Shown here piece after piece: positions 1-58,387 of a DNA stretch of 58,387 nucleotides. The notes under the pieces were generated by a model. The model ran no database searches and was not told the DNA's origin. It saw only the letters and a program-made list of their open reading frames with translations. Every line of letters starts with the position of its first letter. Position 1 is the first letter of the stretch. Source of the DNA: Stramenopiles sp. TOSAG23-6 (lineage: Eukaryota); contig LT635918.1 in NCBI GenBank assembly GCA_900128565.1, positions 1 through 58,387 of the forward strand. Reading direction: 5' to 3'. The position numbers and the translations under genes were made by a program.

Positions 1-55
1 ACGATTTCGTCGATGTTCTTTTTGTAGCTGTTTAAAACTCGTTTGTCTATCCCCT
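1..55 (-). repeat. Exact inverted copy of 55 bp from the CFAP97-domain CDS (5260-5314)
   Basis: Reverse complement of 1-55 (AGGGGATAGACAAACGAGTTTTAAACAGCTACAAAAAGAACATCGACGAAATCGT) equals 5260-5314; it runs off the window edge. Confidence 0.9.
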
Positions 56-535
56 TTGGAAACGTCGAAGTGTAATCAACATCTTAAAGATTTTGACAAG
101 TGTATGAAGTTGACAAGAAAGACAAAAGGTAAAGGTTCTTCTCTCCTTTTTCATTTGAGTCGAATTACCGGGGCTAAACGTTAGAAAATGTGTTATTTTG
201 CATATATAATATGCATAAATCATCTTTATAAAATTTGTTATATAGTTTTTATGTCTTATCTTATGTCTTGCATTTCACAGTTGTGTCAAATAAAACTTCT
301 GTAAAGTGGCTTTATTTTCTTTATGAGCATCCTATAAGTTTAGTTGATGTTGCTTCAATATATGTATGACAAACTCTTACGTACGTATAACAATGCCAAA
401 ATATGCACCTTTTCTATATTATAACTTTATATACAAATTTATAGTTGTACAATTTATTGTTATCACTGTTTGAAATAATTTCTTCATAGCTATAATGTTT
501 ACCAATTTCTATATATTCTTTGCATTCACTAAAAC

Positions 536-1333
536 TTAACGTGATTCCTTGGTTGACAGAGGCGAATTGATATCAACTTCTTTGGCATATATAGGTATCG
601 CTGCAATTGCGGAAACTGGGATAGTTTTGTTAGCAGTCAATTTGAAAGCTGAATGATGGAAACCTTTCACTGGGGAGTTCGACTTTGACTTTGGAAGAAT
701 TTGCTTCTTTTTCTTTTTTGGAATTTTTGGTATTACACAACCAAGTTCTCGAAGCCGTTTTACAAATCTCCACATTGATGTTTTAGGTATACTTTTTAGT
801 AAAGGTCTTTTGAATAATGATGCTTCTTGATTAGCGACTCTAAGTGTTAAAGCTTCAATTTCTGTCCTTGAAAGGAATCCACTATCAATCTTCTCCTTAA
901 TTTTCAATGTACCCTCTAATGAAACAAGATGCCGACGTCCTCGTCCATTGAGTAATAGCATTATCTGTTGTTCACACATACCAATTTTACTTGCATGTTT
1001 TAAAGTATTCAACCAACGCCGGGCGGTGGAAGCAGACGCACCGGTATCTTCTCTTGCAATTCTTTCCAAAACAGACATTTGTAAACTTCCCTCTGGTAAA
1101 TCTAGTTGAAGAAGTTTCTTAGCACACGCAAGTCGATCTTTTGAAGTCACGCCCGCTCTAACTCCGCCTGGTATTTTTTTCTTCGTGATCACCGGTGCAG
1201 AGACTGGAGTAGCCGTGACGGAAACTTTAACCGCATCAATTGTACTCGGATGTAAAACTACTGAAGCTGTCGCAAAAATACGGGGTTTCTTTGAAGCTTT
1301 CGCGGCTATTGCAACTGGAATAGCTCGTTTCAT
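536..1333 (-). CDS. Hypothetical basic protein, possibly an HTH DNA-binding or transposase-derived fragment
   Basis: 265-aa ORF from ATG; weak resemblance to transposase N-terminal HTH (STARRW; GRGRRHLVS; PKTSMWRFVKRL); no catalytic DDE region visible. Confidence 0.4.
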   Translation of the reverse strand: MKRAIPVAIAAKASKKPRIFATASVVLHPSTIDAVKVSVTATPVSAPVITKKKIPGGVRAGVTSKDRLACAKKLLQLDLPEGSLQMSVLERIAREDTGASASTARRWLNTLKHASKIGMCEQQIMLLLNGRGRRHLVSLEGTLKIKEKIDSGFLSRTEIEALTLRVANQEASLFKRPLLKSIPKTSMWRFVKRLRELGCVIPKIPKKKKKQILPKSKSNSPVKGFHHSAFKLTANKTIPVSAIAAIPIYAKEVDINSPLSTKESR

Positions 1334-1832
1334 GTATTGAGTATTGCACCAATGTATTTTACACTCTGAACGCTGATACTTATTTTGAAATGACTACCAA
1401 AGCTTATTGCTATTTTACGAGTGATAGATTCAACTAGTATTGCCTAACCAAAGATCTTTTTATTTTTCTTCCAATGCACGGATATGTGAATCATCAATAG
1501 AATTATTAATGTATATAATATTCAGTATTCATAATTATCTAAGGAATCTGTTTAGGGGACTCCGCGGGGTCATTTTGTTGGCATATTATTATATTTGCCT
1601 CTTTTTGGATACACAAGAGATACACTTATACCTAGAGTAGCTAGTCTGACTTGTATAATAGCTAAACCGCTGACTTCGCGTGTAACCGTACGTAGCCACA
1701 AAAAATCGCTTTCGCTCTTTCAAGCAATTTCACATAAATTCGGTTAAAAAAATGATTATATTTATATACATCAAATTTCATCTCACCTGTGTCAGTGTAA
1801 CCCTACCAAAATCCTTCAATGTTTCCATAAAG

Positions 1833-2942
1833 TTATGCAAGAGCTTCAACTTTACTACAGTCTTCTCCAGTATACCCAGAGAAACATGTACAAAGGCCAA
1901 TAGCGTAGTCGCACACTCCACGTCCTGAACAATCACGACCTTGATTATTACCATGAAAAAGTAGAGGGTCGTCGGAAGATGGACATTCTTTCATGGAGCA
2001 ATCAGGCCCTCGGTAACCAGAGTCACATTTGCAACCATAATGATTTCCTGAATCCCAGGAATCCTGGTATCGAGCAAGAGCATCTTTGGCGAATTGCATA
2101 TTAGACTGACAAATACCATGACCAGAACATTCATTTTCACATGTTGCACGTTGACATGCTGACCCTTCATAACCAGCAAAACAGTTACAGACTCCAGTGG
2201 TTCTGTCACACAAACCTGCATCAGAGCATTCAACATTATCCACGTGTGTCTGAAGTTGATCAATGTGCCAAGCACGGTCCTTCCATTCACCAAAAGCAGC
2301 TTCACAAGAATCCTTAGTAATCAAATTAGTAGAACAAACAGGATTAGGTGCTTCAGCAGCAGCATCATACGTACCACCGAAATACTCACATTCATTCTCT
2401 GAAACTGCATCTAGTGATCGGAGTGAACACCAACTTCTAGATGCACTTTCAAGAGTCCACATAGTATTTGATTCAGTTTCGCACGCAAGTTCTGTTGTAT
2501 AACCATACAAAACACATGAAAGACTAGCGCCGCCTTTGTCTTCCAAAACTCCAATCGGTGCAACAGCACAATCTCCTGATGTTTTAATACAAGAATGGGT
2601 ACAGGATTCTTCTGTGTCAAATCTTAGGTCACCGCAATAAGAACGGTTAGATATTTCAGCTTTATTCCATGATATTCCACGAGCACATGTATATTGAGAA
2701 CAATCTGCGCCAGTATATCGCTTCTGTATATGTGTTCCCAATTGTTCGACGTGTGCGGTGTACTCATACTTTCGACCTTTCGTTGGGTCATTCGTTTTTC
2801 CAAAGTAAAGCACTTTTCCTTGATCATAACAAGTACAAATATCAGCAGCATTACACGTACCATTACCTGAGCATGAGTTTGGACATACTGCGTCAGTAGT
2901 TGTCAAAAAAATAATCACAAAGAATATAGTAAACTTGTACAT
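1833..2942 (-). CDS. Secreted EGF/tenascin-like protein, Sig/Ocm tubular mastigoneme family
   Basis: Signal peptide (MYKFTIFFVIIFLTTTDA), then CPNSCSGNGTC, ECSDAGLCDRTTGVCNCFAGYEGSACQR, GCKCDSGYRGPDCSMKECP, RDCSGRGVCDY: the Cys/EGF pattern of stramenopile flagellar-hair proteins; first ATG at 2942. Confidence 0.8.
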   Translation of the reverse strand: MYKFTIFFVIIFLTTTDAVCPNSCSGNGTCNAADICTCYDQGKVLYFGKTNDPTKGRKYEYTAHVEQLGTHIQKRYTGADCSQYTCARGISWNKAEISNRSYCGDLRFDTEESCTHSCIKTSGDCAVAPIGVLEDKGGASLSCVLYGYTTELACETESNTMWTLESASRSWCSLRSLDAVSENECEYFGGTYDAAAEAPNPVCSTNLITKDSCEAAFGEWKDRAWHIDQLQTHVDNVECSDAGLCDRTTGVCNCFAGYEGSACQRATCENECSGHGICQSNMQFAKDALARYQDSWDSGNHYGCKCDSGYRGPDCSMKECPSSDDPLLFHGNNQGRDCSGRGVCDYAIGLCTCFSGYTGEDCSKVEALA

Positions 2943-3162
2943 GATGATAACAATTGTCAAAATTCGAAACGCAACTGCGAAAGCACCAAAAGAATCTTTT
3001 GACTTGTTATCCGTTGCTCGAAAAAAAGTTACGTTGGCGTTGTAACGGAATCAGTACCGGGTAACTGGACAAAAATCTCCGAATCCGGGAGCCCAAAAAA
3101 AAACATAAAAAGATTGTTTTTTTTTTAATTTCAATTCAATTCAATTTTCATCCTTTTTAGAT

Positions 3163-4394
3163 TTAATGTAGTGGGAGTAATGGCTCGGGTGGTTCTGGTG
3201 GAAATAAAGCATCTTCTCTATAAAATGATTTTTCATTTCCTCCGTTGTCCAAATTATTCAGAGGAAGGATAGGAAAGTCACTCGATAGTGGTGCTTTAAA
3301 AGCATTATGCCAATCAGTATTACCGGGTGTTTTTATTCGTTGCGAGTCATTGATAAAACCACTGAATCCTCTGATTGCTGATGAAGGATAATTCATCCAT
3401 GTAGGAAATTTTCCTGTTATTCTACCATTTTTCCTGCCATTTCTCCATCTACCAAAATTAGCTCCTGTCATCATTGATATGTATTGTGAAAAAATATGCC
3501 AAACTCAAAAAGTCTTCAAAACTCAATCAATACGAATTTGGTAGAAAAAAATATATATTTGAAATTAATGATGAAAATATACATATCATGTGCATCTAAA
3601 GAGCTTGGTGCCTGTTTTATAGGGAGCATGTTTTGTAGAATATAATTTGAGAAAGATCTAAGATTGCTACTTGTTTGTAAGGCAACAAATGAAGATCCCA
3701 CATTCGCCGCCACATTCTTGTTATCACCCGTCGTTTTTCTGTCTTTTACATTTTTTAGCTCTGAATGAAACTCAATATATGCTGATGGATTAAATGATGA
3801 TTTTTTTAATTGTGAGGGCACGGGGTGTAATGGATTGCGATAAAACCCATTTGGTTTGTACCCATGCATAATAAAAAGTGGCCCATTCGGGAGCAAAGGA
3901 GGGATTTTACGCACTGGCATTTGCTCTTCATCAATATGATGACGACCAGTATGTGGGTTATCTCCAAAAATAAAAGGCGGGGCGTGTGCTGGTACTGCTG
4001 CGGATAAACTTTCTGCTCCTTGACTACCCATATCTGTGTGTATATCAGGGAATCCGTTAGAACCACTAATACCTGGTTTGCCCCAACCTGCCATAGTTGA
4101 AAGACGATGTTTATTACCTGGGGTTGTTACAACAGGACTCCTCCATGGCGTATCCATACCTTGCCACGGTATAGACGCCCTACGAAGTTGATTTGGGCTC
4201 AAATCAACCTCTTCTACCATTGTTGTGACTGGAATGCCAATTGGATTTCCTGGAAGTGATCCATTTTCTGGGTTATAATTTGTAAATTTTATACTTTGAG
4301 TAAGTTTTGCAAAGAGTAAAATTATCACAAGTATCGATTTAGATTGAGAAAACATGGAAAGTAAGACTCTATATCTTCCATGAGAAGCTTTCAT
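3163..4394 (-). CDS. Pro/Gly-rich hypothetical protein, probably secreted; 2 exons (4394-3583, 3478-3163), 375 aa
   Basis: Hydrophobic N-terminal segment; ORFs 3516-4394 and 3163-3474 join in frame (..LDAHD-ISMMTG..) after removing 104 nt. Confidence 0.65.
3479..3582 (-). other. Non-canonical intron, family member (GTATAT...CAATACAT; equivalent AT..AC register 3481-3584)
   Basis: 5' GTATATTTTCATCATT, 3' ATATTTTTTCACAATACAT; removal restores frame; internal palindrome and branch motif degenerate. Confidence 0.75.
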
Positions 4395-4615
4395 TATAAA
4401 TACATCAATTAGAATATAACCAGTGGTAATTTATATCATGTAAAGCTGGGCCAAAGGATGCGATGATTTTTTGAAATATGAAGCGATATGAAGAGAACGA
4501 AAGGAGGATACGATTTGAATTGAAATTTTTTTGAAGCAAATAATTTCAAAAAAAACTCCGAAAAGGAAAAATCGGTATTCGTATTCTATTATTGGTTGAA
4601 ACGGTTACAAATTAC

Positions 4616-4755
4616 TACTTTGTTTCACTTTTACATACGTATAGTATCTACTCTCGCGTTTTCGTCAACATTACTTGGGTAAAGTTACTTTGTTTCACTT
4701 TTACCTACTTATAGCATCTACTCTCGCGTTTTCGTCAACATTACTTGGGTAAAGT
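4616..4755. repeat. Tandem duplication, 2 x 70 bp, in a divergent intergenic region
   Basis: 4616-4685 vs 4686-4755 with 3 mismatches. Confidence 0.9.
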
Positions 4756-4855
4756 TCCGATATTTATATTTATATCCCAGTGGAGATGAGAAAAGTATAA
4801 TTGAACATTCCATTCACATTTGTCGTTTGTAATCAAAACACCTACTTAAACTAAG

Positions 4856-7129
4856 ATGCCGACTAGGACTGGTTTTGGAGCGTATATTAATTACTCGAGG
4901 CTAATCAATCGTAAGCTGCGAGCTGCTGACAGGGAAGCACACAATAAGTTACTAGCTGATGCACGTGCTTCTGTTGATTCAGGTACACCAAAATCAATCA
5001 AAATGAAACATGTTCACTGGAATCAAGGTAATGATAACAAAAAAAGACGAATTTCAAGAAAAGTCGAGATGCAAAACCGTCAACTGTTAAAAATGTTAGA
5101 AAAAGTTGCCATCAGAGATATGAAGGACGGTTGCAGTTGGAATAAAAAATTAAAGAAACTAAAGATTGCCAAGAGCCCAAACCTTGCATGGCAAGAAAAA
5201 GAATGTAAACGAATAAATAGTCAGAATAAAATGCTTTTTTCTCGGCTTCAGCACGCTCCAGGGGATAGACAAACGAGTTTTAAACAGCTACAAAAAGAAC
5301 ATCGACGAAATCGTCAAATTGTTTGTAAACTTTCATCATATGACAAATCTATGATATCCAAGCGATCTAAAGTGAAAGAAGGGCGCAAGAGACCGGGTAA
5401 CTTTCAGGGTGAGAAAATAAACCCAAGTGTAGTGGGTTTGTCTGATACACAACGGACGCCTGTTGACTCAAGGAAATTATCTACAATAAAAAATAACTTT
5501 GTAAATGAAGATAACTTCTATGATGAAGAAAATGTGTCGTTGACTGAGAAGGGCTCAAATAACTTAGAAATAGATAATATGGAATCCATGTCAAAATACC
5601 CAGACACAACACAATTGCACACTTCAAATATAAATAGTCTAGTGCCAGAGAATTCAGATAAAACATGGAACTCCGCGGCAACCAAAAATTATCAGCATAA
5701 TAATGAAGTGAGTACAACATTATCTAATAAATTGAATAAAGATGGATCATTACCCTCCATGTTTCATGACGATGTTGAGTCCCACAACCCATTTGAATTA
5801 CAAATTCCTCGACATTTCAATGTTAAAAAGAGTAAAGTAAGCGATGCAAACAATAATGTAAGACAGATAAAAGAAAAACGAATAGATATCTCAGATGGCA
5901 ATGAATATACGTATGAAGAATTTATTGAATACTATGGAGGTGAAGAAGAATGGGATGCAGCCATTCTTAGTACGACGCAAATAACACATAAAACATCGAG
6001 TAAAAATCAACAAAAAGTTAGAGTATCTTTTACGAAACATCCGTCTACAAATAATCAAACTTTTTATCATCGGCAATCAAACAAGGTGGAAAGACGCCGC
6101 CCTCAAACTGCTCATGTGAAAAGATCATTCGAAAAACGTACAAAAACACCAATTGTGATTCGAGTGCGTCCTGCTACAGCATCGATAAAATCTGATAAAT
6201 GTATGCGGAAGAATCTTATTTTAGGAAATGCAAAGAGTATTCAGTCACCTTATAAAAAAATACAGATCCCATTTTCTGTAAAGCGACGGAGCAAGATAAA
6301 ACGCCATATTAAAATGTCAGCAAATCAAGCCCATAACAAGAAAGAAGCTCAAAACAATCGTAAAAAACGTGTCGTTGACATTGGCGCTAATACATTACCA
6401 AGGTCGAGAAAAAAAAGAATCAATGTGACCAATGTCTCCGATCAAGTGAAAACAGGTAAATCAAGTGTAGCATATGTAGGTAATAAATCAAATAGTCTTG
6501 GACAGAAAAGAAAGGTTGCAAGGCCAAGGAAAAATAAATGTCAGGGAATGTTAACTATTTCCAAACTGGAAAAACAACGATCCTATGAACAACAAAGATT
6601 TTCAAGATCATTCGCTTGGGAAGTTGGCGAAGATATTGTACTGTATCCTTTGGGAAATATTTTTCATAATTGTGAACATAAAGACCCAAATAGCACTGAT
6701 TTAGACCAGCAAAATTTTTCAATACAAAAGCTAAAGAATAGTCCACTTTCGTGGAACATCCATATAATAGATATTGGTACTAAAAGTACGGCAGGTGAAG
6801 ATGCTAGTACAGCAATCAAAATTATTGCAGAATCAAATGTCGAGCTAGATGATAAAACCCAAAGCGATCAATTAGAAAATCATAAACTTATAATATTTTT
6901 AAGTTGTTCTCAGATAAAAAAAGCCTGTCAAAAGTCACAGGATCTGCGCAAAGCTTTGAAAAACATCAATCTTTTAGATGCAAAGGGAAATCATAGTCGA
7001 TTTGCTGCTGCTCTTTATGATTCACATTTCGAGACAAGTTTGATTTGGCGTTTTGTAACCTGGATTACAAAAAATATTCACGTGGAAAATACTAAAGATG
7101 ATCAATTAGCATTGAAATTCAGTTGCTGA
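4856..7129 (+). CDS. CFAP97/KIAA1430-domain protein with long low-complexity tail
   Basis: N-terminal HNKLLADARASVDSGTP..KVEMQNRQLLKML..RINSQNKMLFSRL matches the CFAP97/hemingway domain pattern; 757-aa ORF. Confidence 0.65.
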   Translation: MPTRTGFGAYINYSRLINRKLRAADREAHNKLLADARASVDSGTPKSIKMKHVHWNQGNDNKKRRISRKVEMQNRQLLKMLEKVAIRDMKDGCSWNKKLKKLKIAKSPNLAWQEKECKRINSQNKMLFSRLQHAPGDRQTSFKQLQKEHRRNRQIVCKLSSYDKSMISKRSKVKEGRKRPGNFQGEKINPSVVGLSDTQRTPVDSRKLSTIKNNFVNEDNFYDEENVSLTEKGSNNLEIDNMESMSKYPDTTQLHTSNINSLVPENSDKTWNSAATKNYQHNNEVSTTLSNKLNKDGSLPSMFHDDVESHNPFELQIPRHFNVKKSKVSDANNNVRQIKEKRIDISDGNEYTYEEFIEYYGGEEEWDAAILSTTQITHKTSSKNQQKVRVSFTKHPSTNNQTFYHRQSNKVERRRPQTAHVKRSFEKRTKTPIVIRVRPATASIKSDKCMRKNLILGNAKSIQSPYKKIQIPFSVKRRSKIKRHIKMSANQAHNKKEAQNNRKKRVVDIGANTLPRSRKKRINVTNVSDQVKTGKSSVAYVGNKSNSLGQKRKVARPRKNKCQGMLTISKLEKQRSYEQQRFSRSFAWEVGEDIVLYPLGNIFHNCEHKDPNSTDLDQQNFSIQKLKNSPLSWNIHIIDIGTKSTAGEDASTAIKIIAESNVELDDKTQSDQLENHKLIIFLSCSQIKKACQKSQDLRKALKNINLLDAKGNHSRFAAALYDSHFETSLIWRFVTWITKNIHVENTKDDQLALKFSC

Positions 7130-7228
7130 TTTGTGATAACATGTTTTATTTAAAATTTAGAATCAGTACAACGAGTCTTTGTTCATTGTGTAATAAAAAT
7201 ACCTTCCACACTATAGTTTGAACCTATA

Positions 7229-10200
7229 TTATTTTTTACGTCGGTGCATTTTTCTTTGAATATTTTTACTACTCGGTAAAGTCAGTGATTTTCTGCTGGA
7301 GTTTTGATGCCGAGATTTAAAAGCTTGATCACCAGTTTGACTGTCACTACCTCTACTGTTTTTTTTCGAGTGATCAATACTTGGCAGAATCATTTCTGGG
7401 TGTACATTTGATGTGGTTGGTACTAATTTTCTACCATTACCTGTTGTTCCCATACTCGATTGGCTCAAATATTTGTTATTGCGTTTTTCACTCAATACAA
7501 AATATTTAATTTTGGAACCACATTTGCGACAGGTAAACCCACCAGGGTTCCGGAAGCCACATGATGTGCACAATATGTACTTGTAAGGCCCAACCATTTT
7601 AAGTAAATCTAGTGCTAGCCCAGCATTATTGCTCCCTCCATCTGCCATCTCAAGTAATTCATGAAGACCTTGAGATAATAGTCTTCGACAATTATCAGAA
7701 TTATTGGAACACATACCAATTAAACCCATAATAGCAGCTTCACTAATATCGTTATTTTCGTGTCGCAGTAACACTAGCATCTTCTTTGTAGCGCCGCCAT
7801 TCCCAACACGATCCTGGTTTCCTTTGTTGTCGTATGTAATATTGCGTAATGCCCATAGTGCGCGGAGGATGACGTCTTGGTGGTCATAATCATCAAGCAT
7901 TTCAATTAGGGAATTAATTCCTTCAAACTCCATAACTTCATCTTGAATTTTCCGACCGACAGCCCAAGATTCTTTGGCCAACTCTTCAGCCGCAAAACTC
8001 TGCATTGAATGGTCGTCTCCTCTTAACATGTCAACCAGTCCAGGTACAGTGCCAAACTGACTCTTTGCATGTCCCAATTCCTTGGCTTGTACCAAATCAG
8101 CCAAAATATTCAATGTATTCGAAACCACTTTACGAACTTCTAAATTATTCGAGCCATTGAGTTTTACAACTGCTTCAATGGCTCCAGCATCAATCATTTC
8201 CTTTTTTAAGCCATCATGAACTGCCATATTTCCGATTGCCCATACTGCATACTGTTGAACTCTAGAGTCAGTATGTCGACACAAAGCCGTTAACATTTCA
8301 CATCCATCATGTTTAGCTATGAATATGGCATTTGCGTCGTTGTGTGCCGCAGTGCCAAGGGCTCGACAAATATTTGCAAGAACCATGGGATTGTCACTCG
8401 AACACAACTTCATCAATATTCGAAGTCCTCCTCCTTCAGAATTACCAGCAATCAACATACGCCGTCGGTTTCCTTCGTGATAATACATTATATTTGCCAA
8501 TAACATTAGAGCATTTTCTTGAACACTCTGATTTATACATTGACATACTTCAATAATTTTACCTGTGAACTTTCCAATTTCATCTTGTGCATCTGCTGAC
8601 CAGGCAAGATTTGACAATGCCCAGAGAGCATTTGCTGCAACATCTGGGTGTTCCTCGTGGCAATCTACAAGGAGTAGTAACGCATGTACACCGCCAGCTT
8701 TAATTAAGTTCTTTCTGTGTTCATCTAAAAGTGCGAGATTGCCCATTATTAGTCCAACTTGTAGCTGCACACTAGGGTATTGTGAAGCACACAAAAGTAC
8801 AAGTGATTCAACGCCTATATCATGGATACATTTACTGAGTTCTTGACTCCGCAAGCATGTCGCATTTGCCAATAACTCTGCTGTATTTGATTGGACTTCA
8901 ATCGAAGATATTGCCAACTCTCCATGACATAGACTTAGCGCTGTTTGAATACCACCGTGCTCATGAAATATTGCTCTATTGTTATCGTTGTTAAGTAACA
9001 TATTTACCAATGCTGCTGTCACAGTTGCTAAAACATCAATTTCTTTTGAATGGACCAAAATCTTTGTGAGATTAGCAACAGCTCCGCATTTACCCATTTT
9101 CTTTATATTTGTTGGATTATTGTATGCCATATTAGCCAAAGTAGCTGCAACAGAACTCTGTACTTCTTCTTGGGATTCAATGTCTAGAAGATGTGTCATA
9201 TGCTGCAAGAAATCATCAAGTTTAAGTAATCTATGACGATTTGCGGCTTGCAAGGATACAATTGCTAAAATTTCACATGCAAATTTTTGGGTTTCTTTAT
9301 CTGTCGACTTACTCAAGTCTACCAAAATTTGCAGGGATCCTGAGGTTGAACCAATATGTTCTTGGTTTGAAAAGTTTGAATCATTCACAATATCTGTACC
9401 TTCTATTTTTTCTGGTGTATTCCCAATGGATAATAATCGGGCCATAATTGTTTTTCGTCCAATTGCTCGGCCAGCTTGTGCTGCCGCTGCCCAAAGTCCA
9501 CGTTCTTCTTTTACATCTGCAAGTCTATCCTGCCATTCCATAGCATCCTTTCGAAGGTCATCCTCAACCTTATTTGCGATTCGATTTGTCCACGAAATCC
9601 ACATTTCACGCCCAATATGATTTACAACTCGAGTATCACATGTACCATTCCACATCATGCGCCCTATAGATCGAACTGCCATTCGCATTATTTCAATTCT
9701 TGGAGACTTGCTAAGCGCAAGCAAGATTTCAATAGCACAGTTATGCCGAAGTTTATCATTGAGCAAAGGTGACCTGCCTGACATGCGGTCAATTGCTTCA
9801 CAGAAAAATCGGAACAGCTCATCGACATCTGTAATAATAGTTCTGGCAGTTTCGTCGCGTCGCCATGACTCCCGTAGTAGAGCATCTCTCTTACCCGCCC
9901 ATTCTTGGGCAGATTGTTTTGCCCTTTCTTCCATGTCTGATACTCGTGCTTCCAGAACACTGATCTTATTTTCAAGAGCAGTAATCCACATTCTACGATT
10001 TTGACTTTCATTTGATTTGGCGTTTAGTCTCTGTCTAGTCTCTATATAACTTTGAGCTTGCTTCTTGTTTTTTTCCATAGTATTATTACTAAGTTCTGTG
10101 TATGTATTGCGCAATTGTCTCATATCTTCTTTCATGGCATACACCCATGTCTTTCGTTGGGCTGCAAGTTCTTGCAATCCTAATATTCTATTCTCCAATC

Positions 10201-13200
10201 CCTTTTCTTTCTCAGAGAAATCCATTGCCATCTTCTTGATTGTACTGGCCATTTTGCGCCGCTCCTCTTCCATTTCTTCTTGTTTCTGAACAAAGTAACT
10301 TCGCATAAAACCGAGAGCATCGGCTTTTGCGTGCCTAATGGCACGAACTTCTGCATTCAATAATTTTCTTTTCCCGGCAGATATTTCCTGTTGTAGAGTC
10401 ATTTCATATTCAATGTTATCAAGCTTTCTTTGTAACTTATCAATCACATTCTTATATGATTTAACTATAGCCTTCGTTTTTAATTGATTGTCTTGATATT
10501 CACTACGACGAAGAAAGAGGAACATTGATTCACTGCTCATTGCACCAAATGTCTGCAATGACAAACCACGTGCATCCGAAGCAGTACCCATCGAATGACA
10601 AAGTAAAAGTATGTGAATAGTGTATTCAGCCTCCTTTTCGGCCAATTTCCTTCGTACAAGCATCTCCGATTTTGTTGCCATAGTTTTCACGAATATTTCC
10701 ATGTTTCTTTCTTGTAGCTTTAAATGCGCAATTCCTAATTCTGCTGCAGCTATTCCTCTTTCATAATTGTTTATTTTTTCGACTTTGTCACATCCTGTAG
10801 GTGGAATTGGAGTATCCTTGGACGACTGCTCATTTTTAACACTTTCAGTTTCTTGGCTAATGCTTTCACCAGCCTTTATTTTCATATGTTGTAATAATGA
10901 TATGCGACCTTTAATTTCATGAAGACGATGGACATGATATGGCTTATTACACTGTTCAGCATTCTCCCATAGCTCATCTGTCTTATTAAATTGAGAGATG
11001 GATATTTGTAAAGCAGATGTCAATGCGACGTATTCCTTCACCTGAGATTCTTGGCGCAGTTGCTCTCCTATTTGAAGTGTTTCTAGGTGTAGTGCCAACT
11101 TACGCCGACGAGTATTTACCAACGATTGATTCACGTAGTTTTCAGTCATAAAAACTTGAATTTCTATTAGTAAACTTCCAACTTCCTGTTGAATCGACAT
11201 AAAGTGAAGTGCATTGTCATTGGTATCTAATTTTGAAAATGCTTTACTGTATTCTTCTTCCAAGGACATTGCTTCTCTTTCCAGTTTTTCGCGCATCGAA
11301 GCCACAACACCCCATGCGTCATCTAGCTGCTTAACTTGCAGCTGAACGGCAGCTGACTGTTGTGCTGAGACTGACCATTGGCGCCCTTCTGCTCGAATAG
11401 CTCTTTTACATGCCTCGGACATTTGTTTTGTGAGATTTATTCTTTGATTTTGGTAAATCTTCTCTGCCGCCTCCCTTTCAGCTCGTATTTCGGCTTCTAT
11501 TCGTCGGCGTTCTTCCATAGTAGCTCTAATCCTCAACGCTTCTTCCCGTTTTGCCTTCTTTTTCTCGAAGTATTTGATTTTTTTATCTAAAATATCAAAG
11601 AAAGTTGTATATGTTTTCAGTGTATTTGCCGGAACATATTGAGGAGGGCGATCTGGGTCATTTGGATCATCTTCGGGGTCTAACATTTCGTCTGGTGTAT
11701 ATTCTGGATTTTCTACTTGCTTTTCTCTATTTACAAGACATTCTTGATCAAGCTGCGGCGCAGTTATAGCCATCTTTTTCTTTATTGCATCCAAGGCTTC
11801 TTTCTCAGGGAAAATTTCTGGACCGAGGTCTTCTTCTTCCTCTTCTTCGCCACCACTACCCACGTCGTATTCAAAAAGACCCGATTCTTCAATGGACGTT
11901 TCAACTAACTGATGTGTCTTTGCATTTAACTCTATACTCCAGGCATTGATTTCCTGTAGGTATTGTACTCGCTCAGTGGAAATATTATTTTCGAGGACAT
12001 TAAATATATCTAAGGTTTTATTGACAAACGTCGACCACTCAACATCATCGGGGGCAATTATATCACCTTGTCCAGCCCTTTTATCTTTGATTTCTTTCTC
12101 TTTCATGGAAATTTCGTTCCGTAGTTTATCTACAAGTTTGTGATCTATACTATGCAAAACAACATTCTGCACACCTTCTGATTTAATATGTACTTCAGGC
12201 TGGGAAAAGTTTTCTTCGAGGATGTCAGTATTACCAAATTTAGGTATACTGTTTTCGATTTCCTTGTTTTCCAAGCGAATGTCATCTATTTCATCAATAC
12301 TGTTTTCGATATTTTTTTCTTTTTCTGAATCATTCGTTTTATCATTATTTTCAATTTGATTATTCTCAAATCGAGACTCATTCTGTTTATTCATGTTAAT
12401 GCCAGTCGTACTATCATTTGATATACTGCTATTGATATCATTTTCAGTATTTTTAGAATTAACGCCTTCTTCTTCGATAACTACTAAACTTTGATTTTCA
12501 ATATTCTCAACGTTTGTAGGCTTATCATCGCCAGTTTTATCCGTAATATCTTCACTCACTTCATTTTCCTCTTCACTATCACTATTTGATTGGTTTGGTG
12601 GTGGTTTCATCGCTATTCGGAGATCTCGCTCAAGAATACCTAATTCCATTTCAAGGACAGAAATTGGCTTGGTTGAGACAGCTTTACGCTTTATGATTTT
12701 TCTTGAAGCTTCCAGTAGGTTTTTAGCTTCTTGCATATACTGAGCTATTTGTGTTTTTTTTTCCAGATTTGCCTTTACAAGTTGGGATGCAAATGAATTA
12801 TCAGGAACCGAATGCGTAAATCCAAGTTCTTCTGCAGTCAACTGGCGTGGGCCCTGTCGGATAATAATCGGTTCATCATTTGCCTCCTCTTCGGAACTAT
12901 CATATTCGTCTACATCAATATCTATTAGTATACCAGCTTCGGCTTCACTTAAATTTTCTTCTTCACTTGTTCCAGATTCATTTTCATCAATTTTTGCATC
13001 ATCTTTTTTTATAAGTCTAACACAAGATGCGCGCATCGCATTCTCGGTTTCTCCATCATCATACTCTACATCAACTTTATAGTCTTCTGGATAATAATTT
13101 TTCACAACACCAGGGTACCATTCATCGCCTTCACCACCATACAGTGCTTCAATACGCTGGCCATTCTTTAGCTGTTTCATCGGTTTTAACATATTACGCA

Positions 13201-14353
13201 GCACGCCCATTTCAGAATCCCCATCATTGTACTCAATGTTGTATGTATTTGTTTCCGAAAATACCGCCGTAATAGTTGCCGGGTAGAATTCACCTTCTCC
13301 GCCATAATTTGCGTCAACAGCTTGTCCCAATTTCATTGGCTCCTCGGATATGAGATATTGTTCATGCTCTCGTTCTCGTCTTTGGGCCATTCGTATAGCT
13401 TGTTTAAATTTAATGAGCTTTTTGATTCCAAGCCAACCACGAGCCATTCTTTGTATTATTTGTGCCGCGCTATTCTCTCGAATTGATCGACCTTTTCCTC
13501 GGGGAGCAAATCTTACTAGATAAGGGGGGAGTTTATTCACTGCTTCGGGTCCAAATTCAGCCAGGAATAGCGCCACAAGAACGTGATTACTTCGGGTATA
13601 CCGAGACAAAGAAAGTTGTTGTTCTCGTCTGATACGCCGAACTTCTGACTTGCACCGTAATACTTCCATATCCTTTGCATTGACTGCAACTGCCATGTTC
13701 TTGCCTGCTTGTGCAACTTTCTCTAAAGCATCATTGCGTTCTTTCGTTAGATCTCGAATTACCTGATGGCTTTTTGCATACGTGTTACGCATTTCTTGCA
13801 TCTCAGCTTGCAAAGAAGCAATCTTTTCAGTATGCATCGCCTTGAAATCATCTATTTTTTTCTGCATATTAAGTATTTCAGTTTCTTTCTGAGTATATTG
13901 TTTATGGCAATTGCGGTAGTGGTGATCTTTGAACTGTACCGTTTCTTCGAGAAACATATTTAATAACTCGTACTTTTCTTCCATTCCGGTAATTCGACGG
14001 GTATTGTCAAGCATCATGTTATCTAGCGCTAAACGACAAGCGTCTCTACCTTTAATAGCTTCCATTTGCTTTTTCTGTGCATCCTGTGCTTTCCCCTCTA
14101 ATCGTCGCTGTTCTTTTTGATATTCTTTTCTGGTATATGTCTCCTTAGTGGTGCTTTTTCTTGAAACAGGATTCTTGGACTTTGTTGAAGCTGTTCTCCC
14201 ACCGCGAAGACGCTGCACTTTTTTTACAGCTGGAGCTTCAGAATATGCCCCGGATTGTGCCCAATCACTAGGTGGTTCCCACGACTGTTCACCAGTACTA
14301 TTATTGTAATAATAAAGTTGACCCTGCTCATCGTAAGCCTCCACCCAATCCAT
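7229..14353 (-). CDS. Large WW / IQ / tandem Tudor / coiled-coil / armadillo-repeat / Zn-ribbon protein
   Basis: WVEAYDEQGQLYYYNNSTGEQSWEPP (WW); IIQRMARGWLG (IQ); two FYPATI..YNIEYNDGDSE-type Tudor units; many ARM repeats (AALVN, WALSN, WAIGN, WALRN); CTSCGFRN..CRKCG. Confidence 0.85.
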   Translation of the reverse strand: MDWVEAYDEQGQLYYYNNSTGEQSWEPPSDWAQSGAYSEAPAVKKVQRLRGGRTASTKSKNPVSRKSTTKETYTRKEYQKEQRRLEGKAQDAQKKQMEAIKGRDACRLALDNMMLDNTRRITGMEEKYELLNMFLEETVQFKDHHYRNCHKQYTQKETEILNMQKKIDDFKAMHTEKIASLQAEMQEMRNTYAKSHQVIRDLTKERNDALEKVAQAGKNMAVAVNAKDMEVLRCKSEVRRIRREQQLSLSRYTRSNHVLVALFLAEFGPEAVNKLPPYLVRFAPRGKGRSIRENSAAQIIQRMARGWLGIKKLIKFKQAIRMAQRREREHEQYLISEEPMKLGQAVDANYGGEGEFYPATITAVFSETNTYNIEYNDGDSEMGVLRNMLKPMKQLKNGQRIEALYGGEGDEWYPGVVKNYYPEDYKVDVEYDDGETENAMRASCVRLIKKDDAKIDENESGTSEEENLSEAEAGILIDIDVDEYDSSEEEANDEPIIIRQGPRQLTAEELGFTHSVPDNSFASQLVKANLEKKTQIAQYMQEAKNLLEASRKIIKRKAVSTKPISVLEMELGILERDLRIAMKPPPNQSNSDSEEENEVSEDITDKTGDDKPTNVENIENQSLVVIEEEGVNSKNTENDINSSISNDSTTGINMNKQNESRFENNQIENNDKTNDSEKEKNIENSIDEIDDIRLENKEIENSIPKFGNTDILEENFSQPEVHIKSEGVQNVVLHSIDHKLVDKLRNEISMKEKEIKDKRAGQGDIIAPDDVEWSTFVNKTLDIFNVLENNISTERVQYLQEINAWSIELNAKTHQLVETSIEESGLFEYDVGSGGEEEEEEDLGPEIFPEKEALDAIKKKMAITAPQLDQECLVNREKQVENPEYTPDEMLDPEDDPNDPDRPPQYVPANTLKTYTTFFDILDKKIKYFEKKKAKREEALRIRATMEERRRIEAEIRAEREAAEKIYQNQRINLTKQMSEACKRAIRAEGRQWSVSAQQSAAVQLQVKQLDDAWGVVASMREKLEREAMSLEEEYSKAFSKLDTNDNALHFMSIQQEVGSLLIEIQVFMTENYVNQSLVNTRRRKLALHLETLQIGEQLRQESQVKEYVALTSALQISISQFNKTDELWENAEQCNKPYHVHRLHEIKGRISLLQHMKIKAGESISQETESVKNEQSSKDTPIPPTGCDKVEKINNYERGIAAAELGIAHLKLQERNMEIFVKTMATKSEMLVRRKLAEKEAEYTIHILLLCHSMGTASDARGLSLQTFGAMSSESMFLFLRRSEYQDNQLKTKAIVKSYKNVIDKLQRKLDNIEYEMTLQQEISAGKRKLLNAEVRAIRHAKADALGFMRSYFVQKQEEMEEERRKMASTIKKMAMDFSEKEKGLENRILGLQELAAQRKTWVYAMKEDMRQLRNTYTELSNNTMEKNKKQAQSYIETRQRLNAKSNESQNRRMWITALENKISVLEARVSDMEERAKQSAQEWAGKRDALLRESWRRDETARTIITDVDELFRFFCEAIDRMSGRSPLLNDKLRHNCAIEILLALSKSPRIEIMRMAVRSIGRMMWNGTCDTRVVNHIGREMWISWTNRIANKVEDDLRKDAMEWQDRLADVKEERGLWAAAAQAGRAIGRKTIMARLLSIGNTPEKIEGTDIVNDSNFSNQEHIGSTSGSLQILVDLSKSTDKETQKFACEILAIVSLQAANRHRLLKLDDFLQHMTHLLDIESQEEVQSSVAATLANMAYNNPTNIKKMGKCGAVANLTKILVHSKEIDVLATVTAALVNMLLNNDNNRAIFHEHGGIQTALSLCHGELAISSIEVQSNTAELLANATCLRSQELSKCIHDIGVESLVLLCASQYPSVQLQVGLIMGNLALLDEHRKNLIKAGGVHALLLLVDCHEEHPDVAANALWALSNLAWSADAQDEIGKFTGKIIEVCQCINQSVQENALMLLANIMYYHEGNRRRMLIAGNSEGGGLRILMKLCSSDNPMVLANICRALGTAAHNDANAIFIAKHDGCEMLTALCRHTDSRVQQYAVWAIGNMAVHDGLKKEMIDAGAIEAVVKLNGSNNLEVRKVVSNTLNILADLVQAKELGHAKSQFGTVPGLVDMLRGDDHSMQSFAAEELAKESWAVGRKIQDEVMEFEGINSLIEMLDDYDHQDVILRALWALRNITYDNKGNQDRVGNGGATKKMLVLLRHENNDISEAAIMGLIGMCSNNSDNCRRLLSQGLHELLEMADGGSNNAGLALDLLKMVGPYKYILCTSCGFRNPGGFTCRKCGSKIKYFVLSEKRNNKYLSQSSMGTTGNGRKLVPTTSNVHPEMILPSIDHSKKNSRGSDSQTGDQAFKSRHQNSSRKSLTLPSSKNIQRKMHRRKK

Positions 14354-14701
14354 AATGGATTCCCTGTAACTTAACCGTAGCTGATTTGTCTATTTATGTG
14401 TTTTTGCTACATACGTATAGTGTATGCAATCATAGATACATTCACGATTAGCATCGATTGGATTCAATTTCAAAATATAGATGATTAAACCCTTAATTTG
14501 CTATATATACTGTATTTTAGCCGATGTATTGACTACTTTGGTATGTAAGCGCAATGGCCTACATTTATGTAACTGTTATTGTCGTGAAACGAATTTCAAA
14601 TATGTCCTTCAAAGAAACACGAAATCTTTCAAAAATATTTAGTTTATTTTATTTCACATAACTTTACATGGTGGTTTATATATAGTACTATAGAAAATCT
14701 T

Positions 14702-15904
14702 CTAACTAGTACACGGTTCTTCAAGAGACTCCTGAACATTTTTTTTACGTTCAGTGATAATTCGTTTTTTTCCACCTCTAATACTTCTATTAGGGTTAGG
14801 GTTACTTCCAGCTATAGAATCAATAATAGTACTAGAGGGTATTATTTTGGACATTATGTTATGTAATAAACCAGGTTCGTGCATATCAGAATTTACATTA
14901 TTACAAGAAACGTGATTTAGTTTGAGATGACCATTTTTTGGATCTATAGGCACACTAGTAGTTGTTTGACAACCACTTCTAGCATTAACATTTTTATTAG
15001 GGTTAGGGCTAAACCTTTTCTTTATTTTTTTTTCCCATCGTTCTTTTTGCAATTGCAAGCGTTTCTCTCGCTTGGCTTTAGCAATTTGTTGTTTTTCTTT
15101 TTCTCTATTTCTGGCATCTCGAAGACTTCGTTGTTTTTGAACAGATTCCATTCTATTAATATGTTTAGACGTGGGGCGATGTCGTGAAGGGTTGGCTTTT
15201 ATTAATTTTTCATCATTAGGCCTCGGAGGTTTTGGAGGTAACATTGAAGATGTAAAATGACTTTTTGGAGAGTGTAAATTGTCAGTCAAAGGTATTGGAG
15301 GAGGACAATTTATACCCATCGATTTGCGTTCATTCATACATTCTTTGTAAGTTGAAACTGCATCTTTTCGAATCTTCTGATTTATTTTGGCTTGACGAGC
15401 ACGGGACAACTTATTCATTTGAGAGGACGATCTATTCCGATGTAGCTTTTCGCATTTCAACTCAAACCGCCTATGTTCTAACTGAACTTGTGTTTTGAGC
15501 CCCTGTTTATACCTAGCTCTAACTGACGCCTTTTCATCTTCTATAGCTATTTGTTTGAGCTGTCGAGCTGCTCTTATGTCAGCGAGCTTCTCTTTTCGTT
15601 GGGCATCACGTTCCGCTAGAAGTGCTGCACGCCGAGATCGATCAGCTTCAAGTGCCTCTTTCCGGGCTGGTGACATATTTACCCTGGATAGGCGATCAAC
15701 TGAACCTTTTATAGAGATTTTTGGTTTAGTATTTTTTGTACAACGAAGAGAGTTGAATTCTTTCAAGACTTCATCTTCCAGTACAGCTGGTGAATTTTCA
15801 GCTTCCACGGTAGTACCTGATTTCAATGGTGCTATAACTTCTGCAACTCGGGTGTCTATATTATTTCCAACTTTCAGCTGAGCATTTTCACACGTCGAAT
15901 CCAT
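14702..15904 (-). CDS. Hypothetical basic coiled-coil protein
   Basis: About 400-aa ORF, ATG at 15904, K/R/E-rich helical segments; no recognisable family. Confidence 0.6.
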   Translation of the reverse strand: MDSTCENAQLKVGNNIDTRVAEVIAPLKSGTTVEAENSPAVLEDEVLKEFNSLRCTKNTKPKISIKGSVDRLSRVNMSPARKEALEADRSRRAALLAERDAQRKEKLADIRAARQLKQIAIEDEKASVRARYKQGLKTQVQLEHRRFELKCEKLHRNRSSSQMNKLSRARQAKINQKIRKDAVSTYKECMNERKSMGINCPPPIPLTDNLHSPKSHFTSSMLPPKPPRPNDEKLIKANPSRHRPTSKHINRMESVQKQRSLRDARNREKEKQQIAKAKREKRLQLQKERWEKKIKKRFSPNPNKNVNARSGCQTTTSVPIDPKNGHLKLNHVSCNNVNSDMHEPGLLHNIMSKIIPSSTIIDSIAGSNPNPNRSIRGGKKRIITERKKNVQESLEEPCTS

Positions 15905-16001
15905 CAACTGAGATTATAGACGAAATTACTAACTACTAGTGCGTATATTATATTCCATTCGTACTAGCAGACGAAAAAAAAAAAAACGGTCCGTTGTTAT
16001 C

Positions 16002-16015
16002 TAGGGTTAGGGTTT
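16002..16015 (-). promoter_or_regulatory. Telo-box-like motif (AAACCCTAACCCTA)
   Basis: TAGGGTTAGGGTTT on + strand, about 100 bp upstream of the 15904 start codon. Confidence 0.3.
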
Positions 16016-16081
16016 GAAAAAGGAGTAATACAAATGATACTTCAGACACAATGTCATGAAATGCAGAATAATTTATTTTCC

Positions 16082-19000
16082 TTATACTTCTAATTCATTA
16101 AGTCTCTGAGCAAGTTGACCAAGTTGCATTTGCTGTAAGCTCAACTCTCTTTGTGCTTCTTCTTCGGTAATATTGATTTTATTATTACCTTCACTTCTTT
16201 TGTTCTTTGCCCTCACTTTTATTTGGGCCATTTTTAATTCTCTTCTTAATTTATTTATATCTCCAGTCAAAATTACATTTTCTTTTGTGAGTCGAGAATG
16301 ATCACTCAAATGTATTGTAGCATCTTTATCTAACTTTTTTTTCAAGGATTGGACACTCTTTTCTAAATACTCGCGTTGTCTGTTATATTCCTTTTGTAAA
16401 CCTCCTGATGAGGCACCAGCTTTTGCTGATTCAAATGTTTTTTCTTGTACATATATTCTATACAATGAAGCGACCCGTTTCTTTAATTCTTTTGCATCAA
16501 ACGATAAACCTGATGAATACTGATGAGCATCGTGTAAAGCAATTCTCATCGCCTTTTTAATTGATTCATTATTAAGAATAATACTTTTCTGGGAGTCAGT
16601 TTCTCTTTGCAAGCCACCCAATTTTAGCGTCAATTCGCCAATCATAAGTTTCAAAGCGGCGTTAGATTTATGGTATTGTTTCAACTCTACATTCATTTCT
16701 TTGATTTGCTTCTTCATGTCTGCTATTTCATTCATTCGAGGCTCAATTTGACGACGAAGTTCTTTTACTTTATAATCCAAAACAAATTTAAATTTTTCCA
16801 ATTCTTGGTTTTTCTTATTCAAGTCATATACTCGTTGTTCCTTATCATGGATGGTATCCTCCCGTTCCTTTATTTCTTTTTTGTGTCCTGCTATTGCTTT
16901 TTCCAGACTCTTTATCTGGCTGAATCTTTCAGTTTCTCTGCCTTTGAGTACGTTCATTTCCTCCCGTTGATCATCAATATCCTTACGAAGTGATTGGAAT
17001 TTTTTCTTCATCAAAACATTCTCTCCTTTTAAAAGTAAAGTTGCTTCTCTCTCATCCTTTAATAAAACATCGTACTTTGTTTTCAATGATTGGATTTCTA
17101 ATTGTGCATCCTCCTCCTGTAACCCCTCATTGACAGCAAATTCATTGATCAATATTTCACGATCATTTCGTAACATTTGTCTTAAATTTCGTTCATCTAA
17201 AGTTCGTTTTTCAAAGTCTTCTTTTATTTCACTGACATATTTCTCATGACTTTCCACAAGGAAATTATTTTGCTCATCCCACTCCCTCTCCCTCTTTTCT
17301 TTTTCTTGTTTTAGAGTTTCGTAACGTTCTTTCTCTATACCTATCTTTTGTTTATAGCTCACATCCATTTCAGTCATTCCATCTTGATGTTCTTTGTGTA
17401 GTTTCTGCAAAGAATTTTCATGATCATCTTTTGATTCTGCATCACCGAGGAGTAATGTCTGATACTTTTGTTTTTCGACATCAAGTTCTTCTTGCAGTTT
17501 TCGCGAAACTCCGTCCATCTTTTCACTGTATCTTGAATCGCGAAGGCGCAACTGATATTCATTATATATGTGTAACTGCGAAACTTTCCTATTGAGTTCA
17601 ACAACTGATGAATTAATGTCATCAACAACAGATTTAGCTACCAAGACATCACGAGACAAAGGAGGCAGTACATCTCTCTCTTTCTTTGATAATGGATGAG
17701 TTGCATTTGTTTTTATTATTGCTAAACTGCCATCATTACCAACAGTAAACAATAATGTTTCATCAATCGAAAGCTTCATTATACTCACTGGTGCACCATG
17801 ACAAACTAAACTTTTTGAACCAAGGGACTTACAATTTGGTTTAAATGGAAATGTATAGCTACGTACCACACCAGGTCGTAGTCTATCTGCAGTTCCAACA
17901 TAAACACTTTTTTCTCGATTACATATTTGTAAAGTACGAACATGTTGCTGACCAGATTGTACAACACATGTTTCTCTTACAAGCTCTGGCAACGATTCAA
18001 CAGTTACCTTTATAGGCCAAAGTAATTCGACTAAATTAGTGCTTGGTATTTCAGAATCCTGTAGAACTCCAACAGCAAGAAACCGACGGCCATCACCGGG
18101 AACTTTCCCACCAGTTCGAACCTGCTGTAAATCTGTCCAATTATATTTGTCATTTAAATAATCCGAATCTTTAACACCCGTACGCACTAGCCATTGAATA
18201 ATGGAACCATCTTGACATGCTGTTGTGACCTTTCTATCATCTGGCGACCATAGAATTGCCTGAACTTTATCTTTATGTCCACGAAGTGTGTGTAGCATAG
18301 ATCCATTTTTGGTATTAAATAATTGAATAATGTTACTGTGAGAAGCAGCAAACATGTGTCCTCCATGTGAAAAGCTTATACAGCTACACCCCGCTACATT
18401 AAATTCATGTACTATTTTAATATCATCCATGAGGATAGACATCAAGCAGAGTGTATCATTAAAACCAACTGCAACTTGTAACCCTGAAGGATGAAATGCA
18501 AGACACATAGGAGTATCATCAAACCTTTTCATTACTTCAATAGTGCTGTCTTCATAATTCCAAATTCTAATCTGTCCATCAGAAGAACTCGATGCGAGAA
18601 GAGGCTTACGAAGACAAGTATCGAGTCCTGTAACAGTGCTGTTTCCTTCTGAATCTGGTCCATGAAATGAAGTTAAAGCATACTCAAAACGCATATCTTC
18701 TACGCTCATAATATCAGCATTACTTAGACGAAGAAAGTAGAGTTGATTATGATCTGTCGAACAAATTAATTTCTCTTCTGTTGACGACATTGCCATACTT
18801 TGAATACGTCTCGGATTATCCAGAATTCGGAATATTGTGTTACATTTAAAATATTCATTTTCTTCGTCACTTCTTTCATAGACTCGAAGAAGACCTTCAT
18901 TGCAACCACATAGAAATCCTTTCGAAAAGGGTATGATAGAATCGATGGAGTTGCCGTCGGAGGGTGACGATGGAAGTACGATAGTCCATTCATAATCTTC

Positions 19001-19660
19001 AAAAAGAACAATATTCCCAGAATCCGTACTGGCAACCAATTTATTCTGACCAACAAACGCATGAGCTAAAAAGTTCTGGGGGTCGCGCTTTTTTAAACCA
19101 TTTGCTAAAGGTTTGAAGGAATTGTCAACTATACGGAAAAATTTCAAGACTCCGTTGCCAGAACAACAAATTACAGAGTTGTCCTCAGGTTGGAAACTGA
19201 CGTTATATATAGTTTTAAATGTTTCACTATTTGTGGAAGTTGACATCAAAGGTTTCATTTTATCCCAAACCCAGAGTACCGCAGTCCATTTTGGAGGACC
19301 TCCTTGAGTGAGCAGTTGTTTTCCGTCAGGAGAGAAGCACATACTGACAACAGTTTCAGAGTCAGGCAGACTCAATTCTCGTCGTTTTCGTTTTTTTTCA
19401 ATATCATATATACTGACAGTAGCGAATTCTGTACTTTCTGCGACAGCTAAAAATCGCTTATTTGGCGATAAAGAAAGTGCTGTAATATCTGATGTTTCCT
19501 CTGAACTGCTAAAGATATGTTGAGCCTTTGTTTCCATATTCAATAGTACAACACCGTGTCCACAAGGATATATTATAGTATTTTCATCCACATACAACAC
19601 ACTACCATTTACTCTTGAATTAAAACCATATAAAGAATGTAATTCATGTTGTGCCGACAT
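16082..19660 (-). CDS. CFAP57: Cilia- and flagella-associated protein 57 (WDR65)
   Basis: N-terminal WD40 repeats (VTGLDTCLRKPLLAS, AFHPSGLQVAVGF) plus C-terminal coiled coil with NQELEKFKFVLDYKVKELRRQIEPR. Confidence 0.92.
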   Translation of the reverse strand: MSAQHELHSLYGFNSRVNGSVLYVDENTIIYPCGHGVVLLNMETKAQHIFSSSEETSDITALSLSPNKRFLAVAESTEFATVSIYDIEKKRKRRELSLPDSETVVSMCFSPDGKQLLTQGGPPKWTAVLWVWDKMKPLMSTSTNSETFKTIYNVSFQPEDNSVICCSGNGVLKFFRIVDNSFKPLANGLKKRDPQNFLAHAFVGQNKLVASTDSGNIVLFEDYEWTIVLPSSPSDGNSIDSIIPFSKGFLCGCNEGLLRVYERSDEENEYFKCNTIFRILDNPRRIQSMAMSSTEEKLICSTDHNQLYFLRLSNADIMSVEDMRFEYALTSFHGPDSEGNSTVTGLDTCLRKPLLASSSSDGQIRIWNYEDSTIEVMKRFDDTPMCLAFHPSGLQVAVGFNDTLCLMSILMDDIKIVHEFNVAGCSCISFSHGGHMFAASHSNIIQLFNTKNGSMLHTLRGHKDKVQAILWSPDDRKVTTACQDGSIIQWLVRTGVKDSDYLNDKYNWTDLQQVRTGGKVPGDGRRFLAVGVLQDSEIPSTNLVELLWPIKVTVESLPELVRETCVVQSGQQHVRTLQICNREKSVYVGTADRLRPGVVRSYTFPFKPNCKSLGSKSLVCHGAPVSIMKLSIDETLLFTVGNDGSLAIIKTNATHPLSKKERDVLPPLSRDVLVAKSVVDDINSSVVELNRKVSQLHIYNEYQLRLRDSRYSEKMDGVSRKLQEELDVEKQKYQTLLLGDAESKDDHENSLQKLHKEHQDGMTEMDVSYKQKIGIEKERYETLKQEKEKREREWDEQNNFLVESHEKYVSEIKEDFEKRTLDERNLRQMLRNDREILINEFAVNEGLQEEDAQLEIQSLKTKYDVLLKDEREATLLLKGENVLMKKKFQSLRKDIDDQREEMNVLKGRETERFSQIKSLEKAIAGHKKEIKEREDTIHDKEQRVYDLNKKNQELEKFKFVLDYKVKELRRQIEPRMNEIADMKKQIKEMNVELKQYHKSNAALKLMIGELTLKLGGLQRETDSQKSIILNNESIKKAMRIALHDAHQYSSGLSFDAKELKKRVASLYRIYVQEKTFESAKAGASSGGLQKEYNRQREYLEKSVQSLKKKLDKDATIHLSDHSRLTKENVILTGDINKLRRELKMAQIKVRAKNKRSEGNNKINITEEEAQRELSLQQMQLGQLAQRLNELEV

Positions 19661-20009
19661 TTTTACAAATAACTTGTGGAAATATACACTTCAATATAGA
19701 CAATGTTAGTCAAATATTGGGAATGACGATAATGATATCAGATATTACTTATCTGCGTATAAGGTAATAGTCACCTAATTTCTTATGGACGTTACAAGTC
19801 GTGTAACGTAATCTCAAAAAACACGAATTCTTGTTCCTGCTACTAAATATTGAAAATATTTGAATTTATAAATTTACCTACTTCAAATTATTATAGAGAT
19901 AAAATTTTGTGTAATTAACTGAACACTTTATAAAAAAGAAAATACAATAACTACTTTCTGAATTCTTATATAGAATAGTAGAAAATATAAGCCATATTTT
20001 TGATTCTGA

Positions 20010-21965
20010 TCATTTATTCATCCAAGCTGGGAGTGTGGCACCCCTACCTCTACCTCTAGCACTATTGGCTGGAGGTGGAAATGCAGAGTTCGGGTTACCT
20101 CTAGCATTATTGACTGGAGGTGGAAATGCAGAGTTATGGTCTTGTCTAGTTTGATGAGGTACTGCATTATGACCATTATAGTATTGATGTTGAGATCTTT
20201 GCTGTGGAGGTTTATAATACTCTGCTGGAGGCGAACGCGTAAGGTCTTTTTTCATTTGTGTATTATTTGGTTTATAATACTCTGCTGGAGGCGAACCTGG
20301 AATGTCTTTTTTCACTTGTGTATTTTGGTAATACGGTTTCGTGCCACTGCCCATATTATTATTAGAGGGAGCCACTGAAGGAACTTTTGAAATATCTTTC
20401 AAAATACCCTTCAAAAACAAATCTTCAGGGTAATAATATACAGCCACCTTCTTGTTATTAAAAGTACGATCAGCAACAGCTGTTTTAGCTCCAATTGCCC
20501 CATTCACAGCATTAAAATGAACATAAACCATGCCAACACCATTCTCTTCTAATTTATTTTGAGAGTTTGGCCTTGGTATTGAAATCGTTAAAACGCTTCC
20601 AAACTTTTCCATTTCTTCACGAATATCCTCAACTATGTCTACATATTCTTCTTCATCCATTAATTCCTTTTTCTCAACCATATTAGTCATTTGCAATACT
20701 TTGGTAGGTAAAGTTTCATCAACGTCTGTTTCAGGAAAAACAGACTCAATTGTTGGCACTTGCGAAGTTGAAGCACCATATTTTCGCCGAACTCCATCAA
20801 TTCCAATTGCACATAGCTCTTGCCAATTACTGTTCATTCTACCATCATTTTGATAATTCCTCGGACGATTAATTCGTAGTCGGCTATTTAAAAGTGGTAT
20901 GCCTGTCATATGCATGGCATTATCAGTTTCAATGACGCTTCTAAATTCAACAAAAGCAAAACGTTTCTGAAGACGTGAAGCGATAACAGGTAATGGATGA
21001 ACATGATTATTATCTTCCACAGTAAGCCCTGACTGTTTCATTGCAGCAGAAAGAAATTGACTTAATTGATCTGAAGTAACAACGTCGGGGACATTACCGA
21101 CATATAACTCACGACCTGATCTACAAGAGTACCACTTAGCATCACCATAAGTTGTTTTCTTCGCTTTTGCTGCTTCCATTTCAGATGCACCCAGACCAAT
21201 AACTTTTCCCTTCAATGATGGATTCTCCTGCACACGGAGTGCCATAAGTTCCTCCCATGTAGTATTAAGAGTCTCAGGACCAACATATTGCTTTGGTCGG
21301 CAAACAGTAATAATTCTACCACGTAAGACAATTCCGTTCAGATTTAGCGAGTTTGAAGCGTCTTCGACAGTACGAAATTCAATAAAAGCAAATTTATCAC
21401 ACAACCGAGTATTTAGTATGGAATTCACATCTGGATCTACCCGAAGTCCACCTTGTTTTATAGCCTCAGTCATGTATTCTTCAAGCTCAATAGGTTCGAG
21501 GCCATCCGTTGGTACGTTACCAATATAAACTTCTCGGTTAACTTTTGTGGAAGGATCAATATATGATTTTAGACCAACACCAGCTCTATTACTTGTCCCA
21601 CAACTACCATAAGACAAACTGGCGTAGAATGCAGTATCTTCAGTGGGACCGTCAGTAAAGTTGGACTTTTTACGCCTCTTCCTACTCGTCTGTTTACGAG
21701 GGCGAGAGGTAGATCGTGAACGACGATCACGGCGAGCGTGACTTGAATATTTTCCACGAGAGTTCGAACGAGAACGACGCGACTCACGAGGTCGCTTTTC
21801 ACGATGCCTTGGTCTATCGCGAGACAATGATCGGCGTCGACTACGTGAACTAAACCGTTCCTCAACCCGCTTGCCGCTCCTGCTACTGGGCCGATCTGGT
21901 TTTTTTGAAGTTTTTGAAGAATCTATCTTTTCATTTCTAGAAGTCTCAGCTAAAACGGATGGCAT
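20010..21965 (-). CDS. U2AF2: U2 snRNP auxiliary factor large subunit (U2AF65)-like protein
   Basis: RS-rich N-terminus; two RRMs (REVYIGNVP..FAFIEFR; RELYVGNVP..FAFVEFR); C-terminal UHM (PTKVLQMTNMV..EEYVDIVEDIREEMEKFG..IPRP..GVGMVYVHF). Confidence 0.85.
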   Translation of the reverse strand: MPSVLAETSRNEKIDSSKTSKKPDRPSSRSGKRVEERFSSRSRRRSLSRDRPRHREKRPRESRRSRSNSRGKYSSHARRDRRSRSTSRPRKQTSRKRRKKSNFTDGPTEDTAFYASLSYGSCGTSNRAGVGLKSYIDPSTKVNREVYIGNVPTDGLEPIELEEYMTEAIKQGGLRVDPDVNSILNTRLCDKFAFIEFRTVEDASNSLNLNGIVLRGRIITVCRPKQYVGPETLNTTWEELMALRVQENPSLKGKVIGLGASEMEAAKAKKTTYGDAKWYSCRSGRELYVGNVPDVVTSDQLSQFLSAAMKQSGLTVEDNNHVHPLPVIASRLQKRFAFVEFRSVIETDNAMHMTGIPLLNSRLRINRPRNYQNDGRMNSNWQELCAIGIDGVRRKYGASTSQVPTIESVFPETDVDETLPTKVLQMTNMVEKKELMDEEEYVDIVEDIREEMEKFGSVLTISIPRPNSQNKLEENGVGMVYVHFNAVNGAIGAKTAVADRTFNNKKVAVYYYPEDLFLKGILKDISKVPSVAPSNNNMGSGTKPYYQNTQVKKDIPGSPPAEYYKPNNTQMKKDLTRSPPAEYYKPPQQRSQHQYYNGHNAVPHQTRQDHNSAFPPPVNNARGNPNSAFPPPANSARGRGRGATLPAWMNK

Positions 21966-22338
21966 CGTGTACAACTATTTGGCAAATATGTATGATGCTA
22001 TTCAATGACGGTCTTGATAAATTAAAAATAGTGGTAGCTACTTCTTTCTGAACAGAGGAGGATACACACTCACGGGTACCGAATACGAAGTACCGTCGTG
22101 TGCGAGCCGAGCTGCCCTTCAAATGGCATCCTGCTGAATTTCAATTCAGAATTTTGAAAACCAAAGAAAATTTTTCCCCGATATTTCGTGTTTGGTGTTT
22201 GACAGCATCAGATATGACTTCATGAAATCATGACTAACCAGTTTTTTATGTTCTTCTGTGTTAAACTCTTTGATTTTCAAGACTCTGTGTGTATTTTTCA
22301 AGGAGCTTCAAACATTCAGGGTATGCAACCGACTGAAA

Positions 22339-23310
22339 ATGTCACAAGATGAGGAAAATCCGTTTGCCCACGAATTCGGGAACATTGATATAGACGTTGC
22401 TCCCACAATAGTACCTCACGACGATGATGACTTTCAGCAAGCTCGAGCAAACGAAGACTTGGTTGCAACCTTACATGAACTTGCTATTGAGAAACCAATA
22501 GACACTAAATCTGTATCCTCCATTTCAAATGAATCGACTGAAGTAGAATCACTTTTGAGTAAGCCGGAAGCTTCGGATGATTTCCATGGAGTTAGTGGTG
22601 TCATGTCTAATAGTCTTGATGTTTTGGATAAAGCGTCGAATAAGTCAGAAAGCTGTAGTTTGGTTTTCCTACAACAATTTTTTAATGTGAATTCTATGTC
22701 TATAATGAAACGAGTGAAAAATATATTTCTACCCAGTCAAAGATTTAAATTTGTATTTTCAGGAGATGACAGGGTGGATTATACTTCTTTTTTCAGTGTT
22801 ATACTTGATAATCCGGATTTCTATGGACCTTTCTGGATTTCGACTACACTTATATTCATGCTATGTGTTGCAAAAAATATAGCACAATTTGAGAATCTAA
22901 CTCAAGAAGATGCACAGAAATGGCATTCAGACTTGATCAGCTCTTCTACTGCAATAACCATCGTATATGGTTTTTTTGCTTTTATATCACTCAGTCTCTG
23001 GCTTTGCTGTACTATTTTAGGTACAAATAATAATGATGAAAAGTTTTCTTTGTCTTCATGCATTTGTTTTATTGGCTACACCTTGGTATATTTTTTTCCT
23101 TCTGTAATAATTTCAATGTATCCGTCAAATATTGTACAATGGGTTTCGTTTTTGGTAGCTGGATTTTTGTGTTCTGCTGTGATTTTGATAGATGTTTCAT
23201 ATACTACATCTCAAACAGTCATTACGAAAAATAGCAAATATATTCTTAGTGGTGTAGTTTTAAGCGAGTTTTTATTGTTTGCATTTTTATTGAAGTATTT
23301 TATGTTTTAA
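22339..23310 (+). CDS. Yip1-domain Golgi membrane protein (YIPF1/2-like)
   Basis: QQFFNV, NPDFYGPFWISTTLIF, C-x-x-GY motif and about 5 TM helices; first ATG at 22339. Confidence 0.85.
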   Translation: MSQDEENPFAHEFGNIDIDVAPTIVPHDDDDFQQARANEDLVATLHELAIEKPIDTKSVSSISNESTEVESLLSKPEASDDFHGVSGVMSNSLDVLDKASNKSESCSLVFLQQFFNVNSMSIMKRVKNIFLPSQRFKFVFSGDDRVDYTSFFSVILDNPDFYGPFWISTTLIFMLCVAKNIAQFENLTQEDAQKWHSDLISSSTAITIVYGFFAFISLSLWLCCTILGTNNNDEKFSLSSCICFIGYTLVYFFPSVIISMYPSNIVQWVSFLVAGFLCSAVILIDVSYTTSQTVITKNSKYILSGVVLSEFLLFAFLLKYFMF

Positions 23311-23511
23311 CAAGAATGAACAAGTTGTTGTGACAATGCTTTTCTGATTTTATTGATTTTAGTTTTTTTGGCGTAGGTACCAGATATATTATTATTTAGC
23401 CTTCAATTGTTCGAAATATTCGAATTCGAATTTAATAAATTTTTTTCAAAATATGGTTGTTGTGTCTCTCTTTTGACATTCGAGTTTCGAGTTGACTCGA
23501 CTCGAACCTTG

Positions 23512-24470
23512 ATGATGATGTCAAACAACAACAACTTACTAACTCAAAAGCCGACAACCACAAAAAATCTTTTCAAAGGTGTCAAGACTTGGGAGAAGAA
23601 AGAGGAAATAAATAAGGAGAATCAATCACAAAGTGAGTAGTTTCCCTGAAACGTAGTTAGCTCTTTGATTCTACTGCTGATTTAGTCATGTCAGCAAGTG
23701 CCGCCGACGAATCGATCAGGACTGAGGTAATAGAAGAAAATGTTGATACTAATCGTAGTCACGTTGGCAGTAAATCTATTGATGGTGAAAACCGTAGACA
23801 AAGCAATAATGATGAAAGTGATATACTACAACAAGCAAATATGAAAGAACCTCCTTCGGATAAAAAATTTGTGTTTAAGGGGAAACTTGTAGTTGTAGGT
23901 GATATTGCGGTGGGGAAAACTTCGATTGTATCTCGATTTATTGATAATAAGTTCGAAAAGGATCAGCGGTCCAGTATTGGGGTTGCTTATTCAACAAAAA
24001 CAATTACTGTGGACCAGAAAAAGACAGTGAAACTTGATTTATGGGATACCGCAGGTCAGGAGCGTTTCCGCAGTATTAGTTCCCTGTTTTATCGTGGAGC
24101 TGGTGCTGCTTTGATGGTTTATGATGTGACCAACAGGAAGTCTTTTGAAACTGTTCGAAACTTCTGGCTAAAACAACTGCGTCAATATGCAGTGAAAAAC
24201 GCAATTATTGCACTTGCAGGTAACAAAAGTGATTTGGATGGTATGCGGCGTCAAGTTTCTAGAGAAGAGGCTGAAGCTTTTGCAGAGGAGGAGAATATAA
24301 TATACTACGAAACTAGTGCAAAGAGTGGCGAAAATGTCTTTCAGATATTTGGTTCAATTGCGAGTGAGGTTTCCGATTGTATTGGGTTTAAAGTAATCGG
24401 AGTGGAAGCAACACGCAATCTAAGAGAAATCAATGTTCCAAAATCTGGCTGTGGATGCGTCATTTCATAA
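23512..24470 (+). CDS. Rab family GTPase (Rab5/Rab22-like) with N-terminal extension; probable exons 23512-23632 and 23686-24470
   Basis: GDIAVGKTS, DLWDTAGQERF, NKSD, ETSAK, C-terminal GCGCVIS; upstream ORF joins in frame via a GT-AG intron (translation may instead start at ATG 23688). Confidence 0.85.
23633..23685 (+). other. Canonical GT-AG intron (53 nt)
   Basis: GTGAGT...CTGATTTAG; removal skips the TAG at 23638 and joins the two ORFs in frame. Confidence 0.65.
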
Positions 24471-24488
24471 CGTAAATGAAAGTCAATG

Positions 24489-24591
24489 TAAAAGAAATAT
24501 CTAGATGTATTTAGAGAAAGTAAATATAAGGAAATATCTAGATGTATTTAGAGAAAGTAAATATAAAAGAAATATCTAGATGTATTTAGAG
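24489..24591. repeat. Tandem repeat, 37-38 bp unit, about 2.7 copies
   Basis: GAAATATCTAGATGTATTTAGAG at 24494, 24531 and 24569, between convergent genes. Confidence 0.9.
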
Positions 24592-24724
24592 GGCGCAACA
24601 CTAAGCAAATTTTGAAAAATCTGATTCATAGTAGTTCTTATTTAGATGTAAAAAATAAATAAAATACAGCAATACAATAAATGAAAATGTCAGTATTGGT
24701 TTTTACTCCATAATAATACGACAT

Positions 24725-26335
24725 TCAAGGTGCCGTCTTTTTAATATTTCTAGTACTTGATCTTCTAGATGACGATTTCTTTGTTCCACTTCCACGTTTT
24801 ATTAGCCCTTGAAAAAAATCCGCAAGGACAGCAGCATTAGGTTCATCACCAGCTGTGATGCGTTGTTTTTGTTTAGCCAAACCTAATAATTTGCTGTTGG
24901 TTTTCCCTTTTTTATTTTTCACTTTACGTTCAGAAGTCACAGAATCACTAGAAAATCCAGTATTCGTTTTATTCATTCTTTCTCTTTGGCGGGCATTTCT
25001 AGAACCACGGGCAGCAGATGAAGCATTTGATACTTTTAGTAGAGTTGAGAGAAATGCGCCAATGTTTGTAATATCAGTATCCTCTGAAGAGTTATTAGAG
25101 TCATTTTTATTCTTTGTGTTTGACTCAGAAAGTCCTAACCAATTTTTTGGTGACTTCACATAATCAGAAAATTTATAATTTTTATTGTCTTCATTTGAAG
25201 AAGATAAAGAACTTGACATATTTTCTATAAGCTCAAAAGAATCCCAACCACTGGGGACAAATATCAATGAATGATTTGATGTTTCAGCAGGAAACCCAAA
25301 TGGTTTGTAAAATCCACTATATTTAGTTTTTCTACTTTTTTGTACATTCAAACTACTCTTTGATACTGACTGTTGTTTTTCTTGTTTTTGATATGTAGAT
25401 ACATTATTAGTCGTATTATTATTTTCATCAACACCTTCAATACTATTTGCAACAGCATCAATTGGTAATAAACTATTACGTTTTGTTGAAGGTTCTATAC
25501 CACCTAAGTAAAGTCGATGGAAAATATATTTGCGAAGTAATTCGCAATTACTACCGGACTTTGCTGAGGTGTATACCAATGAAGCTCCACGTTCAATGCA
25601 CCAAGTACGCAGATACTGCTGTATGTAGTCGAAATGTGCAGTTGAGAGATCGACCTTTGACGATTTCACAAGTTCGTCAATACAGTCACTTTGGGTACAG
25701 ACAATGATCACAGGGACGCCGAAGTTCTTAATAAGAACTCCATCTTCGAGTTCATCAAAATTATTTAGTTGCTTGGTTTTTTCTGTGTTTGAAGGAGGGT
25801 TGTTGTCTTCGGTTACTCTTGGTTCACAATAACTCTGCAAGTATTGACGAATACAATCATTCAAAAACTTTTGTTCTTCTTGGGGTAGTTTTGATAATTT
25901 GGACTTTAGTTGATCTTCAACAACTTTTGACCATGCATTTAAGCGACGTTCTATGTCCCATGGTCTTGCGAGGTTAACGCATATAAGAACAACAGTTTTA
26001 TGTAAACTTTCCACGTTATTTTTAAGTGCAAACTGAAGAAGATCTCCATGCTTAGAATCCCCCAGAGACCATATATTCACTTTCGCTGGTACATCCACCT
26101 TTAAATTATCCCCGACTTCATCTTCAGGGTCAAATAGATCAAAAAACGAATACGTTAGTGCAGAGGTGCTTGGCATCTGTTCAACATTTTCCTCTTCAAG
26201 TGGATACATTTGTAGGGCTTTCAAAAGTGTTTGCTTACCAATACCGTGATCACCGCAAAAGACTACATTTGCGTCAGATAGTTTTGTCTTTTTTTGCGCA
26301 CTCCGGAGTAATGATGCCCATAGAGATTGAGCCAT
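24725..26335 (-). CDS. DYNC1LI: Cytoplasmic dynein 1 light intermediate chain
   Basis: QSLWASLL, P-loop-like GDHGIGKQTL, NFGVPVIIVCTQSD, FDYIQQYLRTWC..GASLVYTS, IFVPSGWDS, C-terminal VLADFFQGLI helix. Confidence 0.9.
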   Translation of the reverse strand: MAQSLWASLLRSAQKKTKLSDANVVFCGDHGIGKQTLLKALQMYPLEEENVEQMPSTSALTYSFFDLFDPEDEVGDNLKVDVPAKVNIWSLGDSKHGDLLQFALKNNVESLHKTVVLICVNLARPWDIERRLNAWSKVVEDQLKSKLSKLPQEEQKFLNDCIRQYLQSYCEPRVTEDNNPPSNTEKTKQLNNFDELEDGVLIKNFGVPVIIVCTQSDCIDELVKSSKVDLSTAHFDYIQQYLRTWCIERGASLVYTSAKSGSNCELLRKYIFHRLYLGGIEPSTKRNSLLPIDAVANSIEGVDENNNTTNNVSTYQKQEKQQSVSKSSLNVQKSRKTKYSGFYKPFGFPAETSNHSLIFVPSGWDSFELIENMSSSLSSSNEDNKNYKFSDYVKSPKNWLGLSESNTKNKNDSNNSSEDTDITNIGAFLSTLLKVSNASSAARGSRNARQRERMNKTNTGFSSDSVTSERKVKNKKGKTNSKLLGLAKQKQRITAGDEPNAAVLADFFQGLIKRGSGTKKSSSRRSSTRNIKKTAP

Positions 26336-26445
26336 TATGGGGTGTTTTATTATTATTCCAAGTGGTACAATAAAAATAAAAACGCCGTTGTCACTTCGAA
26401 CCTGTGTGAGTGAAAGGAGGACTGTTTATTTTAATAGTTCATGAT

Positions 26446-26774
26446 TGTTATAGCGAATATCTCTGGATTAGATATCGCTGGGATTTCGTGTATCGATAGT
26501 CTCGTATTCGAGTCTCGATATAATACAAATAGATATTGTATTAGATTGATAAATATATTGGCTTGATAGATATCAATATAGAATAAAGGTACTTAGTTTA
26601 TTCTATTATAATGTGTTGGAATATACTGGCTTGTTACTTGGTTTCGTATGTATATACCATAGACGAGAGACAAAAGTCCTCGAGTAGTCGAGTTGAAGTG
26701 TAACGGCATTAGCTCAAACGTTCTTAAGCTGGACAGACCTGTTCTTACGACCTGATCGCACACATTCTATAACA
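26446..26774 (-). repeat. 3' LTR
   Basis: No differences seen by eye from 35745-36073; TG...CA ends with 8-bp terminal inverted repeats. Confidence 0.95.
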
Positions 26775-26786
26775 CCCCTCCATACC
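26775..26786 (-). other. Polypurine tract
   Basis: GGTATGGAGGGG on the minus strand immediately before the 3' LTR. Confidence 0.75.
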
Positions 26787-26877
26787 TACATATATGTTGC
26801 TTCATATGTTTAGGTAGAGAATGTGTTGTTATAACTTTATAAAAGTTATTCTCGTACTATTTTAAATCTTAAATTTC

Positions 26878-26985
26878 TTAGGGTTAGGGTTTTAGAGATT
26901 GGCTTACTCTAGGGTTAGGGTTCGGAGATTGGATTGCTCCTTTGGAGATTGGATTGCCCCGTAGTATAGAGATTGGATTGCTCTA
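26878..26985. repeat. Short repeats in the retroelement 3' UTR
   Basis: TAGGGTTAGGGTT twice; GAGATTGGATTGC three times plus variants. Confidence 0.75.
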
Positions 26986-27267
26986 ATGTAGGAATGTTCA
27001 GAGTATAAATTTAGTTGACTTCTGAAATATAAATATTCACTTTTGGCTTAAGCGAAGTTCCTGGTTTATTCATTTTTAGTTTGAATGAATTGGCTCAGAG
27101 ATTTAGATTGCTCTGATGTATAAATAATTTTCACTTTTAGATTGAGTGAGTCACTTCTGGTTTAAGTGTACAGTTCCGTGTTATTAGGAATTGGATGGTT
27201 TAACATAAATATTATTAGTTATTTTACGTTGTATATGAGTTATTCTATAAGTATTTTTGGATTTGGA

Positions 27268-30200
27268 TTATATACTCATGAACATGTTTGAGAATTTTTC
27301 AAACTTTAATCTTGGTAATGACTTTGTAAAGAAATCGGCAATATTGTCATTTGATGGTACACGAATAATTTCAACTAATTCGTCATGACAACATTCACGC
27401 AGAAAAGCTACGCGTGTATCAATATGTCTTGATGCTCTATGATTTCTTACATATTTTGCATTGAGTTGTGCTGCTGCATTATCCTCATATATTGGAATGG
27501 CTGTGGTTCTAGTATATTCTTTGTTTGAAATGGAAGGATCTCCAAATCTATATCCTTTAAGATCTAAGTATTGAGCTTTTGCCCATAATGAATCGCGAGC
27601 TGCTTCAGTTAAAGCATATAATTCGCTTTCATAAGGTGATAAACAAACTATTGAAGTTCGTTTTGTTGACCAAGACACAAGGCAACCCCACATAAATACT
27701 GCATTGCCCATTAGGCTTTTGCGTTTTAATATTGGGTCGGCGAAATTTGCATCTGCATATATTTCAATTTCATTATGTCCAATTAATTTTTGTTGAACAC
27801 CATTTGACATAATTCTTGTTTCAGATGACTTTCTGCCATAAATCAGTCCTAAATCTCTTGTTCTTTTGAGATAGGTAACACAATGGATTGCTAAATTTTG
27901 TGAAACTCTGGTCGGTTTAGTCACGAATTGACTTAGATAAGTGAATGCGGCTTGTATGTCTGGTCGACATGATCCGGCTGCATAATTTAGTTCACCTACT
28001 ATTTGATACATTGATAAATTGGGAATTAACTTGTCTACAATAGTTTCTTCATTTGTAGAAGTTCGTAATTCTTCGGCTTTGAGTAATAGATTCATATTTG
28101 GAGGTAAAGGAGTAGCGTGTTTCTTTTCATTTGGTTCTAGTTTATAACCTAAAATTTCTTCAAGACCATCGACTACTTTGTCGATAAATGCAGGTATAGA
28201 CAATTTTATAGATTTGTCTTCATTTTCTGTGATTGATAATCCTACATATAAATTTGCATCTTTACCCCATAAGGTTGTACTATCGAATTTTTCTGTGAAC
28301 ATATCGGTGTGTGCTTTGATGATTTCTTTGCACCCACGAGTATAAATTGTATAAATATCATCGACGTATATCGAAGCAATCATTTTACATTCGGTTTCGA
28401 TTCCTTTGTCATTAGTGTATTTAACACTCTTAGATAATATGCTGGAATCTGTAGATATGGCTGTCCATCCTTGTTCAGTATACCAAGTGATGAGCATTCT
28501 GCGCCATAAATATCCGGCTTGTTTAGTGCCGTATAAACCGCGAAGTAATCTCCAACTCCATTTATTATGTGTATACGGAGTTTGTTCAAATATTTTTGCG
28601 AGCTCTGGATTGCTTTCGACCATTTTTGCGACTAACGATTTTCCTACTTCCTTTGGAAATGATAGATGTAATTCTTTATCTATATTTGCTTTTAAATATG
28701 CACCAGAAACATCTTGTAAAACTTGATCCATATCATGAGTTACGGCGTACGCTAATAACGTACGGATGTTTTGCATTCTGGCTACTGCACTGTAAGTTTC
28801 ATCGTAATCACGTCCTTGTATTTGATTATATCCTAATACAACTAATCTTGCTTTAAGACGTTCGATTTTTCCTAAATGATCTAATTTTGTTTTTAATACG
28901 ATTCTGGTACCAATTTTTGGACCTTTATAATCATATTCAATTTCTCCTACGCCATTATATATCATGTTCATTAATTCGTCAGTAATACATAATTGCCATA
29001 TTTCTTGATCTCTTTTGGGTAGTTTATTGAATTCGCGTGAGTTATTTGGCGTAATCCAATTTCTTAAATTTAGATGGCTTAAATCTTGGGATTTTGCACG
29101 AATTGTATCGCTATATTTTACTCCTCCATATCCGATTGTATCATTTGTAGATGTAGCAAAGGAGTTTGTTAGATAAGTTTCAGACATTCCTTTTGCTGTA
29201 GGCTTATTTATATATGATCGATTGGATATATTATCTCTTTGATGATGAGAATGTGTTAGATATGCATTTAATTCTGAGAGGGTGATTTCCTCTTCAATCA
29301 TATCTGGGTGTAGAATATTATTTGTAGCGGCATATAATGTATGAATAATATCATTTACATTATAAGAATAGCTATCATTTTGAGCCGTATATTGAGGGAC
29401 TATGTCGATTGAATTTTCGACAATTTTACTTTCATTTAAGTAGTCTGTTACTGCTGAATATACATTTACGTAATCTAATGATGCTGTATTTGAAGTAGCT
29501 GTATGTAAGGCGTATGCATTATTACATTCTGCTACGATTGTGGAATAAGTTGATTTTTCTTTTGATGATTGATCTTTAATATCATGATGATGTAACTTTT
29601 CCATGAACGGAGATTGAAAGTTTTCAATATAACTTTCTTGTCTGCTAAATATGTAATTATCTCTTCCACGTTGGAAGCCTCGACCTGTATAAGTGAGCCC
29701 GTAAATAGGTAAATTATTGCTCCAATAGGTTTCGGTATATTTAACATTATTTATATTGCCTGTAATCCGTCGAGTTACGGCTTGGATTTTATAACGATGT
29801 TGTATTTCATCGATTTTCTTCTCTTTAACTTGGAAATCTATAGGCTGAGATTGGAGCCTATAATTATATTCATCTCTTAATTCTGCAAAACGTTTCTTGC
29901 TTGCGCATCGATGTAATCTATTGATCCATTGCGATATGTTTTTAGTCCATGGTAAGGTTCTTTGTTTCATATGTAACTGTGCTGATTCGATGTCATTGTT
30001 ACACTTTTTACTGTGTTTTCCGAATCTATTTGTTTGTATTTCAGTGACAAACTTTGGCATAGATTCTGTTTCGTCATTGATGTTATAATGAATTACACTG
30101 GAGGTAAATGAAAAACTTACTGATTTATTGATTTTTGGACTCTTTGAGTTCTTAGTGGCTTTCGCCAAGCATGATGAAATTAATCTTTGAGGGATTTTCC

Positions 30201-32883
30201 GTTGACGTTTAGAACGTCGTTTTAAAGGCAACCTTTTATTTTTGGTTGGTTTTGTTCTTTTACATTTTGATTTGTATTTTAGGGCAAGATTTTTGAGGTT
30301 CTTGCGTATTAACTTTGTCCGATATTTATTATATAGGTTTGTTAAGTATTTACGAAATGGTTTTCTTGCATCTCGTTTGATTATTGGGTAGTTATCCAAT
30401 AATTTGCTTAGTTCGAATCTAGGAATACTTGGGTAGAGTCGCATGTATAAGCTAAGTCTTTTATGGGCATAATATAATCTCTGGGATTCGAGATATATTG
30501 ACTTTGGTTTTGGTATTTCATTTGATTTTGCACGGTTCTTGGTTAATATGGACGCATAATCATTCGTTAATGATAAGTCGTTTCCTGGTTGGTGTATCAA
30601 TTTTGATTTCTTCAACTTTGCTAGTAATTTCTTAGCAATGTACATTCGAGCCATTTTCTGTATTAGAATGATAGCGAGTACTGTTATTTTATTAATCCGT
30701 ACTTCTTGGAAATGTTCATACTTCCCATTAGTTATTTTTAATTCAAGTAGATTATGAATTGGTTTAGTTAAGTTTTTGATTTTCTGGCTAATAACGGCTT
30801 TGTTATTTTCTGGATCTTTTTGTTCAAGATCTTCAATTCGTTTAACTTCTTTTTCGTATTGTACTGTGGACTTTGACGGTAGTTTATGAAATACTTTGGA
30901 TTTAGTATGATATTTATCATAGTATGGTTTTATAATTTTATCTTTTACCTTGATATCATTATGATAAATCGCTGCATGTGGGGATGGATCTCCGCATGGC
31001 TCGCCGTCGACTAATGACTGTAATCTATTATTTGTAGATTTATTTGTCTTTGGATGTATGTCCGTGTTCGCTTTTCCGAGTAATTTATTAAATGTTTCGT
31101 CGGACATTGTTTTAATTGCGAACGATGTTGGTTTAAATTTTTGTACAATATATTTGGCGGAGTGGCTGTTAGATACATTTTGAATGCATCGATGTCCTTC
31201 TCCTGTGCTATCATTTTTAGTTATAAATGGTAGATTTTTATATAAAGAGTGTTCATCTTTATATCCTATATTCCAATGTATTTGGGGTGCGTTGACGGTA
31301 ATTACTCGTCCACCTGATTCCCCTTCGGGGTGATATACGTAGAATCCAGAACCATGTTCGTTCGGATAAAGTATTATCACCTCTTCGCTCGGGGGTTTGG
31401 CACTTTCGCGTCCTCTCTTTGGCAGTATTACTGCGGATGCGTGTGTTCCGAATGGAACTAATAAACGTAGTAGAAAATTTGTATTGGGATGTTGGTCATG
31501 TTTGCGATAAAATGGAGTCTGTCCATCTTCTCCTGTATCAATATAATTGTGTAAGAAACATGCTTTTATACATGCATCTGGGAAGAAGTTTGTTGGCAGA
31601 TCTTTTGCAATACACATAACTCTAGCTTTTACTGCGAGTTTTCCAATGCGTCTTTCTGGTAGACCATTGATGTATGATGCATGTCCTGAGTTCATGACTG
31701 GTAATGTACCTTGTTCTAATGCGTCTTTGACTCCTTCCTTAGTGTGTTGAATTTTAATTTTATCGGTTTTGAATTTGTATGGCGGTATTGATTTGCCTAT
31801 ACGATGTAAATTCACTAATTTTGTATAGTCAATTACTTGTTTTCTTGCGTCTTTGACTCCAGTTAAGTCTTTCATAGGATAGACTATTGTCCAATCCGTA
31901 AGAGCTTCGACTGACACTTGAATGTGTCGTTCGCCACATAACCCTGGGGTTGTTAGCGGTCCTTTGGTGTCAGACGCCCATATTCGTCCGAATGGCTTTT
32001 TATTTTCCTGTATAAATGGTGCGGAGAGATTCAGTTTTATGTTATTTTCTGAATATTTTTCGATGAGACGGTTGACATCTACATTACTGTGATTTCGGAT
32101 TTTTCCTTTTGCTTTAGAGCAGCTGTCGCAATTTAGTGCGTCTGCAAGTTCTGATGGAAATAATCCGGGGTTTAACCCAAGGTGTTTAAATTCACCTTTG
32201 TTTATTTTGTTTATTATTATCTTCCCTGGCAGATGTCCAAGCATTTCGTGGACAAATTGAAATAGTTCAATTGATGGTAATGATAATATACGTTTGTTTG
32301 ACAATGTGTGCCCCTGGGCGAAGTTTGCAGATACAGATGAAATTTTGTATCCATATGCATTGGTTGTTCCTTTGAAATAGAGGTTGTTTTCGGGCGCAAA
32401 CAAGTATGTTTGTTTCCCTTGTGGCATATAGCCAATCTTGTTGCATTTTGTGTTGACAAGGATGTCGTCACATGTTCCGTTGAACATGATTACTTTTTCG
32501 TGATCGAAGCAAATGCAACGATCATTGTTAGGTACGCCATTTTCGTTTCGATTCTTTGCGAGTTCACCTACAGATAGTAGTGTGGTGGAGCCCATTTTTG
32601 GTAGTAAGTTGGCGTTTGGGATTAATGAAATTGTTCCATTATTCGATTTTACTTTTAAGGCACCTACTTTGATGACCTTATCTATATTACCATATGCGGA
32701 AGATACTTGATTTGTTCCTCCAGTTAATTTGTATATCGAGTCGATTGATTTGGGCGATCTTAATCCTTGTACACACTTACTGGATGCATTACCAAATAAG
32801 TGTGTGTCTGCTCCGGAATCTATAAATATTTTTAGGCGCTCACAGGGATTCCAGGAACCTGTGTAGTACGCCGTTGTTGATAG
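27268..32883 (-). CDS. pol: Pol: protease, integrase, long linker, reverse transcriptase, RNase H; in frame with gag after a TGA
   Basis: FIDSGADTHL (protease, upstream of the ORF-track start); HEMLGH..CDSC, SDTKGP, NGLPER (integrase); KARLVVLGYNQIQGRDYDETYS, LYGTKQAG, YVDD (RT); YADANFA, YEDN, NIADFFTK (RNase H). Confidence 0.93.
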   Translation of the reverse strand, partial: LSTTAYYTGSWNPCERLKIFIDSGADTHLFGNASSKCVQGLRSPKSIDSIYKLTGGTNQVSSAYGNIDKVIKVGALKVKSNNGTISLIPNANLLPKMGSTTLLSVGELAKNRNENGVPNNDRCICFDHEKVIMFNGTCDDILVNTKCNKIGYMPQGKQTYLFAPENNLYFKGTTNAYGYKISSVSANFAQGHTLSNKRILSLPSIELFQFVHEMLGHLPGKIIINKINKGEFKHLGLNPGLFPSELADALNCDSCSKAKGKIRNHSNVDVNRLIEKYSENNIKLNLSAPFIQENKKPFGRIWASDTKGPLTTPGLCGERHIQVSVEALTDWTIVYPMKDLTGVKDARKQVIDYTKLVNLHRIGKSIPPYKFKTDKIKIQHTKEGVKDALEQGTLPVMNSGHASYINGLPERRIGKLAVKARVMCIAKDLPTNFFPDACIKACFLHNYIDTGEDGQTPFYRKHDQHPNTNFLLRLLVPFGTHASAVILPKRGRESAKPPSEEVIILYPNEHGSGFYVYHPEGESGGRVITVNAPQIHWNIGYKDEHSLYKNLPFITKNDSTGEGHRCIQNVSNSHSAKYIVQKFKPTSFAIKTMSDETFNKLLGKANTDIHPKTNKSTNNRLQSLVDGEPCGDPSPHAAIYHNDIKVKDKIIKPYYDKYHTKSKVFHKLPSKSTVQYEKEVKRIEDLEQKDPENNKAVISQKIKNLTKPIHNLLELKITNGKYEHFQEVRINKITVLAIILIQKMARMYIAKKLLAKLKKSKLIHQPGNDLSLTNDYASILTKNRAKSNEIPKPKSIYLESQRLYYAHKRLSLYMRLYPSIPRFELSKLLDNYPIIKRDARKPFRKYLTNLYNKYRTKLIRKNLKNLALKYKSKCKRTKPTKNKRLPLKRRSKRQRKIPQRLISSCLAKATKNSKSPKINKSVSFSFTSSVIHYNINDETESMPKFVTEIQTNRFGKHSKKCNNDIESAQLHMKQRTLPWTKNISQWINRLHRCASKKRFAELRDEYNYRLQSQPIDFQVKEKKIDEIQHRYKIQAVTRRITGNINNVKYTETYWSNNLPIYGLTYTGRGFQRGRDNYIFSRQESYIENFQSPFMEKLHHHDIKDQSSKEKSTYSTIVAECNNAYALHTATSNTASLDYVNVYSAVTDYLNESKIVENSIDIVPQYTAQNDSYSYNVNDIIHTLYAATNNILHPDMIEEEITLSELNAYLTHSHHQRDNISNRSYINKPTAKGMSETYLTNSFATSTNDTIGYGGVKYSDTIRAKSQDLSHLNLRNWITPNNSREFNKLPKRDQEIWQLCITDELMNMIYNGVGEIEYDYKGPKIGTRIVLKTKLDHLGKIERLKARLVVLGYNQIQGRDYDETYSAVARMQNIRTLLAYAVTHDMDQVLQDVSGAYLKANIDKELHLSFPKEVGKSLVAKMVESNPELAKIFEQTPYTHNKWSWRLLRGLYGTKQAGYLWRRMLITWYTEQGWTAISTDSSILSKSVKYTNDKGIETECKMIASIYVDDIYTIYTRGCKEIIKAHTDMFTEKFDSTTLWGKDANLYVGLSITENEDKSIKLSIPAFIDKVVDGLEEILGYKLEPNEKKHATPLPPNMNLLLKAEELRTSTNEETIVDKLIPNLSMYQIVGELNYAAGSCRPDIQAAFTYLSQFVTKPTRVSQNLAIHCVTYLKRTRDLGLIYGRKSSETRIMSNGVQQKLIGHNEIEIYADANFADPILKRKSLMGNAVFMWGCLVSWSTKRTSIVCLSPYESELYALTEAARDSLWAKAQYLDLKGYRFGDPSISNKEYTRTTAIPIYEDNAAAQLNAKYVRNHRASRHIDTRVAFLRECCHDELVEIIRVPSNDNIADFFTKSLPRLKFEKFSNMFMSI

Positions 32884-35706
32884 TCAATCATCGATCTTCT
32901 CATCATTGTGATGAGTTGATGATGATTGGCCGAGTGGCGGGTCGTTGTTGCTGTCTCGGGTGACTTTTTCTTCAGTTTTGCTAGTAACTGAATGGGCGCT
33001 TGTAGGGATATTTCCCATAAATTTCATTTTATGGGCACGATCGCCTTTCATTGGGCATTTGCCTTGCTTGTTTGCTGAGCAAGGTAAGCCGTGTTTTTCG
33101 AATATACATTGTGCATTTTTGTCGTTTTTGACTCTGATTCCTTCGTCGTTCAAGTTATTCCATATACATGCTTCGTCTTTATGACCTTTTGCACAGATGC
33201 TACACTTTAGGGAATTATTTCTTTTTAATCCTTTGAACGGGCATTTTTCATTTTGTTTATGCACTTCGTTACATGTAAAGCACCGTCCGTTTTTGGGAAT
33301 TCCAAATTCTTCTGCGACTTTGATCATGCCACAACTGTTACAATCTTGTGGGTTGTTGCCATGTTTACATTTACCAGATTCGGTTAGATTTACATTTATC
33401 GGTTCTTCCGGCATTAATTCAAATCGTTTTTGGATTTTTGCATTTAAATTGGATACGTTAACTGATGAATAACATTCGATGTTTTCGAGGGCCCATGTAA
33501 TGTGTTGTATAAATGTGTTAAATGTCATGTATTCAGTTGGTACTTTGACTTGTTGAGCCATTTCAGTTGTGAACGATCCTTGTTTGAATACCTGTACGAC
33601 GGGTTTATATTTGTCATTTATTGAATTTAGATACATTTCGATAAATTCACCATCATGGTGTTTTTGAGGTAGTCGTATAGACGATATTGGGCGGATAAAG
33701 CGATTAACCATTTCAGCTGCTGTAGCTAACTTATTTTCCATATACTTTTTATTCGGTAAATTTTGCAATGGTTTAATTGATACTTCGGACAATAATCTCC
33801 ATATGTTGACAATGAATATATCCATGTCAGTTAATTCATCTATGGATTTTATTGGCATACTTGTTGTAAAATTTTCTACTTTCAATCTTTTTCCTTTGTT
33901 GGATAAAAATTTATAACATGGAGGCGATTTTATAGATCGAGCATGATGAGTTACAACGTTTTTATGTTGAAACGTTGTTGTTTTTCCTTTTGGGATATTG
34001 ACAAATGCTGTTGACGTTCTCCTGGCGGCTGTATTGATGTCATTTTTGCCTCCTTTCGATTCCTGTATTAACTCGTTAAGTTCTTCCAAAACTGTACCTC
34101 TTATTACTATTGATTTATCGAGGTCCGTTTCATTTGTTTCATTTGTTTCGATTTCCCCTGATTGGGCCTTTTGGACGAATTTAACGACATATTGGAGGAT
34201 TTCTTCAATTTCTTGACTGTCATCTGGTTTGTTGATTGAATTTGAGATTACTTTAAATCGTTTAGAAAATTCTTTTATGTCCTGCATTGGTTGTAATGTT
34301 TCGAGATTATCCTTCTTTAGGAGGAATGATTCTGTCCAATCTTGGGATGACATATGTTTAGGTTGACGTTCAGTTAATGACTTTAAACAATTACTGTATG
34401 TGGTTGCTGTTCCACACCCAACGACTTCTAGGATCTTTTTGTAGATTCCAGACACCGATGTGGCGTATTCTTTCATTTTTGAATGCTCGTTGTTTCCGGT
34501 CACTTGATTAAATAAACTTGTTTCCGTTGTGGTCCTCATGAATTTAATTATTTTCGACTTTAGGATCGCTTCGGCTGCTTTTTGTTTATTGATATTTTCG
34601 ATTGTGATTTTGTCACGATCGATCTGCTTGTCAGCGATTTTGATTTCGTCGTCTAATTTGGTTATTTCTTCATATGATTTCAGTGTTAATACAAGTTTTG
34701 CTAGCTTCGGTTGTGCTTTTAGTCGTTCACCGTCGAGGTGCTTTATTTTTCTTTTTATAGTGACAGTGTTTATTTTCTTATTGTCTTCCTTCAGTTCTTG
34801 GATGTCATCTCTTAGGTCTTGTCTTTTCATGAGTATATTTTCTATATCATGAACTAGTTCTATGTTTATGGAACTATTTTCGACCTCTATTGGGCTAAGT
34901 GGCCTTCCTTCAGGTATTGGTACAATTGTGGCTGCAACATTTTCCCTTTGATTTTCATCAGGAAATTCGTCTGCTGTTGGTGCAGGTAATGGTGGATATG
35001 CTCTAGCTGGGCGATTTTGTTCAGCTGCGGCTTCGGCTGCAGCTTCGTTATTTGGTTCAGCTGCAGCTTCATTATTTGTTTGGGCTGCGGCTTCGACAGT
35101 TTCAAATTCCGCATCGATGTCATCCGTTGTGCTTTCTTTTGTTTCAGAATTAACTAGATTATCGTTAGCTTGTTCAAGGTCTCTGATTTGGATTTCTTTT
35201 CTTCGAATTTCGATTTTATTGTCTTGCTTGGCGTTAAGCTTATGTTCAAGCTCATGGATTTTGCTTTCCAACTTTTGGATGAATAATTGCTTTGCTTTGC
35301 AATCCGCTTCTGTCATTGTTTGGCTTTGAGCATTTTCTGCTTTTAGCTTTTCTTCGATCTTTTTCTTTTTGTTTATATTTATGTTTTGTTGATCGATTAG
35401 TTTCCTTTGTAGGTTGGTGACTTTGGCGGCATCTTTTTCTGTTATCCAATGGTCTTCATTTTGGAGTATTGACTCTTGATCTATAGTTTGGTAATCCGTG
35501 TTTGTTTCTTTCACAGCATTCTTAACAAAATGTCGAACTTGAGATGACCAGATGGAAGTATATCCTTGATTGTTTCGCGACAATTTCGGTTTTTGTGGAG
35601 AGTTTTTCTGTTTCCCTCCTGTTCCTCTGCCTTTACTTTGAGCAGAGTTAGCGTGAGCTTTTGATGCTCTCTTCTTTGAGCGACGTTTCCTGGGTCGCCT
35701 CTTCAT
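32884..35706 (-). CDS. gag: Gag polyprotein (about 940 aa)
   Basis: ATG at 35706, 38 nt after the 5' LTR; basic N-terminus, coiled coils, C-terminal Cys/His knuckles CFTCNEVHKQNEKC and CSICAKGHKDEAC. Confidence 0.85.
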   Translation of the reverse strand: MKRRPRKRRSKKRASKAHANSAQSKGRGTGGKQKNSPQKPKLSRNNQGYTSIWSSQVRHFVKNAVKETNTDYQTIDQESILQNEDHWITEKDAAKVTNLQRKLIDQQNININKKKKIEEKLKAENAQSQTMTEADCKAKQLFIQKLESKIHELEHKLNAKQDNKIEIRRKEIQIRDLEQANDNLVNSETKESTTDDIDAEFETVEAAAQTNNEAAAEPNNEAAAEAAAEQNRPARAYPPLPAPTADEFPDENQRENVAATIVPIPEGRPLSPIEVENSSINIELVHDIENILMKRQDLRDDIQELKEDNKKINTVTIKRKIKHLDGERLKAQPKLAKLVLTLKSYEEITKLDDEIKIADKQIDRDKITIENINKQKAAEAILKSKIIKFMRTTTETSLFNQVTGNNEHSKMKEYATSVSGIYKKILEVVGCGTATTYSNCLKSLTERQPKHMSSQDWTESFLLKKDNLETLQPMQDIKEFSKRFKVISNSINKPDDSQEIEEILQYVVKFVQKAQSGEIETNETNETDLDKSIVIRGTVLEELNELIQESKGGKNDINTAARRTSTAFVNIPKGKTTTFQHKNVVTHHARSIKSPPCYKFLSNKGKRLKVENFTTSMPIKSIDELTDMDIFIVNIWRLLSEVSIKPLQNLPNKKYMENKLATAAEMVNRFIRPISSIRLPQKHHDGEFIEMYLNSINDKYKPVVQVFKQGSFTTEMAQQVKVPTEYMTFNTFIQHITWALENIECYSSVNVSNLNAKIQKRFELMPEEPINVNLTESGKCKHGNNPQDCNSCGMIKVAEEFGIPKNGRCFTCNEVHKQNEKCPFKGLKRNNSLKCSICAKGHKDEACIWNNLNDEGIRVKNDKNAQCIFEKHGLPCSANKQGKCPMKGDRAHKMKFMGNIPTSAHSVTSKTEEKVTRDSNNDPPLGQSSSTHHNDEKIDD

Positions 35707-35729
35707 TGTGCTCGCTTGGGTAGTCTCTA

Positions 35730-35744
35730 GCAAGTCTTATAATC
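35730..35744 (-). other. Primer binding site, half-tRNA type
   Basis: GATTATAAGACTTGC abuts the 5' LTR with no TGG; its complement GCAAGT-CT-TAT-AA-TC looks like a tRNA anticodon arm. Confidence 0.55.
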
Positions 35745-36073
35745 TGTTATAGCGAATATCTCTGGATTAGATATCGCTGGGATTTCGTGTATCGATAGTC
35801 TCGTATTCGAGTCTCGATATAATACAAATAGATATTGTATTAGATTGATAAATATATTGGCTTGATAGATATCAATATAGAATAAAGGTACTTAGTTTAT
35901 TCTATTATAATGTGTTGGAATATACTGGCTTGTTACTTGGTTTCGTATGTATATACCATAGACGAGAGACAAAAGTCCTCGAGTAGTCGAGTTGAAGTGT
36001 AACGGCATTAGCTCAAACGTTCTTAAGCTGGACAGACCTGTTCTTACGACCTGATCGCACACATTCTATAACA
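35745..36073 (-). repeat. 5' LTR
   Basis: 329 bp, matches 26446-26774. Confidence 0.95.
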
Positions 36074-36282
36074 ATGATTGACCAATGTCGATGTGTGGCT
36101 ATTTTTTTGCGGTCAAAAAAAATTGAATTTCGGAATTTAAATTTTTTAAAATTGAAAAAAACTGTTAAAGATTGATTTTAAAGGATTTTTTAAAGACGTT
36201 TTTTTAAATCTAGATTTTAATAAATAATATTATAGGTGAAAACAACGGTATCTACAAAAAAAAATCACTTATTTTGGTGTAA

Positions 36283-37336
36283 TTATTTTCCAGAAGGTAC
36301 AGCTCTAATCTTATCAATTGGACAAGTGCCATTTGATAATAACCACGGATCAATGCACGCAGCGTGAAATTGATGAAAACATGTGTTGTGAAAAAATATT
36401 TTAGAAAAAAATCGTTAGGTACGTAATTTCGTATGAAAACAAAAATGAAATGCATCATGAAAATATACATGGAAGCCTCCGGACTTCTTCGCCAGGAAAC
36501 ATCTCTCCAAGACAAATAGCGCATTCGTCATTTTTGTCATTTTTGTCTTTTATTTTAGGTGTATCGACAGTTAGATCACACACTTTGCCACAACTACCAT
36601 CCTTGTTTCGTTTTCTACTTTTGGGCAGCATTGCTAATTCGCTCTTAGTTAAACGATTTTTATTCACTATGTTGTCATCAAGTCTACTTAAACGAAAAAA
36701 ATCTTCCTCTGATAATTCTCGACTCATTAATGATAATTGTGAGACTATATGTGATCGCAGTCCATTAAGGAAATTTTGATGAGTTCGGTTAGGTCTGCTT
36801 ACATGCGGATGAGGTCGAGTGTTATTTCTACTCGAATTATCGATATAGTCTTCCAAGTCTTCATCAGATTCGTCAGAATTAAAAAACACACCTAAACCTG
36901 CTGATCTTGAGCGTGACTCAAGTCTAATCCTTTGGAGGCGACTCAAACTTCTACCAGCATTGGCCTGAAGGATTCTATTTCTTTGCTCTTGTCTGGATCT
37001 TTCATGCTCTTGCCTTTGTAGTGAACGTGCCATGGCAGCATCAGCATCAAGTTGTTCTTCCAAGGCATTTCTATTACTATTTCTATTCTGCACAGAAGAA
37101 CGCCGATTCAATCTTGGACTACGACGAAGTGGGCTTGAAGATGGCGGAAGCAAGATCACATCTGGTGAGGAATTCGTGCGACGTCGCTTTTTTGGTCTAC
37201 GGACTGCAACATGTTGTTGGTTTGACGATGAAGACGTCGACACAGAGTTACTCGTAGAACGCGTACGCCGTCGACGTCGATTAGATTCTTTGGGAGAATC
37301 ACCACTCAAATCTATCACACTGTCAGCATTACTCAT
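36283..37336 (-). CDS. RING-H2 E3 ubiquitin ligase; 2 exons (37336-36469, 36380-36283), 321 aa
   Basis: After removing 88 nt it reads [42 protein letters not shown]; SIM-like VIDL/DVILL and UIM-like DAAMARSLQ in the N-terminal half. Confidence 0.9.
36381..36468 (-). other. Non-canonical intron, family member (GTATAT...CAACACAT; AT..AC register 36383-36470)
   Basis: Splits the RING motif; flanked by direct repeat CATGT; contains TACGAAATTACGTACCTAAC; no AG until after the remaining RING ligands. Confidence 0.9.
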
Positions 37337-37692
37337 TGCCCAAAATGTATTATTGCTCTCTCTATATTTCTTTGCATTATATTTTCGCAATCACTCAAAT
37401 CAAATTGAATAAATTATTTATAATAGAGGGAAGACAGGTAATCTATCTAAATCAAGGCAGTTTACTTATTTTCAGATTCCAATTAATTTTTGCGATTTTA
37501 TTCAAAATGATGGATTTATAAATTTTGAGCCGTTTGCGTTTGGGTTTGCCGCGAAATTTGAGAGTCAATTTTTGATGGACATCACCCGACGTTTGACAAC
37601 TTTTATTGGTGCCTACGAGAAGAAGTTCAGGGATTTCAGGCTTTTCAGCTCTCTTCTTCCCTCGTCCCGAGGATATCACAAAAGCTGGAGCT

Positions 37693-40600
37693 ATGATCAA
37701 ATTATATTCAGATTCTCGTTCTGGTGTAGAATGCATAGATAAAGGTGAGTTTGCATTATCGAAGCTCAAAAAGTTGTGTGAAAAAGTGCGTATGAAAGTG
37801 GATAATGACTGGTACGTTCTTGTTATGTCACACCCGATTACGAAAGATGAATCTGAAGCTGAATCTCAACAAACAGTATTACCTAATGATTCTTCAAAAT
37901 GGATAGAAGGTGATCACTTAGATGTTGATTTCAATGGCACTTTTTATGGTGCTAAAGTTCTGAAAACGGTGCCCACGAAACTTTGGGTGAAATATCTCGA
38001 TGGATCTAGAGAAGGAATCGTTTGGGAAGATGTACCGGATCGTGTAGAAAAACGTAGATTAGAGGTATCCTACCATTGTGGCTCTAAAACGTTTAACAGT
38101 ATTAGAGATGTAATGCAAGAATTATCGAAAAGAAAATCTTCCATTCACAAGGAAAATTCAAGTGATAGTTCTAATTCAAGTAAGAGCTCAGCAAAAAACG
38201 CAACCAAAAAAAAAGCAAGAAAAATACAAAGTAAAACGAACGCAAATGGTAAGAAGAAATCAAAAGCATTTGACAAGAAACAGTCAAATTTATTCTCATT
38301 TTTTGCATCTCCAACAAATCAATCGAAATTAACAGAGTCAGAGATGAATAAAGATGTTGATGATGACGAGCAATTCGGAGGAAATAATAAAGATGTTGAT
38401 GATGACGAGCAATTCGGAGGAAATAAGAGAAAAAGGCGAAAAATTAATTATTCAGAGGTAATCTCATTATCCTCAGACGAAGAAGTAGTTTCAGAAAAAG
38501 TAGTTTCAGAAGAATCTGAATTTGAAGAGGTTGAGGAAATAATTTCTGAAGAATCTGAATTTGAAGAGTTGGAGGAAATAATTTCTGAGGAGGAGGAAAA
38601 TGATGACTTCGAAGAAGATTCGGAATTCGGAGAGAGAGTTCCTAAAAAGAGAAGGAAACAAAGTAATAAAAATAAAAACTTGTCGAAAAATAAAAAAGGA
38701 AAAACCATGAAAACAAAGTCAACGAATGAAATTTCGGATAAATATGTTCAAGTGGATTCGAATGACTTATTTGAACTATCAAAAAAACGTTTGAAGAAAG
38801 AAAAGGATGCATTACGAAAACGAAAAAATGCTCGTAAGGCAAATGATCCTCTAAATCAACGTGGAAACAAAGCCGATTCTGCCATTCAAGACGGAGGAGA
38901 GTATTTCGATCCAGCAACATTACAAGGCGATATGTCGTCTCTTCCAGTTGAAGTTTTAAGACGACAATTTGTTACACTTTGGCCTCTCCTTTCGAAAGCT
39001 CAAAAGAATGGTGATTTTGTATTTGAATATGGAAAAAGCAAAAATTTATTCGAAGGTATCACTGTGCAGACTGCATGTAGTGGTACTGATGGCCCAGTCA
39101 TTGCACTACAGATATTCAAAGAAATTGCTACCGAACTCCGAAAGCGTCAAGAGACACTTTGTGGGGAACATTGGAAATTTGATTATCAACACGTTATGAG
39201 TTGTGAAATTGTTCCTTTCAAACAAGCTTATCTTGTTCGAAATTTTGAGGACGTCAAAGTGTTTGCTGATATCAAAGAAATTGCAAAGAGTGAAGCTAAA
39301 ACTGCATTTGGTGGTACTGTTTCTGTTCCCAAGGGGAATTTTTTCATGGCTGGTACATATATGTTTTATTTTTTTTCAATTTCGAGTTTTATTTTTTTTC
39401 AATTTCGAATTTATTTTTTTATAAAAATTTTTTACCTAACAAATTTTAGGGTTTTTTTTTTGAAATATTTTTCCAAAATACATCGTGTAAAGATTTTTCG
39501 ACTTTAAGAACTTCTGGTAAGTTAGATATGCTTGAAAGTAAAGGTATTAGTGGTGAAACATTTTTTGCTGCGTGTGAATTTATTTTTAGTCAGGCTCAAA
39601 ACTGGATAATATTTGAAAATGTTGATGGTGCACCATGGGAACAGATGGAACAGTACATCACTGGTCGACTTCCATTGTGGAGTCTTTATGATAAAGCAAA
39701 AAGTGGAAAAAAATGCGGAGATCTTGAGAGTACACAAAATAAATCGAAAGAGAATTCACAAATTATGTTTACTTTAAGCCAAGACGGTCGATGGGAAACA
39801 ACTCATGTTCCTCCAAAGAACGGTTGTCGACTTGGTGGTATATTATATGCAATTGATCGTGGATACACTCAACGTGGTCATACCGCTGATGGTTCGCCTA
39901 TTAAGAAACCTCAACGAAGGCTTGTTGAAAAGGAAAAGGAAATTGAAGTTGGGACAACGATGACTATCGAACAATTAGCATCTCACTTAGATTGTGAAAT
40001 GACATTAGATACATTTGTTTTTGAAGGACCAAAAGATTTATTAACTGGAGAAATAGTTTTTTATAGATCGCAAGTCGTGAAATGTGATACAAAAGAATAT
40101 GGTTTACCACAAGTTCGTAGAAGAAAATATATGTTTGTATATAGATTAGATTGGGTAGCTGACATACAAGATGATTTAGATGAAGCAGGAATAGATTTAG
40201 GAGAACTTTTTGAAGAATTAGTAGAGTGCATGCAAGAACCCGTCAATTATGCTCTTACAGCATATGTACCAGATGATACCGATCCTAAAGTTCGTCGTAT
40301 GAGAGATAGACTACGTGGTCCAGTTGGGCGTAAAACTGCCCGAGATGAATTGCGTAATAATTCTTATTATTATAATCTTACAGCAAACGTGAAGCACGGT
40401 GTTAAAATGCGAAATGATTGTAATTTGATTGAACGTTGTGATAAAGATTTTTCAACAAAGCCAATTACGGGATGGGGCGAAAGAGGTAAATCAAAAAGTA
40501 TCATGTATAATTTATGGCCTTGTATGTGGGATACTGTAATGACTCAAAGACGTCGAGATATGATTGATATTTTTGCGATGAATCAATCTGCTCCTGTTGT

Positions 40601-43600
40601 ATTAAAACACTCAGATAAATGCCACGATTCTTTACATACAGGTTATATATGGGATCTTTCACAAAATGCTACAATTACGACTCCACATCCTGCAACACCT
40701 GGTTGCTCTGGTTGTATTACTCCAGCTGGATTAAGTTTCCTCCCACAATTTGGTCGGATGCTCACTGGTGGAGAAAAACTTGCTTTCCAAGGTATTCCTA
40801 TTGATCGACTTCAACTAGGACAAGAAACAGAAATGCAACTTGGTGATTTAGCAGGTAATGCAATGAGTTTGACTGTGATTTCTGCGGCAATGCTGGCAGC
40901 TCTTAGTGTAAAACAATTTGCAAGAGAGAGATTGGCAAATAAGAAATTTCTACTCAAAGAACCTGTCCCTGAATTATTAGTTACGACAACATTTGCACCC
41001 CCTGAAAAAGATAAAAATGTGACATATCAGAAAGACTCAAAAGAGTTAGATGCAGTATCCTCTTTCCATGATATAGCAAAACTTGCATATGAAGCAGAGT
41101 CCGCTTCCGTATTGTGTGTCTGTGAAACAAGTGGTGGTTCATCAGCGTCTAGTATATTGCGATGTTCAAATTGCAATTTCACTTTTTGTAGATCATGTGC
41201 GTCGCGTGGCCTTGATTTGGCATGCCACAAAGTTTGTGATTATTCTGTCATGCATCCAACCGAAACATCCACTGCATCTGCAGGAAATAAATCTCGAATT
41301 GGATCTGTGAGTTTCGAGCAGAAATTACGTTGTGCAGCACCATCGTGTCTTTCATTACCATCTAAAACTGAAGCAAAACTTATAGGTAATTCAGATCTTT
41401 CGGATTCTATATTTTATTTACGAAAAGTGAAACGCAAACGTGGATTTTGGGAGTTAACGTATGTTGCTGCTGCTCAAACAGGTCAACTCCTTGGAGATTT
41501 TATTTGTTGTGTCGGTCGAGTTCCTGAACTTTCTAGTGAAATTTCTAATTATGGTATGACTGCGTATGTACGTCTTTTCCCAAAAGGTAAGCGTGGTATT
41601 TTACCTCCCGTTGTTCGCCGTCACTTTGTTGTCGATGACTCTGGAAATATCAAACCTTCAACTTGGGAAACACGAAATTCATTTTCTCTTCAAGTTGAAG
41701 TCAATGGATCCGAACCTACTCCATCGTATAGAAAGACCATGGGAAATAAAACATTTCAGACAGGTACAATGTCTATTTGGCCTAAATTGATAGAATTTAC
41801 TGTTACAAATATGGAGACCAAAGAAAATGAAAATGAATATAATCTTTTGAACGATAGAATATTTAAACGATTAAGCTGTAAAGGTACAATAAATCAAAAT
41901 GCAATTTGGCAAAGTAAAGCAGATTTGAAGAAAAAAGATGATATTGAACTCTTTATTTTAATAAGACCATCTAGCAATCGGACCAGTCGTGTCAATATGA
42001 TTGTCTGTAGTTCTCGTGACTATCATAGGCAGGGAAGTTTACTCGCCGAATTCCCCACTACATTTATGCCAGAAGTCATATTATCTCCTGACAAATTTGA
42101 AAAATTCGCTGATAAAAAAGAAGAAATCGAGCAGAAATCTATTGCGTCATTCTTTACTGGTAAGGTAAGTTCAAATACAAAAGGAAAAAAACGAAAGTTA
42201 CCACCGAAAAAGAAAAAAGTAACAGATCGTTTAAAGATTAGCATGGCAGTACTGCGTGGAGGGACACAACGTGTGACTACATACACATGGACCAAGACAC
42301 CTCAAATTAAGTTCATTGCTCCACCTCAATCTCTAAAAATTAGTGGGCCTAAAGATACTTCGATATCTGGATTAGATGAATTAGTTGTTTCTTTAGTCGA
42401 AAGTATTCCGTTTGGTACGATGAAACATATTTCAGAGCCAACACGCATCGAAGAATTAATGAGAACAGGTAGTAATAATGATCAATTTATTATTTTTATT
42501 AATGGCACTGGTGGAACTGCATCACAAACTAGACATCGATTTGCTGATTCATTAACTGCTCCACTTTTACAGTTTTCTGCAAAAGGAAAAGGTATCAAAA
42601 GTATTAATTCATGGCAGGTATTAAAACAGAAATCAAATGACTCTGATAATTGTGGTCAGTGGGGCTTAAATACTATATATTCGCCTAAACCACCTGTTGC
42701 CGAATTTTGCAAGGTTGTTACAAGAAATAAAACATATTTTGAGCCAAAATATGATGGTATGGGAAGTAATGAATATGAAAAAGCCCTGCGCGCTGTTCCG
42801 GAACCTTGGCATCTTAAAGTTGATATGGAAAAACGAGTAATGGAAATTGTTGCAAGCCCGTGTGTTCCTTGCCATCAAGTTGCAGCTGATCTTCTTATAG
42901 GTCGTCATTTTACTGCTGCTGCAAACGTGACTGTAGAATGGAGAGTATCAGGATCAGCAACGGAAACAATAATCACTGGTACTACCACTGCTGATGTCGC
43001 ATCGACTTCAACTTTCAAAGTCCCTACATCATCAAAATATGTTGAAACAGTTCCACAAGATTGTAAAACACCAGACCAATTTGTTGGTAAACATCCAGTT
43101 ACTGGAGATCCTTTGAAACTTTTCCCGCGACAAGAACTTGCGTTAACTCGTATGGTATCTATGGAATCAGGTAATGTTTATTTTACTGAGAAAGAGTTGA
43201 GACAAGTTCCTTTCCGAGGTTTGCCGTCATGGGTTATGGAAGCAAAAGCATCAAGGAAAGTTAAACTTAGAGGTGGCGTACTTGCGGACGTCATGGGTGG
43301 TGGAAAAACTGCGACTATAATTGCTTTGATTGCTCGATCTTGTGAAGAGAGTCGTCGAGAACGAAAAAGACTTCAAGAAGAAGGCAAACCATGGGCAAGC
43401 TCTGCAACACTTGTAATTGTACCACCAAATTTAACTTCATCATGGCATCATGAAGTGAAGAAATTTACACGGGATAAGCTTGCTATGGTTGTTATAGACG
43501 ATACTGAAAATTTATTAAAAATTACTAGAAAAAAACTCTGTGAAGCCGATATTGTAATCGTAAATATGGCTATTCTTATTGATGGTTCCGGTGATCTTGG

Positions 43601-45119
43601 CATTACAGCCCTTGAAAAAAAATTGAAAGGGTCCTCTTTTATTACGTATTTATCGAACTTATCGAAAAAATCCAAATTTGGTGAACTTCCGATACAACTT
43701 CCGAAAGTATCTGGTTTCAAAGCTGTAGATACTCTCAAGGGTCGTACTTACGTTGATCATCCTGCCAATCCATATGGTGGACATGGTGCCCAAGGCGTCC
43801 GTGGTCAGAATAAACGTAACGATGCTGCATATTTCACTTCAAAATATTGGGAATCTCTTTCTAAATTACGTAAAATTAAATTTTCCGAGGACACTAAAGG
43901 AATTCCATTGGAATGGTTTTCTTGGACACGTTTAGTATTTGACGAGTGTCACGAAGCAACTTGCCCTCCTGAACTAGAAGCTGATTTCGATGAAGATGAA
44001 GGTTCTACAAAGATTCGTGGGAAATCCAAGGAAGCTAAAGCTGCTAAACTAAAAGCTATGTCAAAAGAAAAGAAATCAGAAAAGAGACGTAAAGTTAAAA
44101 ATGTCACACAACGAGCTCTTGCGGCACGTGAACTTCTAGGACTTGCAGCGGAAGGAGATGCAGAACGTCCACTTAGGGCTCGTGGTGGAGTATGGGGTTT
44201 GACTGGTACACCAATGCTTTCGTCGGAAGATCGAGTTATTGAGCTTGCGTCAATGTTTCGAACATATTGTATTGGTCAAGCGAAACATTGGCGTCGTTCA
44301 GAACGAGCTAGCCGTCGTGATCTTTTCTTACAACAACTTGATTCTGAAGGATCCATTGATTATGCAATTGCAAGAAGAGAACACGCCCAAGAATTTATAA
44401 ATTTCGCAGTCCAACGAAATCGTGCAACTGAATTTAATGGTGAAAAAGTAGAGAAAATTTGCGAAGTATCTATGTCAGCTGAAACATCACAAAAATTTCA
44501 TGAATTATCACCACAATCTGCTTTTGCAATTGGTATGAAAACAGATGAAGTGGTATGTAAGAATTTCAATGAAATTGAGATACTTCGCGAGATAGCTCCA
44601 GCGCGCTCAATAAAGGTAGCAGAGATTGTTCGAAAGATTCATGTCGAAGATCCAGTCGGTAAGGTTGTCGTCTTTGCACCAGATGCAGATGAAGCCTTTA
44701 ATGCAGTTTGCAAAGCATTATCTGACGCTCCAGGTGGAATGAGCTTCTTTAACGATGAAACTCCTGCATCACAGAGACGTGAAATTATCTCCTCTTTTGC
44801 ATCTGTAGATCAGCTCGAAAGTGATCTTAAAAATCCACGTGTACTTGTTTTACCATTTTCTCATGCTGCTGGACATAATTTTCAGTATGTAAGTTGTAAT
44901 ATGATTCTTGTTGCACCTCTTTGGCTCGGTGATGATGGGGTAAGAGCAGTAGCAAATGAACAACAAGCGATTGGTCGAATATTTCGTTCTGGACAACTTA
45001 AGAAATGTACAATATATCGAGTACTTCTGTGTGGACCAAATGGGGAGAAAACAATCGACCATTCTCTTTATGGGGTTAATACTGATGCATCTAACATTGA
45101 GGCTGCGACTAGTTGTTGA
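37693..45119 (+). CDS. DNMT5: DNMT5-type cytosine-5 DNA methyltransferase fused to an SNF2 ATPase; 2 exons (to 39358; from 39484)
   Basis: TACSGTDGP, SCEIVPFKQAYL, AGT|SCKDFS, IFENVDGAPW, YGLPQVRRR, GDLAGNAMS; SNF2 motifs GGVLADVMGGGKT, DECHE, LTGTP, QAIGRIFRSGQ; start codon uncertain. Confidence 0.9.
39359..39483 (+). other. Non-canonical intron, family member (ATATGT...AAATACAT; AT..AC register 39357-39481)
   Basis: Removing 125 nt restores AGTSCKDFS; flanking direct repeat TACAT; TACCTAAC and AAATATTTTTCCAAAATACAT present. Confidence 0.88.
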
Positions 45120-45219
45120 TAGTGAGATGTTTCACGCGAGAAAAATATTTCTATTTTATAAAAAAAAAAGGAAAAAAAATATTTAACGGTGATTTAAAAT
45201 ATTTAAAAATGAAAATATT

Positions 45220-48200
45220 TCATAGAAATGACAATAGTGATTTCCCTGTTGCTCCAAGTGCACTCCGTCGCAGTGCTTCTCCTGGATAAGAATTGAACCA
45301 CCCCCCACTACCTTCAGATGTATCAGTTTCATTGAAGCCTGGTGCGCGAACTTGGTTATGAATAGACACAATTTCAAATGCAGGATTAAGCAACTCTAAG
45401 CCAGCACATTGCAAACGTCTAACCATTACACCATCTCCCCGAAGCATTCCTAATTGAATATCTCCCGAGTTTTCAAGTACAGATTTGCAACCAGCTCCAT
45501 CACGTCGATGTGTGTACTGTAATGGATATCCATCTAATCCAATAAACTCCGTTGAATTAATATCTTGTGGTTGAGGAATTTCAAATGTTTTCAAAAGTTT
45601 TGGAGGTAATGGAGGAAATACAACCCACGCATCCTGGGAATCAACACGTGGCCATAAAATTTTTCTGCCTTCATAATTAAGTTCCCAATGTACAAGTGAT
45701 AAAGCAGTATTTTTTAGACGATGACGCGGAATTTTCGATAACTTTGACAAAGAAAGATCAAAATAAATATCTGCATTAATCAGAATAGCCGCTTGATTTT
45801 TTAGATGTTCCTCTGCATACCGTAAGGCATCACCAAATGATATGTGTTTTCCAATCGGAACGTGGACCAATTTATCGAGACCTCGATATTTTCTACTAAA
45901 AGAGTGGAATTCTTCAATGTTGATGTCTTTAGTAGTGTTGCCTTCGCTTAAGACATGAATATTATATATAAATGGATTTAAAGTGTTATTGCGCAATGCT
46001 TCGTCTAACTCTCTTTGTCTACTTTTTCGTTTAGGGTTATAATATTGTACTATTAAATGCACCTCAAGACAGTTTGGCTGATCACTATGAATGACATCAT
46101 CTCGACAAACATGGTGTACATCAGTAGAGGTGATTTCATTGTCTTCATTCATTCTGCTTTGCACTAGCGTTTTTTCCATAGTTTCCCTAATATTTTGACG
46201 TCGTTTATAAATGTCACGAAATAACTGATCAATAGCGGCATCTCTGTTTTCGAGAAAATCTGGTACATTTTCTTCAACATTATTTGCCGAATTATGCAAC
46301 ACATATTCATTATTATCTCTTGTATAGTTAAAGGATTGACCATATAAAAATGGAAGAATAGAATCGGTTTGCAAACTACTCCAACAATGACTCATTGCAG
46401 ACAAAAGACCCGACCACTGATTTTGCAATGTATAAATCATAGTTGCCAATGAACCATCACCATTACTGTGAAGTAGTTTTGCACCTCTACTATTTCCAAA
46501 AAAGTTAGAATCATTTTGTATCTCATTTAGTAAAATCAGATCTATAGATGGAGCCCTCCACTTCACCAAAGCAAGATGGATTACTATCATAAACTCTTTT
46601 TCATTAAAAGCTTCAAGGCTTACACCCATATATTGTGAAAAATATTCCAAATTAAAAAACTTGTTAGGCACGAAACCTCTACATTAAGTTGGGTACAAAA
46701 AAAAATCTGAAATTAGTACTGAAAACAAAAAAATCAAAAGGTAGTACTGAAAACGAACATTAACCTTGAGAAAGCTTTCACATTTTGTAATCCGAGATCT
46801 GAGTTAGATGCAATCGATAAAAGTAACCTAGCAATAAAAAAACTTATCGATTCGTCCTTTGGTTCACCATCTAAATTCCATTCANTNGNTNCNANCTGTT
46901 TTTTTTTNTATGAANATTTNCATCACAAAAATCTCTCCCATGACATTGATCTAATTTAGTATCGTTGTTGTCTTCATATTCTTCATATTCGACTTGTGCA
47001 TATATTGCACTCAAATACCGTTTCACCAAAAGATCACTACAAAGATCAACTCTTTCAATAAACGGAGTTCCTGTTTCATATACTATATTACTTGTTTTAT
47101 TGTCTATCTCATAGTCAGTCAAAGCAGATAAATGACCACCATTTGTATATAACCAGAGCGCTTCTTCGTGTGTAACAATTGACTCAGAAATACGACGCTG
47201 TGCCATTAAATTCCATCCAATTAGACTTAATAGTTCAGCAAGTTGAAGTCTTACTCCATCAACAACATCAGTTATATTATGCAGATATTCAAACCCACCG
47301 TTAATAAACTTAGCAGCTCGAGTTTGATATTTTTTTAATTTCTTAATAATTGTTCCATAAGTAACATTGTATGAATTTGATAATGATTTTGAAATGTTGG
47401 GTAGTCTATCCAACAAAATGGATAAGCACATTCGAGCATCATTGTATCTACGATGAGTGGAGAGGATTGAAGACATTTGAACAATTCGACGAATTTGTGA
47501 TCCAACATTTTCTAATTCTTCTTCGATGTTTTTTTTCTTTTTTGAATTCAATATTATGTTCGAACGATCAATCTCTCGTCGTATAAACTCATTTGATAGT
47601 TTTGGAACATTTGGCAATTTTCCATGTGAATGAACTATTCCAGACCAACTGATTTCAGATTCACTTCCCCATCCTAGTGTATAATATTTCTGTATCGATG
47701 CTGCTAGTGATTCAGCATCTACACTAAATGTTACATTATTTGATATTTTCGTTTTGTTTTCTCTTAAATCAATTGGTTTCATACTTTTAATACCATCTAA
47801 ACAGACTAGACACTTACCTCTAGAAATTCCAGGGGACCCACAAGTATTGTGAAAAAATATCTCAAAACAAAATCGTTAGGTACGAAATTTCGTATGAAAA
47901 AACAATTTAAATTAGAAATTCATATAAAACATACTCCATAAACCTTCAGCGTCAACAAACGAAGACAACCATGGATCAATTAGCATATACAATGATTCAT
48001 ATTTTTTATGTGGCCCATGAGCATTCGATGTAATGTAACTCATCCAAAATTCATTTGGATGAATATTTGTATGCTTGGGTGGTTTATGAATTTTACCCGT
48101 GGAACTTTTAAATGTTTCTGTTGGAGTATTTTCTGTATTTATATAATTTACAAGCCATGAACGAAATTTATGCCATGATGAAACAGTTGGCGAAAATCCT

Positions 48201-49692
48201 CTAAAACTTACTCGTTTGTTGAATTGTGTTCCTTGAGGAGTCGCCATCCACAAAACTTTATTTTTTTCAAAATATTCTTTCTTTGTATTTGCATTTATAA
48301 TTTGATGCTTTTCATCTACAGATTTTGCAACATTTGCACGAAGTTTTTTCCACTTTGAGTTATCTAAAGTCCAATCTTCAGGATTTTCGTCATTTAACAA
48401 ACCAGCGATATGAGTGCGCGAATAGTTGACACCTAATCGATATAACTCTGTGGTAGATATACATATATTGTGAAAAAATATATTTTTTTATAAAATTTGT
48501 TAGGTACGAAATTTCGTACGAAAAAAAAACTAAATTTGAAAAAAAATAAAACATCCGCTTACCTTCTACAAAATCTGGACGTGCTCCATTTGGAAGTAAC
48601 CCTAAGAAACCAAAAACATGAGGAAGTATTGTGAAAAAATATATTACCTTTGAAATTTGTTATTTACAAAATTTTGTACCAAAAAAAAATAAATTCAAAG
48701 TTGATTGAAATACAAGAGCAAAAAAAATATTAGGTACAAAATTTCGTATGAAAAAAAAATCGAAATTGAGATGAATGATGAAAACAAACATTACCACCAT
48801 ATGCGTAATGTTCCGCTATGAGCCATTGTGCAAAATGTGGCGAGACTCTCATTTCACTACTCAAAAATATCATCGGCCAACTTGAAGTGTCAGGTTGATT
48901 GAAAATAGTCAATTGATTATCAACCCATTCAAGGACTTCTGTTGCTGATAAACGTGTCGTGTCAGTACTGAGTGGAACTTTTCGAATATATTTTTCTCCC
49001 CATATCCATTTTATGTTTTGAGTATTTCGTATAAATTTTTTTGTACCCACATCAGATATTGAGTTTATTTCATATATTGTAACACATAAGTGCACAGCAG
49101 GAATGTTACCATACTCTGCATTGTTCAGTGAAACAAGTAGGCTATTTAAATCTTCCCAGTTGTAGTCAGTAATAATTATGTGAATTAATAGTCCAATAGA
49201 TGGATATTGATTGACCAAAGGGAGTTGAGCTGATAGAGGCCAATATGAAAATTCAACTGTTTGTGATTTTTGAATATTCCCATACACTGCCATTACAGTA
49301 AACAAAAAAAAACCTCCCGTGGAAGGTAGTTCAAAAGGCAAAGTCTTTTTATAGTCCATGATATCAGTACTATTAGGTGACTCCGTGATATCGGTATTAG
49401 GTGAAAATGGTGTTGGTAAACAGTCTACATAGAGCGATGTTGCGTGATATACATCTCCATCGGCACTATTCACGTTAATTTGCCGCAGACGTACACAAAG
49501 ATTTTCTATTTCAACGTCGCTGTCCCCAGAAAAATGTCTTCTTACTTTTGCTTTTACAAGGACGGACGGAGAAAAGAGTAAGGACAAATTTGATGGACTC
49601 CGTATTTCTACAGATTCAGAAATACTTAAGGTTGCACAGTTCTTTACATGAATAAACACTATCAATAAAGTAACTAAATATATGTAACGCAT
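45220..49692 (-). CDS. Large signal-peptide protein with glycosyltransferase-like domains; 6 exons (49692-48790, 48623-48557, 48462-47935, 47841-46922, 46883-46759, 46678-45220), about 1333 aa
   Basis: Four ORF-track fragments join in one frame (4002 nt total); N-terminal signal; GT-A-like LLVSLNNAEY..EMRVSPHFAQW; C-terminal LIVQYY..RQREL..INADIYFD..SQDAWV. One junction lies in an N-rich patch. Confidence 0.6.
46679..46758 (-). other. GT-AG intron with family-like 5' end and branch region (80 nt)
   Basis: AT|GTTCGTTTTCA...TTTTGTACCCAACTTAATGTAG|; joins ..FSRL-I-GFVPNK.. in frame. Confidence 0.65.
46884..46921 (-). other. N-rich patch, probably a collapsed family intron
   Basis: Begins AT|GNAAATNTTCAT (family: AT|GTATATTTTCAT), ends in T; removal joins ..DFCD-EWNLDG.. 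in frame. Confidence 0.45.
47842..47934 (-). other. Non-canonical intron, family member (GTATGT...CAATACTT)
   Basis: 93 nt, contains an in-frame TAA; perfect TACGAAATTTCGTA followed by CCTAAC. Confidence 0.8.
48463..48556 (-). other. Non-canonical intron, family member (GGATGT, or GTAAGC at 48562, ...CAATATAT)
   Basis: GTACGAAATTTCGTAC palindrome plus CTAAC; either donor keeps the frame. Confidence 0.75.
48624..48789 (-). other. Non-canonical intron, family member with duplicated core (GTTTGT...CAATACTT)
   Basis: 166 nt; two copies of the palindrome/branch module; joins YGGN-PHVFGFLG in frame. Confidence 0.78.
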
Positions 49693-50007
49693 TGTTTAAA
49701 GATATACTGAAACTCTGCCGAAATAAAAATAATCCTCTTTTTACCTCAGTCCACTAAAACTTTATAAAAAGAGGCTAAAAACTTGGTTTGAATTCATTCA
49801 ACATTTGAACATCAAATATGCAAAAAACAAAAAATTTAGCCGCAGGTTTGTCCGCCGACCGGTCAATTTTGACGTTTCGGTTTCACTTTTCCATAAAAAG
49901 GATACATTGCCTTTGCAACAACAACGAGAGATCTTGACAAACGTAAATCAGATTCAAGTAAGCTCTTTTCCAAATATCATTTTGACATAAATCTCAAATA
50001 GTGCATT

Positions 50008-53000
50008 ATGTCTGGGGGAGATGTTGCAAAAAATTCAGAGCTTCTCGCACTACAAAGACTTGATGAGAAGTCTGTGCGTCTACAACAATCTGGTCGATAC
50101 ATGGAAGCCTTGGAATGTATGGAACGAGGTCTAGTGCTTCGACAACATTTTTTTGGAACTGACAGTGATGAAGTTTGGACCGCATGTAAAACCGTTGGCG
50201 AATTGTGTAATTTGTTATCAATGACATATTTGCAACAAGGAGAGTTTCGAATGGCAGAAAGTTTATTACGTAAGGCTGAAATTCTTCACCAAAACGATGA
50301 CGCAGGTCTAGCAGTAACATTTAATAATCTCGCTTGTTTCTATCGACGACGTGGAAAGTTGCGTGCCGCATTACTATATTTAAAGAAGACTCTTCGCATA
50401 GAAGCTCAACTCGAAGATGCAGATAATCCTGGTGATACACATTTGAATATGTGTGCTGTTCTGTCTCAGCTTGGTCGGCATTCTCAAGCTCTGGAACATG
50501 CTCAAGCTGCACTTATACTCCTGCAGGAAGAATTGTTCACACCTTCTCCTGATGGTACACAGAGAGAGCTCGGTTCTGATCGTATTGCTGTATTGGCTAT
50601 TGCTTACCACAATATTGGAGTAGAACAAGAATTTTTAAAGAAAATGTATATGGCCGTTCGATCGTATGAGAAAGGTGGTGAGCTTGCAGAATCTCATTTA
50701 GGAGGAGATCATGGTATCACGACGACTCTTCGTAATTCACTTATGGCTGCGCGAAGGACATTGAATCGAAAGTCACCGAAAGGTAGATCTAGTAAACGCT
50801 CGGGTAAGTTACCTGCCTTATCGTCGCGTAGAACTTCATCGCCTGGAGGTAAGGGTAGAAGAGGTCGAAAAGGATTCATTGGAAACAGATCTTCAACAAA
50901 GTCAACAAAGAGTCCAAAAGGCGGAAGAAGTCGAAGATCAAATGGAAGAAATGAACAGCAAATAAGTAGTGTTGAATATGAAGGAAGAAGAAATAGTACA
51001 TGGACTGACAATGATGATTGGGCACAAATATCGCGTCAAAGTGCTGGTAGTAGCTATGGTGGTGGAAGTTCATATGGTCAACAATTGCCACCATTAGAAG
51101 AACCAAGTTCATCACCTGCGCAATCTCCAATGTTTAATACGGGGGGAAATATATCTGCAGCTAGTGCACCCCCATTGACAAGGCCTTTAACAAAACGTCT
51201 GAAAGGGGGAGATGATGCACAAATTAATATGGTATCTAATCGTAATGGAATTGATAAAGTTCAACATGCGAAATATAATAGTCTTGAAGATGAGATCACG
51301 GCGATATGCCGAGAAAAAAGCCAATTACTCTCTATGTGGCAGAGTATTGACACAAAAATGGAAGGCCGTGTCCCTCTGTCAAAATTCGATGCATGGGCTG
51401 AAAAGCGATTTCCTTTATTAGATTACAAACCAGCATTGGTGAAAGCGTACAGATTCGTTTGTGCAGGTGCAAATAATGTTGCTAACAGAGGGGAAGATTC
51501 AGTTGAAAGTCATGAATTTAGAGATTTAATCCGCATGCTATTTTATTTTAATAGAACTAGTATGATAAGCGATGTAAATATGATTGACGGAACAGAATAT
51601 CTTAGTAAAGAGCAATTGACACGCGCGCTGTTGCATATGGGATTTTCTTCTATAGAATCACTTGATGTTAATGATATATTTGAAACGTTAACAAAGAAAC
51701 TGTCTGCATCTAAGAGCGAATCTTCAGGAAATTATGTAAGTCGTCATGACTTTTGTGAATGGTGCTCTTTAGAGAGACTTCCGGTCAATACGCCTGGAAA
51801 TATACTTGAAGTTACGAAAGAAAAGCGGAACGATGGTTATACGAAAGAAAATGTGGGCGATGATCATGCGAAAGAAAAGGGGAATGATGAAGTATACGCG
51901 AAAACAAATAATGATAAAAGTATCAATGATAGCGCTTCTTTTATTACTGTGGATAACAGCGATAAAGATGAATTAAGCACTGAAGACAAAATAAATCAGA
52001 AAAAGGTTGCAATAAAAACAGATGAAACAGAAGACAATCACACATCGAAAAAAACTGAAGGTAAATCCACTACAGAAGAATTTAAAGCAGAAACAGTCAG
52101 TGTCAGGGGAAATAGAAAAAGAAGTAGTCGAGCATCAACAAGTCATTCACATTCCAAAAGTAGGCCATCAACAAGCCATTCAGTTTCCAGTGTATTTGGG
52201 AAAATAAAAGATACAGCAGTTAATATCAAAGACACGATTAAAGATACAACCGTTCATATCGTTCATGAATTAGAGCATGAATTAGAGCATGATTTACAAA
52301 CAATGGAAAATTTTGTTCTTCATAAAAGCGACATGCACGCAGATGCAGATAAAAATCTAGCTGTTACAGAAGTAGCAGATAAAGCTAAAACAAAGGAAGA
52401 AACAGTTCCATTAGCAAGTGGTGAAGCAGATGCAGATGTAAAAGAGGCAAAAGCGAAGGCCGAGGCAAAAGCTAAAGCTGAAGCCAATGCAAAGGCCGAA
52501 GCAGCTGAAAAAGTAAAGGCTGAGGCAGATGCAAAAGAAAAGGCTGAGGCAGAGGAAAAAGAAAAGGCTGAAGCAGAGGAAAAAGCAAAGGCTGAGGCAA
52601 AAGCAAAGGCAGAGGCAAAAGCAAAGGCTGAAGCAGAGGAAAAAGAAAAGGCTGAAGCAGAGGCAAAAGCAAAGGCTGAAGCAGAGGAAAAAGCAAAGGC
52701 TGAAGCAGAGGAAAAAGCCAAGGCTGAAGCAGAGGCAAAAGCAAAGGCTGAAGTAGAGGCAAAAGCAAAGGCTGAAGCAGAGGCAAAAGCAAAGGCTGAC
52801 GCGAATGCAAAGGCTGAAGCAGAGGCAAAGGCTGAAGCAGAGGCAAAAGCAAAGGCTGCGACAGATGCAAAATCAGAATCTTCTCAAAGGACAAATACAC
52901 CATCTGACGTTGTAGTAGTTGTAAAAGCAGGTCCATTTTTTGCAAAGTTTCAACCTTCTGCAACAAACAAAAGTGTTATAGTAAATTCATTTAGACCAGA

Positions 53001-53409
53001 AAAAGCTGGGGGTTCCCCATTAGATACGGGAGGTGTAAAGATTGGAATGCTACTTGTTCAAATTGATGCAATCAATGTTGAGAATATGAAAAGTGAAGAA
53101 GTATCAAAACTGTTAGCCGAATCAAGACCAAGGGAACGAATGGTAACGTTTACATTAGTCGATGAAGTATTGATATCAGACGATGTATCTTCAGGCTCTA
53201 AATCAGCACCTGGACCACCTAAAGCACAAGTAGTAACACCTGGACCACCGAAACCAAAAGTAGTAACACCTGGACCACCTAAACCAAAAGTAGTAACACC
53301 TGGACCACCGAAACCAAAAGTAGTAACACCTGGACCACCTAAACCAAAAGTAGTAACACCTGGACCACCGAAACCAAAAGTAGTAACACCTGGACCGCCT
53401 TCAAAGTAA
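50008..53409 (+). CDS. TPR-repeat protein with EF-hand-like (calflagin-like) region, AEAK coiled coil, PDZ-like domain and Pro-rich repeats
   Basis: AVTFNNLACFYRRRGKLRAAL, THLNMCAVLSQLGRH, AIAYHNIGVEQE (TPRs); WQSIDTKMEGRVPL..VESHEFRDLI; GGVKIGMLLVQIDAINV (PDZ-like). Confidence 0.8.
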   Translation: MSGGDVAKNSELLALQRLDEKSVRLQQSGRYMEALECMERGLVLRQHFFGTDSDEVWTACKTVGELCNLLSMTYLQQGEFRMAESLLRKAEILHQNDDAGLAVTFNNLACFYRRRGKLRAALLYLKKTLRIEAQLEDADNPGDTHLNMCAVLSQLGRHSQALEHAQAALILLQEELFTPSPDGTQRELGSDRIAVLAIAYHNIGVEQEFLKKMYMAVRSYEKGGELAESHLGGDHGITTTLRNSLMAARRTLNRKSPKGRSSKRSGKLPALSSRRTSSPGGKGRRGRKGFIGNRSSTKSTKSPKGGRSRRSNGRNEQQISSVEYEGRRNSTWTDNDDWAQISRQSAGSSYGGGSSYGQQLPPLEEPSSSPAQSPMFNTGGNISAASAPPLTRPLTKRLKGGDDAQINMVSNRNGIDKVQHAKYNSLEDEITAICREKSQLLSMWQSIDTKMEGRVPLSKFDAWAEKRFPLLDYKPALVKAYRFVCAGANNVANRGEDSVESHEFRDLIRMLFYFNRTSMISDVNMIDGTEYLSKEQLTRALLHMGFSSIESLDVNDIFETLTKKLSASKSESSGNYVSRHDFCEWCSLERLPVNTPGNILEVTKEKRNDGYTKENVGDDHAKEKGNDEVYAKTNNDKSINDSASFITVDNSDKDELSTEDKINQKKVAIKTDETEDNHTSKKTEGKSTTEEFKAETVSVRGNRKRSSRASTSHSHSKSRPSTSHSVSSVFGKIKDTAVNIKDTIKDTTVHIVHELEHELEHDLQTMENFVLHKSDMHADADKNLAVTEVADKAKTKEETVPLASGEADADVKEAKAKAEAKAKAEANAKAEAAEKVKAEADAKEKAEAEEKEKAEAEEKAKAEAKAKAEAKAKAEAEEKEKAEAEAKAKAEAEEKAKAEAEEKAKAEAEAKAKAEVEAKAKAEAEAKAKADANAKAEAEAKAEAEAKAKAATDAKSESSQRTNTPSDVVVVVKAGPFFAKFQPSATNKSVIVNSFRPEKAGGSPLDTGGVKIGMLLVQIDAINVENMKSEEVSKLLAESRPRERMVTFTLVDEVLISDDVSSGSKSAPGPPKAQVVTPGPPKPKVVTPGPPKPKVVTPGPPKPKVVTPGPPKPKVVTPGPPKPKVVTPGPPSK
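52446..52860 (+). repeat. Coding low-complexity repeat (AEAKAK/AEEKEK)
   Basis: Imperfect 18/24-bp units such as GCTGAAGCAGAGGCAAAAGCAAAG. Confidence 0.9.
53207..53400 (+). repeat. Coding tandem repeat, 30 bp x about 6.5 (PGPPKPKVVT)
   Basis: CACCTGGACCACC(G/T)AAACCAAAAGTAGTAA units; G/T alternation gives a 60-bp higher-order period. Confidence 0.95.
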
Positions 53410-53661
53410 AAAATAAAAAGTTACATGATGTAAATTCTAATTCTAATTTTAAAGACTTAAAAAAAAAATCTTCAATTGAATCCTCTATTTAAACTTTCAA
53501 ATACAAATTAGTTGACTATTTTTCATAAATTCTTACACTGTCATAACAGAAATTTGACATCAAAATTGACCGACATCCGTATCGCCAAGACGGCTACTTC
53601 TCTCTATTGTATTGTAAAATAAAAGCATAAAAGAAAGTGTTTTGTGGTTTCGCCGATAAGA

Positions 53662-54408
53662 ATGATGTCAGCATTATATTGTACTCGACGTACTTTTTCA
53701 TCAGCACCTGTTATGATGGGTAAACTTAGTCCTGAAGACTGTTGGGATATACTTCGCGCTTCCAAAGTAATATGCTTCGATGTGGACAGCACAGTGAGCT
53801 CTGAGGAGGGTATTGACGAACTAGCGGATTTTCTAGGCAAAGGGCCAGCTGTAACAGAATTAACTAATCAAGCAATGGGGGGTGGGATGCTTTTTCATGA
53901 CGCACTTCAAGCGCGCCTTGACATTATGCATCCTTCTCGACAAAATATATCGGACATGTTAGAGACTCAGCCACCTCAGTTGAGTCCTGGAATCGCCGAC
54001 TTATTCAAGGCCCTTCGAAACCATAATAAGGAAATTTATCTTGTGTCTGGTGGATTTCGCCCACTCATTAATCCAATGGCTGAAAAACTTGATGTCGCAG
54101 TACCTACAAATATATATGCAAATGAATTTTTATTTAACAACGATGGAACATATAGAGATTTCGACAGAAGTGAACCCACCTCTAGAGCAGGTGGGAAAGC
54201 AAAAGCTGTGGCTAGTATAAAAGCTAAACATGGAGGTTGTAAAGTTGTCATGATTGGAGATGGAATGACAGATGTAGAAGCTAAATACGAAGAAGGAGGT
54301 GCAGATTTAGTCATTGGATTTGGTGGGATTGTCACGAGAGAAGCTGTGAAAGAGGCAGCTGACATTTTCGTGACTGATTTTAAAGAAATTAGTGAACAAT
54401 TGTCATAG
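53662..54408 (+). CDS. PSPH: Phosphoserine phosphatase (HAD family)
   Basis: CFDVDST, EEGIDELA, LVSGGF, GGKAK, MIGDGMTD, IGFGG; first ATG at 53662. Confidence 0.93.
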   Translation: MMSALYCTRRTFSSAPVMMGKLSPEDCWDILRASKVICFDVDSTVSSEEGIDELADFLGKGPAVTELTNQAMGGGMLFHDALQARLDIMHPSRQNISDMLETQPPQLSPGIADLFKALRNHNKEIYLVSGGFRPLINPMAEKLDVAVPTNIYANEFLFNNDGTYRDFDRSEPTSRAGGKAKAVASIKAKHGGCKVVMIGDGMTDVEAKYEEGGADLVIGFGGIVTREAVKEAADIFVTDFKEISEQLS

Positions 54409-54433
54409 TAATAAACTATTTTTTCTTTTGCGT

Positions 54434-56084
54434 TTATTTAGTTTCAAAGTTATTTAACATTCTACTTCTTTCCCAAATACGAACAGCAATGAGATCACAG
54501 AGATTTGTTTCCTTTATATTATCATCTGTCATACATTTATCCTGCGGTAGTGATGGCTTCAGTTTTCGTGTTTTTCGTGTTTTTCGTTTTCGTTTGATAT
54601 TAGTATTTCCTTTTGAATTCAATTGTTTTACATCTTTTGAAAATTTCGGTTTTATGGAAGGAAGTAAGCATATTCCAGATGTTTTTGAGTTTTTTGTGAT
54701 TCTCATTGGATCTGATGACTTATTGAAATGCATCACATCATGACTGGAAAAGCCGAGCATTTTATTCAGTCGAATAATCCATCTTCGTGCCAAATTAATA
54801 TCTGATGAAGTAATTACACCGTCTTCATCTGAATCAATCATATTAAATGCATCTCGTANTTCTGNTTTTTTTNAANTTGNTTNTTCCTATTGCTGATAGA
54901 ACAACACCAAATTTATTCAAGTTTAATACTTGCTTAATGTTGTGTCTTGATGGTTTTGATGCGGTAAAAGTATTTTCTTTTGTTTTAGGATAAATATCTT
55001 GTACAGCTTTAAATATATCTAATTCTGTCACATTTCGCAATAATAATTCGGAATGTAGAATTCTTAAAGCATAGGTAGCTTTAGTATCTGTCATACTTGT
55101 CTTTACTAGAGTGTAAAAAGCAATTGATCTAAAAGCACTTGTTGCAGCTTTTAATGCTGCAAACTCTGCACTTGCAGCAGTATAAGCAGCAAATGAAGAG
55201 CATACTTTAACGGCTGCATCTTGGGCAATATTAGATGACTTCTTAGCTGAAAGTGCTGAAAACTTCGCAATATTTGCCGCAATTGCGACTTGTCGTTTTG
55301 TTGCAAAACCTTGTGAAAGGCGAACTAACCAGACAAAACGAACACATTTACACACAATAATCTGAATATCCCGGCTTGCTTCCAACGAAGCAGCGGCTGC
55401 ATTCGAATTCATAATGAGTGAAAATCTATTTATTATACATTGAACCACCTTAGCGTCATTTGCGGCATTTTTTCCTGCTTGAAGTGCCTGATGAGCTGCA
55501 GCAGCAATCATTTGATTACTCAGTATGTTTTGATATAATGTTAATGAAGTAGTTATTGCGATATCACTAGCTCGTCTACTGCTTCGCGAAGCCTTAAGTG
55601 CAACGCCGGCAGATATTGCACTCGCAGTTTTTGCCCGAGATACTTGTGCCATTCGAGCCTTTCGGCGTCGTTCTCGCCGAGATGGACAATTTCTATCTAT
55701 AATTATATTCGTTGCACTATTTTCACCTCTGTTAGTAGTGCACACCACGTTTTGTTTTACTTGGGCTGTGCTTTTACCAACATTTGCAGCAGCAATTAAT
55801 GCAGCTTCGAATAAACTATGAGCAGCACATCTTGCTTTAATCTCGTTTAAGTGTTGAAGCTCAGTTGCAACTTTTTGCATTTGTCTTTGATGCTCATATC
55901 TTAGATGCGTTGCAAAAACATCAGACGCAAGTTTTACACAGTCATTTAATTTCGATGCAAAAACATCCGCAGATTTAGCAGCTGAAACAGCACAAGCTGC
56001 AGCAGTAGACGTTGATTTTGACAAGGAACGACAATTTCGTCGTCTAACTGCTTGAAGTCTTTTGCGAACTTCAGGAAAACTCAT
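54434..56084 (-). CDS. Ala-rich helical protein with C-terminal EF-hand; frame broken at N-rich patch 54859-54883
   Basis: ORFs 54843-56084 and 54434-54841 flank ambiguous bases; downstream frame reads RDAFNMIDSDEDGVITSSD. Confidence 0.55.
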
Positions 56085-56426
56085 ATTAGATTAAAGGGTA
56101 TGTATGCATGGATACTGCGTTTGATTGCCGAGTATTATTATACATCACAAAATAGCATATCTGCATTGACCTAACCATTATTATGATATAATTGGACTAC
56201 TTGGAGTGGGTACTCTCCAGGGGTAGGCCGTAGGGTATCAGAGATGTCAAATGTGACCTTTGCGCTGCGTGGCAGTTACGGTGCTTTTTTGGGTATCATT
56301 TGGCTACTATATATACGAAGTTTGCACTAAGAAAGGTTTTACATAGGTTGCTTTTTAGATGTCATCAAGGAATATGATTTATACAATTAGATTCCTAAAC
56401 CTGAAAACCAAAATTAATCCTATATA

Positions 56427-57236
56427 ATGTCAGCTGAAGCCACTTCAAAGATATTTTCGGGTCTCGAAGGCAGCGATGGACTTGTGAGTGTATCAGAGTT
56501 TATTATTAAAGTTTTGCGAGATGAAGATACTTCATTAAAGCTAGGGATTTCCCCTCCTGTACCACCGCAAAGGAATGCATGTGAAAAGCTAATGAAGATT
56601 TTTGAACTTCTAGACAAAACGATGTCTGATAGGATTGACTTTTCTGATTTTCAGCACTTTTTAGCGATACTTTTACATATTAACGTTGAAATCCTTGACG
56701 ATACACATGACAAAGTAGATAGGAAAAGCATTTCTAAACCGAACAACTTACCACCTATACTCCCTGAAAATACTCCATCAAAGAAATCTGTTGTATCACC
56801 TACATCATCGATCGACGTTGAGAAACCAAATTCTGAAGCAAAATCTACTAGTTTTGAAGAGCAAAGCATCCATGATTTATCACTGGATAGCTCAAGAAAT
56901 ACTACACAAACTCCAATACCTATCCTATTTGACACAAATCAAAGTAGCCTGTATCACTCCCTATTGAGAAATGTAAAGCCGAAGATTAGAACTTGTAAAA
57001 ACCAATGGAATTCTCGACAACGGCGTCATTTATATGATGAACAGAGAAAAAAATTTCTGAAATCTAGTATTACAAAAAAAAAAAAACAGAACAGAAAACA
57101 GAAAAATAATAAAAGTCCTTCTAAAAAAATAGCTCGTGATCGTAGTGTAAGTTCTCAATCAAATATTGTAAGGCCATCGAAATCGAAGAAGGCGAAAAAG
57201 AAGATAAAAAAGAAACGAATAAATAAAAGAATTTGA
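56427..57236 (+). CDS. EF-hand-like protein with basic low-complexity tail
   Basis: IFSGLEGSDGLVSVSEF and IFELLDKTMSDRIDFSDF. Confidence 0.6.
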   Translation: MSAEATSKIFSGLEGSDGLVSVSEFIIKVLRDEDTSLKLGISPPVPPQRNACEKLMKIFELLDKTMSDRIDFSDFQHFLAILLHINVEILDDTHDKVDRKSISKPNNLPPILPENTPSKKSVVSPTSSIDVEKPNSEAKSTSFEEQSIHDLSLDSSRNTTQTPIPILFDTNQSSLYHSLLRNVKPKIRTCKNQWNSRQRRHLYDEQRKKFLKSSITKKKKQNRKQKNNKSPSKKIARDRSVSSQSNIVRPSKSKKAKKKIKKKRINKRI

Positions 57237-57290
57237 TTTACTTTTAATTTGAACTATACATACAATGACATGTCAATGTCATCAAAATAA

Positions 57291-58332
57291 TCATACTGCA
57301 TCAATGTGAAATATAACTTTCCCCAAAAATGAAGATCCAGAAAATATACAAGTGAAAAATCCCACAACAAAGAGAATAAATGAAAACAATAAAACCTTAC
57401 TTTTTTTGCGTCGTCCTAATTCTTCTATTAACTCCACAGTACATGAATGGTTACGAAATCTCTGTGGTTCAATCATTGAAGATTGTTTAGGTTCAGTATG
57501 AGCCCATTGCCAGACAATCTTTGACGGTATAAAGAATATAACAATCATACCAATACTCATTGCTGTAAGTTCAAATAAAATGTCAAGGTTTGGAATGATA
57601 AATGCAAATAATAAAGATGTTGTCCAAAATAGTATTGCGGAAACATAAAAGAATGCTGTCGGGATTTCTTCTAAAATTGCTGCTTTAGTTTCATCCATTT
57701 CTGCTTCCTCAGCTTCAAGTAGTGCAGCAGTTTGCATAGCAACAGCTGTGTTTGGACTCAGTGGACTCGTCATTGCTTCTACGTCATTATTACTACTTTG
57801 TAAAAGATTGTCATTAACAGGATATACTCCATACATTGGATCATGATCCATTCCATTTGCTGCAACCATGTAGTGTAAAAAGATATTTTAAATTCGAAAT
57901 TCGTTAGGTACAAACTTTGGTACGAAAAAAAAAACTTCATGATGGAAACGTACAAAGGCATTGTTTCAGTTTTCTTATAGAAAAAAGGCTTGAGAAGAGA
58001 AAATAAAGCAGAACGCGCCGGGAAATGATTGATCGGAAATTGTGAAATCATAACTACAACTAGAGCTATCCGAGCTACATCAAGTGGCCAAATACTGTAA
58101 AAAAATATTTGAAAAAAAATCGTTAGGTACAAAATTTCGTATGATAAAACAAAATAAATTCGAAATCGAAAAAAAATAAAACAAACAACCTCCAATATTT
58201 CCATAGCCAGTTGGAAAAGAGTTTTTTAAAATATTCGTTTTTGACGTGGAACCGAATTCGATGTAACCCAAAGATGCTACTAAAGCATATAACATCACTT
58301 GAAATATGATAGAATAAATAATTACTCTGTCC
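57291..58332 (-). CDS. Amino acid transporter (Aa_trans/SLC38-like), 5' part outside the window; exons 58332-58187, 58089-57954, 57867-57291
   Basis: YALVASLGYIEFGSTSKTNILKN, QFPINHFPARSAL, IPNLDILFEL..IVIFFIP; fragments join in frame after removing family introns. Confidence 0.8.
57868..57953 (-). other. Non-canonical intron, family member (GTACGT...CACTACAT)
   Basis: 86 nt; GTACCAAAGTTTGTACCTAAC; joins ETMP-L-VAAN in frame. Confidence 0.8.
58090..58186 (-). other. Family intron (GTTTGT...CAGTATTT); an in-frame GT-AG alternative (58095-58182) also exists
   Basis: 97 nt; TACGAAATTTTGTACCTAAC; joins NIGG-WPLD. Confidence 0.7.
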
Positions 58333-58387
58333 ATGTATTTTGGAAAAATATTTCAAAAAAAATCGTTAGGTACAAAATTTCGTACGA
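58333..58387 (-). other. 3' part of a family intron (...TTCCAAAATACAT), truncated by the window end
   Basis: GTACGAAATTTTGTACCTAAC; the last 24 or more nt match the DNMT5 intron 3' end. Confidence 0.8.

What the first reader, a model, noticed from the sequence alone, without database searches (positions are those of the whole stretch)
3479..58387. A family of related introns that lack the AG acceptor (GT..AT / GT..TT / AT..AT, or AT..AC)
Seen: nine related inserts (3479-3582, 36381-36468, 39359-39483, 47842-47934, 48463-48556, 48624-48789, 57868-57953, 58090-58186, 58333-end) in five unrelated genes, always in the gene's sense orientation. Donors are GTATAT, GTATAT, ATATGT, GTATGT, GGATGT (or GTAAGC), GTTTGT, GTACGT, GTTTGT. 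Ends are TACAT, CACAT, TACAT, TACTT, TATAT, TACTT, TACAT, TATTT, TACAT, preceded by an AAATATTTTTTCACAA-like motif. Removal at these homologous ends restores the frame in all 8 complete cases, across all three intron phases, and rebuilds the RING-H2 and DNMT5 catalytic motifs. The RING intron has no usable AG at all. Known: U2 introns end in AG, and U12 introns have RTATCCTT donors, which are absent here. Transposon-derived non-canonical introns are known from Fritillaria and Amoebophrya; I do not know this consensus from a stramenopile. Inference: an AG-independent way of defining the 3' splice site.
Basis: partly seen in the sequence, partly recalled or inferred. Interest (0 to 1): 0.93.

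Follow-up and report, generated by a model that had tools for sequence, protein, structure and literature searches.

The report
Transposon-like introns without AG ends
A marine stramenopile contig carries ten copies of one short repeat inside five genes, and the evidence indicates they are removed as introns that start with GT but end in AT or TT instead of the near-universal AG.

Summary
All nine claimed inserts, plus a tenth at about 46628-46770, belong to one repeat family. All ten lie in the sense orientation of five genes. The consensus is GTATGTTTT ... TACGAAATTTCGTACCTAAC ... ATATTTTTTCACAATAC(A/T)T.

Removing each of the 8 complete copies at the homologous ends restores the frame. Three independent lines show the 3' end is not AG:
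- A polyA metatranscriptome contig skips exactly the predicted 93 nt at 47842-47934.
- The DNMT5 exons become colinear with the solved Cryptococcus DNMT5 and with three orthologues. A GT-AG gene model of a 97%-identical MAST-3 protein reads intron sequence in place of 11 conserved residues.
- The RING intron has no AG, and the two exons fit a RING profile at positions 1-20 and 22-42, with the split Cys codon at 21.

AGs lying between the branch-like CTAAC and the real end are skipped in at least two introns. The other four complete introns rest on family homology only, and copy 48463 has a canonical GT-AG alternative.

Best reading: an introner family spliced by a spliceosome that ignores the AG rule. 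RNA support is a single contig, and an insert-free allele is not excluded for it. I found no report of this in the papers searched.

The parts
3479..3582 (-). Family copy 1 (104 nt, phase 2) in an unnamed gene (ORF 3516-4430 and downstream). Ends are GTATAT...ATACAT, with an AT duplication at both flanks. The middle is the most diverged of all copies and has no CTAAC, but both ends are kept.
   Evidence: (E 4e-10)
36381..36468 (-). Family copy 2 (88 nt, phase 1). It splits the Cys codon of the RING-H2 motif (..RRLP|CFHQFH..). It contains no AG and has no in-frame GT/GC-AG alternative.
   Evidence: (E 3.9e-17)
39359..39483 (+). Family copy 3 (125 nt, phase 1) in the DNMT5-like gene (37597-45119), just before the catalytic SCKDFS motif. 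The 5' end is ATATGT, and no register gives GT. The AG at -34 is not used.
46628..46770 (-). Its 3' end (..TTTTTCACAATATAT) is at 46628. Its 5' boundary is not fixed: stop codons lie upstream and letters are masked at 46885-46920.
   Evidence: (E 6.5e-07)
47842..47934 (-). Family copy 4 (93 nt, phase 1), GTATGT...ATACTT. This is the only copy with RNA evidence: one contig skips exactly these 93 nt. The possible registers are GT..TT, TA..TG or AT..GT.
   Evidence: run X3, record 17, joint 47839>47933, both=2
48463..48556 (-). Family copy 5 (94 nt, phase 1) with GG in place of GT at the 5' end. A canonical alternative, AAG|GTAAGC...CCACAG (-6/+15), is in frame, so its true borders are open.
48624..48789 (-). 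Family copy 6 (166 nt, phase 0), GTTTGT...ATACTT, with the core duplicated internally.
   Evidence: (two hits: 48625-48698 and 48729-48787)
57868..57953 (-). Family copy 7 (86 nt, phase 2), GTACGT...CTACAT. Its only in-frame GT-AG alternatives start 38 nt inside the intron.
58090..58186 (-). Family copy 8 (97 nt, phase 1), GTTTGT...CAGTATTT. The AG at -5 is out of frame with the family donor; the in-frame pairings that use it take other GT donors (at +4 and -59).
58333..58387 (-). Family copy 9: the 3' part only, cut by the end of the window.
   Evidence: E 2.1e-10
37597..45119 (+). Host gene: DNMT5-like (cytosine methyltransferase plus SNF2 domain). It is a single open frame once copy 3 is removed.
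45220..49695 (-). Host gene with four family copies. No Pfam family and no homologues were found.

Best explanation
These are introners: copies of a short, non-autonomous, transposon-like element (86-166 nt) that landed in coding exons of a MAST-3-type marine stramenopile and are removed from the pre-mRNA as spliceosomal introns.

What the element supplies. It carries a yeast-like 5' splice site (GTATGT). It has a CTAAC branch-site motif 32-43 nt before the 3' end in 8 of 10 copies; one copy has ATAAC and one has none. It has a T-run and a conserved 19-nt 3' motif, ATATTTTTTCACAATAC(A/T)T.

Where the cuts fall. The 5' cut is before GT. The 3' cut is after the final (A/T)T, not after an AG, and AGs that lie between the branch motif and that point are passed over.

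Why this restores the frame. The final 2 nt look like one copy of a 2-nt target duplication. Removing the element plus one duplicate therefore restores the original reading frame exactly.

Shown: the family, its orientation, frame restoration, one RNA junction, and colinearity with homologues at two introns.
Inferred: that the major (U2-type) spliceosome does the work, that the 3' motif rather than AG or distance defines the acceptor, and the transposon origin.
For: Family and orientation: 10 copies, 10 of 10 in sense, in 5 genes. Frame is restored in 8 of 8 complete copies.

RNA: polyA metatranscriptome run X3 has a 168-nt contig joining 47839 to 47933. That equals removal of 47842-47934 and rules out both the AG at -19 and the ..AC register for this intron.

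DNMT5:
- Exon 1 aligns to 7r76_A up to residue 408 (E 3e-13). Exon 2 starts at residue 411 (whole-sequence E 9e-4). The window supplies exactly two residues, T and S, between them.
- Orthologues P0002, P0003 and P0004 read VP.G..F.AGT(S/V)CKDFS, as the non-AG model does.
- P0001 is 97% identical over the searched part. Its GT-AG gene model puts 11 residues translated from the intron's 3' end in place of the conserved ones.

RING: 0 AG in the intron and 0 alternatives. The exon halves match zf-RING_2 positions 1-20 and 23-42 (the first downstream residue, unaligned, falls at 22), with the split Cys codon at 21.

What defines the 3' end: the distance from the CTAAC-like motif to the 3' end varies from 32 to 43 nt, so the cut is not set by distance. 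AGs sit in that interval in 5 of the 9 copies that have such a motif.

Exon integrity: the exons of a gene with 4 inserts stay open over about 1,300 codons.

Abundance: family sequences take up most of the 534, 501, 394 and 65 RNA contigs laid in the four runs. Summed depth in the family bins reaches 1,200-5,900 in three of them, which implies many transcribed copies.
Against: - Only one RNA junction was seen. It comes from one contig of depth 5 with a 24-letter anchor, laid at a 90% likeness threshold. The contig differs from the window at 2 of 143 aligned letters, so it may come from a strain that lacks the insert.
- No contig covered the flanks of the other two inserts on the laid stretch.
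- Four of the 8 complete introns have in-frame GT-AG alternatives that use the family donor or a nearby one.
- Copies 3 and 5 lack GT at the homologous 5' position.
- Terminal inverted repeats are only about 4 nt (GTAT/ATAC). The 2-nt duplication is perfect in 4 of 8 copies, so the transposon origin is weakly documented.
- No snRNA, U2AF or whole-genome data could be examined: no genome is held for this window.
Confidence: 0.68

Rival explanations
1. The copies are spliced, but by a transformed minor (U12-like) spliceosome rather than the major one. U12-type introns accept A or G at +1 and tolerate non-AG 3' ends. Here the conserved TTTTTTCACAAT close to the 3' end would be the branch site.
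For: - The 5' consensus GTATGTTTT shares 7 of 9 positions with the U12 donor GTATCCTTT, which I recalled from memory.
- One copy starts with AT.
- Non-canonical minor-intron termini such as AT-AT and AT-AA are documented, and Blastocystis, also a stramenopile, has hundreds of short, mostly AT-AC minor introns (passages of PMC10639083).
- The best conserved block of the family lies within 20 nt of the 3' end.
Against: - RTATCCTT is present at 0 of 8 family 5' ends.
- The layout is that of a U2-type intron: GTATGT, then CTAAC 32-43 nt before the end, then a T-run.
- The candidate branch adenosines in CACAAT lie only 6-9 nt from the cut, which is shorter than the 10-15 nt I recall for U12 introns.
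- The AT..AC register is excluded for the one intron with RNA data.
Confidence: 0.12
2. The inserts are recent transposon insertions that are not removed from RNA. The window shows disrupted alleles or pseudogenes, and the joined RNA contig comes from an insert-free allele or strain.
For: - The joined contig differs from the window at 2 of 143 aligned letters, so it is not from the identical haplotype.
- A 67%-identical orthologue has no interruption at the DNMT5 site.
Against: - 10 of 10 copies are in sense orientation, which unspliced insertions would not require.
- Genes carrying 3-4 inserts keep every exon open.
- The same DNMT5 insert is present in a separately catalogued, 97%-identical record, P0001.
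- All three phases are restored exactly.
Confidence: 0.08
3. The inserts are ordinary GT-AG (or GC-AG) introns whose true borders are nearby canonical sites, at the cost of a few codons. The homologous non-AG ends are a coincidence of the repeat.
For: In-frame, stop-free GT/GC..AG pairs exist near 7 of 8 complete copies. They include a good canonical pair, AAG|GTAAGC..CCACAG, for copy 48463.
Against: - None exists for the RING intron, and the only two for 57868 start inside the intron.
- The RNA contig contradicts it at 47842.
- At DNMT5 every alternative destroys residues conserved in 3 orthologues and in 7r76.
Confidence: 0.05
4. The inserts are cut out of the DNA, as in programmed elimination of ciliate internal eliminated sequences, so the expressed genome lacks them.
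For: - They are short, AT-rich and precisely removable, with 2-nt repeats at the borders.
- The RNA joint cannot distinguish DNA removal from RNA removal.
Against: - The strict sense orientation, the 5' splice-site hexamer and the branch-like motif are not needed for DNA excision.
- Family sequence is abundant in polyA RNA contigs.
- From my own knowledge, nuclear dualism is not known in stramenopiles.
Confidence: 0.03

Closest known systems
Introner elements of Micromonas, Aureococcus and other protists and fungi (passages of PMC9860276, PMC11282704 and PMC7789003; Huff et al. 2016 is recalled)
   Same: Many similar short copies sit in unrelated genes in sense orientation. They carry their own splice signals and have short terminal inverted repeats and a target-site-like duplication. 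Removing the element plus one duplicate restores the frame.
   Different: The introners described in stramenopiles (Aureococcus) use canonical splice motifs (PMC7789003 passage). Here 0 of 10 copies end in AG. The large introner surveys start from annotated introns and inspect or discard families with unfamiliar ends (PMC12130899 passage), so a family like this would be missed.
Non-canonical, MITE-derived introns of the tunicate Fritillaria borealis (review passage in PMC11282704; abstract of PMC13326754)
   Same: Both are recently gained, transposon-derived introns with non-AG 3' ends; AT is among the ends seen there. They are handled by a modified major spliceosome, with divergent U2AF paralogues binding the non-canonical 3' ends.
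   Different: [quoted passage not shown] Here the 5' site and the branch motif are textbook U2-type and only the acceptor departs. The host here is a unicellular stramenopile, not an animal.
Introner elements and non-canonical introns of Amoebophrya (Syndiniales) (passages of PMC7789003)
   Same: Both are marine protists with repeated introns that have non-GT/AG borders and short direct repeats overlapping the exon/intron borders.
   Different: Amoebophrya introners have 8-20 nt inverted repeats that pair the two intron ends, and no preferred terminal dinucleotides. Here end-to-end pairing is at most about 4 bp (-0.3 to -2.7 kcal/mol), and the ends are uniform: GT in 6 of 8 copies, and T as the last base in 10 of 10.
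U12-type (minor) introns with non-canonical termini (passages of PMC10639083)
   Same: A or G at +1, tolerance of non-AG 3' ends, and strongly conserved intron-borne motifs.
   Different: The RTATCCTT donor is absent (0 of 8). The clear branch motif lies 32-43 nt from the end and is followed by a T-run. The AT..AC register is excluded for the intron with RNA data.

Membership tests
U2-type GT-AG spliceosomal intron | GT (or GC) at the 5' end within a GTRNGT-like hexamer | tested here: met
   6 of 8 complete copies start with GT (GTATAT twice, GTATGT, GTTTGT twice, GTACGT). One starts with AT and one with GG.
U2-type GT-AG spliceosomal intron | A CTRAY branch motif followed by a pyrimidine tract upstream of the acceptor | tested here: met
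   CTAAC in 8 of 10 copies, ATAAC in 1 and none in 1. The motif lies 32-43 nt from the 3' end and a T5-T7 run follows.
U2-type GT-AG spliceosomal intron | AG as the last two bases | tested here: not met
   0 of 10 copies: AT in 7 and TT in 3. RNA confirms this for one intron and homology for two.
U12-type intron | An RTATCCTT donor | tested here: not met
   0 of 8 family 5' ends. The 9 occurrences in the window lie elsewhere.
U12-type intron | A TCCTTRAC branch site about 10-15 nt from the 3' end (values recalled from memory) | tested here: not met
   TACCTAAC lies 32-43 nt away. The last 20 nt hold no such motif.
U12-type intron | Minor snRNAs (U11, U12, U4atac, U6atac) in the genome | not testable with these tools
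   No genome is held for this window. Rfam found nothing in the window.
Introner (transposon-derived intron family) | Multiple similar copies in unrelated genes, in sense orientation | tested here: met
   10 copies in 5 genes, 10 of 10 in sense. Median identity of the last 55 nt is 74% over 36 pairs (9 copies; copy 10 left out).
Introner (transposon-derived intron family) | Removed from mRNA | tested here: inconclusive
   One joined RNA contig for 1 of the 3 copies on the laid stretch; the other two had no exon cover. Colinearity with homologues at 2 more copies.
Introner (transposon-derived intron family) | Terminal inverted repeats and a target-site duplication | tested here: inconclusive
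   GTAT/ATAC termini only. The 2-nt flank equals the last 2 nt of the intron in 4 of 8 copies; longer repeats (3-5 nt) occur in 2.
Amoebophrya-type introner | 8-20 nt inverted repeats that pair the 5' and 3' intron ends | tested here: not met
   RNAalifold finds only a 5-bp central hairpin. End duplexes are -0.3 to -2.7 kcal/mol, and end-to-end pairs appear in the minimum-free-energy fold of 3 of 8 copies.
Fritillaria-type non-canonical intron | AG-AC or AG-AT termini, and duplicated, divergent U2AF subunits | tested here: not met
   No copy starts with AG at the 5' end (0 of 8). The 3' end is AT in 7 of 10. U2AF genes could not be tested because no genome is held.

The most novel reading that the evidence does not exclude
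In this MAST-3 lineage the major spliceosome no longer needs AG. A single invasive element family supplies a standard 5' site and branch site, plus its own 19-nt acceptor motif ending in (A/T)T, and it may account for most or all introns of the genome: 10 of the 10 introns detectable in 58 kb belong to it. That would be a third, independent origin of AG-independent nuclear splicing, after Fritillaria and Amoebophrya. It would also be the cleanest, because only the acceptor rule has changed and the consensus is single and sharp.
Probability: 0.35. Interest if true: 0.9.

Novelty: new variant of a known kind. Interest (0 to 1): 0.78.

Why it matters
The AG acceptor is among the most conserved signals in eukaryotic gene expression. 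The known exceptions, Fritillaria and Amoebophrya, have messy, diverse termini. A family with a normal donor and branch site but a uniform non-AG acceptor would isolate the question of how the 3' splice site is chosen, including the roles of U2AF1 and the second-step factors.

There is a practical consequence as well. Gene models of MAST-3 genomes built under the GT-AG rule are wrong at these sites. Here a catalogued DNMT5 model replaces 11 conserved residues next to the catalytic Cys with translated intron. Annotation-based introner surveys would also miss the family.

Tried and rejected
- Whole genome: none is held for this window, so I could make no genome-wide census and no search for snRNAs or U2AF.
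- Metagenome scan with a degenerate family pattern (one search failed because the machine was busy). This says nothing about how common the family is.
- Viral contig scan with an exact 17-mer of the 3' motif: 47 loci, 0 family members.
I re-ran it on 46921-54858. That covers 3 of the 10 copies. Only copy 47842 had exon contigs on both sides. Lack of cover at 48463 and 48624 is no evidence either way. The other joints in table 5 connect different family copies and I read them as repeat artefacts.
- Protein searches for the four-intron gene (exon 47936-48460 at near lengths; exon 48790-49695 at longer lengths): no hits. The register test N-P versus I-P at 48789 could not be made.
- Representative search with the last exon of the 57291-58387 gene: 2 distant hits (37-39% identity), neither reaching the junction. 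P-L-V versus P-M-V at 57953 stays open.
- Protein Atlas on the dynein light intermediate chain gave no taxonomic information.
- Rfam on the window: 0 matches.
- A structural model in which a helix joins the intron ends was rejected.
- The AT..AC register is possible only in copies 1-3 and is excluded by RNA in copy 4.
- Search for ordinary introns: none found between neighbouring same-strand ORFs or by a GTAxGT..CTAAC scan. Short in-frame introns would escape this check.
- Literature searches found no paper linking introners or non-canonical introns to MAST lineages. Of the 59 papers, only the 15 listed were seen. The three MAST genome papers checked mention 'intron' 2, 0 and 0 times. Supplements were not seen.
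Full report
WHAT IS THERE

The window is an AT-rich (33-41% GC), gene-dense eukaryotic contig with long open frames under the standard code. In gene-sense orientation each reads:
- a 5' GTATGTTTT-like start;
- a core, CATACGAAATTTCGTACCTAACGATTTT, that holds a small palindrome;
- a conserved 3' block, ATATTTTTTCACAATAC(A/T)T.

A profile built from the eight complete copies recovers all of them (E 4e-17 to 1.8e-07). It also recovers two copies that were not used to build it: the truncated one at 58333-58387 (E 2e-10) and a tenth, degenerate copy at 46629-46728 (E 6.5e-07) in the gene that already holds three. The 3' end of the tenth copy is at 46628. Its 5' border cannot be fixed, because stop codons and masked letters lie upstream. 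Copy 48624-48789 carries an internal duplication of the core.

IS IT MORE THAN CHANCE

- All ten copies lie in the sense orientation of their host gene: nine on the minus strand in minus-strand genes and one on the plus strand in a plus-strand gene. My arithmetic: 2^-10.
- Cutting each of the eight complete copies at the homologous ends gives a stop-free joined frame, in phases 2, 1, 1, 1, 1, 0, 2, 1. My arithmetic for frame alone: (1/3)^8.
- A gene with four inserts keeps about 1,300 codons open apart from the unresolved tenth copy, and another gene keeps three exons open.

IS THE 3' END REALLY NOT AG

I listed every GT/GC..AG pair within 60 nt of each border that keeps the frame and adds no stop. 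The counts for the eight complete copies are 11, 0, 22, 21, 9, 16, 2 and 18. Frame alone is therefore not enough for most copies, and the case rests on three independent lines.

(1) RNA.
- Five seawater metatranscriptome runs from two studies hold part of the stretch 46921-54858. Four of them were laid on it.
- In polyA run X3, one 168-nt contig (depth 5) lies on 47933-48075 with 2 other letters. It continues at 47839, skipping 93 nt with 2 ambiguous letters.
- That is exactly the product of removing 47842-47934. On the gene strand the intron is GT..TT, or equivalently TA..TG or AT..GT.
- The result excludes the AG 19 nt upstream, every GT-AG alternative, and the ..AC register for this intron.
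- The anchor is only 24 letters and there is a single contig. The contig is not identical to the window, so another strain is possible. The position had, however, been predicted to the base beforehand.

(2) DNMT5.
- The upstream exon aligns to the solved Cryptococcus DNMT5 (7r76_A) up to residue 408 (E 3e-13). The downstream exon starts at residue 411 (whole-sequence E 9e-4). The window supplies exactly T and a split-codon S in between.
- Three orthologues at 67%, 47% and 48% identity read VP.G..F.AGT(S/V)CKDFS, as the non-AG model does.
- The nearest protein, P0001, is 97% identical over the searched part, and its source name contains 'MAST3'. It reads GTVS, then eleven residues that are the translation of the intron's last 34 nt, then SCKDFS. 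This matches the -34/-34 GT..AG pair in my list.
- A gene model built under the GT-AG rule therefore replaced conserved catalytic-site residues with intron sequence. It also shows that the insert is present in that record.
- This intron starts with ATATGT, and no register gives GT.

(3) RING-H2.
- The intron has no AG at all and no alternative.
- The last 20 residues of the upstream exon fit Pfam zf-RING_2 positions 1-20. The downstream exon aligns from its second residue to positions 23-42, so its first residue falls at 22. The split TGT codon supplies the Cys at position 21.

For 57868-57953 the only two alternatives start 38 nt inside the intron. The remaining four complete copies (3479, 48463, 48624, 58090) rest on family homology. 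Copy 48463 has GG at the donor position and a good canonical alternative (AAG|GTAAGC..CCACAG), so its borders are open.

ANATOMY AND LIKELY MECHANISM

- Six of 8 complete copies start with GT.
- A CTAAC motif lies 32-43 nt from the 3' end in 8 of 10 copies; one copy has ATAAC and one has none. A T-run follows it.
- The last base is T in 10 of 10 copies. The second-last is A in 7 and T in 3.
- The variable distance argues against a ruler from the branch site.
- AGs sit between the branch motif and the end in 5 of the 9 copies that have such a motif. They are demonstrably skipped in copies 39359 and 47842.
- The most diverged copy (3479) has lost the core but keeps both ends. This hints that the 5' hexamer and the 19-nt 3' block are what is under selection.
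- A helix joining the two ends is not supported. RNAalifold finds only a 5-bp central hairpin. End duplexes are -0.3 to -2.7 kcal/mol.
- The termini GTAT/ATAC form a minimal inverted repeat.
- The 2 nt before the element equal the intron's last 2 nt in 4 of 8 copies. This fits a 2-nt target duplication, with splicing removing the element plus one duplicate.

I therefore read these as introners processed by a U2-type spliceosome whose acceptor choice does not depend on AG. The involvement of that spliceosome is inferred.

RIVALS

- A transformed minor spliceosome is the most serious mechanistic rival. The donor consensus shares 7 of 9 positions with the U12 donor (which I recalled from memory). 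One copy starts with A. Non-AG ends are known for minor introns, and Blastocystis has many short minor introns (PMC10639083 passages). Against it: the RTATCCTT donor is absent, and the layout is U2-like.
- The insert-free-allele reading, the reading that uses nearby GT-AG sites, and DNA-level excision each conflict with several observations. The conflicting observations are orientation, exon integrity, the RING and DNMT5 colinearity, and abundant family sequence in polyA RNA. None of these rivals is formally excluded for every copy.

COMPARISON AND NOVELTY

Introners are known, including canonical ones in the stramenopile Aureococcus (PMC7789003 passage; PMC9860276 and PMC11282704 passages). 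Non-AG transposon-derived introns are known from two lineages:
- Fritillaria, where AG-AC and AG-AT predominate and divergent U2AF paralogues bind the odd 3' ends (PMC11282704 passage; PMC13326754 abstract).
- Amoebophrya, which shows no preferred termini, 8-20 nt end-pairing repeats and 3-5 nt direct repeats (PMC7789003 passages).

The present family differs from both. It keeps a textbook donor and branch site, has a single sharp acceptor consensus ending in (A/T)T, and has no terminal helix.

Searches for introners or non-canonical introns together with MAST lineages found nothing. The three MAST genome papers I checked do not discuss introns. Their supplements could not be seen. Annotation-based introner surveys inspect or discard families with unfamiliar ends (PMC12130899 passage). 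I therefore rate it a new variant of a known kind.

WHAT REMAINS OPEN

- RNA evidence for nine of the ten copies.
- The exact register at 48789 and 57953; no homologues were found.
- The family's copy number.
- Whether the genome has any GT-AG introns. I found none that interrupts a frame in this window.
- The state of the snRNAs and U2AF. No genome is held, and my single metagenome scan was wasted on too loose a pattern.

Noticed in passing
27268-35736 (-): Two long ORFs in the same frame (950 aa and 1871 aa) are separated by a single in-frame stop at 32884-32886. The downstream ORF carries a copia-type reverse transcriptase (RVT_2, E 7e-28). It looks like an intact LTR retrotransposon with gag and pol divided by one stop. 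It holds no family copy.
   Followed up: partly
46885-46920 and 54859-54883: Fifteen single-letter Ns are scattered through two short stretches. They block read laying across them and hide the 5' border of the tenth family copy.
   Followed up: partly
37597-45119 (+) versus protein P0001: Aligned to the window's continuous DNMT5 frame, the catalogued near-identical protein shows 13 gap openings and only 34 mismatches. Its gene model seems to splice out several stretches of open coding sequence, probably artefacts of GT-AG-based prediction.
   Followed up: partly
whole window: No ordinary GT-AG intron was found interrupting any frame. The gaps between neighbouring same-strand ORFs look intergenic, and GTAxGT..CTAAC scans hit only family copies or sites inside open frames. 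All ten detectable introns belong to the one family.
   Followed up: partly
47716-48775: In four metatranscriptomes, summed contig depth in the bins holding family sequence is 45-148 in run X4 and 835-5,900 in the other three, against 0-10 on the neighbouring exons. There are many different flanks (loose ends). Several of these other copies also show ..CAT|GTATGT or ..CAT|GTACGT at the 5' border.
   Followed up: no
family core, e.g. 47884-47897 (-): The core holds a 14-nt perfect palindrome (TACGAAATTTCGTA). Its right arm runs into the branch-like TACCTAAC. This is the only helix that RNAalifold keeps.
   Followed up: partly
48624-48789 (-): This copy holds two cores (profile hits at 48625-48698 and 48729-48787). 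It is an internal duplication or a nested second insertion.
   Followed up: no

Follow-up and report, generated by a model that had tools for sequence, protein, structure and literature searches.

The intron that interrupts a RING-finger gene in a 58,387-nt stretch of the genome of Stramenopiles sp. TOSAG23-6 ends in AT and not in AG, as do other introns of the same stretch, which raises the questions of what these introns are and how they are removed. The stretch, hereafter the window, is contig C433 of an incomplete assembly (G000; 21.1 Mb, 6,236 contigs). A preliminary description regarded the introns as introners, i.e., copies of a non-autonomous DNA element with GTAT...ATAC ends that is flanked by a 2-bp duplication and spliced out together with one copy of it. 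We consider it probable that they form an introner family removed by a major (U2-type) spliceosome that has co-adapted with it.

The features on which this analysis is based are listed in Table 1. When the intron of the RING-finger gene is excised in silico, the RING-H2 finger is complete; when it is retained, a stop codon follows after LPCIFS, four residues on. The exon upstream of the intron weakly matches positions 1-17 of the 29 positions of zf-RING_11. This copy has no RNA coverage, and its removal is judged from the reading frame. It had been put forward as an example of GTAT...ATAC ends, which does not hold: its real end is ACAC followed by AT, and two of the four terminal pairs match when counted inward.

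Table 1. Introns of the family in the window, parts of the intron in the RING-finger gene, and a canonical intron for comparison
Position	Strand	Feature	Basis or remark
36381..36468	-	Family intron, 88 nt, GTATAT...ACACAT, phase 1, in RING-H2 finger	Removal restores frame
36469..36471	-	Exon end CAT (left AT dinucleotide copy), complementary to U1 nt 9-11 (AUG)	Sequence, U1 alignment
36463..36468	-	Donor hexamer GTATAT (family consensus GTAYGT)	Sequence, family alignment
36420..36433	-	Palindromic family core, consensus TACGAAATTTYGTA, just 5' of branch motif	Sequence; arms without covariation
36414..36419	-	Branch-point-like CCTAAC, predicted branch A at 36415	Family conservation; branch use putative
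36381..36396	-	Conserved 3' end TTTTTTCACAACAC plus acceptor AT; right dinucleotide copy at 36381-36382	Sequence, family
36469..37336	-	Host RING-finger gene, upstream exon	Open frame
36283..36380	-	Host RING-finger gene, downstream exon; completes RING finger, runs to stop codon	Joined frame
3479..3582	-	Family intron, AT/AT; longest inverted ends in the window (4 pairs inward + 6 outward)	Removal leaves 282 + 105 open codons
39359..39483	+	Family intron with AT donor (ATATGT), AT/AT, TACAT repeat, in SNF2-domain gene	587 + 1878 open codons
46628..46758	-	Family intron, AT/AT	
47842..47934	-	Family intron, GA/TT	95.7% identity to a copy on another contig (L011)
48463..48556	-	Family intron, GC/AT, GG donor	In-frame AG|GTAAGC 6 nt upstream (48562), a possible alternative donor
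48624..48789	-	Head-to-tail twin: 48714-48789 (AT/TT) + 48624-48713 (TT/TT, CTT repeat, 5 terminal pairs)	
57868..57953	-	Family intron, TT/AT	
58090..58186	-	Family intron, TT/TT	
58333..58387	-	3' half of family intron, AT end	Truncated at contig end
L037 8182-8284	+	Non-family canonical GT-AG intron	AAG|GTAAGT donor, TACTAAC branch

In the nine complete copies of the window, all flanking pairs reported in the preliminary description are present, with AT/AT found four times and not three. The AT/TT pair was also correctly given, and the copy carrying it turned out to be a head-to-tail twin and not a single copy. The statement that the right dinucleotide is always AT or TT is true for 9/9 in the window and not for the family, as other dinucleotides occur among the 174 copies analyzed below. 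Longer direct repeats were confirmed (CATGT at the 36381 copy, TACAT at the 39359 copy), as was the extended inverted repeat reported for 3479-3582. The twin leaves 302 + 77 open codons only if all 166 nt are removed, and the first four exons of its host gene join into 803 codons without a stop. Another head-to-tail pair with no exon between its members is found at L009 (1350-1454 + 1455-1545), and such pairs imply recursive or twin splicing. The SNF2-domain gene split by the 39359 intron is large (37597-45119, plus strand), and from its motifs we take its N-terminal part to resemble a cytosine methyltransferase (DNMT5-like).

The family core, TTYGTACCTAAC, has 9,674 exact matches genome-wide, compared with 13 for a control pattern; because the assembly contains duplicated and palindromic contigs, raw copy counts overstate the number of distinct loci. 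In about 1 Mb of sampled sequence, 176 copies were defined from 308 anchors, and a family profile gave 323 matches, leading to 186 complete copies. Removal restores the coding frame, with 25 or more open codons on each side, in 174 of the 186, and these 174 were used for the flank and donor counts. The consensus reads GTAYGTTTT, a T-rich spacer, TCGTACGAAATTTYGTA, CCTAAC, another T-rich spacer, GAAATATTTTTYCAMAATAC and two variable bases, with TTTTYCAMAATAY as the fixed 3' end of the element. The element is approximately 97 nt long (88-122 nt in 90% of copies) with 20% GC, and the conserved CCTAAC lies 33-47 nt before its end in 90% of copies. As expected of introners, the similarity between introns of unrelated genes extends beyond the splice signals: mean pairwise identity is 0.74 compared with 0.60 for shuffles, and nearest-neighbour identity has a median of 0.87 and a maximum of 0.97 (n=161).

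As to orientation and location, 171/176 copies are in sense orientation to the longer reading frame, only isolated cores occur in non-coding gaps, and none of the 147 strong 3' ends in 850 kb belongs to a long copy. The palindromic core alone, with neither donor nor 3' end, was seen in such gaps at L047 ~1960, L116 ~1060, L133 ~8765, L044 ~5300 and L080 ~7190. In some copies (L090 ~570-665, L100 ~7270-7370, L130 ~1965-2090 and ~2580-2700, and L138), TTAGGG/CCCTAA telomere-type repeats directly follow the donor; these could mark healed breaks. Gaps between long same-strand frames in 850 kb (N-containing gaps left out) contain the family in 92 cases and lack it in 36, and among nine of the latter that were examined there is one clear canonical AAG|GTAAGT...TACTAAC...ACAG intron and one possible one. 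Since a clear intron of this kind was found among the family-free gaps, canonical introns persist in the genome as a small minority. The canonical intron at L037 is probably ancestral. As part of the whole explanation that we prefer, one element family would, with good probability, now supply most introns of the genome.

Identical flanking dinucleotides let the cut slide, so the splice register is decided by unequal pairs. A polyA metatranscriptome contig (run X1, record 5; 1,404 nt, depth 11.4) maps to L122 at 340-1082 and then at 85-237; it skips exactly the predicted copy at 238-339 and keeps the left C of the CT/AT pair. It departs from L122 again where the next family copy starts, and its 12 differences from G000 in 896 nt (~98.7% identity) indicate another strain. 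It is the sole junction-bridging RNA contig among the matches listed from four runs, with none for six other family copies of L122, and it is also compatible with a 1-nt slide (TG...CA) or an element-free allele. A contig from run X2, which is perhaps unspliced, covers 6 nt of an intron end. The window sequence itself is present in seawater metatranscriptomes (X1 share 0.22). In the GMP synthase gene, keeping the left CT of the intron flank yields PGPG, whose P and G are each present in 119/120 homologues, and a 2-nt shift would give H. Based on this proline and the one RNA contig, the introns are read as GT...YNN, mostly GT...YAT. Two earlier claims are thereby borne out: the element is removed with one dinucleotide and the protein stays unchanged (174/186 copies, X1 contig, GMP synthase homologues), and the right copy serves as the acceptor (left C kept in the X1 contig, left CT in GMP synthase). 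At the Myb, MFS, SET and ClpB junctions, the register was tentatively read from protein motifs. Stop codons in the two registers numbered 3 if the right copy stays and 0 if the left one does; this comparison was discounted, as the choice of frames had presupposed the left copy. On L122, about a thousand contigs per run from two RNA libraries fall on element bodies, and the exons have a depth of 2-20; the contigs may stem from summed repeats, intron retention, stable intron RNA or DNA.

The YAG acceptor of U2-type introns is rare in the family. Genome-wide, strict 3' ends (n=4,380) are followed by AT in 3,568 cases (~81%) and by AG in 155. Among the 174 copies, the right dinucleotide is AT in 140, TT in 13, AG in 7, GT in 5, AC in 3, CT and AA in 2 each, and GA and TG in 1 each, and the donors are GT (156), AT (10), GC (4), GA (2), GG (1) and AC (1). 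Changes away from the AT/AT pair lead to AG in 5/12 cases, which suggests that AG is still a good acceptor.

The flanking dinucleotides had been interpreted as a target-site duplication, and a locus-specific 2-bp duplication indeed exists. Left and right dinucleotides are equal in 124/174 copies (permutation mean 97.5, maximum 111 in 20,000), and where neither side is AT, 17/22 pairs are identical compared with 6.8 expected; AT/AT pairs account for 107/174. The excess asked for by the locus-specific duplication test, as given in the available text of Gozashti et al. (PMC9860276), is thus present in this family. It is limited to positions -2 (137 vs 112.6) and -1 (145 vs 139.5, p 0.009); in one control, the two exon bases further upstream agreed with the right pair slightly more often than expected (18 vs 13.4, p 0.03), and a second control showed no excess. 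The preferred target is C|AT|G: among the 107 AT/AT copies, C precedes in 47 (17 expected) and G follows in 55 (27 expected), with phase-matched exonic AT sites as controls. Of 55 left flanks other than AT, 33 have AT on the right, which plain duplication does not predict. These left copies had been thought to drift, a view that the data do not support: departures from AT are spread evenly over codon positions, with no surplus at the third, and 12 of the 33 depart from it at both bases. The left CT in GMP synthase specifies the proline that 119/120 homologues share; the right copy is AT although this target cannot have been AT. Therefore, the right end is in many cases an AT supplied by the element or one that arose by correction. 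Older copies show a trend toward more broken duplications (p = 0.08).

According to the explanation that we prefer, a short non-coding element would have spread to thousands of coding sites, bringing with it the donor GTAYGTTTT, the branch motif CCTAAC and a fixed 3' end. It would have been inserted at the DNA level by a nuclease making a 2-nt staggered cut, preferably at C|AT|G, and the dinucleotide following it, either a target copy or the element's own AT, would have become the acceptor. The inverted GTAT/ATAC ends, considered as a signal in their own right, do not add to this picture: the match is one of 4 bp in the consensus, with all four terminal pairs in 44 and three in 88 of the 174 copies, and no excess complementarity was observed at any of 14 positions. 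Because these ends coincide with the donor (GTAYGT) and acceptor (YAT) signals, they cannot be told apart from splice signals. They are also shorter than the terminal inverted repeats of at least 6 nt by which MITE-type introners are defined in the available text of PMC9860276. The core dyad or hairpin showed no covariation in 8 pairs (n=164).

A partner that could mobilize the element was sought among long copies and a Harbinger-type element, and no autonomous element with matching ends was found there. The two-gene Harbinger-type element (C2432/2433/2439/2440) was rejected, having its own 25-28 bp GGCC repeats and a TAA duplication. Between the convergent genes of this transposon lies a 35-nt family core without ends (L222 1055-1090, G000:C2432; the contig is present four times). 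The genome also contains two Tc1-type transposase genes (C304 and C2340) and another transposase gene on C4153. The window holds a full-length copia-type LTR retroelement (26446-36044, minus strand) with two identical 300-bp terminal repeats, a 950-aa frame and a 1871-aa RVT_2 frame separated by a single stop codon, and no family intron inside. A 285-aa frame at 536-1393 (minus strand) has no Pfam match at E 0.01; by eye, we take it to resemble a transposase-type helix-turn-helix protein. Thus, of the proposed non-autonomous DNA element, what stands is a mobile intron (introner) family, and what is not supported or not proven is its terminal repeats, which show no covariation, and an autonomous partner.

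The same introns and the same U1 could also have arisen by an RNA route, which we regard as a possible, second-best account. Excised intron RNA ending in YAU would enter genes by reverse transcription, or mRNA by reverse splicing; at a nick, the AU at its end would anneal to AT, and the duplication would be microhomology resolved to either the AT of the RNA or the target. Such a route fits an element that equals the intron exactly, terminal repeats without covariation, a right AT at non-AT targets (33/55), complete copies that are sense and genic with only isolated cores in non-coding gaps, twins in the same orientation (L009 and 48624-48789), the hundreds of RNA contigs that pile on element bodies, and the intact-looking copia-type reverse transcriptase in the window. 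However, the 17/22 identical pairs among doubly non-AT flanks require target copying, and the symmetric C|AT|G target suits a dimeric nuclease. Moreover, long non-coding gaps amount to only 61 kb out of 850 kb, which leaves selection as a sufficient explanation of the genic and sense bias, and DNA signatures are found in most introner families (PMC9860276, available text). We therefore favour movement at the DNA level over RNA with moderate confidence.

How the donor is recognized was examined from the spliceosomal RNAs. The only U1 found (41/253 candidates scored) begins with ACGUACAUG compared with the canonical ACUUACCUG; at length, its 5' end reads AAACGUACAUGG vs the Rfam consensus AUACUUACCUGG. 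The two substitutions, U5 to G and C9 to A, are both at pairing positions. The gene is full length (G000:C1146:349-508, E 7.5e-12) and has a second copy on C6122; its score of 54.1 bits is below the Rfam gathering score of 69.5. It forms one cluster in the order U5-U2-U1-U4 on C1146 (again with a second copy on C6122), and U6 is located on C3740. In standard U1 pairing, the two changes shift the target from CAG|GUAAGU to CAU|GUACGU, and the recoded U1 is complementary to the family junction CAU|GUACGU, exon-side letter included. In the 174 copies, position -1 is mostly T (151; G, 7), and position +4 is mostly T (88) or C (80) and rarely A (3). Family junctions match the recoded U1 at 7.13 of 9 positions on average vs 5.86 for canonical U1, the fit being better in 157/174 and worse in 4. 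Copies with weak exon pairing show no significant compensation at +4 (p = 0.14). The commonest donor hexamers are GTATGT (60/174) and GTACGT (57/174); the latter is the perfect partner of the recoded U1, and the former presumably that of the unchanged U6 ACA box. For the intron at L037, just 6 of the 9 positions can pair with the recoded U1. The recoded U1 explains part of the left-hand CAT preference.

The U2 branch-pairing box (GUAGUA), U5 loop 1 and U6 ACAGAGA are all canonical. CCTAAC of the family pairs with the U2 box, and the GT donor pairs with U1 and U6 as in U2-type introns. Judged from these gene sequences, the matches suggest that the splicing machinery has adapted to the invading introns. 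In our preferred explanation, an ordinary U2-type spliceosome would excise GT...YAT (also YTT, YAG, YGT and YCT), leaving the protein unchanged; its donor side would have adapted through the U1 changes U5 to G and C9 to A, which fit CAU|GUACGU, and the choice of acceptor would probably depend on the branch point and on the element's conserved 3' motif, not on AG. U1 would thus have come to match the junction of the invader; the U1 change may have come first and licensed the spread, or it may have come later.

On the acceptor side, U2AF35 was not found in one family search and three motif searches of the genome. Candidates on C270, C2773, C449 and C5 proved to be other proteins. A U2AF65-like gene with an RS region, two RRM1-like domains and a UHM is located in the window (20010-21974, minus strand) and is the best TIGR01642 match of the genome; its protein is most similar to a family of short U2AF65-like proteins with diatom members, and C4102 was rejected as U2AF65. 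The lack of the linker tryptophan in this protein is uninformative, as several green-algal and alveolate homologues also have F. In Prp8, the stretch 1493-1540 (human numbering), which we take to be the acceptor loop, differs from human at two positions only. Elsewhere in Prp8 (L065, G000:C84), near-invariant sites are changed: VD to CN (95/95 conserved each), S to A (109/109) and T to A (108/109). Given the long branch on which they lie, no conclusion is drawn from these changes.

A bolder and rather doubtful extension is that the family rewrote the AG convention to AT at both intron ends, with U1 AUG (nt 9-11) reading CAU at the exon end and at the acceptor, possibly together with loss of U2AF35. 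Cross-intron pairing between U1 and the acceptor was reportedly proposed for fission yeast by Reich et al. in 1992. If true, this would be a natural U1-acceptor compensatory pair across about ten thousand introns.

It is improbable, in our estimate, that the recoded U1 represents a minor variant, a pseudogene or a passenger and that splicing depends on a canonical U1 absent from the assembly, a situation that would resemble Fritillaria with its conserved U1 5' end and changed U2AF. Such a gene could be hidden, given that the assembly is incomplete (6,236 contigs) and 41 of the 253 U1 candidates were scored; the recoded gene scores below gathering, the persisting canonical GT-AG introns could need a canonical U1, and no family copy is located on the snRNA contig. 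Nevertheless, the recoded U1 lies between high-scoring U2 and U4 in the cluster with U5, on two contigs, and both of its changes match the family at pairing positions (C rather than A at +4, 80 vs 3; T rather than G at -1, 151 vs 7). A search of the incomplete assembly for the canonical U1 pattern gave one unrelated match (control, 2). In metagenome contigs, a U1 5' pattern had 0 matches. We thus infer that the spliceosome removing the family uses the recoded U1.

Removal guided by RNA structure and not by the spliceosome, as proposed for euglenid nonconventional introns, is very unlikely. The short inverted ends and the internal palindrome could serve such a process, but neither ends nor core show covariation, folding z-scores of six copies range from -0.42 to -2.04 (five of six not significant) with no shared end-pairing structure, and the standard donor and branch motifs are matched by U1, U2 and U6. 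There is even less room for minor-spliceosome (U12-type) introns cut two bases upstream. AT|GTAT...ATAC|AT can be read as AT...AC if the dinucleotides are identical; however, the X1 contig keeps the left C, the GMP synthase proline argues likewise, and position -3 (C 134, T 37, A 3) shows that AC is not invariant. The U12-type consensus consists of the donor RTATCCTT and the branch TCCTTAAC. In PMC5029451, the branch is given as ATATCCTT. The RTATCCTT donor is absent from the family, and neither U12 nor U6atac was found in the incomplete assembly. Finally, it is scarcely credible that the introns are old and alike only through strict splice signals, a view left some room by the lack of alignable genomic DNA from a relative (distant intron-free matches, 35-48% identity), given that the similarity spans the whole length with up to 97% identity between unrelated genes, that there are locus-specific duplications and twins, that relatives 76% identical have full-length GMP synthase gene calls on 7.3-kb metagenome contigs, an indirect sign of intron absence there, and that the canonical intron outside the family is wholly unlike its copies.

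In a FastTree tree of Prp8 (90/110 aligned sequences; 20 animal or oversize rows left out), the organism lies among marine sequences and groups with oomycetes and ochrophytes (support 0.996). Because a red-algal sequence is drawn into the same clade, this placement is only likely, and the organism is likely a heterotrophic stramenopile. A second, weaker small-subunit rRNA match at G000:C137:3115-4595 is probably organellar.

Several known systems resemble parts of this one; they are compared here as described in the available portions of the cited papers. Fritillaria borealis and F. pellucida, which belong to a lineage unrelated to this stramenopile, have non-canonical transposon-derived introns, most of them without a 3' AG (PMC13326754, PMC11282704). 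As in our family, AT is their commonest acceptor (34% and 44%), the acceptor triplet is repeated before the donor (YAY there, CAT here), and the minor spliceosome is absent or not found (PMC13326754). Their main donors are AG and their introns diverse, whereas one family dominates here, with GT in 156/174 donors and AT at ~81% of strict ends; their U1 5' end is strictly conserved and U2AF duplicated, whereas U1 is changed at two pairing positions here (PMC13326754). The U2AF subunits are duplicated and divergent there; one U2AF65-like gene was detected here. Introners of Micromonas, Aureococcus, Chrysochromulina and others likewise place many similar introns in unrelated genes with the mRNA unchanged, and those of Chrysochromulina also take the acceptor from the duplicated target, carry the donor and do not have terminal repeats (PMC9860276, PMC11282704). 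They differ in having AG acceptors, 3-9 bp duplications and just over 2,000 copies per family at most (PMC9860276, PMC11282704), compared with a 2-bp, mostly AT duplication and roughly ten thousand core matches here. The introner elements of Amoebophrya, another marine protist, are repeated non-canonical introns that form the majority (PMC7789003, PMC11282704), but they have variable duplications of 3-5 nt and real terminal repeats, and U1 is reported absent there (PMC11282704) and not retuned as here.

With regard to U1, the pairing arm fits the dominant donor in Entamoeba (ACAAAC) and Mastigamoeba (ACGUAC) as well, and the ACGUAC of the recoded U1 is identical to the Mastigamoeba candidate (bioRxiv 10.1101/2022.06.08.495308). 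The changes described in the available text of that preprint are in the intron-pairing hexamer only; here, in contrast, C9, which pairs with the exon, is also changed to A, in keeping with an AT target and an acceptor other than AG, and a single mobile family supplies the donors. ISL2EU elements (PHIS DNA transposons) share the 2-bp AT target duplication, which corresponds to AT/AT in 107/174 copies here, and they differ in their A|AT|T target, terminal repeats of 6-259 bp starting with GG and occurrence in animals only (PMC4482050, available text), compared with C|AT|G, a GT start and a 4-bp consensus match in our family. In the literature examined, which excluded most subscription journals, nothing was found on GT-AT introners or on an exon-side-changed U1 in a stramenopile. 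AT acceptors, U1 retuning and duplication-derived acceptors are each known; their combination, and an exon-side U1 change matching a transposon target, were not met there.

Few natural examples exist of how the spliceosome chooses the last two intron bases or of co-evolution between an snRNA and an invader. In this genome, near-identical introns in thousands of contexts vary mainly in their terminal dinucleotide, and U1 departs from the consensus at exactly the two positions where the family departs from the standard donor. Taken together, they allow a direct test of what U1 does at the exon end and perhaps also at the acceptor. The AT acceptors represent an independent origin outside tunicates, and standard GT-AG gene prediction would miscall most intron-bearing genes in this lineage.
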